Source: a virus (Duplodnaviria > Caudoviricetes). From it: a DNA stretch of 46,059 nucleotides. The notes under the pieces were generated by a model that ran no database searches, was not told the DNA's origin, and saw nothing but the letters and a program-made list of their open reading frames with translations. The stretch lies in IMG/VR virus record IMGVR_UViG_3300005323_000061, positions 1 through 46,059 of that record. One strand, given 5' to 3'. Of this stretch, positions 1 to 46,059 are shown piece after piece. Position 1 is the first letter of the stretch, and every line of letters starts with the position of its first letter. The position numbers and the translations under genes were made by a program.

Positions 1-123
1 AGAGTAAAGTACCCCCCGTCCTGAGGGTCTTTTGACATAGTGATCTCGGTCGAGATGTTTCTGTTCAGATGGAACCTGTACCCATCTAACGTTGGCGCGT
101 CCTCTTTAGTAAGACCCAACTCT
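1..123. repeat. Terminal direct repeat (circular assembly overlap), left copy
   Basis: Bases 1-123 are identical to 45937-46059. Confidence 0.97.
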
Positions 124-206
124 ACTGGTTCAACCGGGTCCCTTACAAAAATTGAATTAATCGTTGCTTCCATAGTACACCTGTATATAAATTCTTTGTA
201 GTGGTA

Positions 207-220
207 AGTATAAATAGGTT
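207..220 (-). promoter_or_regulatory. Archaeal BRE/TATA-like promoter (shared minus-strand motif)
   Basis: AACCTATTTATACT on the minus strand, upstream of the ATG at 173; similar motifs at 2380-2394, 35320-35334 and 36272-36284. Confidence 0.55.
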
Positions 221-229
221 ATTACTTGG

Positions 230-2350
230 TTACTTCACCACTACGTTTAATCCTTTTTGTTTGGCTAACTCTTCAATGTATAAATACTGTTTCGATGGTG
301 ACTTTGCATGAGCCGCGACTTCTTTTATGAAGTTGTTGGTTGCTTCATTATCTATCTTCTTGACTCTGATGTGGTCCTGATCTAAAGTTGCAACTAATCC
401 TACACCTTTTCCAGTCACCTTTATTTGCTCTTTTGCTATATCCGGTGGCGGTGGAATGGATACGTTCTTTGGTTCAGATGCTCCTTTTTGACCCCACCCT
501 TTCCGCTTCTTTTTCCTAGAACCTACCGATTGTTTACCTTCATCTCTAGTTGAGGTTGCTCCTTTCTCCCTTACTGTGGTAATGTAGTAGTACCCGCCGC
601 GAGCGCCCCTACCAACATGCCTGCCGGGAGGGGCTTCACTAGGGTAGTTGATATACACCTTCGCTTTTGAGATGCCGTCATCTTCTATGAGTTCTAAATC
701 CGCTTTCTTGAACTGCTTCTCCTCTTCCGCTCCATCTCTAGGCGCCTCTGTTCCTTTGCTTCCCTCATCACTTCCAATAGACGCATCAACGTACATCTCA
801 GAGCCGTTGCCATATCTTCCCGCTTCTGTGTCGTCAGGGAGTCCGCCTTCTGTAGTTCCACCTTCACCACCTAACCCCATATTCATCTCTTCGATTGAAG
901 CATCAAGGTCCTCAATTTCTGGTTTAGTGAGTTCGTCTGCTAGTGTAGAGACTTTTAATGCAACAGAGGGTTTTACACCCATTGAGACTAATGTATTGAA
1001 TGTAGTTACTTTAATTGCCTGTGTCTGAGCAACCTTCTGTTCGTCGTCCAGATCAACATCTCTTACGAACTCGAAGTGCCAACCCTGACGATATCCTTTT
1101 AAGTAAGGCAGGATTTCCCTGTTGATCTTAGAAGCGAAATGCTTCATTAAAGGATAAAGCAAGCGCGATTTGGTTATGTTTCGCTTAACGTAGGCTGTCG
1201 CGCGATTATCGCTCTCCCCAATGAATTCGGACGGAGAGAACCCCCACATCGACCAAATAAGTTGGGCCACAAACTTTTGACCCTCAAGCCATTCCATATC
1301 ATGAAGGCGCTGCGCGAGAGTAGTGACCTTCTCGTTGTTAACCGTGTGGATGATGCCACCAAACTTGTATGAACCACGATTCTCTACCTCTACTTTCCTG
1401 ATACGCTGAGCCAACTGTTCCCTTGACATTACATCCGGGTGTTCCCAAACGATTGATGGAACTATACCATTCTCGAATGTCTTGCCTGCTGCTCTTGTGG
1501 AGTCAATTAGGTACTGTAACTGATGCTTTAAGAACTTAAGGAAATCCGTTCCGTAAATCCCATCAGTGCGCGGGTATGACATGAAGTAACAAATCTCTTC
1601 CGGTTGGAACGGTATATATACACCAGTACGAGAACGCTGCCAGTATCTTTGTGTATACCCATGAGACCACCACCCCTGATACATATTAGCCCCACTGGTT
1701 ACGTAGTCTTTAGGGATGTTGATTGACATTGGAACCCTATCAATCTCTTTCCAGAACTCTGTCCCTAAATACCCCTTAATCTCAGTAAGATATCCTGCTT
1801 TATTGAAGGATTTGACCCATACTCCTGCATCGTATCTGATTAAATCCCGGATTGCCATTTTAAGGAGAACGTCGAAACTGTCCTGAGGGTTGGGGGAGTC
1901 TATGAAATCGGTTGCAACCTCTACACTCTCTCCATTACTATCTACAACCTTGTACTCAATAGACCCCATATAGTCCATGAGTGCCTTTTCACACATTGAA
2001 TAATAGGAGTTTCTTGCTAACCTATCGTTTGTTAACTTATCAAAATCGTCCCGCCAAACACCAAGCGTATTATAATAGTTAGATATAGTATGGATTGCTC
2101 TGCGTATAGATTCGGTGTCAGTTACATCATTCTTCTCTTTATTCTCTATAAAAACATCCTTTGAATCATAATGAGAGACTGCTTGGTTAGTTGATGCTTT
2201 AATCAGCATGTCCGCAATTTCCGAATCCATATCTTTAGTAACTATTGGCTCCGTTAGCGGGGGTACTGTAGGTGTTACACTACTTACAGTACTTATACGA
2301 CTTAAATCAAGCAAATCCTCTTCCCTGTATTTACCTCTACGCAATCCCAT
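230..2350 (-). CDS. Phage portal protein with acidic/basic C-terminal extension
   Basis: Portal-like motifs (PNP..SF, F.PEEICYF..PRTDGIYG, F.NG..P, WGFSPSEFIG, L.P....ASKINREIL); directly downstream of the terminase. Confidence 0.9.
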   Translation of the reverse strand: MGLRRGKYREEDLLDLSRISTVSSVTPTVPPLTEPIVTKDMDSEIADMLIKASTNQAVSHYDSKDVFIENKEKNDVTDTESIRRAIHTISNYYNTLGVWRDDFDKLTNDRLARNSYYSMCEKALMDYMGSIEYKVVDSNGESVEVATDFIDSPNPQDSFDVLLKMAIRDLIRYDAGVWVKSFNKAGYLTEIKGYLGTEFWKEIDRVPMSINIPKDYVTSGANMYQGWWSHGYTQRYWQRSRTGVYIPFQPEEICYFMSYPRTDGIYGTDFLKFLKHQLQYLIDSTRAAGKTFENGIVPSIVWEHPDVMSREQLAQRIRKVEVENRGSYKFGGIIHTVNNEKVTTLAQRLHDMEWLEGQKFVAQLIWSMWGFSPSEFIGESDNRATAYVKRNITKSRLLYPLMKHFASKINREILPYLKGYRQGWHFEFVRDVDLDDEQKVAQTQAIKVTTFNTLVSMGVKPSVALKVSTLADELTKPEIEDLDASIEEMNMGLGGEGGTTEGGLPDDTEAGRYGNGSEMYVDASIGSDEGSKGTEAPRDGAEEEKQFKKADLELIEDDGISKAKVYINYPSEAPPGRHVGRGARGGYYYITTVREKGATSTRDEGKQSVGSRKKKRKGWGQKGASEPKNVSIPPPPDIAKEQIKVTGKGVGLVATLDQDHIRVKKIDNEATNNFIKEVAAHAKSPSKQYLYIEELAKQKGLNVVVK

Positions 2351-2379
2351 AAAAATCCTATATAAAGATATGGGAGTGG

Positions 2380-2394
2380 AGTATTTAATAGTTT
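2380..2394 (-). promoter_or_regulatory. Archaeal BRE/TATA-like promoter for portal gene
   Basis: AAACTATTAAATACT about 30 nt upstream of the portal ATG. Confidence 0.5.
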
Positions 2395-3725
2395 CTGGTG
2401 TGCTTTAGTATTTCAAGTCTAGAAGATTGACGACCATCTCCTTCGTCCCACTCAATATATCTTTCTTCATCACTACCATAAGAAGATACATCATACTCCT
2501 CATGTACCTCTTCCATAGGGATTTCGCCCACAACTTCTGTGCGGTTCTTTGAAAGACCCCACGCTGTAAGTAATACACTACTTACACAATCGTCATGCAT
2601 ACCTTCTGGGGCACCATACCTTATGACACCGCTCGGTAAGGCTTCAAATGTGTACGCTGACATTTCATCAATTATAACTTGTATGTGCGGGATGCCTATT
2701 TTCTTATCCTTAATCATAATCATTAGATTTTTGATAAGATCATACTTAGACTTAACAGTAAACGTGTAGGGATAGCACATAACATCCATTCTTTGTAGAT
2801 CTTCTACGATGGGGTCTCCTACACCCGTGCTGTCTAAATAAGCAACAGCATCGTTATATTTCTTTGCAACATACGCTATCTTATCACGTTGGAAGTTCCA
2901 GTCTATCTTATTGAACCTTTCAAAATGAACAACCTTCCCCGTCTGAGTATCTGCCACAGTCAATACCGTAAAATCCTTATGCTTTGCTAAGTCTACACCC
3001 ATCACATAGTTATGTCCGGGTACTGGTTCCCTTAAGTGTTCTCCTAACACACCCCGTATATCTTGGAATACTTCTCCACCACCCTCTATGAATTCTGCCA
3101 TATACTCTTGGCGGAAGATGAGTTCTGGTGTGGTTTCTCTTCTAGCCTCGATTTCTTTATCAAAGTCCGGAATAGATGTATTACACACAGAAGGATAATT
3201 GAAACTCTTGTATTCTGGATATTGGCTCTCGTTTGTACCTCTTAAGTATAACCCATAGAAAAAATTCTTTCCTTTTGGGGTTGATATAAATATCGCTTCA
3301 CCTTTCTTATCAGCGAGAGATGGTTGAAGCGCAACTTCCCATGCGTCGGGTTTAACTCTCGCGGCTTCATCTAGAATAAGAAGATCGAGCCCCTCCCCGA
3401 CTAAAGCGTCCGGGTTATCCGCACTTTTCGCCCAAATAGTTGATCCATTAACTAACTCTATAACCATATCTCCTTCTTTGATGTCCTTGATATATGATTT
3501 CGGAAGGAACTTTTTTAGCATCCTCCATAGAATCGCAGTCTGAGCATATTTAGGGGATACGATCCATATAACTTGGTCTGACTTTGTTAGTGCTTTTATT
3601 ATAACAATATAAGAACAGAGGCGGGTTTTACCGAACCTCCTACCGCAGCACACAACTTTAAATCTATGTGTGTCATTGTATATTTCCATCTGCTTTTCAT
3701 GGAGTGTAAAGTTTAGTTGGGTCAT
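2385..3725 (-). CDS. terL: Terminase large subunit
   Basis: Adenine-binding LHEKQ, Walker A GRRFGKT, Walker B LLILDEAA, ISTPKG coupling motif, RNase H-like GVDLA..D and HDD nuclease motifs. Confidence 0.96.
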   Translation of the reverse strand: MTQLNFTLHEKQMEIYNDTHRFKVVCCGRRFGKTRLCSYIVIIKALTKSDQVIWIVSPKYAQTAILWRMLKKFLPKSYIKDIKEGDMVIELVNGSTIWAKSADNPDALVGEGLDLLILDEAARVKPDAWEVALQPSLADKKGEAIFISTPKGKNFFYGLYLRGTNESQYPEYKSFNYPSVCNTSIPDFDKEIEARRETTPELIFRQEYMAEFIEGGGEVFQDIRGVLGEHLREPVPGHNYVMGVDLAKHKDFTVLTVADTQTGKVVHFERFNKIDWNFQRDKIAYVAKKYNDAVAYLDSTGVGDPIVEDLQRMDVMCYPYTFTVKSKYDLIKNLMIMIKDKKIGIPHIQVIIDEMSAYTFEALPSGVIRYGAPEGMHDDCVSSVLLTAWGLSKNRTEVVGEIPMEEVHEEYDVSSYGSDEERYIEWDEGDGRQSSRLEILKHTRNY

Positions 3726-4873
3726 ACCTTTTCCGCTTTAATACCGAGTTGTTCCATGCGAGTAATAATATTCTGGCAGTAAGTAGGGTCTTTTTCCATC
3801 ATATAACAAGTCCTATTTAAACTTTCGCATACTATCATGGTTGTTCCACTCCCCCCAAAAAGGTCTAATACTGAGCCGTTCAAGTCTGTGAATGTACTTA
3901 CAAGTTCTTTGAATAACCCGATTGGTTTTGGGCAACTGTGAGCATCTCTAAGCCCCACTTCTCTGTCGGTATGGTATTCGAGATGGTCGGTATCCAACAT
4001 TTTATTCTTAGGCTTGGCCCCAATAAATAGGATTGGTTCTGTAACCATGCATCGACTAATCGGGCCGGGGGTTAACGCAAAACCTTTATACCAGAATGCT
4101 GACCCAAGCATATCAAACTGCGTGTAATAATACTTTTCATTCCTGTTACCCGGCGTTATAATTAAGAAAGGACTAAATCGTAATGCATTGTTTACATACT
4201 CATAAATAAAGAACTTATAATCCTCATCCGTTTTATTATCCTCATCTTCTTTGTATTCGTACCCTACATTATAAGGTGGGTCGGTAAGTGTGATATCCGC
4301 TCTCTCCCCATTCAGTAAGTCTTCTACATCACTTTCAGACGTACTATCCCCGCACATTAATCTATGGCGGCCTAGAATAAATATATCCCCAGTCTTTACT
4401 TTCGTAGATGATGAATGGACATCCGTACATAAGGGCTTCTCGGTGGGGGATGTGGCAACCTGTTGGTGAGCACGTATGGCAGCGTCGATCTGTTTCTGCT
4501 CCATAACAAGATTGTCCTTTAGTACCTCTTTTCCCCATGTTTTATCTAACTCCAGTAATATTTCTCCTAGTTTATCTAAATCAAACGTCCCTTTAGTTAA
4601 GTTGAAATTAATTGTTTCCGCTTTACACTCCTCATCTGAGATATCAAGTACTTTAACTTCCACTTCGGTTGCGCCAAGTTCTTTGAGCGCCTTGTGTCGG
4701 TGTTCTCCATCAATTATCACTCCATTCTTATTAACGATGACGGGATCTAAGAATCCTCTTTTCTTGATAGATTTCTTGAGGAACTGATAAACTGTATCCC
4801 GCATCTCGTTCGGATTGTACTCGTTCGGTTTTATGGAGTCTATAGGGACTACTTTAGACTTAACGATCTTCAT
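3722..4873 (-). CDS. ParB-N domain fused to N6/N4 DNA methyltransferase
   Basis: N-terminal PNEYNPN/IIDGEHR ParB motifs; HRLMCGDS, catalytic DPPY and SAM-binding DLFGGSGTT motifs. Confidence 0.92.
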   Translation of the reverse strand: MKIVKSKVVPIDSIKPNEYNPNEMRDTVYQFLKKSIKKRGFLDPVIVNKNGVIIDGEHRHKALKELGATEVEVKVLDISDEECKAETINFNLTKGTFDLDKLGEILLELDKTWGKEVLKDNLVMEQKQIDAAIRAHQQVATSPTEKPLCTDVHSSSTKVKTGDIFILGRHRLMCGDSTSESDVEDLLNGERADITLTDPPYNVGYEYKEDEDNKTDEDYKFFIYEYVNNALRFSPFLIITPGNRNEKYYYTQFDMLGSAFWYKGFALTPGPISRCMVTEPILFIGAKPKNKMLDTDHLEYHTDREVGLRDAHSCPKPIGLFKELVSTFTDLNGSVLDLFGGSGTTMIVCESLNRTCYMMEKDPTYCQNIITRMEQLGIKAEKV

Positions 4874-5123
4874 TGTTCCTCCACCCCCGGTATGCTGTGA
4901 ACCAATAGTACGTAGATGACACTAACATGAATATAAGTGGGAGACCGTTCCACATATTGAGGATGACTCCTATGAGTACGAGTGCATTGATTGGATTCCC
5001 ACACATCCATATGAAAAAACCCTTTCTCCGCTCTTGGTTTGAATCGTGGGTTACATACCAAGAACCTGCAACTCCAAGCGCAAATCCAATGAATGCCAGA
5101 ATGTAACCTGCGTACTCTAACAT
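4860..5123 (-). CDS. Small three-TM membrane protein
   Basis: Three hydrophobic segments; overlaps the next gene; GGAGG RBS. Confidence 0.65.
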   Translation of the reverse strand: MLEYAGYILAFIGFALGVAGSWYVTHDSNQERRKGFFIWMCGNPINALVLIGVILNMWNGLPLIFMLVSSTYYWFTAYRGWRNNEDR

Positions 5124-5238
5124 TAATCCTCCTTTGAGTGGGATAACCTATACTCTAACTCTTTTATCTGTTTTTCCTTATCTTGTATAATTTGTTTGAG
5201 CCTCCTTACCTCCGCTTCGTAAAAAGTTATTGCGTCCA

Positions 5239-5445
5239 TCATACCTCCACTATTGTATATTCGTGTAACCTGTTTGTTATATACGTATTAACCCAAACTC
5301 CGGGAGAATTTGACATGTAGTGACCACAGTCAGCACATTGAAACTTGCGGATTGTTCCCCACGTTTTAGTCTTACGAGTGCCTGCTTTAGTTATATTAGT
5401 TGAGCCGCACTCGTCACAAATTACAGGGTCTTTAAGGTCTGCCAT
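5239..5445 (-). CDS. Zinc-ribbon protein (InsA-N-like CxxC...CxxC)
   Basis: CDECGSTNITKAG...RKFQCADCG; start taken at MADLK. Confidence 0.6.
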   Translation of the reverse strand: MADLKDPVICDECGSTNITKAGTRKTKTWGTIRKFQCADCGHYMSNSPGVWVNTYITNRLHEYTIVEV

Positions 5446-5595
5446 TTTTCCTCGGGCACCCATACGGTGAGCAGTACGCATACACACCATCTATGAGACA
5501 GTTGCTTCCACCCCTTGTTGGTTTAGCATTAGGACAAGTCTCTACAAAGATGAAGAACTCTTTCCATTCATCAGCAGTTAAAACTTTAAGTGACT

Positions 5596-6399
5596 TCACA
5601 CCACCACTTCCTTCATTAAGTCTTTTCCTTTCAACGTAAAGATATGAGGTTCAACTTCAATCCTATCTTTAATGTTCAATACAAGGTAGCCCATGTGCGG
5701 CATGAACGCTAATGTTCTTCTAGCCGCAAACTCGTCACGACTCTTCCAGCAGGGACAAATAACACCTTGAGCGTGTTGGAACGATACATTGACATAATAA
5801 TGGGTATGTCCTCTAAGTAGTAAATTAAATCCCTGATACTCCGGGTTTAGTGCGGAAATCATCATTTGCTGTGCTATTGCTGTCGTCCTATAGGAAGTAC
5901 CTGAGGAACTAACCCCAACGTCATGACATGCATGTATCCGCTTACCTTCACTAACCAATGCAAGTTCATCCCCAAAGGTCCCTTTAAATCCTTCGATAAC
6001 ATTCTTATCAGAAGAGAGGTTATCTCCGACATGGTAGTAACTTCCTTGGACTCCCAAGTAGGTATTTGTATGTACCATACTGAGGAGATTAGAAGCAACT
6101 TCCATTTGAAGATTGATATCTGTTGTCCAGAGACCAGTACCATTTGATTTCCGGTTAACTCCGTCGCAGGTGTCTCCGAGATTGAGTACTGCATCAACTC
6201 TACCCACATCGTCCACCATCTCCTCAAACTTTGTGTATATTTTTTTCTGGATAAGGTTAGATTCGATTTTCATCTTCCGTTCTGCCTGATCAATATAAAC
6301 TTCGTCAGGCATGATACTTACACGATTTCCTACGTGCATATCTGAAATAACAAGTATTCTTTTCGTCAATTTACCCACTCCACCCCAGTTGCCCCGCAT
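5596..6399 (-). CDS. Calcineurin-like metallophosphoesterase
   Basis: ISDMH, LGDTCDG and RGHTH motifs. Confidence 0.85.
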   Translation of the reverse strand: MRGNWGGVGKLTKRILVISDMHVGNRVSIMPDEVYIDQAERKMKIESNLIQKKIYTKFEEMVDDVGRVDAVLNLGDTCDGVNRKSNGTGLWTTDINLQMEVASNLLSMVHTNTYLGVQGSYYHVGDNLSSDKNVIEGFKGTFGDELALVSEGKRIHACHDVGVSSSGTSYRTTAIAQQMMISALNPEYQGFNLLLRGHTHYYVNVSFQHAQGVICPCWKSRDEFAARRTLAFMPHMGYLVLNIKDRIEVEPHIFTLKGKDLMKEVVV

Positions 6400-6417
6400 T
6401 TTTCACATACACACTCT

Positions 6418-7026
6418 TCAGTTGCTACCATTTTCTCCACCTATAATCTCATCTAGTTTGTCACTGTCGAATAACGTTTCCGGGTCAGATTCCACGTCTG
6501 CCACTTCTTTACACGATTCCATGATTTTCTCCTTGTATGCTATACTTCTTTTTGATTCAACTCTCGGTACAACATTAACCGTTCCATCAGGAATCTCTTT
6601 AACTTCCTTAGATTGATTCAACTGCTGGATGTTGATCGTCAACGGTTCCCTGTCATCAACTCTTTGTACCTTATCCCCATAGACTGCTTTATGTAACCTA
6701 AGCATTAAATCAATATACTCTTTGATAGACCGTTTATCATTAGCCTCCAATCGAAACATATAAATAGCATCTTTGATTTCGTTCAGCATCCCCTCTTCCC
6801 CTTCTAAGAAGACTTTCTTGAAACGACTTCTGACCCTTTCGGGGAACTGTTTCATAGCGCATTTCTTGTCAGGATCGGATTGGGACATTGCCATTAACGG
6901 GCAGTTATCAAAATAGAAACACCTTGAGTTGCACTTCTTCCTCTTCTTTAGCATGTTCGCCATTGATTTATAGATAGATGGCGCGGTACACCCTTTTAGG
7001 CGCTCCTCTTGGGTTAATTCATGCAT
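6418..7026 (-). CDS. Hypothetical protein, candidate terminase small subunit
   Basis: First gene of the operon leading to terL; Cys cluster, helical core and a YGDKVQ..INI tail resembling TerS proteins. Largely positional inference. Confidence 0.4.
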   Translation of the reverse strand: MHELTQEERLKGCTAPSIYKSMANMLKKRKKCNSRCFYFDNCPLMAMSQSDPDKKCAMKQFPERVRSRFKKVFLEGEEGMLNEIKDAIYMFRLEANDKRSIKEYIDLMLRLHKAVYGDKVQRVDDREPLTINIQQLNQSKEVKEIPDGTVNVVPRVESKRSIAYKEKIMESCKEVADVESDPETLFDSDKLDEIIGGENGSN

Positions 7027-7144
7027 GTATTAAGATATTAGTAACTGGCTCATATATACTCTTTCCCCATTGTCCACTTGGTTTAACTGAGCATATATAT
7101 AGTTTGTAGTGGTATACTGTTTAGTTTAAAGAGTTGGAGGGAAA

Positions 7145-7465
7145 TTGAGCGAGTTTGTAGATTTTTGTGGACTGTGCGGGATTGCGCTTACTAAGTATGA
7201 AATTGCTGCTGACATCCGTGGAGAGTTTACTTTGTTTGATGAACGCGGGATAGGTACGGTTCAAATTACATTATGCGCGGACTGTAAGGAGAAAGTTAAG
7301 GAAATTGGTCAGGGGGGGTTGGATAAGGCTATTGGTATGAGGATTGGTATAGAGGGGCAGATGTTTATACGTACTGCTAACATTGTACAGACTCGAAAAG
7401 ATAGGGATAAAGACTCGGATGACCCGGATGATGAATCGGGGGGGATTGCCGCTGTACCGCCTTGA
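7145..7465 (+). CDS. Zinc-finger hypothetical protein
   Basis: GGAGG RBS before TTG; CxxC...CxxC. Confidence 0.6.
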   Translation: MSEFVDFCGLCGIALTKYEIAADIRGEFTLFDERGIGTVQITLCADCKEKVKEIGQGGLDKAIGMRIGIEGQMFIRTANIVQTRKDRDKDSDDPDDESGGIAAVPP

Positions 7466-7659
7466 AGAACATATTACTGCGTGCTGGACGTTCTTGGAGG
7501 AGATTAAAGAGAATCCTCCTTTTAAGGCGAAAATGATTGTGGCAGAAGGATGGAGAATGAACAACGAAGCAACTTGCCCTAAAGCAGTACTAGAAGAATT
7601 TAAATACTCAAAACCTACAAAAACGAGTGTATTTATCGACTGAAAACCTACTATAGGGT

Positions 7660-7992
7660 ATGCGCTGTAAATGCCACAACTGTTTTATTATATTCGATGA
7701 TCATAAGAATATTTGTCCTATCTGCGGGAAAGAAGCAATGGAAATGTGCGTGAAGGATCATATATGTACGTGCGCGCTGGAAGTCACACCGGGTATGCAG
7801 AACTGCGAGGTTTGCGGGAAACCCACCTGTAAATGCGGAAGTCACGATGTTTTTCAAGTTTCCCGCGTAAAGTGAGTGAAGATCCGTTCTTACTTGCGCG
7901 CTTCGGGGTATCTTGCAAACATTGAATCTTTTAATCTAGGAAAACGCGCCGAATTGCGCGACAGGAAGCGATATAGCATATCTGTTAAATAG
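7660..7992 (+). CDS. Small NrdD-like zinc-ribbon/glycyl-radical domain protein, spliced: join(7660..7870,7904..7992), 99 aa
   Basis: After removing 7871-7903 the protein reads ...CGSHDVFQVSRVTGYLANIESFNLGKRAELRDRKRY, the class III RNR C-terminal glycyl-radical signature. Confidence 0.85.
7871..7903 (+). other. 33-nt archaeal-type bulge-helix-bulge (BHB) mRNA intron
   Basis: Exon stem TCCC/GGGG, 4-bp helix GCGT/GCGC, 3-nt bulges AAA and TTC, paired intron stem; contains an in-frame TGA. Confidence 0.8.
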
Positions 7993-8016
7993 TTAAACAA
8001 CCAATAACATAAGTAT

Positions 8017-8622
8017 ATGGATATAATAGAAGTGATAAAGATGTACGAATCTGGTATGAGTACGTATCAAATTGGGGGGTTAATTAATGAAAAACCTAAC
8101 AAAGTGTGGCTAGCCCTAAAAAAAGCAGGTGTTAAAACCCGGTCAAAAAAAGAGGCTTTGGAGAAATACGCAAAACGGGATGTTTGTGTTGTGTGTGGTG
8201 AAACATTTCGTGTTAGGGTAGATTGGTTGCATGGCAATCATTATAGGAAGACTTGTTCGCCCGATTGTGAGAAACAGTATAGATCAAAGCGGATAAAAGA
8301 CACGTACACACAAGAGCGTAAGGACCGTCTATCTTTATTATTGACTGGGAGAGAGATAACTTGGCATATTCCACGCGGTGCGGAGAGACCAAATTGGAAA
8401 AACGGGAGATCGTCAAAGACATATCAAAGAATTGCTTTTAAAGAGTATGGGTTTGAGAGGATCTGTTCAATATGCGGGGCTGTGGAAAATATATGCGTTC
8501 ATCACAAAGATGAGAATAGAAGCAACAACACTAAAGAGAACTTACAGATTGTTTGTAAACCGTGTCACGCATCGCTCCACTCTAAAGGAAACGCTCTTTG
8601 GATTAAACATTTAAAAAGATAG
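8017..8622 (+). CDS. HNH endonuclease (HTH + zinc finger + HNH)
   Basis: CSICG....CVHHKDENRSNNTKENLQIVCKPCHASLH; N-terminal HTH-like segment and CxxC...CSxxC. Confidence 0.9.
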   Translation: MDIIEVIKMYESGMSTYQIGGLINEKPNKVWLALKKAGVKTRSKKEALEKYAKRDVCVVCGETFRVRVDWLHGNHYRKTCSPDCEKQYRSKRIKDTYTQERKDRLSLLLTGREITWHIPRGAERPNWKNGRSSKTYQRIAFKEYGFERICSICGAVENICVHHKDENRSNNTKENLQIVCKPCHASLHSKGNALWIKHLKR

Positions 8623-8643
8623 ACAAAGATATAATGTGGGAAT

Positions 8644-9036
8644 TTAACCCTCTTCCTTTACTTGTTTCGCGGTGCGGAACTCATTCTTAAAACTCGCTTG
8701 AGCATTAGGAGGATAATCAGTAGAGCGGGATATACCCTTTTGTTCCAACTCAACCACACGCGGAACACATTTCCCATCTACCCTATCAACAGGCATAGGA
8801 TATACTCTAATACCGCCTTGTCCGTGAGTCATGAACTTATCCATGCGTGAAAGGAGTGCTTTGATTTCTTCCTTGAGTTCCTCAAACTCCGTAACATTTG
8901 TAACTGAACCGCCTGTAACATTTGTAACCCCCGTTAACATGCGGTGGACCTCTTCTGCAACAGACCTCCCATCTGCGGCTAAGATAATCTTCTGATAATC
9001 CGATTCTGATATACGTATAGTGTGTGTATCTTCCAT
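8644..9036 (-). CDS. Ribbon-helix-helix-like DNA-binding regulator with coiled coil
   Basis: THTIRISESDYQKI...SVAEEVHRML resembles archaeal RHH proteins; GGAGA RBS. Confidence 0.55.
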   Translation of the reverse strand: MEDTHTIRISESDYQKIILAADGRSVAEEVHRMLTGVTNVTGGSVTNVTEFEELKEEIKALLSRMDKFMTHGQGGIRVYPMPVDRVDGKCVPRVVELEQKGISRSTDYPPNAQASFKNEFRTAKQVKEEG

Positions 9037-9111
9037 AATATCTCCTGTAACATTTGTTACACATATATGTTACATTTGTTACAATATATAATCTACGTCT
9101 GTAACATTTGT
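8891..9111. repeat. Five copies of the GT(A/T)ACATTTGT(A/T)AC motif (operator/iteron-like)
   Basis: Copies at 8891-8904, 8915-8928, 9047-9060, 9069-9082 and 9101-9111 (partial). Confidence 0.8.
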
Positions 9112-9502
9112 GATTTCCTAAAAAATAAAATTTTTGTATAGGCAACTAGGCTATACTCCGAGTTGGTTTTGGAGATGTGAAACTTGAGTGTACATAGTTG
9201 TACATTGGTGTATAAGTGTATACATTGGGCTATATATAGTATATAAGTGGGCATCGTTGTATAAGTGTGTCCACTATTGTATGTATGTGTGCATGTACGT
9301 ACCCCCCGCATACATTAGTGTATGTATGTGTTCATTGATGTATGATTACGCATAGAGTATTACCGGTACGCATATTTTGGCCTAAATGTTAATGTAATGT
9401 GTTTAACTGTTAATGTAAAAGGATTGACAGTATTTTATATCATATTATCACCAATAATATTGTATGAAGGCTCAGGATAAGCCTTCGAAGGAAGTAGTCA
9501 AA

Positions 9503-10039
9503 ATGGCAACTCAGGAAAAAGTTGAGGTCCCCCCAGCACAGGAACTCGTAGGTATCACCACCGCACTCACTGGTATTGAGTCGGTAAAAGCACGGCTTGA
9601 GGGCGCTATCAAGGCATCCACTGCGACTGACGCACAACTGACTAAGTTCAGGGCAGAACTCAATGCTATGCCCTCCGGGCTGATGAAAAGCCACATTGTA
9701 GCCCATCAGGCTGAACTTGAGGCTGAAATCGCTGATGCCTCCCGCAAAGCGGTAAATGATGCCGTTAAGGAGGTATTCATGCACATGTCCACCGTGAACA
9801 CTCTCGCCGGTCAGATCAAAGGAAAGTACGGGAAACCGGAAGTCACTGTCAAGAGGAATGACAAGGGCAACTACGGTAACATTACGGACGGCAACAAGGC
9901 TTCTCTTGAGGCAGAACTGAGAGCACGTGGATTCAATCCGGTATTCGCAATGCTTGATGATGGTATCCACTACAGTGTGTCTGACGGTACAAGGCACTCG
10001 AAGTACACGTCTAATGTACTAAGGGATTGGTACCACTAA
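9503..10039 (+). CDS. Hypothetical coiled-coil protein, first gene of the rightward early region
   Basis: Long open frame, TATA-like TTTTATAT upstream, T-rich tracts downstream. Confidence 0.75.
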   Translation: MATQEKVEVPPAQELVGITTALTGIESVKARLEGAIKASTATDAQLTKFRAELNAMPSGLMKSHIVAHQAELEAEIADASRKAVNDAVKEVFMHMSTVNTLAGQIKGKYGKPEVTVKRNDKGNYGNITDGNKASLEAELRARGFNPVFAMLDDGIHYSVSDGTRHSKYTSNVLRDWYH

Positions 10040-10191
10040 GGTACTCTCTTTTTGCACGCTCTCTTAAGTCTCTTTTTTTGTACTCTATATTACTATGATA
10101 GGATAGTATACGGTTCGTTCCGCATATAGGGCTTTAAGGTAAGAATCATTCACTTAGAAAATGATGAGTTTAAAAAGGTTGTGGTTACAAT

Positions 10192-10392
10192 ATGCCTGAA
10201 ATCCGCACTAATAAGAAGTTTGATGCAGGGGATATCATAGTGATTAATAGAGTAATCTACTTTGTTACATCATGTAACCTGATCACTAATCCTTTCAAAG
10301 AGGAAATCCCCGCTAAACTTGAAAGAGGTAAAGAAACTGTTGTATATGGGAAATACCTTGTATGTACTATGCCTCTTAAAGTTGTGGAGTGA
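10192..10392 (+). CDS. Hypothetical protein
   Basis: ATG ORF in the plus-strand gene series. Confidence 0.55.
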   Translation: MPEIRTNKKFDAGDIIVINRVIYFVTSCNLITNPFKEEIPAKLERGKETVVYGKYLVCTMPLKVVE

Positions 10393-10911
10393 GAAATAAT
10401 GAACTGCTGGTTTGGTCCCACATTTGTTGAAGTATACTCTTGCAGTAAGAGATATACTATAAGAAATGAGGGGTTAATTCCGCGCTGTAATCTTTGGTAT
10501 TATGTAACGATGAGGTGAAATGATGCCGACTAGAACAGATATGGTCTCTAAAAGCCGTTGGGCTAATAACAAAATGAAAGAAGCGGTGGATAAAGGGAAC
10601 TTAAGAGAGGCACAGAAATACTCTGAAATAAGTTCCGCATATAACATTGCAGCAACAAAGTATTGTAAGTGAGGTGAAAAATGGTAACAAAAGAGCAATT
10701 CTTAAGTCTGTTCTTTGAGGGTGGTTATCGATCAATTGGTGAGAGAGACCCTCAAAGGAGAGTAAAAAACTATCTCTTATGATGAGGTTATTCAACTATT
10801 GGATAATCTACAACTAAAATATACTGTAGTTCCGCATCCACATATGAACGATGGATGTATTGTAGTGATGACTGATCCGCAACCAACTGTATTGTACTAT
10901 GAGGGATGATT

Positions 10912-11079
10912 ATGAAACTCCAACAAATCCTTAAAGCGTTACAATCTAACTGTAACCGCCGCAAGAGTTGTGTTGGTTGTGATATTGGTACAAGGCCGAT
11001 TCCCGGAACCTTGGGTAAAGGGAGATGTTTACTCTTAGAACTCCGCAATGAAATCAAACAACAAAAGTTGGTGGAATGA
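10912..11079 (+). CDS. Small Cys-containing hypothetical protein (55 aa)
   Basis: MKLQQ...CVGC...C; its stop overlaps the next ATG. Confidence 0.55.
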   Translation: MKLQQILKALQSNCNRRKSCVGCDIGTRPIPGTLGKGRCLLLELRNEIKQQKLVE

Positions 11080-11246
11080 TGGAGTTGTTGATAGAATGGT
11101 TTCTTGATGAGGATTTTGACCTCAATGGATGGGGTGACCTTTCGTTTTGGGGGTGTTGCGGGGGATATAATGGGTTTTTAAGTTTGGGATCTTCATTTAA
11201 ATGGAATTTCCGAAGAGGTTGTGATTATGGTTCCGCCATTACCTAA
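11079..11246 (+). CDS. W...GxDY micro-protein
   Basis: MELLIEW...RRGCDYGSAIT (hand-translated, 55 aa). Confidence 0.7.
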   Translation: MELLIEWFLDEDFDLNGWGDLSFWGCCGGYNGFLSLGSSFKWNFRRGCDYGSAIT

Positions 11247-11406
11247 AATACTTAGTTGGGAGTTTCGTGGATGCACACTACACGCTCAGTTAAATACAAG
11301 TCGGTCTTGTGCATTTACTACAGGAAGTGGTGGACTAAATAGGTTCTATAATTTCAGATACCACTTCAAGATAGGTGATGATTATGCAATGGCAACTCAA
11401 AACTAA
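11227..11406 (+). CDS. W...GxDY micro-protein
   Basis: ...ILSWEF...FKIGDDYAMATQN. Confidence 0.7.
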   Translation: MVPPLPKILSWEFRGCTLHAQLNTSRSCAFTTGSGGLNRFYNFRYHFKIGDDYAMATQN

Positions 11407-11548
11407 TACGCTTACTGGAAGAGATCCGGTAGAAAAGACCTGTTGTTGCGTGGTTCCGGGTGAGTATGGTACATACCCCTACAAATACTCAGGAGATAAT
11501 TTTATTAACAGGTTTGAGTTTGGTGAAGATTACCTCAAGCCGCAGTGA
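11384..11548 (+). CDS. W...GxDY micro-protein
   Basis: MQWQL...FEFGEDYLKPQ (hand-translated, 54 aa); GGTGA RBS. Confidence 0.72.
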   Translation: MQWQLKTNTLTGRDPVEKTCCCVVPGEYGTYPYKYSGDNFINRFEFGEDYLKPQ

Positions 11549-11577
11549 TTCCTTAACTGGATGAGCGAGGAGTTTAC

Positions 11578-11733
11578 ATGACTGCTTGGAGTGTTGATAT
11601 ATTGTGGGACTCGCAATTGCCCGTGATATTGGAATGTAAATCGAGGGCCAATTGCCCACTTGGTATAAACAATAAGTGGTGCTTGTTTGCTTCTAAGATT
11701 ACACCACTAATAAGAGGTGAGGATTATGGATGA
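11578..11733 (+). CDS. W...GxDY micro-protein
   Basis: MTAWSV...LIRGEDYG (hand-translated, 51 aa); GGAG RBS. Confidence 0.72.
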   Translation: MTAWSVDILWDSQLPVILECKSRANCPLGINNKWCLFASKITPLIRGEDYG

Positions 11734-12043
11734 CCAAGATGTAATTACACAGATGCTTGTTTCAGATGATGCGAAGTTCGACCGACAGATGGTTGTACTT
11801 AACCTTGAAGCAGGTAGACCAACGGCTTCCACAATAAAGAAGTTGTTGGTTGTTGAACCGACTGAACGAAAGAAAGTTACACCCGAACAGCAGGCTACAC
11901 TTGATGCCGCATGGAAGTTCCGCGTTGATTGTAAGCGCGCTTTAAACGACTGCGAAGATAATAGACAGATCACCGCATTAAAGAAAGCGTACTTGAAGTC
12001 AGTTGATGACTACAAAGCGTTATACGCTAAGATTTGTGGGTGA
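11726..12043 (+). CDS. Hypothetical protein
   Basis: GAGGTGA RBS before ATG 11726. Confidence 0.7.
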   Translation: MDDQDVITQMLVSDDAKFDRQMVVLNLEAGRPTASTIKKLLVVEPTERKKVTPEQQATLDAAWKFRVDCKRALNDCEDNRQITALKKAYLKSVDDYKALYAKICG

Positions 12044-12047
12044 GACT

Positions 12048-12455
12048 ATGATGTGTTCCGCAAGAATTACCCTTATTTGCGATGTCCCAAAAAACGTGCA
12101 AACTGAGATTACAAATGACTTTAAAAAAGCATTTGAGGGGATTGATATTGGGTGGTATGGGATCACCAACCAGATAATTATGGAAACGCTCTTTACAGGA
12201 AAGCAACTCAAACAATCAAAAGACAGGGGGGTTGATATCAATGTGCCGTATAACTACGATATGTTTGAACGCTTAAAACGCGCATCTAAAAAACATTTTG
12301 GTTCTATAAAAATAAAAGGCCCGGACCTGTCGTGGTGTTCGTCTAATTTTTATGATAGTTTTGATCGGTTATCACACCTAACTGATATTTTGTTTGCTGC
12401 AAGAAAGTTAGATAGATACGGGCATGTTGTAAAAATACAATATAAGTCTGGGTGA
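12048..12455 (+). CDS. Hypothetical protein
   Basis: GGTGA RBS before ATG 12048. Confidence 0.65.
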   Translation: MMCSARITLICDVPKNVQTEITNDFKKAFEGIDIGWYGITNQIIMETLFTGKQLKQSKDRGVDINVPYNYDMFERLKRASKKHFGSIKIKGPDLSWCSSNFYDSFDRLSHLTDILFAARKLDRYGHVVKIQYKSG

Positions 12456-12459
12456 AATC

Positions 12460-12978
12460 ATGCACCCAAATGTAAAGAGGTTACTAAAAGAACTCAAAAA
12501 ATCCCCCCAAACCGTAGAAGAACTTTCAAAAACACTCGGCGGATCTCCAAATGATATACTTATATGGGCAAAACTCGCAGAATCGGAGGGTTTTTTGGAT
12601 ATTAAAACCTACAAATCAAACCGGGTTGTTTATACCGAAGAGGGTAAACAATACTTAAAATCTGGACTTCCAGAAACGCAACTCCTTAATGCTATTATTG
12701 ATGAGACCACAATATCATCACTTAAATCTCACCCGATGTTCTCTAAAGGGTTTGGTGTTTTAAGGAAGATGGGGGCAATCAAAATTGAAGGCGAACGTGT
12801 AATAAAGATTCCGGGGGTTAATACGGAGGAAAAAGAGGCCATTTTCAGATCGTTTTTAATTCAACCACAACAAAAAGTTGTATTCAGTGGAGGAGTTGGA
12901 ACCCTTAAAGATAGGGAACTGTATCTTTCTGTACCGATAGATTTAAGTTATGATTATGAAACGCCGTATCATTGGTGA
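12460..12978 (+). CDS. Stand-alone N-terminal winged-helix region of archaeal phenylalanyl-tRNA synthetase alpha subunit (no catalytic domain)
   Basis: YTEEGKQYLKSGLPETQLL and GFGVLRKMGAIKI match the archaeal PheS N-terminus (LTEEG..Y...GLPE..L; G....K.GWI.I). Confidence 0.75.
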   Translation: MHPNVKRLLKELKKSPQTVEELSKTLGGSPNDILIWAKLAESEGFLDIKTYKSNRVVYTEEGKQYLKSGLPETQLLNAIIDETTISSLKSHPMFSKGFGVLRKMGAIKIEGERVIKIPGVNTEEKEAIFRSFLIQPQQKVVFSGGVGTLKDRELYLSVPIDLSYDYETPYHW

Positions 12979-12982
12979 AATC

Positions 12983-13273
12983 ATGTTAAAACAAATTTGC
13001 GCCTCAATAAGAGAGGTTAAATATACCAAAGAGGGTCTTGAACAGCGACAAAAAGACCTTGAAGCGGAACTTGAAGCCTCGCTTGAAATATCTTACCCCA
13101 CATACCGCATTCTTAAACAGATGCGGGTTAAACTTGAGAAGTACCGCAAAGATAGATGTGTTTTTAGTCACTATGATAATACACCTAGGGATTCAACTCG
13201 CCTTGAGATGATACGGCACTTTGACACTCTCATTGCGGAACACCGCCAAGAGATAATGAAAAACGAAACTTAA
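12983..13273 (+). CDS. Hypothetical coiled-coil protein
   Basis: GGTGA RBS before ATG 12983. Confidence 0.65.
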   Translation: MLKQICASIREVKYTKEGLEQRQKDLEAELEASLEISYPTYRILKQMRVKLEKYRKDRCVFSHYDNTPRDSTRLEMIRHFDTLIAEHRQEIMKNET

Positions 13274-13289
13274 ATTCACCACATTTTTA

Positions 13290-13360
13290 GCGCGTATATC
13301 CTAGTGGTAGGGAGCCGTTCTGATACAGCGATTGCACCAGTTCGATTCTGGTTACGCGCA
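13290..13360 (+). tRNA. tRNA-Ile (anticodon GAT)
   Basis: Acceptor GCGCGTA/TACGCGC, D arm TCCT-AGTGGTA-GGGA, anticodon loop CT-GAT-AC, T arm ACCAG-TTCGATT-CTGGT, discriminator A; no encoded CCA. Confidence 0.85.
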
Positions 13361-13370
13361 TGGAGTTATT

Positions 13371-13577
13371 ATGAAGTGGCTTATTGAAAGTGGAGAATAC
13401 CTTTCGTTTGAAAGAGTTCTTGGGGGAATACGACCCGCAGTTATATTAGGTAATAAAATACGCAGAGATAGTTGGTGTAAAGGCGGGAGTTGGAAAGGGA
13501 CAAACCTGATTATAGAGCCAAACAACAGCGGCGAATCAGACTGAAAATGGATAGTAATAGGTGATGATTATGAGTGA
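13371..13577 (+). pseudogene. W...GxDY micro-protein interrupted by an in-frame TGA at 13542-13544
   Basis: MKWLIES...GESD*KWIVIGDDYE*. Confidence 0.55.
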
Positions 13578-13797
13578 AAAATATAACGTCCCATGGTTAT
13601 TAGAGCCTTCAAACATTGAGAGAACCGAGTTTCACTTAATTGCGGATTATGCATATTATATTGACCGCTCATATGGTAAATTCCAAGTTAGGGAATGGGG
13701 GGCACTGCATTATACAATGCCGCGAGTGAATGGGCTTCCAGTAAGAGGAAATGATTATATACTTGATGACCGCGCCGCAGTATATAAACCTTTCTGA
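13570..13797 (+). CDS. W...GxDY micro-protein
   Basis: MSEKYNVPWLL...PVRGNDYIL... Confidence 0.7.
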   Translation: MSEKYNVPWLLEPSNIERTEFHLIADYAYYIDRSYGKFQVREWGALHYTMPRVNGLPVRGNDYILDDRAAVYKPF

Positions 13798-14144
13798 AAA
13801 ACGCATAGTACGATTAATATATTAATAAAAAGGTGACCACATGTTACATGTATTACACACAGAGAACCGACGTAATGTATACAATGTGTATGTACTACAC
13901 GCGATTTTAAGAAAGTCTCTGAAAAATATCATATCTAAATCTTTAATGAAAAAGTCATATCTAAAAAGCCATTCATTGTTTGTACTTATAAGTATATATA
14001 TTGAACGAAAGAGGGTAACAACACTATATAAAGGTATCTTTATGCAACTCAAATTTTTATTTTCCATTTTCTCAAAAGTATCTACACAATCTACACCACT
14101 TACACACGAACTCGTTGTTAATCACTCTATTTGAGGTTTTACCT

Positions 14145-14414
14145 ATGCCGTACTCTTCAATTCCGTATTTTCACACATGCACGCAACGTGTAAGTACTAC
14201 ACCTACCCGTTGTTCTTGGCAGATCAACGAGGGCAATCTAAATAGGATGGAACAAAATTACCCTTTTTTAATGCACTTAACTAAAGGGTATGTGTGGAGA
14301 ACCAAAATGGGAAGGGCCGCTCACACAGATACTTACAAAGATTTTTACTGTGAATATTGTAAAAATGGGTATCATATGGTTCCAGCAATAGGTGACGATT
14401 ATGAACGTGCTTAA
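14145..14414 (+). CDS. W...GxDY micro-protein
   Basis: ...CSWQI...PAIGDDYERA; GAGGT RBS. Confidence 0.65.
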   Translation: MPYSSIPYFHTCTQRVSTTPTRCSWQINEGNLNRMEQNYPFLMHLTKGYVWRTKMGRAAHTDTYKDFYCEYCKNGYHMVPAIGDDYERA

Positions 14415-14631
14415 GTGGCATTTAACTGACGGATATCGTTGTGGCCTGTATTTTGAGGTTAATAGCGTATCGGAAGGACTTATAATCCGCGATCTTGGTA
14501 AGGTTGGGACATTATGGAGATATAGACATTTCCCCGAATCGGACAGGAGAGAGTATAAATTCTTCTACTGTGAGCCGAGTGTAAAAGACGGATCAACCCC
14601 AGTACCGATGATAGGTGAAGATTATGGTTAA
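14401..14631 (+). CDS. W...GxDY micro-protein
   Basis: MNVLKWHL...PMIGEDYG. Confidence 0.75.
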   Translation: MNVLKWHLTDGYRCGLYFEVNSVSEGLIIRDLGKVGTLWRYRHFPESDRREYKFFYCEPSVKDGSTPVPMIGEDYG

Positions 14632-14809
14632 ATGGAGTGTTGGGGGGTATGGTACACCCTCTCTAAATGTTGACAAATCAGAAGTTATACTCATAGTACA
14701 CAGAGCAGGTCATTTAACAAGAGAAGGTGGAGAAGTAACTGAAAATATGCGTCCAGTTAAGTTCTACAATGAGTTAATCGTTAAAGGTGATGACTATGCA
14801 AATCCTTAA
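14624..14809 (+). CDS. W...GxDY micro-protein
   Basis: MVKWSV...IVKGDDYANP. Confidence 0.75.
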   Translation: MVKWSVGGYGTPSLNVDKSEVILIVHRAGHLTREGGEVTENMRPVKFYNELIVKGDDYANP

Positions 14810-14999
14810 ATGGATAGTAAGGCAGTCTAATAGACCTCTTGGAGTTGAAAGGCCGGGCCGCGCGGATTGTTTTTATGACCCGATGCACAGATCAACATTT
14901 AGCGAGCATATGCAATTAACTTCTCCGTGGGACGGTATATTTAACCTTGAAGCAAATAATCGTGGACAAATTGCGATTGGTGATGACTATGTACTGTGA
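14796..14999 (+). CDS. W...GxDY micro-protein
   Basis: MQILKWIV...IAIGDDYVL. Confidence 0.75.
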   Translation: MQILKWIVRQSNRPLGVERPGRADCFYDPMHRSTFSEHMQLTSPWDGIFNLEANNRGQIAIGDDYVL

Positions 15000-15129
15000 T
15001 AAAAACAAACGCAAGTGTACGTATCACTTCCTAACCTGTGAGTGTTTTGGGAAGAACGGGTGTTCCAGAGTTACTGATAATACAACTCATGACGATCCGA
15101 AGGTGTTCCACAAATGCGTCCAGTTATGA
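14989..15129 (+). CDS. Small Cys-rich protein
   Basis: MYCDKNKRKC...; GGTGA RBS. Confidence 0.5.
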   Translation: MYCDKNKRKCTYHFLTCECFGKNGCSRVTDNTTHDDPKVFHKCVQL

Positions 15130-15338
15130 AGTGGGTATATAAGGATTTCGCATTAAGAGTCAATCCAGAGGGGAATGCTGATGGAGGGAGAATTGTTGAT
15201 CTGACTTTTACTCATACAATGAACACAATTTATCTTTGGAATTACTTTCCACATCAGTTCCGCGCAAGATTGGTGCCCTTCTTTGTTAATCCTGATATAA
15301 TTCACATATATACAGGTGACGATTATGCAAGATTATAG
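15126..15338 (+). CDS. W...GxDY micro-protein
   Basis: MKWVY...IYTGDDYARL. Confidence 0.75.
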   Translation: MKWVYKDFALRVNPEGNADGGRIVDLTFTHTMNTIYLWNYFPHQFRARLVPFFVNPDIIHIYTGDDYARL

Positions 15339-15528
15339 TTGGGGGGTTTTATATGCTGATCCATATTATGATCTCATAACTAACGGGTATGTAGGTAAAG
15401 ATTGCCTAAAGATGTGGATTAATTCGAATAGTTATATCCTTGTAATTAATAGGTGGTTAGCAGGATATACTAAAAAATACGCCTTTGAAGTTGGTGAGGA
15501 TTATGCAATGGGCAATACGACACAATAG
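15325..15528 (+). CDS. W...GxDY micro-protein
   Basis: MQDYSWGV...FEVGEDYAMG... Confidence 0.72.
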   Translation: MQDYSWGVLYADPYYDLITNGYVGKDCLKMWINSNSYILVINRWLAGYTKKYAFEVGEDYAMGNTTQ

Positions 15529-15700
15529 ATTAATGACTATGAGGGCGTGGCCTTGGGGTAGTGATTTTAGTACTTTACTTTATATATGGGACAGATCATT
15601 ACGCAGAGTCTTTACTACAACTCCTAAAGTGGTTACTATATCTTCGGGTAAGTTAAAAAGAGGTTCAAACTACCAAAGAGCATCAGAGAATGTGAATTGA
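15503..15700 (+). CDS. W...GxNY micro-protein
   Basis: MQWAI...LKRGSNYQ... Confidence 0.7.
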   Translation: MQWAIRHNRLMTMRAWPWGSDFSTLLYIWDRSLRRVFTTTPKVVTISSGKLKRGSNYQRASENVN

Positions 15701-15748
15701 CGGTTCGCATCCGCCACTCTGAATCCGGCCAAACCGGAAGTGAAAAAC

Positions 15749-15943
15749 ATGAACATCCAATGGTATGTCTTTGAAGAGAGAGAAATGTGTCATTTGGGGT
15801 ACGATTATGGTATCCGTAAATCACACGTTTTACAACCAAGATCAAACAAAATCGGTGTTTTCTATAATTGGAAATGGAGTCAACACCCGTTTGTTTTGAG
15901 TGGTATGAACGACATTGCCATTGGAAAGGATTATTTAAGGTGA
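15749..15943 (+). CDS. W...GxDY micro-protein
   Basis: MNIQWYV...IAIGKDYLR. Confidence 0.72.
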   Translation: MNIQWYVFEEREMCHLGYDYGIRKSHVLQPRSNKIGVFYNWKWSQHPFVLSGMNDIAIGKDYLR

Positions 15944-15947
15944 AAAA

Positions 15948-16217
15948 ATGGTTGAAAAAAGATGTAAACACGAAATCCACGAGTCGATGAAAGGCAAACC
16001 GTTGGAGAAGTGGCACATTTACATCCATGAAGGTGAAGATATTCCAAACTCAAAGCAGAACGGAGACCTCATAATGGCGGTTTTCGATCAGTACGGAAAG
16101 AGTTGGGATGTACTTGCTGTTGGTGTAGATGGCAAACTCCACTTGTTCGTCGGTCTCCCGGACTGGATTGAAGGAGTCAAAGTAGACTCCAAAGGCCGCA
16201 TTGTTGTCGAAAGTTAA
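15948..16217 (+). CDS. Hypothetical beta-rich protein
   Basis: AGGTGA RBS; protein-like composition. Confidence 0.75.
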   Translation: MVEKRCKHEIHESMKGKPLEKWHIYIHEGEDIPNSKQNGDLIMAVFDQYGKSWDVLAVGVDGKLHLFVGLPDWIEGVKVDSKGRIVVES

Positions 16218-16227
16218 GGAAATTACT

Positions 16228-16428
16228 ATGTTTTGGTTTATTCGTGGTAACGATCTCTGCGTGCACTCACCAATCCCCGCGTTTGGGTATTGGATGGTGC
16301 TCCGTGGTTTACAATTCAATTACATCGAAAGGTGGGGTTGGGTTGATGATGCCCACAAAGACGCGGTTGTTGAACCACTACAAAGAGAACACCAAAACAA
16401 AGTAATATTCGGAAAAGATTATGGGTGA
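16228..16428 (+). CDS. W...GxDY micro-protein
   Basis: MFWFI...VIFGKDYG. Confidence 0.72.
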   Translation: MFWFIRGNDLCVHSPIPAFGYWMVLRGLQFNYIERWGWVDDAHKDAVVEPLQREHQNKVIFGKDYG

Positions 16429-16431
16429 GTT

Positions 16432-16593
16432 ATGGAGTGGAAGATTGCGAAAGCGCATTTAAGTTGTGATTTGGGATTGATCATATTCCCTACAAGTTCT
16501 AAACTTATTAAGACGAGAGGCGCTCGCATTCCACCACTTATAACTTCATCTCATGGCGAAATCAAAACTGGAGATGACTATGCATATCTTTGA
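16432..16593 (+). CDS. W...GxDY micro-protein
   Basis: MEWKI...EIKTGDDYAYL (hand-translated, 53 aa). Confidence 0.7.
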   Translation: MEWKIAKAHLSCDLGLIIFPTSSKLIKTRGARIPPLITSSHGEIKTGDDYAYL

Positions 16594-16786
16594 ATGGTTA
16601 CTTGAGTGCGGTACTAAGGACACGCTTCATTGCTACGATGTTGATGCAAGGTTTAGGTGGTCCGTGTTATACATACAGATGTCAAAATGCCTTAAACGCG
16701 ATCATGGCTTTGATGGTGATGCATCATTCAGTACGCGCAATGACAGGATAACCATTGGTAAAGATTATAGTCGGGAGAGACTATGA
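16580..16786 (+). CDS. W...GxDY micro-protein
   Basis: MHIFEWLL...ITIGKDYSRERL. Confidence 0.72.
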   Translation: MHIFEWLLECGTKDTLHCYDVDARFRWSVLYIQMSKCLKRDHGFDGDASFSTRNDRITIGKDYSRERL

Positions 16787-16998
16787 AGTTCGATGAATTA
16801 AAAGACTCAAAACAGAGAGATGGAGTAATCTGTATCTCTGACACTTGTATTGCGACAGGTACAGGTGATAACTTTGAAACGGCAGGAGAATTCTGTTCTG
16901 AGTGCGATTGCGGATTCACACCAGAACAGGTAACTAGAGAGAATCTTGAAGAGATTAACAACATCCGCATCAAATACGGTCAAAAGAAGGTTGAGTAA
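16783..16998 (+). CDS. Small Cys-containing hypothetical protein
   Basis: ATGA overlap with the upstream gene; GGGAG RBS. Confidence 0.65.
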   Translation: MKFDELKDSKQRDGVICISDTCIATGTGDNFETAGEFCSECDCGFTPEQVTRENLEEINNIRIKYGQKKVE

Positions 16999-16999
16999 C

Positions 17000-17305
17000 A
17001 TGATCAAATCACGAGAGGAACTCTTAATTGAGTCGAAAGTAAAGGAAGAAATCGACCGCCGAGAAGCCTGCAAAGCGGAAGCCAAAAGGAAAGCAACTGA
17101 GTACCGCAAAAATGTGATGAAAGGGCGCGCGCAGTTCTTGTGCTTCTACTACTCGATATGTGCAACAATCGTTGTCATAGTCATTGCGGCTGCACTTGCT
17201 CTCGGATGGGCTCGGTTCACATCGTTTGGCGATATGGTTTCGTCAACATTGTTGATGATTGGTGTGCTTGCCCCGTGGGTATGGGCGTACCCATACTTTG
17301 ATTGA
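17000..17305 (+). CDS. Membrane protein (two C-terminal TM helices)
   Basis: Charged N-terminus followed by two hydrophobic segments. Confidence 0.7.
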   Translation: MIKSREELLIESKVKEEIDRREACKAEAKRKATEYRKNVMKGRAQFLCFYYSICATIVVIVIAAALALGWARFTSFGDMVSSTLLMIGVLAPWVWAYPYFD

Positions 17306-17314
17306 AGGAGATTC

Positions 17315-18661
17315 ATGCCAATCAAAAACGGGCGGGTTTACGTTTCCGTTAATTGTGGTTGCGGAAAAGAAGTGGTTGTTTCTTCCGGTGATTTCGGTAC
17401 GTACTGTACTAACTGCGGGAGACCGATCTTCGCTGCAAGTTACAATGAACAGTTAAACGTTGAAATCCGCAATGTAGTAAAAGCAGAAAGACTTAAAATG
17501 CGGAAAGAACGTAAGGGTCATCCTCCGGTAGAGGATTACTCGGTGGGTTCTTCCGCACTAATAAAAACCTGCGCTAACTGTGGGGGAAATCTTTCTGCCG
17601 GGGGATTATACATTGTCGATGGTGAACCTATCTGTAAGGTTTGCTATGAGACTAAAATTCCCCGATGTAAGGGTTGTAACGAACGCCACTTCCCGCAGTA
17701 CTTAAAGAAAGGGCTATGTGAAGGGTGCATTGTCTCGTTTGCAACCTGCAAGAACTGTGGTACAGTGTATGACAAGCGAAAAACTCACGAGTTTGAACTT
17801 GAAGGAAAGTCTTTCTGTGAGAACTGTGTTCCGCGCTATCTGGAAGCAAAAGGCGTGAGGTTCAACGGATACTCCCACAAACCAAAACCCGTATTCCTCG
17901 GTGAAAAGGAGGATTTGGTATTCTATGGTGTCGAACTCGAAACCGATAACTCACAAAGACGTTCAGAGTTGATGGCGAGAGCGCACTGTGACGAGATTTA
18001 TTTCAAATCTGATGGGAGTCTTGGGCCCGGCGGTGTTGAAATCGTATCCCATCCCGCAACGCTTAAGTACCACATGAACGAGTTTCCGTGGAAAAACATT
18101 CTCTCATCCGCTAAAATATGCGGGTATAAGAGCCACACCGGAGTAAGTGGAGACCGGCACTCAAACCATCCTACTTGTGGGTTACACATCCACGTTAACA
18201 AGGAAGCATTCGGAAGAACTACAAGTGAACGCGACACCAGAGAAGCGAAACTACTCGTACTCGTAGACAAGTTCTGGAACAAACTCGTCATATTCTCAAG
18301 GAGAGATAAACGCTCTTTAGAGAACTGGGCGAGACGGTATGCTGACTTTGACGTAACCAACGACCAACTATCTGATATTATCAGTAAAGCCAAGTCTGAG
18401 AACTCAAGAGACCGTCGTCTTGCTGTAAATTTCGGTGCAAATAACTCTGCAACAGTAGAGTTCCGCATGTTCCGGGGAACGCTGAACTACGAAACGTTGA
18501 TTGCAACTATCCAGTTGATTGACCTCCTTGTGGAAATGTCGAAGTTACCTACCAAGAAGGTTCAGGCAATGACTTGGGACGAGTTCTGTGAAGAAGGGTC
18601 CAAGTACGAGGAATTCACAGGATACTTAACAAGACTCCGTGGAATGAAGCGGGATATCTGA
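17315..18661 (+). CDS. Amidoligase (COOH-NH2 ligase, glutamine synthetase-like fold) with N-terminal CxxC repeats
   Basis: YGVELE, KSDGSL...EIVSHP, CGLHIHV and TVEFRMFRGTLN motifs; many CxxC pairs N-terminally. Confidence 0.88.
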   Translation: MPIKNGRVYVSVNCGCGKEVVVSSGDFGTYCTNCGRPIFAASYNEQLNVEIRNVVKAERLKMRKERKGHPPVEDYSVGSSALIKTCANCGGNLSAGGLYIVDGEPICKVCYETKIPRCKGCNERHFPQYLKKGLCEGCIVSFATCKNCGTVYDKRKTHEFELEGKSFCENCVPRYLEAKGVRFNGYSHKPKPVFLGEKEDLVFYGVELETDNSQRRSELMARAHCDEIYFKSDGSLGPGGVEIVSHPATLKYHMNEFPWKNILSSAKICGYKSHTGVSGDRHSNHPTCGLHIHVNKEAFGRTTSERDTREAKLLVLVDKFWNKLVIFSRRDKRSLENWARRYADFDVTNDQLSDIISKAKSENSRDRRLAVNFGANNSATVEFRMFRGTLNYETLIATIQLIDLLVEMSKLPTKKVQAMTWDEFCEEGSKYEEFTGYLTRLRGMKRDI

Positions 18662-18720
18662 GGTGTACTTTGTGCATCGTTTACACACAGTTTATATGAT
18701 ATTGTAACCCACATATTCAC

Positions 18721-19176
18721 ATGAAAGAAATTCCACTCACTCGCGGAAAAGTGGCGATTGTTGACGATGAGGATTATGAGAAATTGCGCACTATTAAATG
18801 GCATTCCCAAACAACAAAGGTAAAGGGAAGAATCTTACTATATGCCGCTCACTCGGTTTATAGGAGAGAGGGTTCGCACAAAGTTTTGATAATGCACAGG
18901 CTCATAACAAACTGCCCAAAAGGGTTAGAGGTTGATCATATCGATGGAGACGGACTTAACAATCAAAAGTCAAATCTCCGTGTCGTAACTAGATTCCTCA
19001 ACCAACAAAACAGACATGGGAACAAAACAAGCAAGTACACCGGAGTATATTATGACAAACAGATCAACAAATGGAGGGCACAAGTACAGATCAATGGAAA
19101 AAGATATGATTTTGGTCTTTTTGACACAGAAGAAGAGGCACACACAAAACGGGAGGGATTTGTATCTGTATTATAG
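18721..19176 (+). CDS. HNH endonuclease with C-terminal AP2 domain
   Basis: AIVDDEDYE, MHRLI...VDHIDGDGLNNQKSNLR, SKYTGV...KWRAQ...G.F.TEEEA; its own TATA box (TTTATATG) at 18691. Confidence 0.93.
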   Translation: MKEIPLTRGKVAIVDDEDYEKLRTIKWHSQTTKVKGRILLYAAHSVYRREGSHKVLIMHRLITNCPKGLEVDHIDGDGLNNQKSNLRVVTRFLNQQNRHGNKTSKYTGVYYDKQINKWRAQVQINGKRYDFGLFDTEEEAHTKREGFVSVL

Positions 19177-20027
19177 TGCATAAGGAACCGGATGTAAAAC
19201 CCCCAACCGAAGCCATATTGACCCAATGCCTAAAAACTCATAAAGATGGGTTTGGTGCGATGTGGCGTGAGGGTAAATACATCTGTATCGTAAAAGGACT
19301 CTTTGACATCAAAGGGATAATGAAAATTATCCAGAATGTACCAAAAGAGTCAGAAGCGGCGTTTCACTTCCGAATGGCAACACACGGGACGGTAAGTGCG
19401 GGCAACTGCCACCCCTTCCCACTTTCTATTAGGAACGACGCATTACAGAAAACTGCGGGAGTGTTTGATACAGGATTAATGCACAACGGCATTATATCGG
19501 GTTTCGGGTATAGGGATTCATCCACACACTCAGACACGATGAATTTTATTAAGTACCTTTGTAGGTCAACCGGTGGGATATACACAATGGATAAACTGAC
19601 CAAAAACATCAAAGATCATTACGGAAAGTTTATCATATTCACACCAAACTGGACCTACACATGGGGTACTTTTGTAGATGACGGGGGGCTTAAGTATTCA
19701 AACACAACATACAAAGTTTACCCTAAATGGAATGGAAATTTCCTAGGTGACGGTAACGACGACTACGATTACAACAAGAGATTCAAGAAAAATAAACGCA
19801 AACACTACCTACCGCTTGTAAAAGAAGTCAACCCGGAAGCATTGCAATGGAGATCAGACTCAAGAACTGCGGTATATCTCGGAGTTGTGGGAGATGTGTT
19901 CTACTACAGAGGGGTAACAATCTTCTGTGAAAGCGGCTATGATAAAGCAGAACTTGACTTCATAAAGGAAGAAATTGACTTATCTATCCTTGAGGGGGAG
20001 TTTGAGGGAAATTATAACCCTATATAA
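19164..20027 (+). CDS. Class II (Ntn) glutamine amidotransferase; start uncertain
   Basis: CIIVHK at 19167; DGFG, HFRMATHG....NCHPF, LMHNGII and SDT motifs. The catalytic Cys is preceded by ATC rather than ATG. Confidence 0.85.
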   Translation: MCIIVHKEPDVKPPTEAILTQCLKTHKDGFGAMWREGKYICIVKGLFDIKGIMKIIQNVPKESEAAFHFRMATHGTVSAGNCHPFPLSIRNDALQKTAGVFDTGLMHNGIISGFGYRDSSTHSDTMNFIKYLCRSTGGIYTMDKLTKNIKDHYGKFIIFTPNWTYTWGTFVDDGGLKYSNTTYKVYPKWNGNFLGDGNDDYDYNKRFKKNKRKHYLPLVKEVNPEALQWRSDSRTAVYLGVVGDVFYYRGVTIFCESGYDKAELDFIKEEIDLSILEGEFEGNYNPI

Positions 20028-20209
20028 ATTTCTACGAGTCGTAAACCGTATTTGTCGGTGACAGGTACGGGCGAACTCCTACGAGATTGGAGGGAGTGGC
20101 AAGAATCCAACGAAATTGTGGACTGCAAGCCACGTTAAAACGTTGAAACCCGTGTTGGAGATAACTACCACTCTTAAAACACAAACGAAAGAAATGGAGT
20201 GAAGAAAAA

Positions 20210-20473
20210 ATGGGAATCGCAAGCAACTGCCGACCTGTTAAGGTCAACGGAACTGTAAAGACAAAAGACACCGGAAAGGGCTGCACGCTCATCTACCTTG
20301 TGGATGCAAACGGCATCGCAACCCCCGGCGGACAACTCATGCGCATCGGAAACAAATCCGGTCATGTCCACTTCGAGAGCAAAATCTCCCCGAAGTTCGG
20401 CTTCGACCTGACCTGTGACGGGAAACTCCGCACTGTTGCAAAGCCCGGAAAAGCCGTTCGCTGCCGGTATTGA
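20210..20473 (+). CDS. Hypothetical beta-rich protein
   Basis: GGAGTGA RBS; followed by a T-tract. Confidence 0.75.
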   Translation: MGIASNCRPVKVNGTVKTKDTGKGCTLIYLVDANGIATPGGQLMRIGNKSGHVHFESKISPKFGFDLTCDGKLRTVAKPGKAVRCRY

Positions 20474-20513
20474 ATACCCCTTTTTACCTGTTTTTGGAGT
20501 CGGGTAAAAGGAG

Positions 20514-20873
20514 GTGTGTATGGACTACTCTAATATTAAGAGCATAGTTAATCTCACACCACATAATGTGAGAGTTCTTGTTGGGAAAGATTTGAAAACA
20601 ATACCGCCATCTGGAAAGGTAGCGCGGTTAAAAGTTACTTCAAAACCACACGGAGCTGTTCACGGCATGCCTGTCTCTCTATCAGGAGATGATGGGGTTC
20701 TTAATAACCCGGAAGCAGTTGAAGGAGTTGTGTACATCGCATCAAGCGTAGTCGCCAAGTTCCTTAAAAGGGAAGATGTACTCTCTCCTGATACTACGGA
20801 TGAAGGAGTATTAAGGGATGGTGATGGGAATGTATTCGCTGTAAAACGCCTCCAGTGTTTTTCAGTCGAATAA
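20514..20873 (+). CDS. Conserved hypothetical protein (NLTPH...PPSG..AR family)
   Basis: Recognisable widespread motif set NLTPH / PPSG.VAR / YIVS / R.D...P / RD..G; function unknown. Confidence 0.75.
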   Translation: MCMDYSNIKSIVNLTPHNVRVLVGKDLKTIPPSGKVARLKVTSKPHGAVHGMPVSLSGDDGVLNNPEAVEGVVYIASSVVAKFLKREDVLSPDTTDEGVLRDGDGNVFAVKRLQCFSVE

Positions 20874-20891
20874 TATTTTTTTCGGAGGAGT

Positions 20892-21413
20892 ATGAACGCT
20901 ACAGAACTCTCAGGAACGGTTACCTCAATAAAAGGGGATATTCTTGGAGTGGGTATAACACAGGTTTCACTGAGAGATGTGAAAAACAAACCCCCAGTAA
21001 AAATCGGGGATACCGTTGAAGTACATTTCACGCTTGGAAGGTACTATGCAGCGTGGTACAGAGTAATAAAACCAAAGGAGAAAAAGATGAAATCCGCGAA
21101 AACCGTTGAAGAATACATAACTTCTATCGCAGAGATGCAGCCGTTCTTAGGTCAGGAGTTCACAGACCGGCTGAGTGATGATGACAAGATTGTATTGCAA
21201 AACGTCATGAGAGAGTCAGTAGGGAACTCAATAAGACTGTATAACATTACAGCAACGTATGACGACACCCGCAAGGATCTTGTCGAAATCGCAGAGAAAG
21301 TGCTGGAACTCGCATTCACACTGACAGTTGTCATTGACACGAACACAACCCAAATCCTGAAAAAGAACTTGCCGCCGGAAGAGACGGAAAAAGAGAAAGA
21401 AGCAAAGAAATAA
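20892..21413 (+). CDS. Hypothetical protein (OB-like N-terminus, helical C-terminus)
   Basis: GGAGG RBS; long open frame. Confidence 0.65.
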   Translation: MNATELSGTVTSIKGDILGVGITQVSLRDVKNKPPVKIGDTVEVHFTLGRYYAAWYRVIKPKEKKMKSAKTVEEYITSIAEMQPFLGQEFTDRLSDDDKIVLQNVMRESVGNSIRLYNITATYDDTRKDLVEIAEKVLELAFTLTVVIDTNTTQILKKNLPPEETEKEKEAKK

Positions 21414-21471
21414 CCAACATCGGGGTTCAATCCCCCTGTTGGTATACTAAATAATTTTAAATAGGTGTAAT

Positions 21472-21639
21472 ATGAAATTCAGGGTTGACAGTGAATATTC
21501 TGACCGTTTTGAGGGTGTACTATGGGTTATGCCAAGTGATATTTGTGTTGTTTACTTCAATAAAAGATTTGAACTATGCGAAAATGATCGTACTTGTATA
21601 TACCCCATCGGAGGCGACTATGTACTTCATAATAAATAG
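21472..21639 (+). CDS. GxDY micro-protein
   Basis: MKFRV...YPIGGDYVLHNK (hand-translated, 55 aa); AGGTG RBS. Confidence 0.68.
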   Translation: MKFRVDSEYSDRFEGVLWVMPSDICVVYFNKRFELCENDRTCIYPIGGDYVLHNK

Positions 21640-21817
21640 TGAGAGGAATTACACATTTATATTGTGGTTTGTTGATTGCACTACGAACAAAACACCTCGC
21701 GCTCATAATTGCCGCCCGTGGTCCCACATCATTTTCCAATATGGTTCTCATATACCCTCGATAACCCACTTGGATAGGCCCCCAATGGCGGTTGGGAGAG
21801 ATTATGCACGTATATGA
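21620..21817 (+). CDS. GxDY micro-protein
   Basis: MYFII...MAVGRDYARI. Confidence 0.68.
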   Translation: MYFIINSERNYTFILWFVDCTTNKTPRAHNCRPWSHIIFQYGSHIPSITHLDRPPMAVGRDYARI

Positions 21818-21983
21818 ACATATAATAGATGTGCGTGGGAGGAGTTGCGCGCTTATTGTAAAATACTCACAGAAAGATTACTCTTACGTGCCCATTGAAA
21901 TAATTACGTGTCTTTTATATAGGAACTACTCTATGTTTGAACTGTGCGTACCTCGTATTGAAATTGGAGCGGATTATGTATAA
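21804..21983 (+). CDS. GxDY micro-protein
   Basis: MHVYEHII...IEIGADYV. Confidence 0.65.
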   Translation: MHVYEHIIDVRGRSCALIVKYSQKDYSYVPIEIITCLLYRNYSMFELCVPRIEIGADYV

Positions 21984-22167
21984 CCACAGTTGGGAGATAT
22001 CTCTATATACTAGTGATAACTGGTGGGACCTCCGCCTGTATGATGAAGTTACTAACACCCTTTTTGTGTGGATAGACAAAGGGTTACTTAAAACACGATA
22101 CTCGCTCGGTGCAACAAATCCCGAACCATATCCTAAAAAGAGAGGCTCAGACTATGTTCGTAATTAA
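21976..22167 (+). CDS. W...GxDY micro-protein
   Basis: MYNHSWEI...KKRGSDYVRN. Confidence 0.7.
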   Translation: MYNHSWEISLYTSDNWWDLRLYDEVTNTLFVWIDKGLLKTRYSLGATNPEPYPKKRGSDYVRN

Positions 22168-22378
22168 GTGGGGTATTGTGAGTGATGAGTACGAATATTG
22201 GTTACAAACAGATTATGTAAATAGTGATTATGGCGAACATAGGTATAATGCAATAATTTTCAACAAACAACGTAAATGTATGGTATACTGTTATAATTTA
22301 CAAGGTTGCGGGATATTATGCACCAGTGGCACCCACAGAACAATATTTGGCAGTGATTATATATTGACGAACAACTAA
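22154..22378 (+). CDS. W...GxDY micro-protein
   Basis: MFVIKWGI...TIFGSDYILTNN. Confidence 0.72.
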   Translation: MFVIKWGIVSDEYEYWLQTDYVNSDYGEHRYNAIIFNKQRKCMVYCYNLQGCGILCTSGTHRTIFGSDYILTNN

Positions 22379-22395
22379 CCGCACTCGGAGAGATT

Positions 22396-22605
22396 ATGAA
22401 GATATACGCTTGGTACGTAGTTAATGAACCCCCTGGGTGGGGGTTGCGCGCTATGTGTGCCAAAGATTATGGCGATCAAATAATGCTTAAAATACAAAAA
22501 TCAAATAACAAATTGGTTTTAATCCCTCAATATCATGACCCAAAATCTTTCCTAGCAACGCCAACATGTAAACTTATGAGGGGGGTTAATTATGAGAGAA
22601 TTTGA
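22396..22605 (+). CDS. W...GxNY micro-protein
   Basis: MKIYAWYV...LMRGVNYERI. Confidence 0.7.
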   Translation: MKIYAWYVVNEPPGWGLRAMCAKDYGDQIMLKIQKSNNKLVLIPQYHDPKSFLATPTCKLMRGVNYERI

Positions 22606-22861
22606 TTTTAGAATAGCAGTACCTTACGATGTGGAATACCCTATGGTGCTTTGGGAACGAGAGAAAACCGATGGGGGAAGATACCTGGAGTACTCGGTGT
22701 GTTACATCATTATTAAGTGGAATGAGGAATTCAGACTCTCTCGTAACGAAAACTTTGAAAAGGGTGATGATTACGGAGAGAAGGAAGTTACTATAGTCGC
22801 ACCCAATAGATTCTTTGAGGAACACTTCCAAGTGTATCCAACATGGACGGGGATTAAATGA
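22592..22861 (+). CDS. GxDY micro-protein with C-terminal extension
   Basis: MREFDFRI...FEKGDDYGEK... Confidence 0.65.
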   Translation: MREFDFRIAVPYDVEYPMVLWEREKTDGGRYLEYSVCYIIIKWNEEFRLSRNENFEKGDDYGEKEVTIVAPNRFFEEHFQVYPTWTGIK

Positions 22862-23106
22862 CAGATAAAACAGAACAAACTGAAATTGGAATGTATGACC
22901 GGTCAAAAGTACAGAGCGTTACGATTGGAGTAACTATCCCGTTAGCAACGCCATACTCTAACATCAAGACTGAAATAACCTGTGATGACGCGGAAACATG
23001 CCGCCGAGCACTTATTGAAATGCTTGCTGTTGTACTGCCTATACAGAGCGCAGTAGACCGTGATTTAGTGCAACGCTATATGAAAAATATACTGGTGAGG
23101 TCATGA
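22858..23106 (+). CDS. Hypothetical protein
   Basis: ATGA-coupled ORF. Confidence 0.65.
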   Translation: MTDKTEQTEIGMYDRSKVQSVTIGVTIPLATPYSNIKTEITCDDAETCRRALIEMLAVVLPIQSAVDRDLVQRYMKNILVRS

Positions 23107-23224
23107 CAGAACAACTCATAAAAGATGTTGCCCGGTTGTGGGTTGACCGCGGCGGCGATTCCGACGGGATTCTATGGAGCCACCAACAATTGTATAAGGA
23201 AGTAAAACGGTTGGAGAAAGAAAA

Positions 23225-23401
23225 ATGAGAGCCCCGAAACGTATTCCGCGCATATGTACTAAACTAAAACAAGCGTGGATGAAATCTCCCGACCAACGGT
23301 TAGGACAATTCATATCCAATCTGTTAGGTCCCGGAGTACATGACGTTTTCCACCCGGAAGATACTGACTGGGAAGAACTGCTTGATGAGATGATAAAATG
23401 A
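23225..23401 (+). CDS. Small YihD/DUF1040-like protein (58 aa)
   Basis: MRAPKRI...W.KSPDQRLGQ..SN...D.F..ED motif (hand-translated). Confidence 0.6.
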   Translation: MRAPKRIPRICTKLKQAWMKSPDQRLGQFISNLLGPGVHDVFHPEDTDWEELLDEMIK

Positions 23402-23589
23402 GTCAAACTGGTTTTGTTAGGTATTGGTTTGTAGCAAACTCAACTGGTATAAAAGACTCAAAATGTTGTATGAATTGTATAAAAAGAACCACGCGCGTTG
23501 ATGGATTGGATATTGGTATGTTTTATTGCAGTCAACACGACGTCCAAGTCAATCCAGACCACGTATGTCCAAAACACAAACCAGAATAA
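23398..23589 (+). CDS. Small Cys-rich protein
   Basis: CCMNC...C..H...VC..H. Confidence 0.55.
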   Translation: MSQTGFVRYWFVANSTGIKDSKCCMNCIKRTTRVDGLDIGMFYCSQHDVQVNPDHVCPKHKPE

Positions 23590-23638
23590 CTCAAATTAAC
23601 AACTTACCAAAACCCCAAATCATAATATTGGGGTTATT

Positions 23639-25588
23639 ATGGAAGACGAGTTAACTAAAAGCGCAATAAGTACGTTACGCACAAAGTATCGAAAGGAGAT
23701 TGCACAAATACGCGGGGGTATCCTATCGAGTTTGACTATAGACTACACTACTATCCTTAATAACCGACTAGCAGAATTAATCATCCGCAAGAAACACTTA
23801 GCAGACATCTGTTTTGTAGATGCGTTTAAAGAGTTGGGGGTTGAACCACTTACGGTTAGGTATATAAACCTGCCGACCACCCCAATAAGAAATCTTAAAT
23901 CCGAGTTTGTAGGACAGACTCGCTCTTTTGAAGGTATCGTTCGTAGAGTATCTGAGGTTAAGTCAAAAGCCACTTTAGCCGTATTTGAGTGTTCGTATTG
24001 CTCAACCAGAGTGTCTAAACCTCAGGGGAATGATACTACTTATCCAGAAAGTAAATGCGATAATTGCGGTAAGATTGCTAAGTGGAGGGTGCTTGCAGAT
24101 CAAGGTGAATATATAGATTACCAACAAATAACTGTACAAGAATTCCCTGAAAGTATAAGAGGAAGTGACCAACCAAAGAGTATAACTATAACTATTACTG
24201 GTGACTTATGTGGAGTCGTTACCCCGGGAAACAGAGCCACAATCTGCGGGACACTTAAACTGAAAAAGATAAAAGGAGACAATGGATTAATATTTGAGCC
24301 GTATATTGATGGAAACTCTATAGTTATTAAAGATGAAACATATGATAATATAACTATAAGTGACGAGGACCTATCAGAAATAACCGCCCTATCTAAAACA
24401 CCCAACCTTATAGATTTATTTGCATCCTCTATTGCTCCAACCGTTTATGGGAACGATGATGTAAAACGCGGCATAACATTACAATTATTCGGAGGCGTTC
24501 CTAAAACAATTGCTGGTACTCGAATAAGGGGGGATATACATGTACTGCTAATAGGAGATCCTAGTACCGCCAAATCCGTACTCTGTAAATCCGCAGTTGC
24601 GTTAGTTCCAAGAGGTATATTCACACACGCTTATTCCACATCTAAAGCAGGATTAACAGCAACCGCAGTCAAAGAGGACGAACATTGGGTATTGGAGGCG
24701 GGAGCGTTAGTACTAGCAAACGGCGGGGGATTAGGAGTTGATGAATTAGATAAGATGACTACAGAGGATAGGGAAGCACTCCACGGCGCAATGGAACAGC
24801 AGGAGATTAACATTGCTAAGGCCGGGATAGTTGCTAAACTCTATACAAGATGCTTCTTATTAGGTGCAGCAAATCCAAAGTTAGGAAGATTTGATTTATG
24901 TCAGGGATTGGCTCAGCAGTTCGATTTAGCACCTACCCTTCTCAGTAGGTTCGATTTAATATACCCAATGACAGATACACCAGAACCCAAACGAGACTCA
25001 GATATTGCGGATTACATATTAAACACTCATACAACTCAGAAAGTGAAAGAAACCGTTCCCTCTGAGATGTTTAGAAAGTATGTATCTCATGCAAGAAGCA
25101 TCAACCCGCAGTTAACTAAAGAAGCCGCAGCCGTTATAAAAGATTACTACATAAAGGTTCGTGGATTAGCAAACAACATGGCTACCATTCCTATTACTGC
25201 AAGAAGCCTTGAAGCGTTAATCCGTATGAGTGAGGCTGCTGCTAGAATGAGACTCTCAGAAACAATAACGGTGGATGATGCCACACTTGTTGTAAGTGTA
25301 GTTGACACCTGCTTAAGACAGATAGCCTACGACTCAAAGACTGGAAGTTGGGATGTCGATAAAGTAATTAACCGCTACCCAAAAAGGACAGCGAATATTA
25401 TTGGTCGATTGACTGATACGATAATTTCTTTAGGAGATACTCATGGTGCAGAAGTGTCTAACGTCGTGAAACACATGAAAGAAATGTATGGGGTTGCGGA
25501 GGAAGATACGCTTAGTCATATTGAATTAATGAAGAATGAAACCCGAGTATTCAGTCCTAAAACAGGCTATCTAAAAGTTCTTAAGTAA
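23639..25588 (+). CDS. mcm: MCM replicative helicase
   Basis: C4 zinc finger, YIDYQ.I.VQE.PE, IAPTVYG..DVK, RGDIHVLLIGDPSTAKS (Walker A), VDELDKM (Walker B), LLSRFDL (Arg finger) and ITARSLE. Confidence 0.97.
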   Translation: MEDELTKSAISTLRTKYRKEIAQIRGGILSSLTIDYTTILNNRLAELIIRKKHLADICFVDAFKELGVEPLTVRYINLPTTPIRNLKSEFVGQTRSFEGIVRRVSEVKSKATLAVFECSYCSTRVSKPQGNDTTYPESKCDNCGKIAKWRVLADQGEYIDYQQITVQEFPESIRGSDQPKSITITITGDLCGVVTPGNRATICGTLKLKKIKGDNGLIFEPYIDGNSIVIKDETYDNITISDEDLSEITALSKTPNLIDLFASSIAPTVYGNDDVKRGITLQLFGGVPKTIAGTRIRGDIHVLLIGDPSTAKSVLCKSAVALVPRGIFTHAYSTSKAGLTATAVKEDEHWVLEAGALVLANGGGLGVDELDKMTTEDREALHGAMEQQEINIAKAGIVAKLYTRCFLLGAANPKLGRFDLCQGLAQQFDLAPTLLSRFDLIYPMTDTPEPKRDSDIADYILNTHTTQKVKETVPSEMFRKYVSHARSINPQLTKEAAAVIKDYYIKVRGLANNMATIPITARSLEALIRMSEAAARMRLSETITVDDATLVVSVVDTCLRQIAYDSKTGSWDVDKVINRYPKRTANIIGRLTDTIISLGDTHGAEVSNVVKHMKEMYGVAEEDTLSHIELMKNETRVFSPKTGYLKVLK

Positions 25589-25731
25589 TGTTCTTAAGTG
25601 ATGGGGTATAATATTAGGTGGGAGAGGAATTCCGGGTACGCCCGGTCAATCCCAAACCTTTATATCCCTCTTTTTAATTTTCATAGAATTTATGTGCGTG
25701 TATGACCTACATAGGTTATACAGGAGGAAAA

Positions 25732-25956
25732 ATGGCAGATTTCTATCAGAAACAGAAAAGGATTATCTCCCAACCAGAAGTTGGGGATTTCAAGGGATCG
25801 AAAACGTTGAGCATCCCGTTCGGGAAAGAGAACGAAGCGTTCAGTTTTGGTGTGGTAAAGGCTAAGGCAATTATTAAGTACTACGCAGAAATTGTTCAGT
25901 TCGTAGCGGAAAGCGACAAGGAGTATGCGGCGAGGCAGGCGAGTAAACATGACTGA
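25732..25956 (+). CDS. Small PC4-like nucleic-acid-binding protein (tentative)
   Basis: FKG..TLSI....FSFG..KAK.I.....I..F pattern; GGAGG RBS and TATA box upstream. Confidence 0.5.
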   Translation: MADFYQKQKRIISQPEVGDFKGSKTLSIPFGKENEAFSFGVVKAKAIIKYYAEIVQFVAESDKEYAARQASKHD

Positions 25957-26119
25957 GAAAAATAGTAAACGCGGAAGGAAACCTAATATTAATGAAACTA
26001 AGTTAGTGTATCTTCATACATCTAAGAAGGTTACAGTTATCATTAACGGTACAGATGAAGTGAACATTCCTAAGAACAGTAACTTAATGGTTATTCGTTC
26101 TTAATATTTTTGGTGCTTA

Positions 26120-26278
26120 ATGGCACGAAAGACTGTATCATATCAACCACGCACTCATCAACGACTTGCGGCATTGACTGACGGTTTCGACGATTCTATG
26201 GATAAAATCGCCAACCGCCTTTTAGATTTTTGGCACAAGTACAAAGATAGGGTTGATGAACTTGAGAACCAATCCTAA
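26120..26278 (+). CDS. Small RHH-like DNA-binding protein (52 aa)
   Basis: KTVS....THQRLAAL....DSMDKIANRLLD (hand-translated). Confidence 0.55.
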   Translation: MARKTVSYQPRTHQRLAALTDGFDDSMDKIANRLLDFWHKYKDRVDELENQS

Positions 26279-26516
26279 GTACTCAAATGTTTGTTGGTCT
26301 CGTATAGGTATGTATCGTACTGAACAGTGTTACAACTGTAAGTTTCTGGTTGAGTGCGACAAGTACTATAACGAAAAGACCGGCGAGTTTGAGTACCCGC
26401 ATTTCTCATCTAACTGGGGAAGGGTAGACTTAAAGATTAAAGAAGGAGGGGTATATGAACGCGAGGGCGTATGGATCGAAACTTTACCTAACAGGAACGG
26501 AGAAGATGCTGTTTGA
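26256..26516 (+). CDS. Cys-containing hypothetical protein
   Basis: C...CxxC....C pattern; overlaps both neighbours. Confidence 0.5.
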   Translation: MNLRTNPKYSNVCWSRIGMYRTEQCYNCKFLVECDKYYNEKTGEFEYPHFSSNWGRVDLKIKEGGVYEREGVWIETLPNRNGEDAV

Positions 26517-26763
26517 TAAAGTGGAAGAGAAGATTAACTTGAAGAAAGCAGCCGCATTAAGTAAAGGTTCAAATGTGGTTTATACAAAATCTTGGTTACT
26601 TAATCAGGAGATTGTAAGTGAACTGTCCGAGAAGGAACCTACTAATGAAATACTAAAATGGAACCCGGTGTATCGCCAGCAGATTATAAGTAAGAGTTGC
26701 CGCATTCTTGGGTTCGAGAAGCGGGGGAAACATACTAAACCATTATTGGAGTTGAAGATATGA
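26455..26763 (+). CDS. Hypothetical protein
   Basis: GGAGG RBS before ATG. Confidence 0.55.
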   Translation: MNARAYGSKLYLTGTEKMLFDKVEEKINLKKAAALSKGSNVVYTKSWLLNQEIVSELSEKEPTNEILKWNPVYRQQIISKSCRILGFEKRGKHTKPLLELKI

Positions 26764-26926
26764 ATTATTTGAATTGCGGAAATATAAATTGTTTGGATTG
26801 TGAGTATAATGAACGGTGCAGAACAATTAATAAGATTCTGCGCGTACTGTTTGGAGATTGCCCACAGGGTAGGAAGAAAGCCGTAAGGGGTAAAGAGAAA
26901 GGTCAGGTTGCGTTGCCTGTTGGGTA

Positions 26927-27358
26927 ATGGATTGTAAGCGCTGCGGGGCTTGCTGTCGTAGTTTAGGTACTAAAGTTATGGGGATGTCTCCAGAAGTCAT
27001 CTCTTATCTTATTACTCGTGGATGTACTATAGATGACGCATATTTACTTATCCCGCACAGGTGCCAGCATCTTAAAGTAGATGTTAAGAACTCTGTATTT
27101 AAAGTTAACGATGACGGAACCCGCACAATGTTACAAGAGAAATATATGTGCGATATCCATGACACCCCGGAGTACCCGGTGATATGTAAAAGGTTCCACG
27201 GCCACGGGAGATATTATATACCTTTGGGTTGTGTTTATGCGACACCAGACGGAGAGAGAACAGAACTTGAACTAACAGAACGAGCAAAATCCAAATCTTT
27301 AATAAAAACAATATCCTCAACCAAAGTTGGGGGTAATGCTCGTGCAAAAGGAGGTTGA
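26927..27358 (+). CDS. YkgJ-family CxxCxxCC cysteine-cluster protein
   Basis: CKRCGACC ... RCQHL ... CDIH...P.IC..F. Confidence 0.85.
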   Translation: MDCKRCGACCRSLGTKVMGMSPEVISYLITRGCTIDDAYLLIPHRCQHLKVDVKNSVFKVNDDGTRTMLQEKYMCDIHDTPEYPVICKRFHGHGRYYIPLGCVYATPDGERTELELTERAKSKSLIKTISSTKVGGNARAKGG

Positions 27359-27483
27359 ATACGGGGGTTTTGGAATAGAAAACCACGCGTGTATGTTGGT
27401 AGGAGAGACATATTACGAACAGCAATGCAGTCTTTATGCCAATCACATGTTCTTAAATTACTTACTTGTAAGGGGGGGTAACA

Positions 27484-27666
27484 ATGCAAACGGATGTGTT
27501 GGGGGTATTTAGGTGGTGCATAGAAGGGGGGGCCGGCCCAGACTACAATCATTTATATTTTAACAGTATAAGGTTACTTATCACAAATAAGAATAGAGTT
27601 CACTTATGGGATTGGAGGCATTGCCGGTTAGGGACGTGTATTGTGCGTGGTGAGGATTATGGCTAA
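27484..27666 (+). CDS. W...GxDY micro-protein
   Basis: ...VFRWCI...IVRGEDYG. Confidence 0.68.
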   Translation: MQTDVLGVFRWCIEGGAGPDYNHLYFNSIRLLITNKNRVHLWDWRHCRLGTCIVRGEDYG

Positions 27667-27853
27667 ATTCGGTCTCGATTATATAGGGGCAGACCCAAGG
27701 ATACGACTAAGAGTTACAACACGCCACATAGATGATAATGTGTTAGGTGCATCTGACAGAATATGGCCTGCGATAAAATGGTCTGTCGGGGAAAAACACG
27801 GCCTTCGCGTATCGAAAGATAAAGTTATGTGGGGGAAGAACTATGCCAGATAA
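27659..27853 (+). CDS. GxNY micro-protein
   Basis: MAKFGL...VMWGKNYAR. Confidence 0.65.
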   Translation: MAKFGLDYIGADPRIRLRVTTRHIDDNVLGASDRIWPAIKWSVGEKHGLRVSKDKVMWGKNYAR

Positions 27854-28019
27854 ATGCAGACCCTACGGAAAAACAATGCGTTGTCGTTGGGGTGTGGGCC
27901 AAGAGCCAAATCCAATACACACGCTGTTGCTTATAGAGTGTTCAGACATATATTTTCACAGAACGGATGGAGATGATTATGAAATTGATTGTAGCAGGCA
28001 GCCGCAGCATCAAAGATAA
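27843..28019 (+). CDS. W...GxDY micro-protein
   Basis: ...CRWGV...RTDGDDYE... (hand-translated, 58 aa). Confidence 0.55.
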   Translation: MPDKCRPYGKTMRCRWGVGQEPNPIHTLLLIECSDIYFHRTDGDDYEIDCSRQPQHQR

Positions 28020-28428
28020 AGAGATTGTACATAAGTACATAACTGAGTACGAAGACTTAGTAGAACGGGTCGATCATATCATCTGCGGAGGCGCAAAGGG
28101 TGTGGACTTATCCGCAGTACTCTACGCTATGCGTTACAGCCTTCCTTACACTGTTTTCTTGCCAAATTACAAGATGTATGGTAAGATTGCACCACTAATA
28201 CGTAACGAGAAAATGTCGACCTATGGTGACGTTCTATTAGCTATATGGGATGGAAAGAGTCGTGGCACAATCCACATGAAAGAATGCATGGAGAGACTTG
28301 ATAAACCAGTAATACTCATTACTGTTGATGGAGTCACCAGAAAATATAAGAATAAAGAACCGCAAGAAACGCTTGAGAAAGACTTGGCAAACAAAGGAGT
28401 GGAAAAATGCAGTCAAGGCGTTCACTAA
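27979..28428 (+). CDS. SLOG-superfamily (YspA/DUF2493-like) protein
   Basis: KLIVAGSR, IICGGAKGVD, YGK.APLIRN..M and WDGKSRGT.HM motifs. Confidence 0.88.
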   Translation: MKLIVAGSRSIKDKEIVHKYITEYEDLVERVDHIICGGAKGVDLSAVLYAMRYSLPYTVFLPNYKMYGKIAPLIRNEKMSTYGDVLLAIWDGKSRGTIHMKECMERLDKPVILITVDGVTRKYKNKEPQETLEKDLANKGVEKCSQGVH

Positions 28429-28807
28429 GGGTAAGAGGTGTCAGTGGTGCGGATCTACTGACAAGATTACCGCACATCATCCATACTACTCGTCTGGATC
28501 GGACCCGACAATATACCTTGACCTCTACCTTAGCGGTTGTATTATCCTTTGTAATAGGTGTCATTTCGCAGTCCATCATTCCCTCATACTTTGCCCTAGA
28601 TGCAAGACTCATTATATGGGCATTGGGGCTGACGTTTGCTATTCTTGTTATGTTTTGTCTAATCCGGCTCTCGCAGAATCAATGGAGATTGCAAAAGAAA
28701 AGAAGAAACGCGCTCAACGGGAATATGCTAAGAAGAAAAGGTTAGAGGCCAAGGAGTTTAAGAAAGCCCAAGACCTTCGCCGTAAGGAAAGTTCCGATAG
28801 TGCCTAG
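28328..28807 (+). CDS. HNH-like zinc-binding nuclease
   Basis: EWK...CQWCG....TAHH...LCNRCH...H. Confidence 0.7.
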   Translation: MESPENIRIKNRKKRLRKTWQTKEWKNAVKAFTKGKRCQWCGSTDKITAHHPYYSSGSDPTIYLDLYLSGCIILCNRCHFAVHHSLILCPRCKTHYMGIGADVCYSCYVLSNPALAESMEIAKEKKKRAQREYAKKKRLEAKEFKKAQDLRRKESSDSA

Positions 28808-28978
28808 TACTATTAATCCCCCTTTACTTTTATTGATATCTGATTTAACCTCTTCTATTTCCCCGCCAAGTGCTTCTATACACCCATCGTGCTCCAACAA
28901 AGTAGCATTCGTATGTTTGAGTTCAGTGTAAATCTCTACTAACAACTCTCTATCCGTTTTTCCAACATAGTCATCCAT
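28742..28978 (-). CDS. Small coiled-coil protein with C-terminal TM helix (holin/XhlA-like candidate)
   Basis: Last gene of the tail operon; heptad region followed by one hydrophobic helix. Confidence 0.5.
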   Translation of the reverse strand: MDDYVGKTDRELLVEIYTELKHTNATLLEHDGCIEALGGEIEEVKSDINKSKGGLIVLGTIGTFLTAKVLGFLKLLGL

Positions 28979-28988
28979 AAAAAATACC

Positions 28989-31769
28989 TCATGTCAACGT
29001 CCTATTAACTGCATTCGTACTCTGTTGTAAAGATGTGAATACGTTTTTCTCGAAGTCTCCGAGTTCTAAAGATACTGTCATTTTATCGTGGTCTATTGTT
29101 ACCGCAACGATTTGATACTCTACAGGAGTTCCGCCAGTGTACTCTGTGAAAGATACTCTGTCTGCTGGTCTTGGTGGCATTTGTAAAGATGTTTGCGCCA
29201 ATCCACCGTAGTACTCCCCAACGTGTGGAACGTAAACTAAAATAATCGGCCCCCACGTATTTGCCTTTTTATAGAAGTTTCCTAATCCTAGTAAAAGATT
29301 TGAGACATATGAATCAAGCGTTCCGTAAGTAATATTACTATCCACAGTCCGCTTATCTATATAAAGTCCATATGTAGCAACTGCTGATGCAGATTGGGGC
29401 GAGGCTTCAGTATAATTTGTTCGTGCTACCAACGCTCCGACTCCGTGAGGGTAACATTTTATTGAAGCACTGGATATACGCGAAGTTGCCGCACCAACAT
29501 CTATATAGTTCCCATAAGTAGTATCATTACCTACAGCAGGTATTGTTATTTTTTCCTCTCCGATGAGTACTTCGTTTGTCCCGACTTTTGAATGATCGTC
29601 CACATATAATCTGGGCGACATTAAGTACCCCTTATTTGAGTAATCCGCAGTCGGCATCTGTGTTAATTGGACGGCCATACCTAGCGTTCCATTATTAAAA
29701 ACAACGTCAGATGGAGTGCCAGATGTAGTAACAGCAACCGCGCTTCCCTGAGGAGTTACCATTGCCATGACAGTACCAGTTGGGATTGCGAACCCGCGTC
29801 CATATATATAAACCTTTGGTGTTATTACAGGAGAGGTTAGCGGGTTGACAATATCACTATTACGTGTCATTACGATACTCGATCCAGTACCAGCAAACGA
29901 AATTCTTGTTGCCCCTGCGGTGTCGCTGCACACAAAGAAGAAAGGTCCATTTGCTGTGCCTGAGTAGTACTGTGTCCCGGCAGTCAATCCAGTTGGCATT
30001 GTTCCATAAAATACTAAGGGGGTCCCGACCGCAAGGTATGATCGTTCAGAAGATACTTGCATCTGCCCTATAAATATAGCGTAGTGTGTTCCTGTACCGT
30101 CAGAGGTTAAAGTGACGTTTGGTTGGCCGTACCCCTGCCCCAATGTCGAGAGAGTAATATACCCGCTTCCGCCAGAGGTTAAAGAATTAATATAATAATC
30201 GGTACTTTCTGCTAGACCTGCGGGTAAAGACCCGGAACCTGCATTAGTCACCGTTATACATTCATCAACATGAAAATAATTTTCAGGGTTGGTTATGAAT
30301 AATTTTGTGGGGTCTGTTGTATAGTTTGTTGTGAATACCACACTACTTTCTGCCGGGTGTGCTGTGACTGATAATAGGCGAGTTGTATACGCATTGTTGA
30401 ATATATAACCCTCACTAGGATAAGTTATTGAAGTTGAATCCTCAAAGAACTGCGTTGTGCTATCATAATTGTGGACTGCTGATAAAGATACGCTTATAGT
30501 TATGCCTTGCAAGTCCTTTCCAGTAGCAACTATTTTTGTACTAAGTTTTCTTTTATCATCATTATCTGAGAACTCAAATACGTCTTTGTTAACATCGAAG
30601 TTCTTTATTACTGATGGTTGGGAGAGGTCATGGGCGAAGTCTATTAAATAACCTCTGTATATTATGAAATAACCTAAAGACTGTGGAGCGACCGATGCAT
30701 TTACCATTGTACAGGTGATTGTTGTTGCATCATTGTCTGTAATCTTTCCGTACGTCATTACACCATTCGTTTCCGCTTTCATTATGATTGAGTGGGTTCC
30801 AGTACCGTCTGTGGAGAAAGTTACTGCTGAACCACCAATAGAAGTACTTATTGTTATATATGTGGATGTTACAGATTTGACATAATATGTTGTTGCGGAT
30901 AAACCTGTAGGTAATGTACCACTAGTTGATAAGGCAACCCTATCGTTTATAGCAAAGTAAAGATTTGCATCTGTTATAAGGAGCCGATCATTATTAACTG
31001 CGTAGTTTGTAGTGAATGTTTTTGATGCCGGAACATCTCTTCCAACGAAAATAGCATACATCCCTATAAACTCGTCGTCTGTCCATGCTGCTGCGGAATT
31101 GGTTATTATGGTTGAACCATCAAATGCTGTATAATTATATAACAGGAAATCGGCTCTTGATCGTAAGTCATAGTTTGTTAAAGCACTTAAAGCCATCATA
31201 TGTGTATATTGATCTCCGGCTTGTTCCGCAGTGGATGAGTTGAGTTGATACGAGACTTTTGCATCAACGCAGGATATAACTCCCCTTGTGTCTCTTGCAG
31301 GTGAAGTGGGAGTTAATATGAGTCTTGCTATATTCCCCGGTGTATCGTATATTGCAGCACCAGTTGTAAGTACTGTACTGTCAATATTAACTTTTTGAAG
31401 TTTCGCTAGATCAGAATCACATTCAACATCCCATACTTTCGCGCGAGTGGATGTCGTGAATCCGTTCTGTGTGTTCTGAGTTATCCTGCGGATCTTTCCT
31501 GAAAAGGTTATGGTTTTCCCAGTTATGAAAACTACATTCTTCGCTTCAACCATTAATGATTTTTCTGTTGCGCTGCTATCTCCAACATCCAAAAGCGAGA
31601 AAGTCGCAGTTCCAATCCTATCTATAGAATCAACTGTTTTTGGAGTTAAAAGGTATAAGTGACATCCGTCCCAAGGATTCCTGTTCACTATCATTGAATT
31701 TGTATCGTCGTAAATAAGGACACTCACTTGATGGTACGTGCCATCTGTAGGATAATCAGGTACGGTCAT
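28989..31769 (-). CDS. Large tail tip/hub protein with repeated beta-rich modules
   Basis: Hub-like termini (FSGKIRRI; YQIVAVT...VSLELG) and three LP.GL...T.YY-type modules; lies after the tape measure and Dit-like genes. Confidence 0.75.
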   Translation of the reverse strand: MTVPDYPTDGTYHQVSVLIYDDTNSMIVNRNPWDGCHLYLLTPKTVDSIDRIGTATFSLLDVGDSSATEKSLMVEAKNVVFITGKTITFSGKIRRITQNTQNGFTTSTRAKVWDVECDSDLAKLQKVNIDSTVLTTGAAIYDTPGNIARLILTPTSPARDTRGVISCVDAKVSYQLNSSTAEQAGDQYTHMMALSALTNYDLRSRADFLLYNYTAFDGSTIITNSAAAWTDDEFIGMYAIFVGRDVPASKTFTTNYAVNNDRLLITDANLYFAINDRVALSTSGTLPTGLSATTYYVKSVTSTYITISTSIGGSAVTFSTDGTGTHSIIMKAETNGVMTYGKITDNDATTITCTMVNASVAPQSLGYFIIYRGYLIDFAHDLSQPSVIKNFDVNKDVFEFSDNDDKRKLSTKIVATGKDLQGITISVSLSAVHNYDSTTQFFEDSTSITYPSEGYIFNNAYTTRLLSVTAHPAESSVVFTTNYTTDPTKLFITNPENYFHVDECITVTNAGSGSLPAGLAESTDYYINSLTSGGSGYITLSTLGQGYGQPNVTLTSDGTGTHYAIFIGQMQVSSERSYLAVGTPLVFYGTMPTGLTAGTQYYSGTANGPFFFVCSDTAGATRISFAGTGSSIVMTRNSDIVNPLTSPVITPKVYIYGRGFAIPTGTVMAMVTPQGSAVAVTTSGTPSDVVFNNGTLGMAVQLTQMPTADYSNKGYLMSPRLYVDDHSKVGTNEVLIGEEKITIPAVGNDTTYGNYIDVGAATSRISSASIKCYPHGVGALVARTNYTEASPQSASAVATYGLYIDKRTVDSNITYGTLDSYVSNLLLGLGNFYKKANTWGPIILVYVPHVGEYYGGLAQTSLQMPPRPADRVSFTEYTGGTPVEYQIVAVTIDHDKMTVSLELGDFEKNVFTSLQQSTNAVNRTLT

Positions 31770-32848
31770 GCGTCGCTCCGTATGAAATTGGTTTTAGTAA
31801 TTGTTGCTGTACCAGTCCCACTGGCATCATTCACAGTCAAAGTTACAGGATAAAGTGTAGGGGATACAACAGTAGGGAATGCCCGTATTGGTGTCGCCTT
31901 GTCGCTACCATGCTGTATAGAATGTGTGCCCGATCCCGTTGACGCAACATAAGTTACAGCACTTCCACCAGAGGTTAAAGAGAGTGTCATTCCTGTTGCG
32001 CTCACTGTCTTTATCCAGTAACAGCACACAGAGAATAATCCGGTGGGGAGTGTTGATGTAGTTGTTAAAACAACTCGGTCATTAACAGCAAAATAATCGT
32101 CGGCATCCGTAAGGAGAAGGTCTGTAGTTGAACCATCAATGGTGAAATTATGCGTATCCCCAAATGCCCATAGGTATGCTGGAACTGTGACCGTGTAAGA
32201 TGTGGATAATTGCAACTCTAATCTTCTCAATCCCATATATGTATAAGTCGGAGCGGTTCCCCATATATCTGTAATCTTGATTGCATAGTAACGGTAGGCC
32301 GTCGTATTAGTCAAGGTAATATATTTTGGATCTGCTTGGTCCGCCCCAACGTGTTGGTCAAACGTTGCCTGACTTGCTGTGATATTTGTCCAACCCGTGT
32401 CTGTTGCGTAAGTCAGATCGGCGAAAGAACTTCCGTCATTAGACCCTTGCACAACGAATGTTTTTGATCCGGCAAGTGTATCTGATCCCAAAATATGATG
32501 GTTTTCATAGTAGATACGATTAATAATCTGTGACGATCCAAGATCAATATGAAAACGCTGATTTGAATTTGTTGAACCGTTTGATACCCATGAATTTGAA
32601 GACCCGCTCCCTATAAGTGATTTTGAAGGATCTGTCGCAAAATAGGGCCAGTATTGTGTTGAGAGTTTTGTTGTTGCCTTTACATAAGTGTCGCTTTGCT
32701 CAGAAGGATATAGACTAAAAATTACTGGGGTTGTCTGATCGTGTGCTACAAGGGGCTTTGTGAACCCGGAGACTCTAGGGAAGAATCTAACAGAACCCCC
32801 GCTTGTAATACTTCTAGGGATAGCATCAAATTCACACGCCGCTGTCAT
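31766..32848 (-). CDS. Tail adhesin candidate: split PKD domain with inserted discoidin (F5/8-like) and tail module
   Basis: Discoidin motifs (IDLG, F.VQGSND...W, AYRYY.I.I); PKD motifs YLWAFGD and YPVTLTV...K.NFI. Confidence 0.7.
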   Translation of the reverse strand: MTAACEFDAIPRSITSGGSVRFFPRVSGFTKPLVAHDQTTPVIFSLYPSEQSDTYVKATTKLSTQYWPYFATDPSKSLIGSGSSNSWVSNGSTNSNQRFHIDLGSSQIINRIYYENHHILGSDTLAGSKTFVVQGSNDGSSFADLTYATDTGWTNITASQATFDQHVGADQADPKYITLTNTTAYRYYAIKITDIWGTAPTYTYMGLRRLELQLSTSYTVTVPAYLWAFGDTHNFTIDGSTTDLLLTDADDYFAVNDRVVLTTTSTLPTGLFSVCCYWIKTVSATGMTLSLTSGGSAVTYVASTGSGTHSIQHGSDKATPIRAFPTVVSPTLYPVTLTVNDASGTGTATITKTNFIRSDA

Positions 32849-33309
32849 GCGCTCCCCATAACTACATCTTTACATAACATTACTGACATCGTTCCAGACA
32901 TAAGGTCTTTCTTCCCTTCATCCCAAGGTATATTAACCGAACTAATCTGACAGTTATACGATTTCGGAGACGACCCCCCATTTAAAGTTATGGTTTTAAC
33001 GTTGCGGGGGAAAGATGCCATATATATAATTTTTTCATAGTTTGTTGTTGGTGATAGAAAATCGAAGGTTCCCGGCCCATCCTTTAATGTGAACACCAGA
33101 TCTATAGTATGAGTTATAAAACCAATATTCATAACGATTGTGTTTGTACCCACGCCTTCTGATAGGGAGAGTGGTGTGTCTTTCTGTGGTGTTGTAATGG
33201 GAATTAATGCATTTGTAAATCTATGATTAAACTTATTCAATCTTGCTGTAGAACTACTAAAATCTACACTCACTGCACCATAAGTTAAAGTTACACCCGT
33301 CATAACCAA
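32845..33309 (-). CDS. Putative distal tail protein
   Basis: Position immediately after the tape measure gene; beta-rich. Confidence 0.5.
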   Translation of the reverse strand: MVMTGVTLTYGAVSVDFSSSTARLNKFNHRFTNALIPITTPQKDTPLSLSEGVGTNTIVMNIGFITHTIDLVFTLKDGPGTFDFLSPTTNYEKIIYMASFPRNVKTITLNGGSSPKSYNCQISSVNIPWDEGKKDLMSGTMSVMLCKDVVMGSA

Positions 33310-34253
33310 GACCTCGATCCCAACTGTCTAAGTTCTTCCATAATCCTGCCCGGCAAATCTTCTTGTGTTAACCCAGTAATATTTATTTCTGCTGTTATCT
33401 GCGGGGCTGTGAATGGTTTTGGTAAACCCATATCCCCCATCTTTGCCGGAGATGCCAACGGTGATATTTTAAACCCGGTCGGGAGGATAGTATTTATCTT
33501 ATCTATCACCCAGTTTATCATCCCTATTAACCCGGATTTTAATGAATCTATTGCGTTTATTAAGGGTTTTATAAAATTGGCATCGAACTTATTATATATT
33601 GTATCCCATGCAGAGGATATTATATTAACTAACTTATCCCACCAGTCTTTTAAGGTATCTACTAAAGCGTCCCAGATTAACTGTATACCCCCCACAAATT
33701 TCCAGAACCCATCGATCAAAGACTGGATTATTTTGTCAGTAAAGTTCTCTCCGATCCATCTCCCAATATCAAACCCGACAGGACCTACAACGGCTTGTGT
33801 TGCTGCGGCGGGACCGGTAACTACAGCACCGGCTATATCTTTCTTACTTATATATTCATTCCATATCTTACCCAACCCAATAACCGCATTATAAAGTTGG
33901 ACAATGCCGTATACTAATAATGGGAGGAATGGGAGTAATATAAGGTCAAGCAACAAACTTAATGCACTACTTATATGCTCTAACAACGTGTTAAGTACTT
34001 TAGAGCGGCTAACCATTGCTTTTATAGCATCTGCTAAAAGAACGCCGGTTGTTATTTGTTTTACACCATACTTCTTTTTAAACTCGTTTGATTTTTTCAA
34101 TTCGTTGGTTAGTTCTTTTCGTTGTTTCTCAGCAAGCATTTCCTCGTTCTTCTTAGCCGCAAGTTCGGGGTCTCCTGCGGTTGTCTCAGAAATGGGTGAG
34201 GATTTCCTCCCCTTCCCAATATATTGACTCATATCTATTGTTCCTTCGCCCAT
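33300..34253 (-). CDS. Tape measure protein (short)
   Basis: Amphipathic helices with periodic W/F residues; follows the tail chaperone. Confidence 0.75.
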   Translation of the reverse strand: MGEGTIDMSQYIGKGRKSSPISETTAGDPELAAKKNEEMLAEKQRKELTNELKKSNEFKKKYGVKQITTGVLLADAIKAMVSRSKVLNTLLEHISSALSLLLDLILLPFLPLLVYGIVQLYNAVIGLGKIWNEYISKKDIAGAVVTGPAAATQAVVGPVGFDIGRWIGENFTDKIIQSLIDGFWKFVGGIQLIWDALVDTLKDWWDKLVNIISSAWDTIYNKFDANFIKPLINAIDSLKSGLIGMINWVIDKINTILPTGFKISPLASPAKMGDMGLPKPFTAPQITAEINITGLTQEDLPGRIMEELRQLGSRSWL

Positions 34254-34380
34254 TGTTTACCTCTTATATTTCTTGGCGATTGCCTGCGTTAAATACATAT
34301 CTTCCACTTCCCCAACCGTAGATAAATAAACCGAAGGGAGCAGCCCAACGGTTTTACATTTCTCTAGTAATAATAATCCT

Positions 34381-34788
34381 TCACTGCTTTCGGCGAAAAG
34401 ATTTAACCTTTTCGTCGGTCTTCATCACCTCGTTTATCATCTCGAATAATACTGCCTGAACACATCCTGTTTGCTCGTCGATATGTTTCCAAGTTAGTGC
34501 ATCTGTAAATGGCCCGTCCACACACATTGATGCAATTATAGGATACAGTTTCTCTTCTATCGCAGATATTGTATCTTCATTTGCACCCTCAAGTTCTCTT
34601 CCAACCCGTAACGCATCCTTGCGAGTCTTCTTTGGCATATAACTTTTTATCCTGAGAGTTACAGTACCAATAGATATCTCTTTGTATGACGTATTCGTTG
34701 AAACAATAAGTTCTTTGACTTTATCATTATCAACGATATACTTCTCTTCTACAAGATCGAGTGCTTTATTTTCCGCTTCAATATCCAT
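34381..34788 (-). CDS. Tail assembly chaperone (with predicted +1 frameshift extension to 34257)
   Basis: Lies between tail tube and tape measure genes; ends TCT-TTT-CGC; the +1 frame is open to a TAA at 34257. Confidence 0.75.
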   Translation of the reverse strand: MDIEAENKALDLVEEKYIVDNDKVKELIVSTNTSYKEISIGTVTLRIKSYMPKKTRKDALRVGRELEGANEDTISAIEEKLYPIIASMCVDGPFTDALTWKHIDEQTGCVQAVLFEMINEVMKTDEKVKSFRRKQ

Positions 34789-34792
34789 GAGA

Positions 34793-35275
34793 TCACGCCG
34801 GGTTTGTGAATGTTATATTATCTCCACGGCCTTTCATGTCGATAACTACGAAGTCGTTTTCAGGCATTGGCATTGGGAAACTATCGAAGTAGACGTTCGA
34901 TACAACCGCCTGAACTTTCTTCCCCCCAGTCCCAACCCAGTTGGCAGTAACCGTCCACAGTTTCTCAACATTGGTATCTTCAATAACACCACTCGGAGTC
35001 GTGGTTCCCGTAGGATTCAATATCCATAATGGGAAGAAGTATGCAAGTGTCGGGTCAAACTTAGCGAACTTCACTGATACTTCAACTTTTGCAGTGTGTT
35101 TCGCTGCGTCGGCCCTCAATATAGTACCCATACCGTACAACTCAACATGTTCAAATGTAACATTAATCTCTACACCTTTTAGGACTGCCATCGTCTGAGA
35201 TGCCGGGTTTGTCCCACTACCTACAAGCGCAAGCGTGCCGCGATTTCCGAAGAACGTGTCCGTACTTATTGCCAT
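34793..35275 (-). CDS. Major tail tube protein
   Basis: Tube-like beta-strand pattern; own promoter and GAGGT RBS; synteny. Confidence 0.75.
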   Translation of the reverse strand: MAISTDTFFGNRGTLALVGSGTNPASQTMAVLKGVEINVTFEHVELYGMGTILRADAAKHTAKVEVSVKFAKFDPTLAYFFPLWILNPTGTTTPSGVIEDTNVEKLWTVTANWVGTGGKKVQAVVSNVYFDSFPMPMPENDFVVIDMKGRGDNITFTNPA

Positions 35276-35319
35276 AAATTACCTCAAGTTTGTTTAACTA
35301 TATATATGTTCTCCACGTA

Positions 35320-35334
35320 AGTATAAACAGTTTT
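35320..35334 (-). promoter_or_regulatory. BRE/TATA-like promoter for tail tube gene
   Basis: AAAACTGTTTATACT on the minus strand. Confidence 0.55.
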
Positions 35335-35796
35335 CTATACAGGGGGTTCAATCATTATCATATTTAGTGTCACAATCCACTTATACAACGGTTTATCTAC
35401 TAACACAAAGTAACCCGGATCAACGGTTCCACCAGTTACATGAGCAATGGACACCTGAGAGTTACTGCCTCTGAATAAGTCTAAACAAGTGTATGCATAC
35501 CCCCTCATAGTTCGTATATCTGCATCTAAACCTGAAAATACATAGTACCCAGAGATTGAGAACGAGAACCTATGATATATCTCTCCCGTAGTACCTATAG
35601 TCTCAGTAAATGTGTCTACCTTATTTGATAAGGGCATGACTACAATTACTGGAAGATACGATGCGGATTCCGCTAATACGCTAGGTTCCTGATCTCTCTC
35701 TTTGATTGCTATAAAGTTACCTAACGCAACCACGTTCGTATTTAAACGAGTTATGATTGCGTCTGTAACCGCATTAATCGTTGCTGTCGATGTCAT
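35335..35796 (-). CDS. Tail terminator/completion protein
   Basis: Size, YLPVIVV.P motif and synteny before the tail tube gene. Confidence 0.6.
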   Translation of the reverse strand: MTSTATINAVTDAIITRLNTNVVALGNFIAIKERDQEPSVLAESASYLPVIVVMPLSNKVDTFTETIGTTGEIYHRFSFSISGYYVFSGLDADIRTMRGYAYTCLDLFRGSNSQVSIAHVTGGTVDPGYFVLVDKPLYKWIVTLNMIMIEPPV

Positions 35797-36250
35797 CTTC
35801 CCACTCCTGAATTGCCTTCTTTAAACCATAATCAATTGCGTCATTTTGGAACATGTGGAACGAATTCACAATCTGCGGCCTTATTCCCTTGCGTTTCTTT
35901 CCAGCCTTCCAACCTTCCGAGAATCTGTACCAATACACCATCTCATTTTCTGAAGTATAATCGTCTGTTCCCCCCCAAAGGAGTTCTTCTAGGTTCCACC
36001 CATCAACTTCCTTTTCAGCAAATATTTTCCACTTTAAAAATCTTCCGTCAAAATTAAGAGATACGACCCACGTATCAATAAGATGCTCCCCTTCACGTTT
36101 CATCTTTTTGGGCGTTTCCTCATCGTAAAATAACTGCTTTCCGTTTTGAAAATATCTTTGTATCCATATGTCAGGGTTGCTTAAGTACTCATGTATGTAC
36201 GTTTCCGCTCTGGAGAAAATGCGTTCCCACTCTTCTGCTGACGGATACAT
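35774..36250 (-). CDS. Putative neck/morphogenesis protein
   Basis: ETP...G.HL.D.W, L..GT and GI.P motifs resembling HK97 gp10-like proteins; synteny. Confidence 0.5.
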   Translation of the reverse strand: MYPSAEEWERIFSRAETYIHEYLSNPDIWIQRYFQNGKQLFYDEETPKKMKREGEHLIDTWVVSLNFDGRFLKWKIFAEKEVDGWNLEELLWGGTDDYTSENEMVYWYRFSEGWKAGKKRKGIRPQIVNSFHMFQNDAIDYGLKKAIQEWEDDIDSND

Positions 36251-36271
36251 TATATAAAAATAAGATGGAAG

Positions 36272-36284
36272 AGTATAAATAGTT
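36272..36284 (-). promoter_or_regulatory. BRE/TATA-like promoter (leaderless spacing)
   Basis: AACTATTTATACT about 22 nt upstream of ATG 36250. Confidence 0.55.
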
Positions 36285-36288
36285 AGGG

Positions 36289-37044
36289 TTAGTCAAACAT
36301 GCTCCCTTCTATTGGGAAACGCTTGAACTTGTCTAGTGTGAGCCTCACGTTTTCAGTCAAGACAGCACTCTCATTCATGATATCCATCATCTGACTGAAG
36401 TCTCTGATACCCTGCGCGCGGATAGTTGTAACTTCCTGTATCTTCTTCTTGGCTAACAGGAGATTCCCCATCATCCTTAATGCACAGAGTTGTATCTCTT
36501 TGTATTGGTTAGACGAGGTTGGATAACCGCAAGTATAAACTATCTCTACGTTATTCTCTCCGTACATAGGAATGTTAGTATGGAATATGATTGCTGTTAC
36601 TTCATTCTTAGTACTAACCTCAAAGTCTCCTGCTACACCCGCAGAGCGCTGTGTTCTAGCAGTCCATGAAGGTGCTGAGGTTTTAGGAGAAACATCTTCT
36701 TTAACTGAAGTCAAAGTATTAAAAACTTCCCGTAAGTAGAAAGTCTTATCTGACATTAAATAGGTCGTTCCCTGCGTATCTAACCCATATGTGAAGTATC
36801 TTGGAGAATATCCGCCCATCTCATCATCGTTGGCCCCCCTACCCGAATGATATTCGGTGATTGTAGTTGTTGGATCAAAAGAGGTTACATTACAATACCG
36901 GTTAATCATTTGTTCAATATAAGGGATATATGCTGTAATCATTGCGGCCCACTGAACCGAACTCATTACAGCGCCAGCAACTTTGAAATCAGTATATGTG
37001 AATCCCGTATATGTCTCTATATCCGCTTGTGTAATGTATGCCAT
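36289..37044 (-). CDS. Head-tail connector (adaptor) protein
   Basis: MAYIT.ADI N-terminus, I.RYCN..F, NVEIVYTCGY and L..FKR motifs. Confidence 0.8.
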   Translation of the reverse strand: MAYITQADIETYTGFTYTDFKVAGAVMSSVQWAAMITAYIPYIEQMINRYCNVTSFDPTTTITEYHSGRGANDDEMGGYSPRYFTYGLDTQGTTYLMSDKTFYLREVFNTLTSVKEDVSPKTSAPSWTARTQRSAGVAGDFEVSTKNEVTAIIFHTNIPMYGENNVEIVYTCGYPTSSNQYKEIQLCALRMMGNLLLAKKKIQEVTTIRAQGIRDFSQMMDIMNESAVLTENVRLTLDKFKRFPIEGSMFD

Positions 37045-37056
37045 AACCCACCTATT

Positions 37057-37368
37057 TTATGCGCAGAATTTCTCGTATGTTGAATACATTTCCTGCACTA
37101 ACTTATTCTCTTTATCTAGTTTCTTGAATTGCTTTCTGATGATATCTAATTCAACATCATCAAACTCAAACTCTTTCGGAACATTACCTTTCTCGTTCCA
37201 ACTAGACCCTTCGTCATTATAGGTTATTCCGAGTTCGGCAATCTCTTCTGACTGAAAACCAACCTTTGTTACTAAGCCTCTGAGAACCTTAAGTGTAATA
37301 TAATTCCCTTCTTTTGGGAGTGTATTAAGCACCGCAAGCCTTTCTAATACTGTAAGTCCTACTTTCAT
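37057..37368 (-). CDS. Hypothetical virion-module protein
   Basis: ATG ORF with a TATA box upstream, inside the structural operon. Confidence 0.7.
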   Translation of the reverse strand: MKVGLTVLERLAVLNTLPKEGNYITLKVLRGLVTKVGFQSEEIAELGITYNDEGSSWNEKGNVPKEFEFDDVELDIIRKQFKKLDKENKLVQEMYSTYEKFCA

Positions 37369-37405
37369 GTTATAGTATTACCACTCAAAAAATATATATG
37401 TTATG

Positions 37406-38125
37406 TTATTCTGCTTCCATGAACGGAATCCACTTGGCAACACCATTAATAAGGACTTTAATGGTTCCGTGCTGTGTTCCTGCCGCCGTGTGGGTGTAAA
37501 GACTCTTGCCGGTGCCATCCGCTCCTGCAAACGAGAAGTACGGCGTTGTGCCTACATCTGTATTAAGGTGAAGCATTGACTGGGCGCCTGTTGAACCTGC
37601 CTCTTCTACAAGACTAACCACATGGCACATCTGACTGCACGTTCCAGCCCCTTCTATGATAAAGAGTCCAGCATTAACCCACCCCTTTGATACGGTTGAA
37701 GTATCAAAAGTTACTTTTGCTGAGAGCGCTGTTAAGTGAGCATTCGCATCAGTTGTTGCTACAGTTGCAGATGCCCCAAATACTAAATGGGTTTGCAACC
37801 CATACGCATCAAAGACATTGTGCGAAATGGTTGTACGAACCATAACGTTAGCGATCTGCCCGCTCATTGCTGCCGCAGTAACAACTTTAAAGTACGAAGT
37901 ACCCACTGTAGAACTTGCCGCATCTGCCGCTACGCTGAGGTATGCCTGAATGGGAACATATGTCCCTGTTGCACTGACCGACTTTGCAGAACCAATAGTC
38001 TTAGTAGTTACTGCTGAGTCAGTAGTGATTGATAGATTGGGGAATACAAATCCGCCAGTACATGTTGGTGAGAGGGTAACGGTTTTACCATCATCCGAAC
38101 TCTTGAAGAACCTATACCACTTCAT
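37406..38125 (-). CDS. Putative minor virion/head fibre protein
   Basis: T/S/A-rich beta composition; fibre-like C-terminus G.IKV.ING..KWIP. Confidence 0.55.
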   Translation of the reverse strand: MKWYRFFKSSDDGKTVTLSPTCTGGFVFPNLSITTDSAVTTKTIGSAKSVSATGTYVPIQAYLSVAADAASSTVGTSYFKVVTAAAMSGQIANVMVRTTISHNVFDAYGLQTHLVFGASATVATTDANAHLTALSAKVTFDTSTVSKGWVNAGLFIIEGAGTCSQMCHVVSLVEEAGSTGAQSMLHLNTDVGTTPYFSFAGADGTGKSLYTHTAAGTQHGTIKVLINGVAKWIPFMEAE

Positions 38126-38151
38126 TTAAACATCTCCTAAAAATAGGGAAT

Positions 38152-38697
38152 CTAAGACTCCCTCTGTGCGCTGAATAACTTTACACCCGGGTCTACAGGC
38201 ATTGGGTAGAACATCAGGATTTCTTTTCCTACAGATGAACTATCCATAACAACCTGATTCAGGATATAAATCGGGTCGTTGTTAGCCACACCGGTTGCGC
38301 TTGCGGTTGTACCTAAGCACCCTCTCCGAACGGTTAATGTTGAACCGGTCGTTGTTGGTGTGCTATCTGCGGTACAATACATAATCTCCCCGCTTGCAGT
38401 AAGGATGTAATACGGGGGCAGGCGGGTTGCTACAACAGAGTCAACTACGATTGAAGTTGTGGTTGCAGTATACGCCGTGCTTGCGTTATTAATCTTACCG
38501 CTTCCATACGAGACCGTATCGTTAACGCAACTTGCGGTGTCATTAACGATAGTGAAGGTGGATGCATTAACTGGGATCACACCGGGGTAGTTCGTGAAAC
38601 TAAAGTAATCTGCCTGAGCAGCCTTAGCCACAAACACAACGCTCGGTACGAGGTGCATCACCTGAAAGTCGTATTTAGTAGTAATGTTAGATGCCAT
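38152..38697 (-). CDS. Putative capsid decoration protein
   Basis: Directly after the major capsid gene; EIM......LTVRRG..GT.A module. Confidence 0.55.
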   Translation of the reverse strand: MASNITTKYDFQVMHLVPSVVFVAKAAQADYFSFTNYPGVIPVNASTFTIVNDTASCVNDTVSYGSGKINNASTAYTATTTSIVVDSVVATRLPPYYILTASGEIMYCTADSTPTTTGSTLTVRRGCLGTTASATGVANNDPIYILNQVVMDSSSVGKEILMFYPMPVDPGVKLFSAQRES

Positions 38698-38708
38698 CTT
38701 CTTTCACC

Positions 38709-40019
38709 TCAAGCGATTGAGAACACGCCGCCGTGTAATGAATATGCCGGTATTCCGCCACCAGTTGCGTCATTCCCAATATCTGACTTGTCGATAAGAG
38801 TTTCTGCCGCAGAGATAACGAATTTCTGCGAGAGGTTGATCTTAGCGAGTTCCTCATAGAGGTCCTGCCACAGCGTCCTGCGCGCAACAAGGCGGGTATC
38901 CAGAAGCATGATTGCTCCGTAACCTGCTCCCATTGGCATGAACGGGTGCGGGACAAGCGAGAGACCGTCTGCGTTCGGGAACACGAGGTTAATCTTTGAA
39001 ATACCCTGTGTGAACTTCATTACGGGTTCAGTACGGAAGTATTCCATGAGACCGCGCCGGATAATACCGAACGTGCGGTAGTCACACACTGCAAGGTTGG
39101 GCTCCATTGCCATCTTAACCATGTTGCGGTAAGACTCATCGAGGTCTGCCATGATTTGATCGTAGGTTGCCCCACCGGAAGTAACCCATGTCTTCGGGGT
39201 AGTTCCAGTCGTAGCAGTGTTCGTAGTAATCAGTTCGTAAAGACCCTGATACTCGTTGGTGCTTGCTGCTGTGAACAGGTTCGTAGTTGAAGTAACATCA
39301 GAAGTTACACCGAGCATCCGCCTCTCACGAAGCGCGCGGAGTGCATCCTGAGCCGCATCAATACGGATAGCAATCATGTCACGAGCCGGAACCTGTGCGA
39401 GACCTGCAAACTGTGCTGCTTTCGTGATACGTCCAACCGAATACAGGAACTTAATGAACGCGGACCGGTTGTGCGTAGTAATGTCAGTCTCGGTAAACTG
39501 TTGGTCTTCAACACCAAATATTGACTGACCGAACTCATACGGACCCACGACATCCCAAAGTGCCTGCCGACCCTTATTTGCTTCGGTAGGGATAAGTGCC
39601 TGCAATGGGTACGGACGCTTATACAGGTAGGTTACACCCTCGTCTGCGATTACGTGCATGAGGTTAGAACCAGTACTTGAAGAAGTACCCATAGTCATTG
39701 CTTTAGAGATTTCTACACCACTTGCTTTGTGGATAGCCGCGATTTGATCACGGAGTTTCTGTGTGTCTTCACGATACTGTTCTGCATCGGGCTCTCCGTA
39801 ATTACCGCACTCAAAAATTGCCTTCTGAATAATCTCATCGGGGATTGGTGCGACTAACGGGAGCATCCCAATATCTTTACTTGATGCAAAACGTTCCTGA
39901 GCCCTCTGCGCGGCATACGTGGTATTAATCGCAGTTCCATTAGGAATGCGGTCCCAGTATGCTTCTGCCATGAGGTCAAAGTTAGTTTTAGAGTCTCTTG
40001 ATCCAAACGCTACACTCAT
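38709..40019 (-). CDS. Major capsid protein (HK97 fold, inferred)
   Basis: Follows the protease/scaffold gene; EYQGL..LI and E.LAK motifs; size 436 aa. Confidence 0.8.
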   Translation of the reverse strand: MSVAFGSRDSKTNFDLMAEAYWDRIPNGTAINTTYAAQRAQERFASSKDIGMLPLVAPIPDEIIQKAIFECGNYGEPDAEQYREDTQKLRDQIAAIHKASGVEISKAMTMGTSSSTGSNLMHVIADEGVTYLYKRPYPLQALIPTEANKGRQALWDVVGPYEFGQSIFGVEDQQFTETDITTHNRSAFIKFLYSVGRITKAAQFAGLAQVPARDMIAIRIDAAQDALRALRERRMLGVTSDVTSTTNLFTAASTNEYQGLYELITTNTATTGTTPKTWVTSGGATYDQIMADLDESYRNMVKMAMEPNLAVCDYRTFGIIRRGLMEYFRTEPVMKFTQGISKINLVFPNADGLSLVPHPFMPMGAGYGAIMLLDTRLVARRTLWQDLYEELAKINLSQKFVISAAETLIDKSDIGNDATGGGIPAYSLHGGVFSIA

Positions 40020-40020
40020 A

Positions 40021-41832
40021 TTAGCCCCTCTTTAAGAAGTTATTAATAGCCTCGTAGTTCAACGGCTGACCGTCAACTTTCCCATCTTCTCCGGGAATAA
40101 GAACGGCTGCCTTAACCATAGGCTGTTCTTTGATCTCTTTGAGTTCTTTCTTGAGTTCTTCAATTTGTCCCTCAAAGGCTTTCTTGATTTCATCAACCGC
40201 AGCAGTAACGCTTGCCTTGACAATTTCATCAGTACTCTTCATGTTAGCCTTAACAATCTCTTCAACAAACTCTTCATCAGTCTGTTCAAGATTGGCTTTC
40301 TCGATTACATTTTCATCTGCCATAGTATCTCCTTTAATAAGTTTTCCTGTACGCATGTTCCTACCTTGATTTAATCTACTAAGATTTTTACCAACGCCAA
40401 ATCTATCCGCACCGCTTTCAGAATCTTTCTTTGTTGATATTGACGCTCCCTCAGTTCTTGTTCCTGACCAACTTCCTTTCTCAACCACTTTCTCTTTCTT
40501 TTCAGGAACATTACCAACTGCGGGGCGTTCCGGCCCTTTAGCAACTTCCTTAATATCTTTATTAACGGGTTGGGAAGTGCTATTCTTAGTTGCCGGTTCC
40601 TCGGTTATCTTAGGGCGTTTAGACTTGTGGAACCGCTTGGTTCTTTCTTCGGCTTCTTCAACTTCCTTAGATTCCATGCCCTCGCGTTTCTCTTCGTCCT
40701 CCCATTCCTTTTTGGGTTTCACGTCCTTGTCGGCTTTCTCCATGCTTGCGTGGACTTCCTTATCCTTCTCGACCATTTTCTTATCCGATTGGATAAGTTT
40801 CTTAAGCATCGAATAAATACCAGTTAAGGACTCCTTAGCCTTGTGGAGTGTTTCTTTGCCTTCACACGAAGCACATTTCTCTACTTCACTTCCTTCGTAC
40901 TCAACATGACCCGCATGAGAGCGCGGCTTGTCGTTGGTCGAGGAGTTCTCCTGTGACGCTCTTGATTGTTTTACAGATGCGTTTTGTGTGCGGGTTGACT
41001 TTTCAACCTCGTCCTTCTCTTCATCCTCGTCTTCTTTTTCAGATACTTCTTTTACTCTCACATCCTTACCTCCCCTTTTAACCCCATCATAAGTTCCATG
41101 TATTAAAGCATTTCCACCATTACTATCTGTATTTAAAGCCTTTATAATGGTTTCGGTCTCGTATATAAATCCTACCTCTCCTTTGGCTAAAGTCATTGAG
41201 GTGGAATCGTTCCTTGCATTCACATCACAAGCACTAATCGAGTCTAATCTAATCTTGTTAGAAATACAAGGGGTTGCACGCTGATTAGGATTTAAACCGC
41301 AGGATTCGTTTCCTTTCAACCGTGCACCAAATATACTTACATGGTCATATTCGCCTTTCTGTACCTTACTCCACGCATCATCAACATCTTTAGTTGCTTT
41401 AAAGAGCGCATTAAAGTGGAACGCATCTGCCTCTTCCCAAACCTTAGTTACAACTCCTAACACTCTTTCTTTGTGGAAGTCGTGGAGAATTGGGAGATGC
41501 ATAAAGTCGGGGATAGCATCACTCATTGCGGCCTTAGTTATAATTTCTCTATCTTTATCCACTTTAGGCACATGGAAAGTGCCAGTAACTTTGCGAGGAC
41601 TATTAAGTATATCATTTGGTTCAAACTCCCATGCTTTGACTACCGGACCTATCTCCTTTAAGTCTTTCTTTTCAGGGGATGGTTCGCTCTCAACAAACTC
41701 TTTTGAGAGTCCCTTCTCTAAATCTGCTTTCATCTTACCACAAACCTTTTCTGCAACCTCTTTTGTGTACTTTCCGCTTGCCATTCTCTTTTTGATACAG
41801 TCATCCCAGTCTTTTGAGTCACCGAACGGCAT
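40021..41832 (-). CDS. Prohead protease fused to scaffold region
   Basis: VDKDREII...A, ILHDFH...LG, W.KV..G.Y..VSIFG and LDSIS.C...N protease motifs; charged coiled-coil C-terminus. Start taken at MPFG (the frame is open to 41889). Confidence 0.85.
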   Translation of the reverse strand: MPFGDSKDWDDCIKKRMASGKYTKEVAEKVCGKMKADLEKGLSKEFVESEPSPEKKDLKEIGPVVKAWEFEPNDILNSPRKVTGTFHVPKVDKDREIITKAAMSDAIPDFMHLPILHDFHKERVLGVVTKVWEEADAFHFNALFKATKDVDDAWSKVQKGEYDHVSIFGARLKGNESCGLNPNQRATPCISNKIRLDSISACDVNARNDSTSMTLAKGEVGFIYETETIIKALNTDSNGGNALIHGTYDGVKRGGKDVRVKEVSEKEDEDEEKDEVEKSTRTQNASVKQSRASQENSSTNDKPRSHAGHVEYEGSEVEKCASCEGKETLHKAKESLTGIYSMLKKLIQSDKKMVEKDKEVHASMEKADKDVKPKKEWEDEEKREGMESKEVEEAEERTKRFHKSKRPKITEEPATKNSTSQPVNKDIKEVAKGPERPAVGNVPEKKEKVVEKGSWSGTRTEGASISTKKDSESGADRFGVGKNLSRLNQGRNMRTGKLIKGDTMADENVIEKANLEQTDEEFVEEIVKANMKSTDEIVKASVTAAVDEIKKAFEGQIEELKKELKEIKEQPMVKAAVLIPGEDGKVDGQPLNYEAINNFLKRG

Positions 41833-41934
41833 TTTCAACCTTCCCGCATTTCTTACAACGTCTTGCCAAGACCGTTTTTCCATCAACAACCCACTGTTTC
41901 TTTCTCCCCCACTTATGGAGTCCGATCAAACACA

Positions 41935-42801
41935 TTATGATTCTAACCACCCCCTGTATGCAGAATTACAAAGTGCATTTGCATTGGCAGCATCACCTGT
42001 AACAGAGACTTTTATATCGGTGCCGCTAATAAATTTCAATGGTAACACTAATGTTTGGGTGTAAGCACCATCGGTTAATCCGACCTCGTGGTAGTTATAA
42101 AAGAAATTTATAAGAGAGGAAGTTAGATCATCGTATGTTGCTCTTAATGTGAATCTAACGTAATGTCCAACCGTCGAAGAACCAACAGAATATGAAATCT
42201 GTGCTATATAAAGTGTCTTATTGACCGGGACTGTATATATTGAGTTCCTAGCACGAGTGAATCCTGCTAGAATTCTAGTGTAAATTGGAGTGTCTGATAA
42301 GTGTCTTACATCAATATTCCCCGCAGCAACCTTATTTGCACCTGTAGTTAATACACGGAAGTTATTAACTCTATAAATATCGTCTGCTACTGTTGGAACC
42401 GCGTTTGTACCATTAAGCGTTATAGTCTCTGTTTTTTCAACAAAAGCGGTTGTTAGATAGTATAATTTAACTGTCTGAGCGCCAGTACCAGCACTACTAT
42501 CATCAGCACTTGAAGAGATGACTTCCATCCTCATAGCACCAGTGGGGAATACATAAACTCCCCCAACACCCCACATATCTTCTTCTGCGGCATCAACATC
42601 GGGATTGAATGCTATTTTAGTGTAAGCAGTATGATTGGGGACATTTCCCTCAACAATCTCAAACCCATATTCGTTTGATGAAACTCTTAGTTTAAGATCG
42701 GTTGTTAATGGATTATTTTTTAATGCTACATTAAGTGGGTTGTTACTAGCAGTAACGTTTATAGCCGGGTTGCTCAATATAGATGTTACACTAGTTACCA
42801 T
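41935..42801 (-). CDS. Conserved phage virion-associated protein
   Basis: NPDVD..EDMW..GG.Y.FP, SSSA.D..AGTGA.TV and ETITLNGT..V motifs common in phage structural modules. Confidence 0.6.
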   Translation of the reverse strand: MVTSVTSILSNPAINVTASNNPLNVALKNNPLTTDLKLRVSSNEYGFEIVEGNVPNHTAYTKIAFNPDVDAAEEDMWGVGGVYVFPTGAMRMEVISSSADDSSAGTGAQTVKLYYLTTAFVEKTETITLNGTNAVPTVADDIYRVNNFRVLTTGANKVAAGNIDVRHLSDTPIYTRILAGFTRARNSIYTVPVNKTLYIAQISYSVGSSTVGHYVRFTLRATYDDLTSSLINFFYNYHEVGLTDGAYTQTLVLPLKFISGTDIKVSVTGDAANANALCNSAYRGWLES

Positions 42802-44927
42802 TTCATCACATTCACTATAGTTGTATTACTTGAATAGTCAGAGAGTGTTGAGTTCACTGTAAGATTTACTGTATAAGTACCACGACTATACCATTGCTTA
42901 TAGCAGTTCTGCGTGTAACAATGCGTGCCATCTCCCCAGTTCCAGTCCCATGATGTAGGCGTTCCTGTGCTTGCGTCTGTAAATAAAATTCCTTGAGGCC
43001 ACATTAATGAGAAGGGGCCGGGCCAAGGTGTGAACTGGGACATTAACACATATGGGCTGTCCAAAGAATACCATTCAGAGATCGTTGTTGTTGAGTACCC
43101 ATTATCTTTTATCCACATAGAGAGTTTATCTAATTTATCGGGAGTCCACGATAATATATCTGGATCGTAATTTGATATTTGGTGAAGCATTATATCTACA
43201 GTTTGGTTTGCAGTCCCGTTGAATATTACGCCTTTAACGTACTCTGGATCTGTTGTATTTGAAATCGCGACTGTAACGGGTAAGTAATAAATTTCTGGGT
43301 ACACCACAGGTATTGTAATAAAAGTCCCCTCACCCCATGCAGTTCTGGCGGCTAAAACCCCTACGCTTTTTGCAGACGCTATTACAGATGAGTCGTACGC
43401 CCCCCCGGGGTATATGAGAAAACGTGCCGATCTGGTAAAATTCTGATTCAATAACCACGTCTGACCGTCACCTATAAGTCTTATTTGCTCAGACGAATTA
43501 ATCGAAGTTAAATCTTTATGGTCAGAGCAATGATTCGATACGTCCCACCCTGCGTTATAAAGAGTTGTCATATTTTGGGTAGTGATAGAATCATCATCAA
43601 CATAAGCCCCAGAACTATCCCAATAAAAACTTAAGGGCAGCCCGGTATAATATGTACGATTTGTGACAACGGCTATGGTCGCGGTTTGTCCATATTTTGA
43701 ATGAATCGGGTAAGCCAAATCAAAGATGTTGGGGAAACCGTCATCATAAATAAACATAACTTTGGGCCAGTTCTTAACAGCACATACAGGTATATCGGCT
43801 GTCGAATTTACCCAAGTGGAATTACAGATATCTCCATAACAGGTATGCGTAGAGATCGTATTTGTTGTGTTGGCCCAAACCGGATTCCACTCTTCATAAC
43901 TTAAGGTGGTGTTATGAACGAATGCCCCGTTTTTATAGATTGAGATGATATCAAAAGGACTTTGTTTTGTGTATGTCCAATTAATACTATTACAAGTTGA
44001 TGTATTAGATAAATCTGTTACCGGGAGAGGTACGTACGCAGGAGTTACATTTATCATGGCCGTAACATTTTTAGATGACATACCTCCGGGGTTTGTTGCG
44101 GTAAAATTGATGTTATATAACCCCGTGCTGGAATATATATTAACAGGGTCCCGCTCTGTGCTGGTCGCCCCATCACCGAAACTCCAGTTCCACGCGGTTG
44201 GAAAAGGGATTGTTGTATCTACAACTTTTTTATAGGGGGTTTCCGATATTTCCGGCTCAACTTGCGCCCCCCACAGTAAAACTCCGCCCACGTTATCTCC
44301 AGCAAAGTTTGTTGTAGTATTTGAAGTTGCAGGGTATATACGAACAAGAGTGTTTCCCGGAGCACCGGACCCCTCATATACAGACATGCGTATCCTATAC
44401 CACCCGGAACCGATCGATTCTATTGATGTCGCGGTTACTGGTCCCGCCGATGGGCCAACAGTCCCATTTCCAACATCAAAAAAACACTCGGGAGAGAGAC
44501 CGGAGTTGGTAGGCATTAATACTTTTATCCAAAACAATTCAGATGCTTTACTATATATTGAAAATGTATACACGGTGTTATTTGTAGCAGTAAATAATTG
44601 CTGTACATTATGGGTGTTTGTCGAATAGTCTGCGACTAACTTATCAGCAGTAAGTGTACCATCTGGCGCAAGGTCAGTATCTATTGTGATATTGAAGCGT
44701 GTCCCTGTCCATACAGAGTTGTTTAGTTGTTCGGAATATGTTAAGTCGTTTGCACCGGTTGTTTCATTAAATTGAACTGTAAACGGCGCTGGCCCCGTCG
44801 TTGCATTACTTGTAAAATTTGCCGCCGGGGGAAGGCTCGCACTTGCACCTCCCACCCCCAGCCCCGCAATAACCAGCACCGCCACTATTACGATAAGCAG
44901 CGGATTCGCTACCTTTCTCATGGTCAT
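42795..44927 (-). CDS. Secreted/anchored PKD-domain polysaccharide deacetylase (NodB/CE4) with spike-like domain
   Basis: N-terminal signal/TM segment; PKD motifs (WNWSFGDG, WDWNWGDG); CE4 motifs FIYDDG, NHCSDH, YPGG and MLH. Confidence 0.85.
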   Translation of the reverse strand: MTMRKVANPLLIVIVAVLVIAGLGVGGASASLPPAANFTSNATTGPAPFTVQFNETTGANDLTYSEQLNNSVWTGTRFNITIDTDLAPDGTLTADKLVADYSTNTHNVQQLFTATNNTVYTFSIYSKASELFWIKVLMPTNSGLSPECFFDVGNGTVGPSAGPVTATSIESIGSGWYRIRMSVYEGSGAPGNTLVRIYPATSNTTTNFAGDNVGGVLLWGAQVEPEISETPYKKVVDTTIPFPTAWNWSFGDGATSTERDPVNIYSSTGLYNINFTATNPGGMSSKNVTAMINVTPAYVPLPVTDLSNTSTCNSINWTYTKQSPFDIISIYKNGAFVHNTTLSYEEWNPVWANTTNTISTHTCYGDICNSTWVNSTADIPVCAVKNWPKVMFIYDDGFPNIFDLAYPIHSKYGQTATIAVVTNRTYYTGLPLSFYWDSSGAYVDDDSITTQNMTTLYNAGWDVSNHCSDHKDLTSINSSEQIRLIGDGQTWLLNQNFTRSARFLIYPGGAYDSSVIASAKSVGVLAARTAWGEGTFITIPVVYPEIYYLPVTVAISNTTDPEYVKGVIFNGTANQTVDIMLHQISNYDPDILSWTPDKLDKLSMWIKDNGYSTTTISEWYSLDSPYVLMSQFTPWPGPFSLMWPQGILFTDASTGTPTSWDWNWGDGTHCYTQNCYKQWYSRGTYTVNLTVNSTLSDYSSNTTIVNVMKW

Positions 44928-45265
44928 ACCTCACGGACAACTAACCTATAAGTACCTGCCGCAGTACCCGTATATTGGAAGTTTATAGTTTCTGTGTTAT
45001 TAACTAATATCTCTGCCGGATATAATGCACCTGCTGTTAGGGTTGATCCCCCGTAAAGAGTTGCTGTGGTTGTGGTTGCTCCCACCGTATATGTAACTGA
45101 TAGAACGCCCGCATTTGAGGGACAGAAATCTATTCGGAATATTCCTTGCGGCCTGATTGGTACTAGCCCAGTAGTTAAAAGATTTGAGCCTGCGCCCGGT
45201 AATGTACCCGCCTGAGTGTAGGTCCACTCTTTAAACCCACCGTTGTTTGAGATTATAACATCCAT
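44924..45265 (-). CDS. Hypothetical beta-sandwich protein
   Basis: G/T-rich ORF coupled to its neighbours. Confidence 0.65.
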   Translation of the reverse strand: MDVIISNNGGFKEWTYTQAGTLPGAGSNLLTTGLVPIRPQGIFRIDFCPSNAGVLSVTYTVGATTTTATLYGGSTLTAGALYPAEILVNNTETINFQYTGTAAGTYRLVVREV

Positions 45266-45267
45266 AA

Positions 45268-45663
45268 TTACGCTCCAAATATTTTTAATGCACCTGCAAC
45301 GCCAGTAGCATTACCCGCTAGGAATGCCGTGATATAGCCTTTTATTGATGGTGCGTTTTCCTCTAACTTCTTTGCCATGCGACCCATTGTTATTCCAGAA
45401 AGCCAATAGTGTGCCTCACTAACCCAAAATTCTGGAACTGGTGGGATATCTGCGGATGAAGTAACATCATTATACCCGATCATCGCCGCATATATGAATG
45501 CATGGCGTTCTGACCAAGTACTGAACGTTCCACCATACCCGGTGAACTTTTCCATCAGTTTAGCAACTACATCAGTACACTCAATCTCGCCTTTTCCTTC
45601 ATCCGGGTCTTTTGCATTAGGTCCAAAAAGATATGGATATTTTTCAACCCACTTTTGATCCAT
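45268..45663 (-). CDS. Hypothetical protein with C-terminal hydrophobic segment
   Basis: ATG ORF with GGAG RBS. Confidence 0.7.
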   Translation of the reverse strand: MDQKWVEKYPYLFGPNAKDPDEGKGEIECTDVVAKLMEKFTGYGGTFSTWSERHAFIYAAMIGYNDVTSSADIPPVPEFWVSEAHYWLSGITMGRMAKKLEENAPSIKGYITAFLAGNATGVAGALKIFGA

Positions 45664-45665
45664 AA

Positions 45666-46059
45666 CTACTCCGGTAATTTACCTATCTTGTAGTAATACA
45701 CTTCGGATTCCGTTTCATACAATCTTGGGGTGTTGTTTGATAATGGGATGGTGAAGACGCGCTTGCGTATCCCAACCTTGATCTGAACCGAATGGATCTT
45801 TGGGGTCTCCTTCATGAGTTTGACAGGGGATTTAGGCACTCCGAACGCATACTCTCTAGTACGATTCTCGTCATCGTTTCTGATCCAGTCTGTCACATAT
45901 GCCGCTTCAACCCCATCAATAAACACTCCAATCAACAGAGTAAAGTACCCCCCGTCCTGAGGGTCTTTTGACATAGTGATCTCGGTCGAGATGTTTCTGT
46001 TCAGATGGAACCTGTACCCATCTAACGTTGGCGCGTCCTCTTTAGTAAGACCCAACTCT
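45666..46059 (-). CDS. Hypothetical protein spanning the circular junction (true start at 173)
   Basis: The frame continues from ATG at 173: MEATINSIFVRDPVEPVELGLTKEDAP... Confidence 0.75.
   Translation of the reverse strand, partial: ELGLTKEDAPTLDGYRFHLNRNISTEITMSKDPQDGGYFTLLIGVFIDGVEAAYVTDWIRNDDENRTREYAFGVPKSPVKLMKETPKIHSVQIKVGIRKRVFTIPLSNNTPRLYETESEVYYYKIGKLPE
45937..46059. repeat. Terminal direct repeat (circular assembly overlap), right copy
   Basis: Identical to 1-123. The ORF ending at 45666 continues across the junction to an ATG at 173. Confidence 0.97.

Follow-up and report, generated by a model that had tools for sequence, protein, structure and literature searches.

Predicted tRNA-type mini-introns at two neighbouring sites around the glycyl-radical motif of a gene in putative methanogen viruses and unplaced contigs

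In archaea, the tRNA splicing endonuclease (EndA) cuts RNA at motifs of the bulge-helix-bulge (BHB) type, after the second base of each bulge. Both this cutting rule and its precedent in mRNA are documented in the accessible text of earlier studies (PMC6379350, PMC2738675, PMC7714728). According to the parts of a 2020 report that are open, the archaeal mRNAs named as carrying BHB introns were only cbf5 and one Haloferax 5' UTR (PMC7714728). The cbf5 intron is cellular and crenarchaeal, it is served by a hetero-oligomeric EndA, its BHB is mostly unconventional, and its splicing was seen by cDNA, as far as the accessible pages describe it (PMC2738675). For the Haloferax volcanii case, the 5' UTR of HVO_1309, the same partial source describes an mRNA BHB intron cut in vitro by a euryarchaeal EndA (PMC7714728). 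In the literature on BHB introns and archaeal viruses that was consulted, mostly open-access main texts of surveys whose supplements could hold cases, we found no BHB or mRNA intron of such a kind in a viral protein gene, and a survey from 2026, covering 3708 genomes of archaeal viruses, contains the word "intron" only among its references (PMC13465236).

We analysed a complete tailed-virus record of 46,059 bp, with direct terminal repeats at its ends; this whole stretch is here called the window. Profile matches located portal, terminase and capsid-like genes together with an MCM helicase (Table 1). In a phage collection the best matches of this helicase were archaeal viruses, and among its best 120 matches every named protein belonged to Methanomicrobiales, at 40-42% identity. 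Because of these named relatives, we infer a methanogen host, presumably of the Methanomicrobiales. Across the whole complete virus there was no match to EndA, to a radical-SAM protein or to a full NrdD.

Several other features of the window were recorded. An intronless tRNA-Ile(GAT) lies at 13290-13360, and the sole Rfam match in the window is a tRNA. The region 17315-20027 holds amidoligase-like and glutamine-amidotransferase-like genes, parted by a second free-standing endonuclease gene, of HNH-AP2 type, at 18721-19176. A long series of short + strand ORFs runs from about 11300 to 23600, many of them following a strong ribosome-binding-like motif that recurs along the run (repeat families D2, D5, D7 and D9). 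Next to the terminase, 3722-4873 encodes a ParB-N domain fused to an N6/N4 DNA methyltransferase; amid the structural genes, 42795-44927 encodes a PKD-domain protein with a polysaccharide deacetylase domain. A protein of the YspA/SLOG family is encoded at 27967-28428.

The gene under study begins with an ORF (7660-7875) that ends in SRVK and a stop, and the conserved tail resumes in the same frame after 33 nt, as the preliminary description of this DNA had reported. That description had called the gene NrdD-like. The glycyl-radical motif is that of class III ribonucleotide reductase (RNR), but the gene is not a full NrdD: its product after predicted splicing is a 99-aa stand-alone C-terminal Zn/glycyl-radical domain. 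Exon 2 aligned to positions 533-562 of PF13597 (E 3.7e-4, below cut-off), the PF13597 match in the whole virus was limited to positions 502-562, and a profile comparison matched residues 696-736 of PDB 8P23 with E 1.8e-9. The predicted radical-site Gly codon is 7906-7908. The predicted spliced product holds the C-terminal Zn site and the RxxGY radical loop of NrdD, and the full catalytic barrel with the active-site Cys of class III RNR is absent from the virus. The gene belongs to a family of Cys-rich proteins of about 100-140 aa that have the radical loop of class III RNR at their end; the family is chromosomal in Methanolacinia, Methanoregula, Methanospirillum, Methanomicrobium and Methanofollis and is found also in many virus contigs, its named members being Methanomicrobiales. 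One cellular-type family gene (L055, 1449-2000) is flanked by genes that we take to be pyrF-like and cobinamide amidohydrolase-like.

Table 1. Features of the interrupted gene and of its surroundings in the window
Feature	Position	Strand	Basis or remark
Exon 1: small Cys-rich (Zn-binding) protein ending in SRV and the first base of the Thr codon	7660..7870	+	ORF 7660-7875; DZR match below cut-off; aligns to intronless homologues
Canonical BHB	7861..7908	+	Exon and central helices of 4 bp each; two 3-nt bulges; intron helix
Predicted 33-nt intron, site A	7871..7903	+	Register test; layout common to the 7 site-B introns
Exon 2: remaining bases of the Thr codon, then Gly, Tyr and the conserved C-terminal tail; stop 7990-7992	7904..7992	+	Profile matches to PF13597 and 8P23
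Free-standing HTH-HNH endonuclease gene	8017..8622	+	HNH/HNH_3 matches below cut-off; 24 nt past the stop; candidate mobiliser
MCM helicase	23639..25588	+	Archaeal-virus marker; closest named relatives Methanomicrobiales

The insert falls in phase 1 of the Thr codon, two bases ahead of the radical-Gly codon (site A), and contains an in-frame TGA at 7873-7875. When recomputed, the coordinates and pairing of the BHB came out exactly as first described. The exon helix (7861-7864 with 7905-7908) includes one U-G among its four pairs, the central helix (7865-7868 with 7898-7901) consists of G-C, C-G, G-C and U-G, the bulges lie at 7869-7871 and 7902-7904, and the intron helix pairs 7872-7879 with 7890-7897. 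The interior of the insert is made of a 6-bp stem, a 1-nt bulge, a 3-bp stem and a 7-nt loop at 7882-7888. All BHB pairs of the window form and lie within the minimum-energy fold (MFE), which reached -15.8 kcal/mol for 7861-7908; for 7846-7925 the value was -23.9 (z -2.75), with 2 of 200 shuffles as low. The insert did not match any Rfam catalytic-intron model, and at 33 nt it is not ribozyme-sized; there is no endonuclease ORF inside it, the HNH ORF lying outside.

Eleven possible removals of 33 nt give SRxxGY, six of them reading RASGY, two RVSGY, two RVKGY and one RVTGY. The single RVTGY register is that of the BHB rule: a cut after the second base of each bulge removes 7871-7903 and leaves a 99-aa product; the resulting SRVTGY is what the preliminary description had deduced. 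It had also proposed a comparison with intronless homologues; once aligned, these read SRVTGY exactly, with R-V-T-G-Y unchanged in all 61 rows (alignment A2, picked from the hits of homologue searches). Of 242 family proteins up to 300 aa long, 186 read RVTGY, 28 RITGY and one RVSGY, and neither RAS nor RVK occurs at the motif. A search based on words may be biased towards RVTGY, but 131 hits came from a search without word index. The BHB shape alone is weak evidence in 46 kb and is not rare. Run on shuffled windows, the same scan averaged 3.27 pattern hits each; an MFE-supported hit was present in 52 of 100 shuffled windows, and one at or below -15 kcal/mol in 12 of 100; this null of 100 shuffles replaced a more favourable one of six (0/6). 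What is beyond chance is a BHB exactly at a homology-defined insert, in the sole register that regains the invariant Thr, for which arithmetic from the 100-shuffle null gives a joint chance of about 1e-5 for 11 registers.

At least nine further DNA alleles carry inserts of 32-33 nt, two at site A and seven at a second position, site B, located 6 nt downstream of site A, where the insert follows the first base of the Tyr codon. The site-A alleles are the window, L070 and L198; those of site B, all with 33 nt, are L036, L057, L089, L131, L133, L151 and L242. The second-base rule yields SRVTGYL in 10 of 10 recovered alleles. L070 and L198 have one common 32-nt frameshifting insert at the same base as that of the window, with a canonical BHB of which all pairs can form. 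Compared with the window, this BHB shows compensatory changes, C-G being replaced by G-C in the central helix and by A-U in the exon helix. In the site-B alleles three of four central pairs form, a relaxed BHB, and the exon helix is 2-bp or shifted by 1 nt in all seven; the local MFE of L070, L198 and L036 is without the central helix. The preliminary description had named loss of the BHB geometry in related inserts as a finding that would count against an intron: the site-A relatives L070 and L198 kept the canonical form, and at site B only a relaxed form was retained. As a separate observation, the G-A opposition at the fourth central pair is invariant in the seven site-B alleles, while the neighbouring pairs covary. 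Methanomicrobia are described as having an alpha'2 EndA. In the accessible part of one table, alpha'2 and alpha4 EndAs are of narrow specificity (PMC6379350), and such enzymes might cut the relaxed site-B motif poorly; the relaxed motif is also described as permissive by chance in the accessible text of a recent preprint (10.64898/2026.10.13.758758). The G-A mismatch and the weak or shifted exon helix of site B count against the structural evidence; the window motif itself is canonical.

The alleles came from several sources. L036 was one of three viral pattern matches (L039 is the same as L036), L198 one of 53 in species genomes, and L057, L070, L089, L131, L133 and L151 were among the at least 119 metagenome pattern matches listed, of which 111 had no family match and one (L055) an intronless family match; L242 came from a set of 24 viral family loci. 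Chance rows accounted for two of the three viral matches, 52 of the 53 in species genomes and 23 of 23 in another scan. The exact 17-nt intron pattern had three matches in viral contigs, a second assembly of the same virus and two unrelated ones. No archaeal genome fitted the intron-bearing pattern in the species-genome scan, a result that is suggestive only, since the pattern demands a particular exon-2 sequence. Nine representative proteins depart from the family consensus right at the motif, and eight were treated as intron-bearing, the ambiguous P0240 being excluded from the count. L036 and L242 are IMG/VR virus records, that of L036 being complete and with an MCM; L089 sits after a terminase-like fragment, and the other alleles are unplaced contigs. 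L198 is a 5.6-kb contig with Dam-like and integrase-like neighbours in G006, a MAG titled Candidatus Paceibacterota with no EndA match, and is probably a mis-binned virus contig. Two chance pattern matches, L035 and L037, are unrelated short contigs with one long RNA-virus-polymerase-like ORF. A contig of run X3, from another freshwater sample, matches exon 1 at 7813-7852 and then shows the intronless motif, which reveals an intronless relative.

Eight 33-nt introns, that of the window and the seven of site B, align without gaps into a central helix, a bulge, a 6-bp stem, a 1-nt bulge, a 3-bp stem and a 7-nt loop. In these eight rows 9 of 13 pairs change on both sides and 92% of cells pair, a level reached by 0 of 500 shuffles, against 31-57% in slid structures; the same sequences had served for drawing the structure, and L070 and L198 were omitted for length. 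Covariation in related alleles, another check suggested at the outset, therefore came out positive, the BHB being kept with compensatory changes. At site B the intron base facing the Thr wobble base tracks the exon (A-U in four alleles, U-A in two, U-G in one), which is expected only if the two are paired. Invariant across the 33-nt introns are A-U and G-C pairs and a loop G, and the site-A intron of the window has the same 7-nt loop as the site-B intron of L057. A pairing between loop and junction, looked for by eye on the alignment, fits the window and not most alleles, and was rejected.

The preliminary description had proposed that a viral protein gene contains a BHB mRNA intron and so depends on host tRNA splicing, and the geometry, the register, the covariation and the lack of a viral EndA support it. 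We consider it very probable, judging from sequence, that the insert belongs to a mobile family of mRNA mini-introns spliced by the host EndA. The truncated ORF could instead suggest a pseudogene with an inactivating hairpin and an incidental BHB, all the more as BHB-like folds arise by chance at the rate given above; yet ten alleles share two exact phase-1 sites and covarying stems. Moreover, seven of the ten recovered inserts hold in-frame stops (TGA, TAG or both), two are frameshifted and one is open, and behind them exon 2 is intact in every allele, with mostly silent change: silent versus non-silent differences are 13 vs 2 (L089/L012), 11 vs 3 (L133/L089), 4 vs 1 (L133/L012) and 6 vs 3 (L070/L198), a pattern less marked where the pair is distant (11 vs 8 and 7 vs 12). 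Recoding of the TGA as Sec or Trp, giving a 110-aa protein with the downstream RASGY as its motif, would suit an insert with a single TGA and a length that is a multiple of three, and L036, P0155, P0176 and P0229 are stop-free across the insert. However, in sister alleles the insert contains TAG or two stops, or shifts the frame, RASGY occurs in 0 of the 242 family proteins, read-through at site B would lose the conserved Tyr after the radical Gly, and TGA terminates 9 of the 23 large ORFs of the window. Both readings fit poorly; we regard a pseudogene as very unlikely and read-through as scarcely credible.

Removal or evasion of the hairpin by other means deserves mention as well, either by ribosomal bypassing over the stem, as in T4 gene 60, or by excision at the DNA level. 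A stable hairpin of fixed length and site-B central helices that are imperfect for narrow EndAs would agree with it, but the boundaries obey the BHB second-base rule at both sites, the intron bases of the central helix covary with exon bases and, against DNA excision, the joined form of the window was absent among the contigs of four DNA runs, contigs that show presence only; we hold this explanation to be highly improbable. An assembly artefact can be given a negligible probability: the insert is present without differences in Logan DNA contigs (not raw reads) of runs X1 and X2, and while X1 may be the window's own source, the identical insert in the X2 contig, which spans 7811-8039, and in a second IMG/VR assembly (L002), together with homologous inserts in other samples, speaks against it. 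If the insert is indeed spliced, the intron could be a regulatory switch or a functional small circular RNA and not a selfish passenger. The length of 33 nt fixed in 8 of 10 recovered alleles, the invariant pairs and loop G and the loop shared with L057 would fit such a role, but invariance over eight related rows may be descent, and the intron is absent from 22 of the 24 viral family loci, near-identical genes included. In addition, a covariance model detected no further copy in the window and, over 20 virus records, matched only two training records and none of the other 18; the same model did not recognise the divergent intron of L070 and L198. A functional intron is thus judged unlikely.

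The putatively host-spliced intron family appears to be mobile. In a tree of 61 rows and 114 columns, in which many forks are unresolved, well-supported branches force at least three site-A changes and at least five site-B changes. L133 (site B) groups with the intronless L012 (96/42, not starred), and L242 (site B) with P0222 (99/95), whose site A is deduced from the protein only. The apical hairpins of the window and of the site-B allele L057 are identical in 12 of 14 positions, so that a single intron lineage occupies both sites. The HNH protein of the window is 60% identical to the HNH after L070, its closest relative, and the exon-1 proteins are 48% identical; more distant HNH relatives are located after one allele with a site-B intron and after several intronless ones. 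After the HNH of L242, the region 2017-3136 contains an ORF that we take to be QueD/6-pyruvoyl-tetrahydropterin-synthase-like, presumably a hint at 7-deazaguanine DNA modification. The earlier idea that the intron shields its site from a nuclease has gained a candidate in the adjacent HNH, but the association is not significant: an HNH stands beside 3 of 7 intron alleles versus 5 of 24 intronless ones (p=0.33; site A 2/3), in a count that dropped six loci with less than 250 nt of flank (L131, L133, L151, L008, L011 and L012) and includes both near-copies L211 and L216. L198 carries the site-A intron without an HNH. L070 and L198 are the same until 13 nt beyond the intron and then diverge, the HNH being present only in L070, an exchange boundary that fits trans homing of the intron and equally HNH entry into an intron-bearing allele. 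Spread of the intron may have been aided by free-standing HNH nucleases downstream of the gene, in collaborative or trans homing, a view that we favour somewhat less than its opposite.

In the mechanism that we propose, the host polymerase would transcribe the gene and the RNA would fold into the predicted BHB, for which covariation speaks. Host EndA, following its established rule, would make one cut after 7870 and one after 7903, and the exons would be joined by a host ligase; the 99-aa stand-alone NrdD-type radical domain would then be made, as selection on exon 2 suggests. A small intron family would have entered two positions 6 nt apart, the Thr codon at site A and the Tyr codon at site B. 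Following the reasoning in the accessible text of PMC2988022, the intron would persist and be hard to lose because only its exact deletion restores the essential motif. Tentatively, and with confidence clearly on the low side, we suggest a wider picture: viruses of methanogens may carry mobile 33-nt tRNA-type mRNA introns at alternative sites round a radical motif, which host EndA would excise as small conserved RNA rings and which would spread with free-standing HNH nucleases, so that a viral spare RNR radical domain would depend on host tRNA splicing. If a viral coding sequence does contain a canonical BHB intron, a virus would be drawing on the tRNA splicing of its host to express a gene, in a euryarchaeal lineage, and annotation would routinely mistake such viral genes for truncated ones. 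Since genes that are nearly identical occur with the intron, without it, or with it at either site, BHB intron gain becomes directly testable; the substrate is under 50 nt, one EndA assay suffices as a test, and the specificity of EndA could readily be probed with the invariant G-A of site B.

As regards the protein, GrcA is said to be a spare part of pyruvate formate-lyase. Because glycyl-radical enzymes are cleaved by O2, as stated in the accessible text of PMC12288474, we suggest that the 99-aa protein could in a GrcA-like manner be a spare radical domain for the O2-sensitive class III reductase of the host, which we see as almost an even call. In the literature consulted, as far as its text was accessible, a rescue role for NrdD such as we propose by analogy with GrcA is not described. 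The radical domain of P. copri NrdD (676-739) has a Zn site followed by Gly711 and the highly conserved Tyr712, according to the accessible sections (PMC11226230), and the predicted viral protein likewise has a Zn site and then a loop with the radical Gly and Tyr. Unlike this domain and GrcA, the viral protein stands alone with 99 aa, with extra Cys pairs and no catalytic barrel.

Among described introns, phage group I introns in collaborative or trans homing resemble the viral intron in being endonuclease-less, in lying where a gene of nucleotide metabolism encodes a conserved active-site motif and in having a free-standing HNH gene beside them, on the evidence of the open portions of PMC2988022 and PMC10448857. 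They are self-splicing ribozymes of bacteriophages, whereas the viral intron has 33 nt, would be spliced by protein and has a non-significant HNH link. Transposed tRNA introns of Thermoproteales are likewise related short BHB introns at differing positions (as cited in the accessible text of 10.64898/2026.10.13.758758), there in cellular tRNA genes and here in a viral mRNA. The HVO_1309 intron lies in a cellular untranslated region and, as the accessible text presents it, interrupts no reading frame (PMC7714728). The closest likeness in detail concerns cbf5: according to the available pages of PMC2738675, its pre-mRNA intron, like the viral one, is short (16-44 nt), EndA-type and in a protein gene, lies between the first and second codon base at a catalytic motif, has no internal ORF, and is predicted to be cut between the second bulge base and the third. 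In contrast to cbf5, the intron described here is viral, its host is probably a euryarchaeal methanogen, its BHB at site A is canonical, its splicing is predicted, and it occurs patchily at two neighbouring sites.

Follow-up and report, generated by a model that had tools for sequence, protein, structure and literature searches.

Among the described systems closest to the locus reported here are the anti-defense clusters of Sulfolobales viruses with their duplicated AcrID1 family; according to the available part of the source (PMC11065993), these resemble our arrays in having many small orphan genes, duplication, and very low identity within the family, and among the products of small early genes in archaeal viruses are anti-defense proteins of tested activity, with homologs as low as 7% identity. 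The genes described below differ in having no profile match, a likely Methanomicrobiales host, and a function that is predicted only; moreover, in that part of the source every AcrID1-type gene has a strong common promoter upstream, whereas those studied here appear to be chained by a dual-coded junction. Hyperplastic regions of T4-type phages, with their PeSL-mediated modular shuffling, are alike in that variable small genes occupy fixed slots and a repeated regulatory sequence is the likely crossover point (PMC2839356, in the portion available). The PeSL is, however, a promoter-terminator cassette, whereas the junction here is a degenerate 13-nt sequence inside coding sequence with passengers mostly of one family. 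No recurring cassette of promoter and stem-loop separates the genes of the arrays, where members overlap and the only repeat is the junction of 13-17 nt. Termination-reinitiation coupling, as far as the accessible text of PMC6728339 and PMC10666635 describes it, shares the intragenic Shine-Dalgarno site in the upstream 3' end and the overlapping stop and start, and in an archaeon short gene overlaps give translational coupling; known coupled overlaps are usually 1 or 4 nt, whereas those here span 8-41 nt, always in the single frame that the conserved Tyr codon dictates. The coupling tested there concerns overlaps of 1-4 nt, and its extension to 8-41 nt is an extrapolation.

Four clusters of small genes in a probable archaeal virus

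The window, that is, the whole stretch of DNA analyzed, is a complete tailed-virus genome of 46 kb, and an identical copy (L002) is present in IMG/VR. The host is probably a methane-making archaeon of the Methanomicrobiales. The capsid protein had no match among GenBank phages, the MCM protein reached only 27-35% identity among the matches listed, and a search of IMG/VR for related loci with amidoligase, MCM, MCM alignment, and L008 glutamine amidotransferase queries found nothing. The original prediction, a family of about 27 members of the form W...G-x-[D/N]-Y in four clusters, holds in coordinates and motifs, with 26 intact members (51-89 aa, median 64.5 aa) ending in G-x-[D/N]-Y and one interrupted (Table 1). 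Clusters 1, 3, and 4 contain four, seven, and three members, respectively; the 13 ascribed to cluster 2 become 12 intact members plus 13371, which is interrupted before its motif by an in-frame TGA that is also present in L002. The supposed degenerate member at 27336 was rejected as a decayed member on the grounds that it has no Trp and a conserved L014 ortholog (59% over 37 aa). As had been observed, five members, out of eight shorter than 60 aa, have the motif Tyr at residue 50. Together, the member ORFs account for 5166 bp, or 11% of the 46-kb genome. An amidoligase (PF12224) and glutamine-amidotransferase pair is encoded between clusters 2 and 3 and is also conserved next to the L008 array (61% and 53%, respectively).

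Table 1. Members of the arrays and associated features in the window
Feature	Coordinates	Strand	Remarks
Member, 55 aa, RGCDY	11079..11246	+	next ATG inside Tyr codon
Member, 59 aa, IGDDY	11227..11406	+	coupled
Member, 54 aa, FGEDY	11384..11548	+	uncoupled (TAC)
Member, 51 aa, RGEDY	11578..11733	+	starts non-member gene 11726
Non-member gene, 105 aa	11726..12043	+	flanked by two junction-like sites; L221 ortholog (42%)
tRNA gene, anticodon GAT	13290..13360	+	directly upstream of cluster 2; likewise upstream of matching L221 cluster
Interrupted member, 57 aa, TGA, then in-frame KWIVIGDDYE	13371..13577	+	junction still starts 13570
Member, 75 aa, RGNDY	13570..13797	+	uncoupled; TATA-like motif DNA
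AT-rich spacer between sub-runs	13798..14144		partly conserved in L221 (73%/111 nt, 81%/48 nt)
Member, 89 aa, IGDDY	14145..14414	+	closest paralog of 14401 (42% over 40 aa)
Member, 76 aa, IGEDY	14401..14631	+	coupled
Member, 61 aa, KGDDY	14624..14809	+	coupled
Member, 67 aa, IGDDY	14796..14999	+	starts non-member 14989
Non-member Cys-rich gene, 46 aa, within array	14989..15129	+	L221 ortholog (56%)
Member, 70 aa, TGDDY	15126..15338	+	coupled
Member, 67 aa, VGEDY	15325..15528	+	coupled; three-strand model of low confidence
Member, 65 aa, RGSNY	15503..15700	+	uncoupled (TAC)
Hairpin spacer 5' of 15749	15698..15748	+	similar spacer 5' of L221:11175
Member, 64 aa, IGKDY	15749..15943	+	uncoupled
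Non-member gene, 89 aa, within array	15948..16217	+	L221 ortholog (65%)
Member, 66 aa, FGKDY	16228..16428	+	motif ATG opens 13 codons only; next gene has own RBS
Member, 53 aa, TGDDY	16432..16593	+	coupled
Member, 68 aa, IGKDY	16580..16786	+	uncoupled; gene 16783 starts at a further junction copy 16 nt downstream
Member, 55 aa, IGGDY	21472..21639	+	positional ortholog L008:3598 (33% identity)
Member, 65 aa, VGRDY	21620..21817	+	coupled
Member, 59 aa, IGADY	21804..21983	+	coupled; without Trp
Member, 63 aa, RGSDY	21976..22167	+	coupled
Member, 74 aa, FGSDY	22154..22378	+	uncoupled; TATA-like motif DNA
Member, 69 aa, RGVNY	22396..22605	+	coupled
Member, 89 aa, KGDDY plus 28-residue tail	22592..22861	+	TAC; same L008 site has TAT plus ATG
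Non-member gene, 58 aa, GGNN over junction to 27484	27336..27512	+	conserved L014 ortholog
Member, 60 aa, RGEDY	27484..27666	+	coupled
Member, 64 aa, WGKNY	27659..27853	+	coupled
Member, 58 aa, DGDDY, least typical	27843..28019	+	starts SLOG-family gene 27979

Family signal at the protein level

On the + strand between 10900 and 28100, 25 stop-bounded frames of at least 45 codons carry the motif within 14 residues of their end, a test that leaves out 22592 with its 28-residue tail. The same test returned none on the reverse strand and one in the structural arm (24.4 kb), and among 100 dinucleotide shuffles such frames numbered zero in 86, one in 12, and two in 2. Close to the start, the family pattern is W-x-hydrophobic; toward the end, it reads hydrophobic-x-x-G-x-[D/N]-Y. 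Across the window and L008/L014 members, Trp falls within residues 2-11 in 27/35 (23% expected, p 2e-11), as predicted for the N terminus, and the residue at G-3 is Phe, Ile, Leu, Val, or Met in 27/35 (27% background, p 8.5e-10) through 12 different codons, although the p values given here and below overstate independence because the copies share ancestry. The W+2 residue is hydrophobic in 24/27, and neither this position nor G-3 nor the early Trp was used for member selection. These features recur in 15 L221 ORFs picked by location, with a hydrophobic G-3 in 12 (p 3e-5), an early Trp in 12, and a hydrophobic W+2 in 10 of 12. The middle base of the G-3 codon, 18 nt before the ATG, is T in 27/35 members versus 20/59 non-member starts (p 9e-5). 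The idea that the N-terminal Trp is a by-product of the upstream stop was rejected, because the order of the two is not constant: the Trp precedes the stop in some members and follows it in others.

Within the motif, the Gly codon ends in A (8), C (2), G (6), or T (19), and the Asp/Asn codon solely in C or T; for 15 location-defined ORFs of cluster 3, a purine at the latter site occurs in 0/15 versus 32/59 other starts (p 7e-5). G, D/N, and Y are retained in the eight motifs from which no gene starts, with differences at 22/48 free sites versus 1/48 residue-fixing sites, a comparison that is partly circular because these eight were found by the motif; the TATA-like motif DNA of 13570 and 22154 gives a DNA-level reason for keeping those two. 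Both 15749 and L221:10917 contain IAIGKDY, with four synonymous and no residue changes over seven codons. Tyr is present in 50/50 members examined from three viruses and is the most constant residue, because G or D/N is missing from 6/15 L221 members, in 5 of these at or beside the Shine-Dalgarno site. The predicted richness in aromatic and Cys residues was borne out against six larger early proteins (W 3.4 versus 0.8%, Y 6.8 versus 3.9%, C 2.8 versus 1.9%). Homology of the middles is weak, because with the motif removed only 3/26 members were outscored by no more than one of 200 shuffles in a leave-one-out profile, and with the motif masked only 14/1225 pairs exceed z 4.

Taken at the sequence level, the members very probably constitute one protein-level family, and constant ends with fast-diverging middles are supported across them. 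RBS overlap alone, raised with the original prediction as a possible source of the pattern, does not explain the motif, because unselected residues are enriched and replicated and the motif persists where it is uncoupled.

The motif as a probable translation junction

Beyond the earlier reading, the motif appears to be a translation junction as well. An ATG lies within the Tyr codon in 19/26 window members, the Shine-Dalgarno site being the bases just before, and with L008/L014 included 27/35 motifs overlap a real start and have an intragenic Shine-Dalgarno site. A match of at least four bases, scored against a generic anti-Shine-Dalgarno sequence, accompanies 26/27 coupled versus 4/8 uncoupled motifs (p 0.006). 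The start ATG keeps one fixed frame relative to the Tyr codon. We consider the motif probably to be a dual-use coupled junction, with translational coupling as the predicted outcome. RBS needs seem at times to override G or D, as in the six L221 ORFs above. The non-member genes 11726, 14989, and 27979 also start from the same junction, junction DNA not read as the motif occurs at 12038, 13560, and 16773, and a near-copy precedes 22396; the full DNA pattern is found at only 1/59 listed non-member starts, a list from which the matching start 12048 is absent. The x position of the motif is Asp or Glu in 15/27 coupled versus 2/8 uncoupled cases, which is not significant (p 0.23).

Mean junction identity drops to background beyond the motif, except for codon-phase peaks. 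Mantel tests gave no significant linkage between junctions (p 0.08 and 0.66), and no recombination event was caught. TATA-like words are scattered, and visual inspection of upstream regions, 10 from the window and 3 from relatives, revealed no common motif; a scan for sigma-70 promoters, a model unsuited to archaea, gave chance level.

Divergence among related viruses

Syntenic arrays occupy the same sites in three viruses (the window, L008/L014, and L221). In this comparison of cassettes, member numbers differ per slot, with 4/4, 2/4, 4/3, and 4/4 for window/L221, 7/8 for window/L008, and 3/1 for window/L014. Flanking genes retain 37-83% (L008/L014) and 36-78% (L221) identity to the window, and members are mostly unalignable between relatives, with one clear positional pair (33% identity); members diverge far faster than neighboring genes. 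In the L008 virus, 39 allelic proteins differ by substitutions only, and 0/32 variable columns (of 457) fall at the first W, G, D, or Y, which by a rough estimate is not significant. The available close copies have identical arrays, and member numbers differ between distant relatives only. No variant within the arrays was seen in contigs of runs X1 and X2; X1 is possibly the source, and X2 is incomplete and of shallow depth. Pattern scans, which allowed gaps of at most 30 nt and can miss other spacing or degenerate motifs, recovered only the virus's own copy L002 as an array in two cases (5 and 12 stretches), no array in GTDB (64 stretches), and the own copy plus one new virus in two further scans (35 and 70 stretches).

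Family and fold searches

The members appear to match no described family in Pfam, PHROGs, PADLOC, or PDB, as the original prediction had it. Weak matches only were obtained for 1/28 window ORFs in Pfam (E 0.032), 2/35 members in PHROGs (E 0.05-0.07), and 1/35 in PADLOC (E 0.038), with none among PDB sequences at E 5; these four sources revealed no homology to known anti-defense inhibitors, a result in which fast evolution could hide one. A profile search of 1.84 billion proteins gave five matches, namely two own members and three unrelated, motif-less Trp-rich repeat proteins; a word-index search with alignment A3 returned one own member and P0122, the relatives of which are confined to its own cluster. 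ESM Atlas gave no match at 0.9 or above, and a search of accessible literature listings found no description of a G-x-[D/N]-Y family.

Structure models of members (pLDDT 47.5 and 51.2) contain small beta sheets, the P0138 model being a four-strand antiparallel sheet with the motif in the part below pLDDT 50, which suggests with low confidence that the members are beta-rich small proteins. Fold searches on these low-confidence models gave generic hits, with best Z of 3.2 (rmsd 5.2, 57 aligned) and 3.6 (rmsd 2.8, 42 aligned), and a best E of 0.64 in a Foldseek viral search. The motif presumably resembles the Sm2 and LxxGxDY turn motifs. As to the view of a diversified library on a constant scaffold, the constant ends and fast-diverging middles stand, whereas a common fold is conjectural at the pLDDT of 47-51 of the models.

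Discussion

The reading that we prefer, and hold at roughly an even chance, is that the virus carries tandem arrays of one fast-diverging, likely host-directed early small-protein family, the motif of which usually doubles as the ribosome site and start codon of the next gene. That the members act as independent host-directed effectors is about evenly balanced too. The constant residues would form a core or latch and the middle a variable binding surface, and ribosomes that finish one member may re-initiate at the following one. The array would gain or lose members through duplication or unequal crossover, with the 13-nt junctions as exchange points. The resulting units would each retain a whole C-terminal motif together with a functional start, and point divergence would account for the remaining change; the targets might be host defense or housekeeping proteins. 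Rather doubtful is an extended version in which the 13-base junction is at once latch, start signal, and crossover point, and beta modules made in fixed ratio, combinatorial or hub-docked, present a variable host-binding surface without a diversifying enzyme.

It seems unlikely that the C-terminal motif serves as an exposed tag at which one partner docks or adds a modification, whether that partner is a hub protein of the host or an enzyme of the virus, for which the amidoligase/glutamine-amidotransferase pair is an example. The invariant Tyr (50/50), the location of the motif in low-confidence model tails, and the conservation of the amidoligase and its partner beside the L008 array are consistent with a tag, but both kinds of docking partner are candidates only, G and D are replaceable, and the equally constant W-x-hydrophobic start points to structural pairing; because 1 to 28 residues follow the Tyr, the motif is not a true C-terminal ligation tag. 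A hetero-oligomer, with members as interchangeable subunits (e.g. four-stranded blades in a ring), the motif latching the Trp strand of the next chain and coupling setting stoichiometry, we judge quite unlikely. The four-strand P0138 sheet, the many propellers among its top fold rows (generic, Z at most 3.6), and the seven and eight members of cluster 3 in two viruses would suit it, as would, in the available portions of the sources, the enrichment of short overlaps in genes for heteromeric complexes (PMC10666635) and the ability of fragments of one to six blades to form oligomeric propellers (PMC6805158). Against it, a sub-run may hold anything from 1 to 8 members, the junction also serves genes unrelated to the family, and neighboring members have almost no sequence in common, with which fixed interfaces would be hard to square.

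Improbable, and already largely refuted, is the reading of the motif as mere read-through of a copied RBS-plus-ATG junction in ORFs that are largely neutral filler: the 27/35 motifs overlapping a real start, the several sites with junction DNA lacking the peptide, and the yielding of G or D in 6/15 L221 ORFs speak for it, but the enrichment at G-3, Trp, and W+2 concerns positions beyond the RBS and recurs in L221, uncoupled motifs persist, the full DNA pattern occurs at one listed non-member start (12048 being unlisted), and the 39 allelic proteins differ by substitutions alone. A dedicated machine, whether a diversity-generating retroelement or an integron-like recombinase, that writes or swaps the middles is highly improbable, for although the units are cassette-like with constant ends and the 13371 remnant after the TGA looks as though a start motif had been joined to an end motif, that remnant is equally a normal-length member with one nonsense codon, the complete genome has no match to RVT_1 (reverse transcriptase), tyrosine integrase, or serine resolvase, searches found no template/variable repeat pair, long template repeat, or palindromic cassette site, and junction identity is at background outside the motif, bar codon-phase peaks.

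Under the preferred reading of host-directed arrays, divergence faster than that of the neighbors points to an arms race with the methanogen host. To our knowledge, the antiviral conflicts of such hosts are almost unstudied, and the three viruses offer 50 candidate host-interaction proteins for screening. The junction would be a clear example from nature of a single short sequence used both as a protein motif and as a translation start, and its dual use would explain how arrays grow and shrink with both genes intact. With this design, the virus can probably gain, lose, and exchange members within a predicted host-directed protein library.

The terminal motif is a translation junction

In the window, G-x-[D/N]-Y ends 26 small ORFs, and a 27th (13371; ORFs are named by their start positions) has the motif just beyond an in-frame TGA, so that the original prediction of about 27 members in four clusters holds as 26 intact members and one interrupted. 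The number is far above background, with 25 motif-ending frames counted against at most two in each of 100 shuffles, none on the opposite strand, and one in the structural arm. The motif Tyr is residue 50 in five of the eight members shorter than 60 aa, as had been noticed. ORF 27336, on the other hand, had been proposed as a degenerate member, a reading that we rejected; it looks more like a distinct, conserved gene.

At the DNA level the motif reads GGN NNN RAY TAY and is a translation junction, translation itself being predicted. The Tyr codon and the following base spell ATG in 19 of the 26 window members, and the G and x codons provide the next gene with its Shine-Dalgarno site. The window and the related contigs L008 and L014 together have 35 members, and 27 of their junction ATGs open frames of at least 40 codons. 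Junction overlaps span 8-41 nt in a single frame throughout, whereas most ordinary overlaps in the same arm measure 1 or 4 nt. Three non-members (11726, 14989, and 27979) also start at a motif junction, and at 12038, 13560, and 16773 junction DNA is present but the peptide is not. Eight motifs start no gene, and for five of these (11384, 15749, 16228, 16580, and 22154) a separate RBS shortly downstream takes over the start role.

The virus and features near the arrays

Direct terminal repeats mark the record as a complete virus, and profile matches identify a portal, a terminase, a DNA methylase, an MCM helicase, an amidoligase, a SLOG protein, and a PKD-domain protein, together with a weak match to an SU10-like capsid protein. 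Its DNA is present in two sequencing runs, both groundwater metagenomes. We can only infer a Methanomicrobiales host, because the nearest named cellular MCMs, from this group, are 40-42% identical and rank behind a probably viral MCM group at 52-82%. The + strand arm carries all four clusters, the MCM, and the tRNA gene, a gene content from which we infer an early region. Several unrelated genes of two other MCM-bearing contigs (L012 and L013) end in LRQAGEP over a near-invariant junction holding the RBS and start of the next gene, which reads as another C-terminal motif that derives from a junction, in this case with its DNA conserved.

Coordinates of the member clusters and of other features in the window and its relatives
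Feature	Window	Relative	Observation
Member clusters 1-4	11079-11733; 13371-16786; 21472-22861; 27484-28019
ORF with early stop	10681-10905		Good RBS; ends after 33 codons and a different frame goes on; looks frameshifted
tRNA gene	13290-13360	L221:8662-8736	Anticodon GAT; directly before first cluster 2 member in both viruses; its 3' processing might free array mRNA
AT-rich spacer	13798-14144	L221:about 9400-10070	Conserved DNA blocks; HNH-like gene inside the L221 spacer; no protein match in L221 for the 97-aa window ORF at 13841
Spacer hairpins	15698-15748; 21410-21445	L221:11103-11177	Ahead of sub-runs; spacer 15698-15748 has an L221 counterpart; loops presumably resemble a tRNA T-arm
Conserved non-member	15948-16217		Contains KWHIYIHEGEDI; resembles start and end motifs of a member fused
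Amidoligase and glutamine amidotransferase-like pair	17315-20027		HNH/AP2 gene in between; no room for an HNH counterpart at the matching L008 site
Intergenic stretch, glutamine amidotransferase to 87-aa gene	20030-20190	L008:2145-2335	Conserved blocks, possible paired stems; no significant Rfam match; candidate non-coding RNA, from two sequences only
PKD-domain protein	42795-44927		Also a polysaccharide deacetylase domain; probably a virion adhesin

Predicted structure and proposed role

AlphaFold models gave three strands for 15325 (pLDDT 47.5) and four for the member protein P0138 (pLDDT 51.2), and the family leans more towards beta structure than do 20 small genes outside it (p = 6e-4). 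It is fair to predict small beta-rich proteins. The common fold that the original prediction proposed to test for is not established at this confidence, fold searches with these models returning generic matches only. We propose that the constant residues would hold a small sheet together while the middle would bind host targets. By analogy with small genes expressed early by archaeal viruses of other kinds (PMC11065993), and from the divergence rate, the chances that the proteins are host-directed seem about even. That the motif is instead a docking tag shared by all members appears unlikely. Members acting as combinatorial subunits would find a precedent in blade fragments able to oligomerise (PMC6805158), although we consider this a rather poor prospect.

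RBS overlap and protein-level constraint

Because RBS overlap had been named beforehand as a possible refutation and the motif proved to be a junction, this explanation was tested. Judged from sequence patterns, it does not suffice, since enrichment at the residue three before the motif Gly (G-3), at an early Trp, and two residues after it (W+2) falls outside the RBS. G-3 is F/I/L/V/M in 27/35 members (p = 8.5e-10) via 12 codons, Trp lies within residues 2-11 in 27/35 (p = 2e-11), and W+2 is hydrophobic in 24/27; neither G-3 nor W+2 played a part in member selection. Cluster 3 offers a set delimited by position, 15 ORFs across the window and L008; every one has the motif, and none has a purine at the Asp/Asn wobble base, compared with 32 of 59 other starts, a list that omitted 12048, itself with junction-like DNA. 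The eight motifs starting no gene keep their residues, with differences at 22/48 free sites and 1/48 residue-fixing sites, in a comparison that is partly circular and includes two TATA-like motifs. That the motif is a mere by-product of the junction is therefore improbable.

An independent virus reproduces the pattern in a looser form. L221 (G001), an 11.8-kb fragment, shares its gene order with window 2.7-16.2 kb, down to the tRNA ahead of cluster 2. Its 15 ORFs chosen by position, one of which (10090) is without a clear start, show hydrophobic G-3 in 12, early Trp in 12, G in 12, D/N in 11, and the exact motif in nine; Tyr is found in 15/15, with its choice guided by an overlapping ATG in 12 and by register in the other three. 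Five of the six losses of G or D fall at or next to a Shine-Dalgarno site, which argues that the protein and RBS layers are both constrained, with the RBS sometimes prevailing.

Divergence and copy number

L008 and L014, possibly two pieces of one virus, encode MCM 66-70% identical to that of the window and carry eight members where the window has cluster 3 and one where it has cluster 4. Flanking and interspersed genes remain 37-83% (L008/L014) and 36-78% (L221) identical, while motif-masked members are mostly unalignable (14/1225 pairs at z > 4, mean z 0.25), in line with the hypervariable middles first described; the sole clear positional pair shares 33% identity. Members 14145 and 14401 look like a tandem duplication. 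Comparison of cassette content between relatives, as originally suggested, revealed differing numbers per slot (window/relative: 4/4, 2/4, 4/3, 4/4, 7/8, and 3/1); no recombination event was caught in metagenome contigs or in junction comparisons. Alleles in strains of the L008 virus are distinguished by dispersed substitutions, one of which affects the free x position. No long repeat was found in the window, and its complete genome gave no match to a reverse transcriptase, tyrosine integrase, or serine resolvase; a dedicated diversifier is extremely improbable as the source of the variation.

Relation to known arrays

The members match no family in Pfam, PHROGs, PADLOC, PDB sequences, or a large protein profile search, and no description was found in the literature searched, in agreement with the initial impression of an undescribed family; the array itself is of a known sort and works in the manner of hyperplastic or anti-defence gene arrays in viruses. 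By their defining tests it does not pass as a PeSL cassette, a retroelement, or an integron, PeSL shuffling being the nearest recombination analogue (PMC2839356). The arrays show a family pattern at both ends of the protein and a dual-coded junction; they occupy fixed slots, vary in copy number, and diverge fast. A ribosome ending one member may start again on its neighbour, a mechanism demonstrated in Haloferax where overlaps are short (PMC6728339; PMC10666635). Crossover between any two junctions would keep motif and start intact, so that the array could be resized without a special enzyme.
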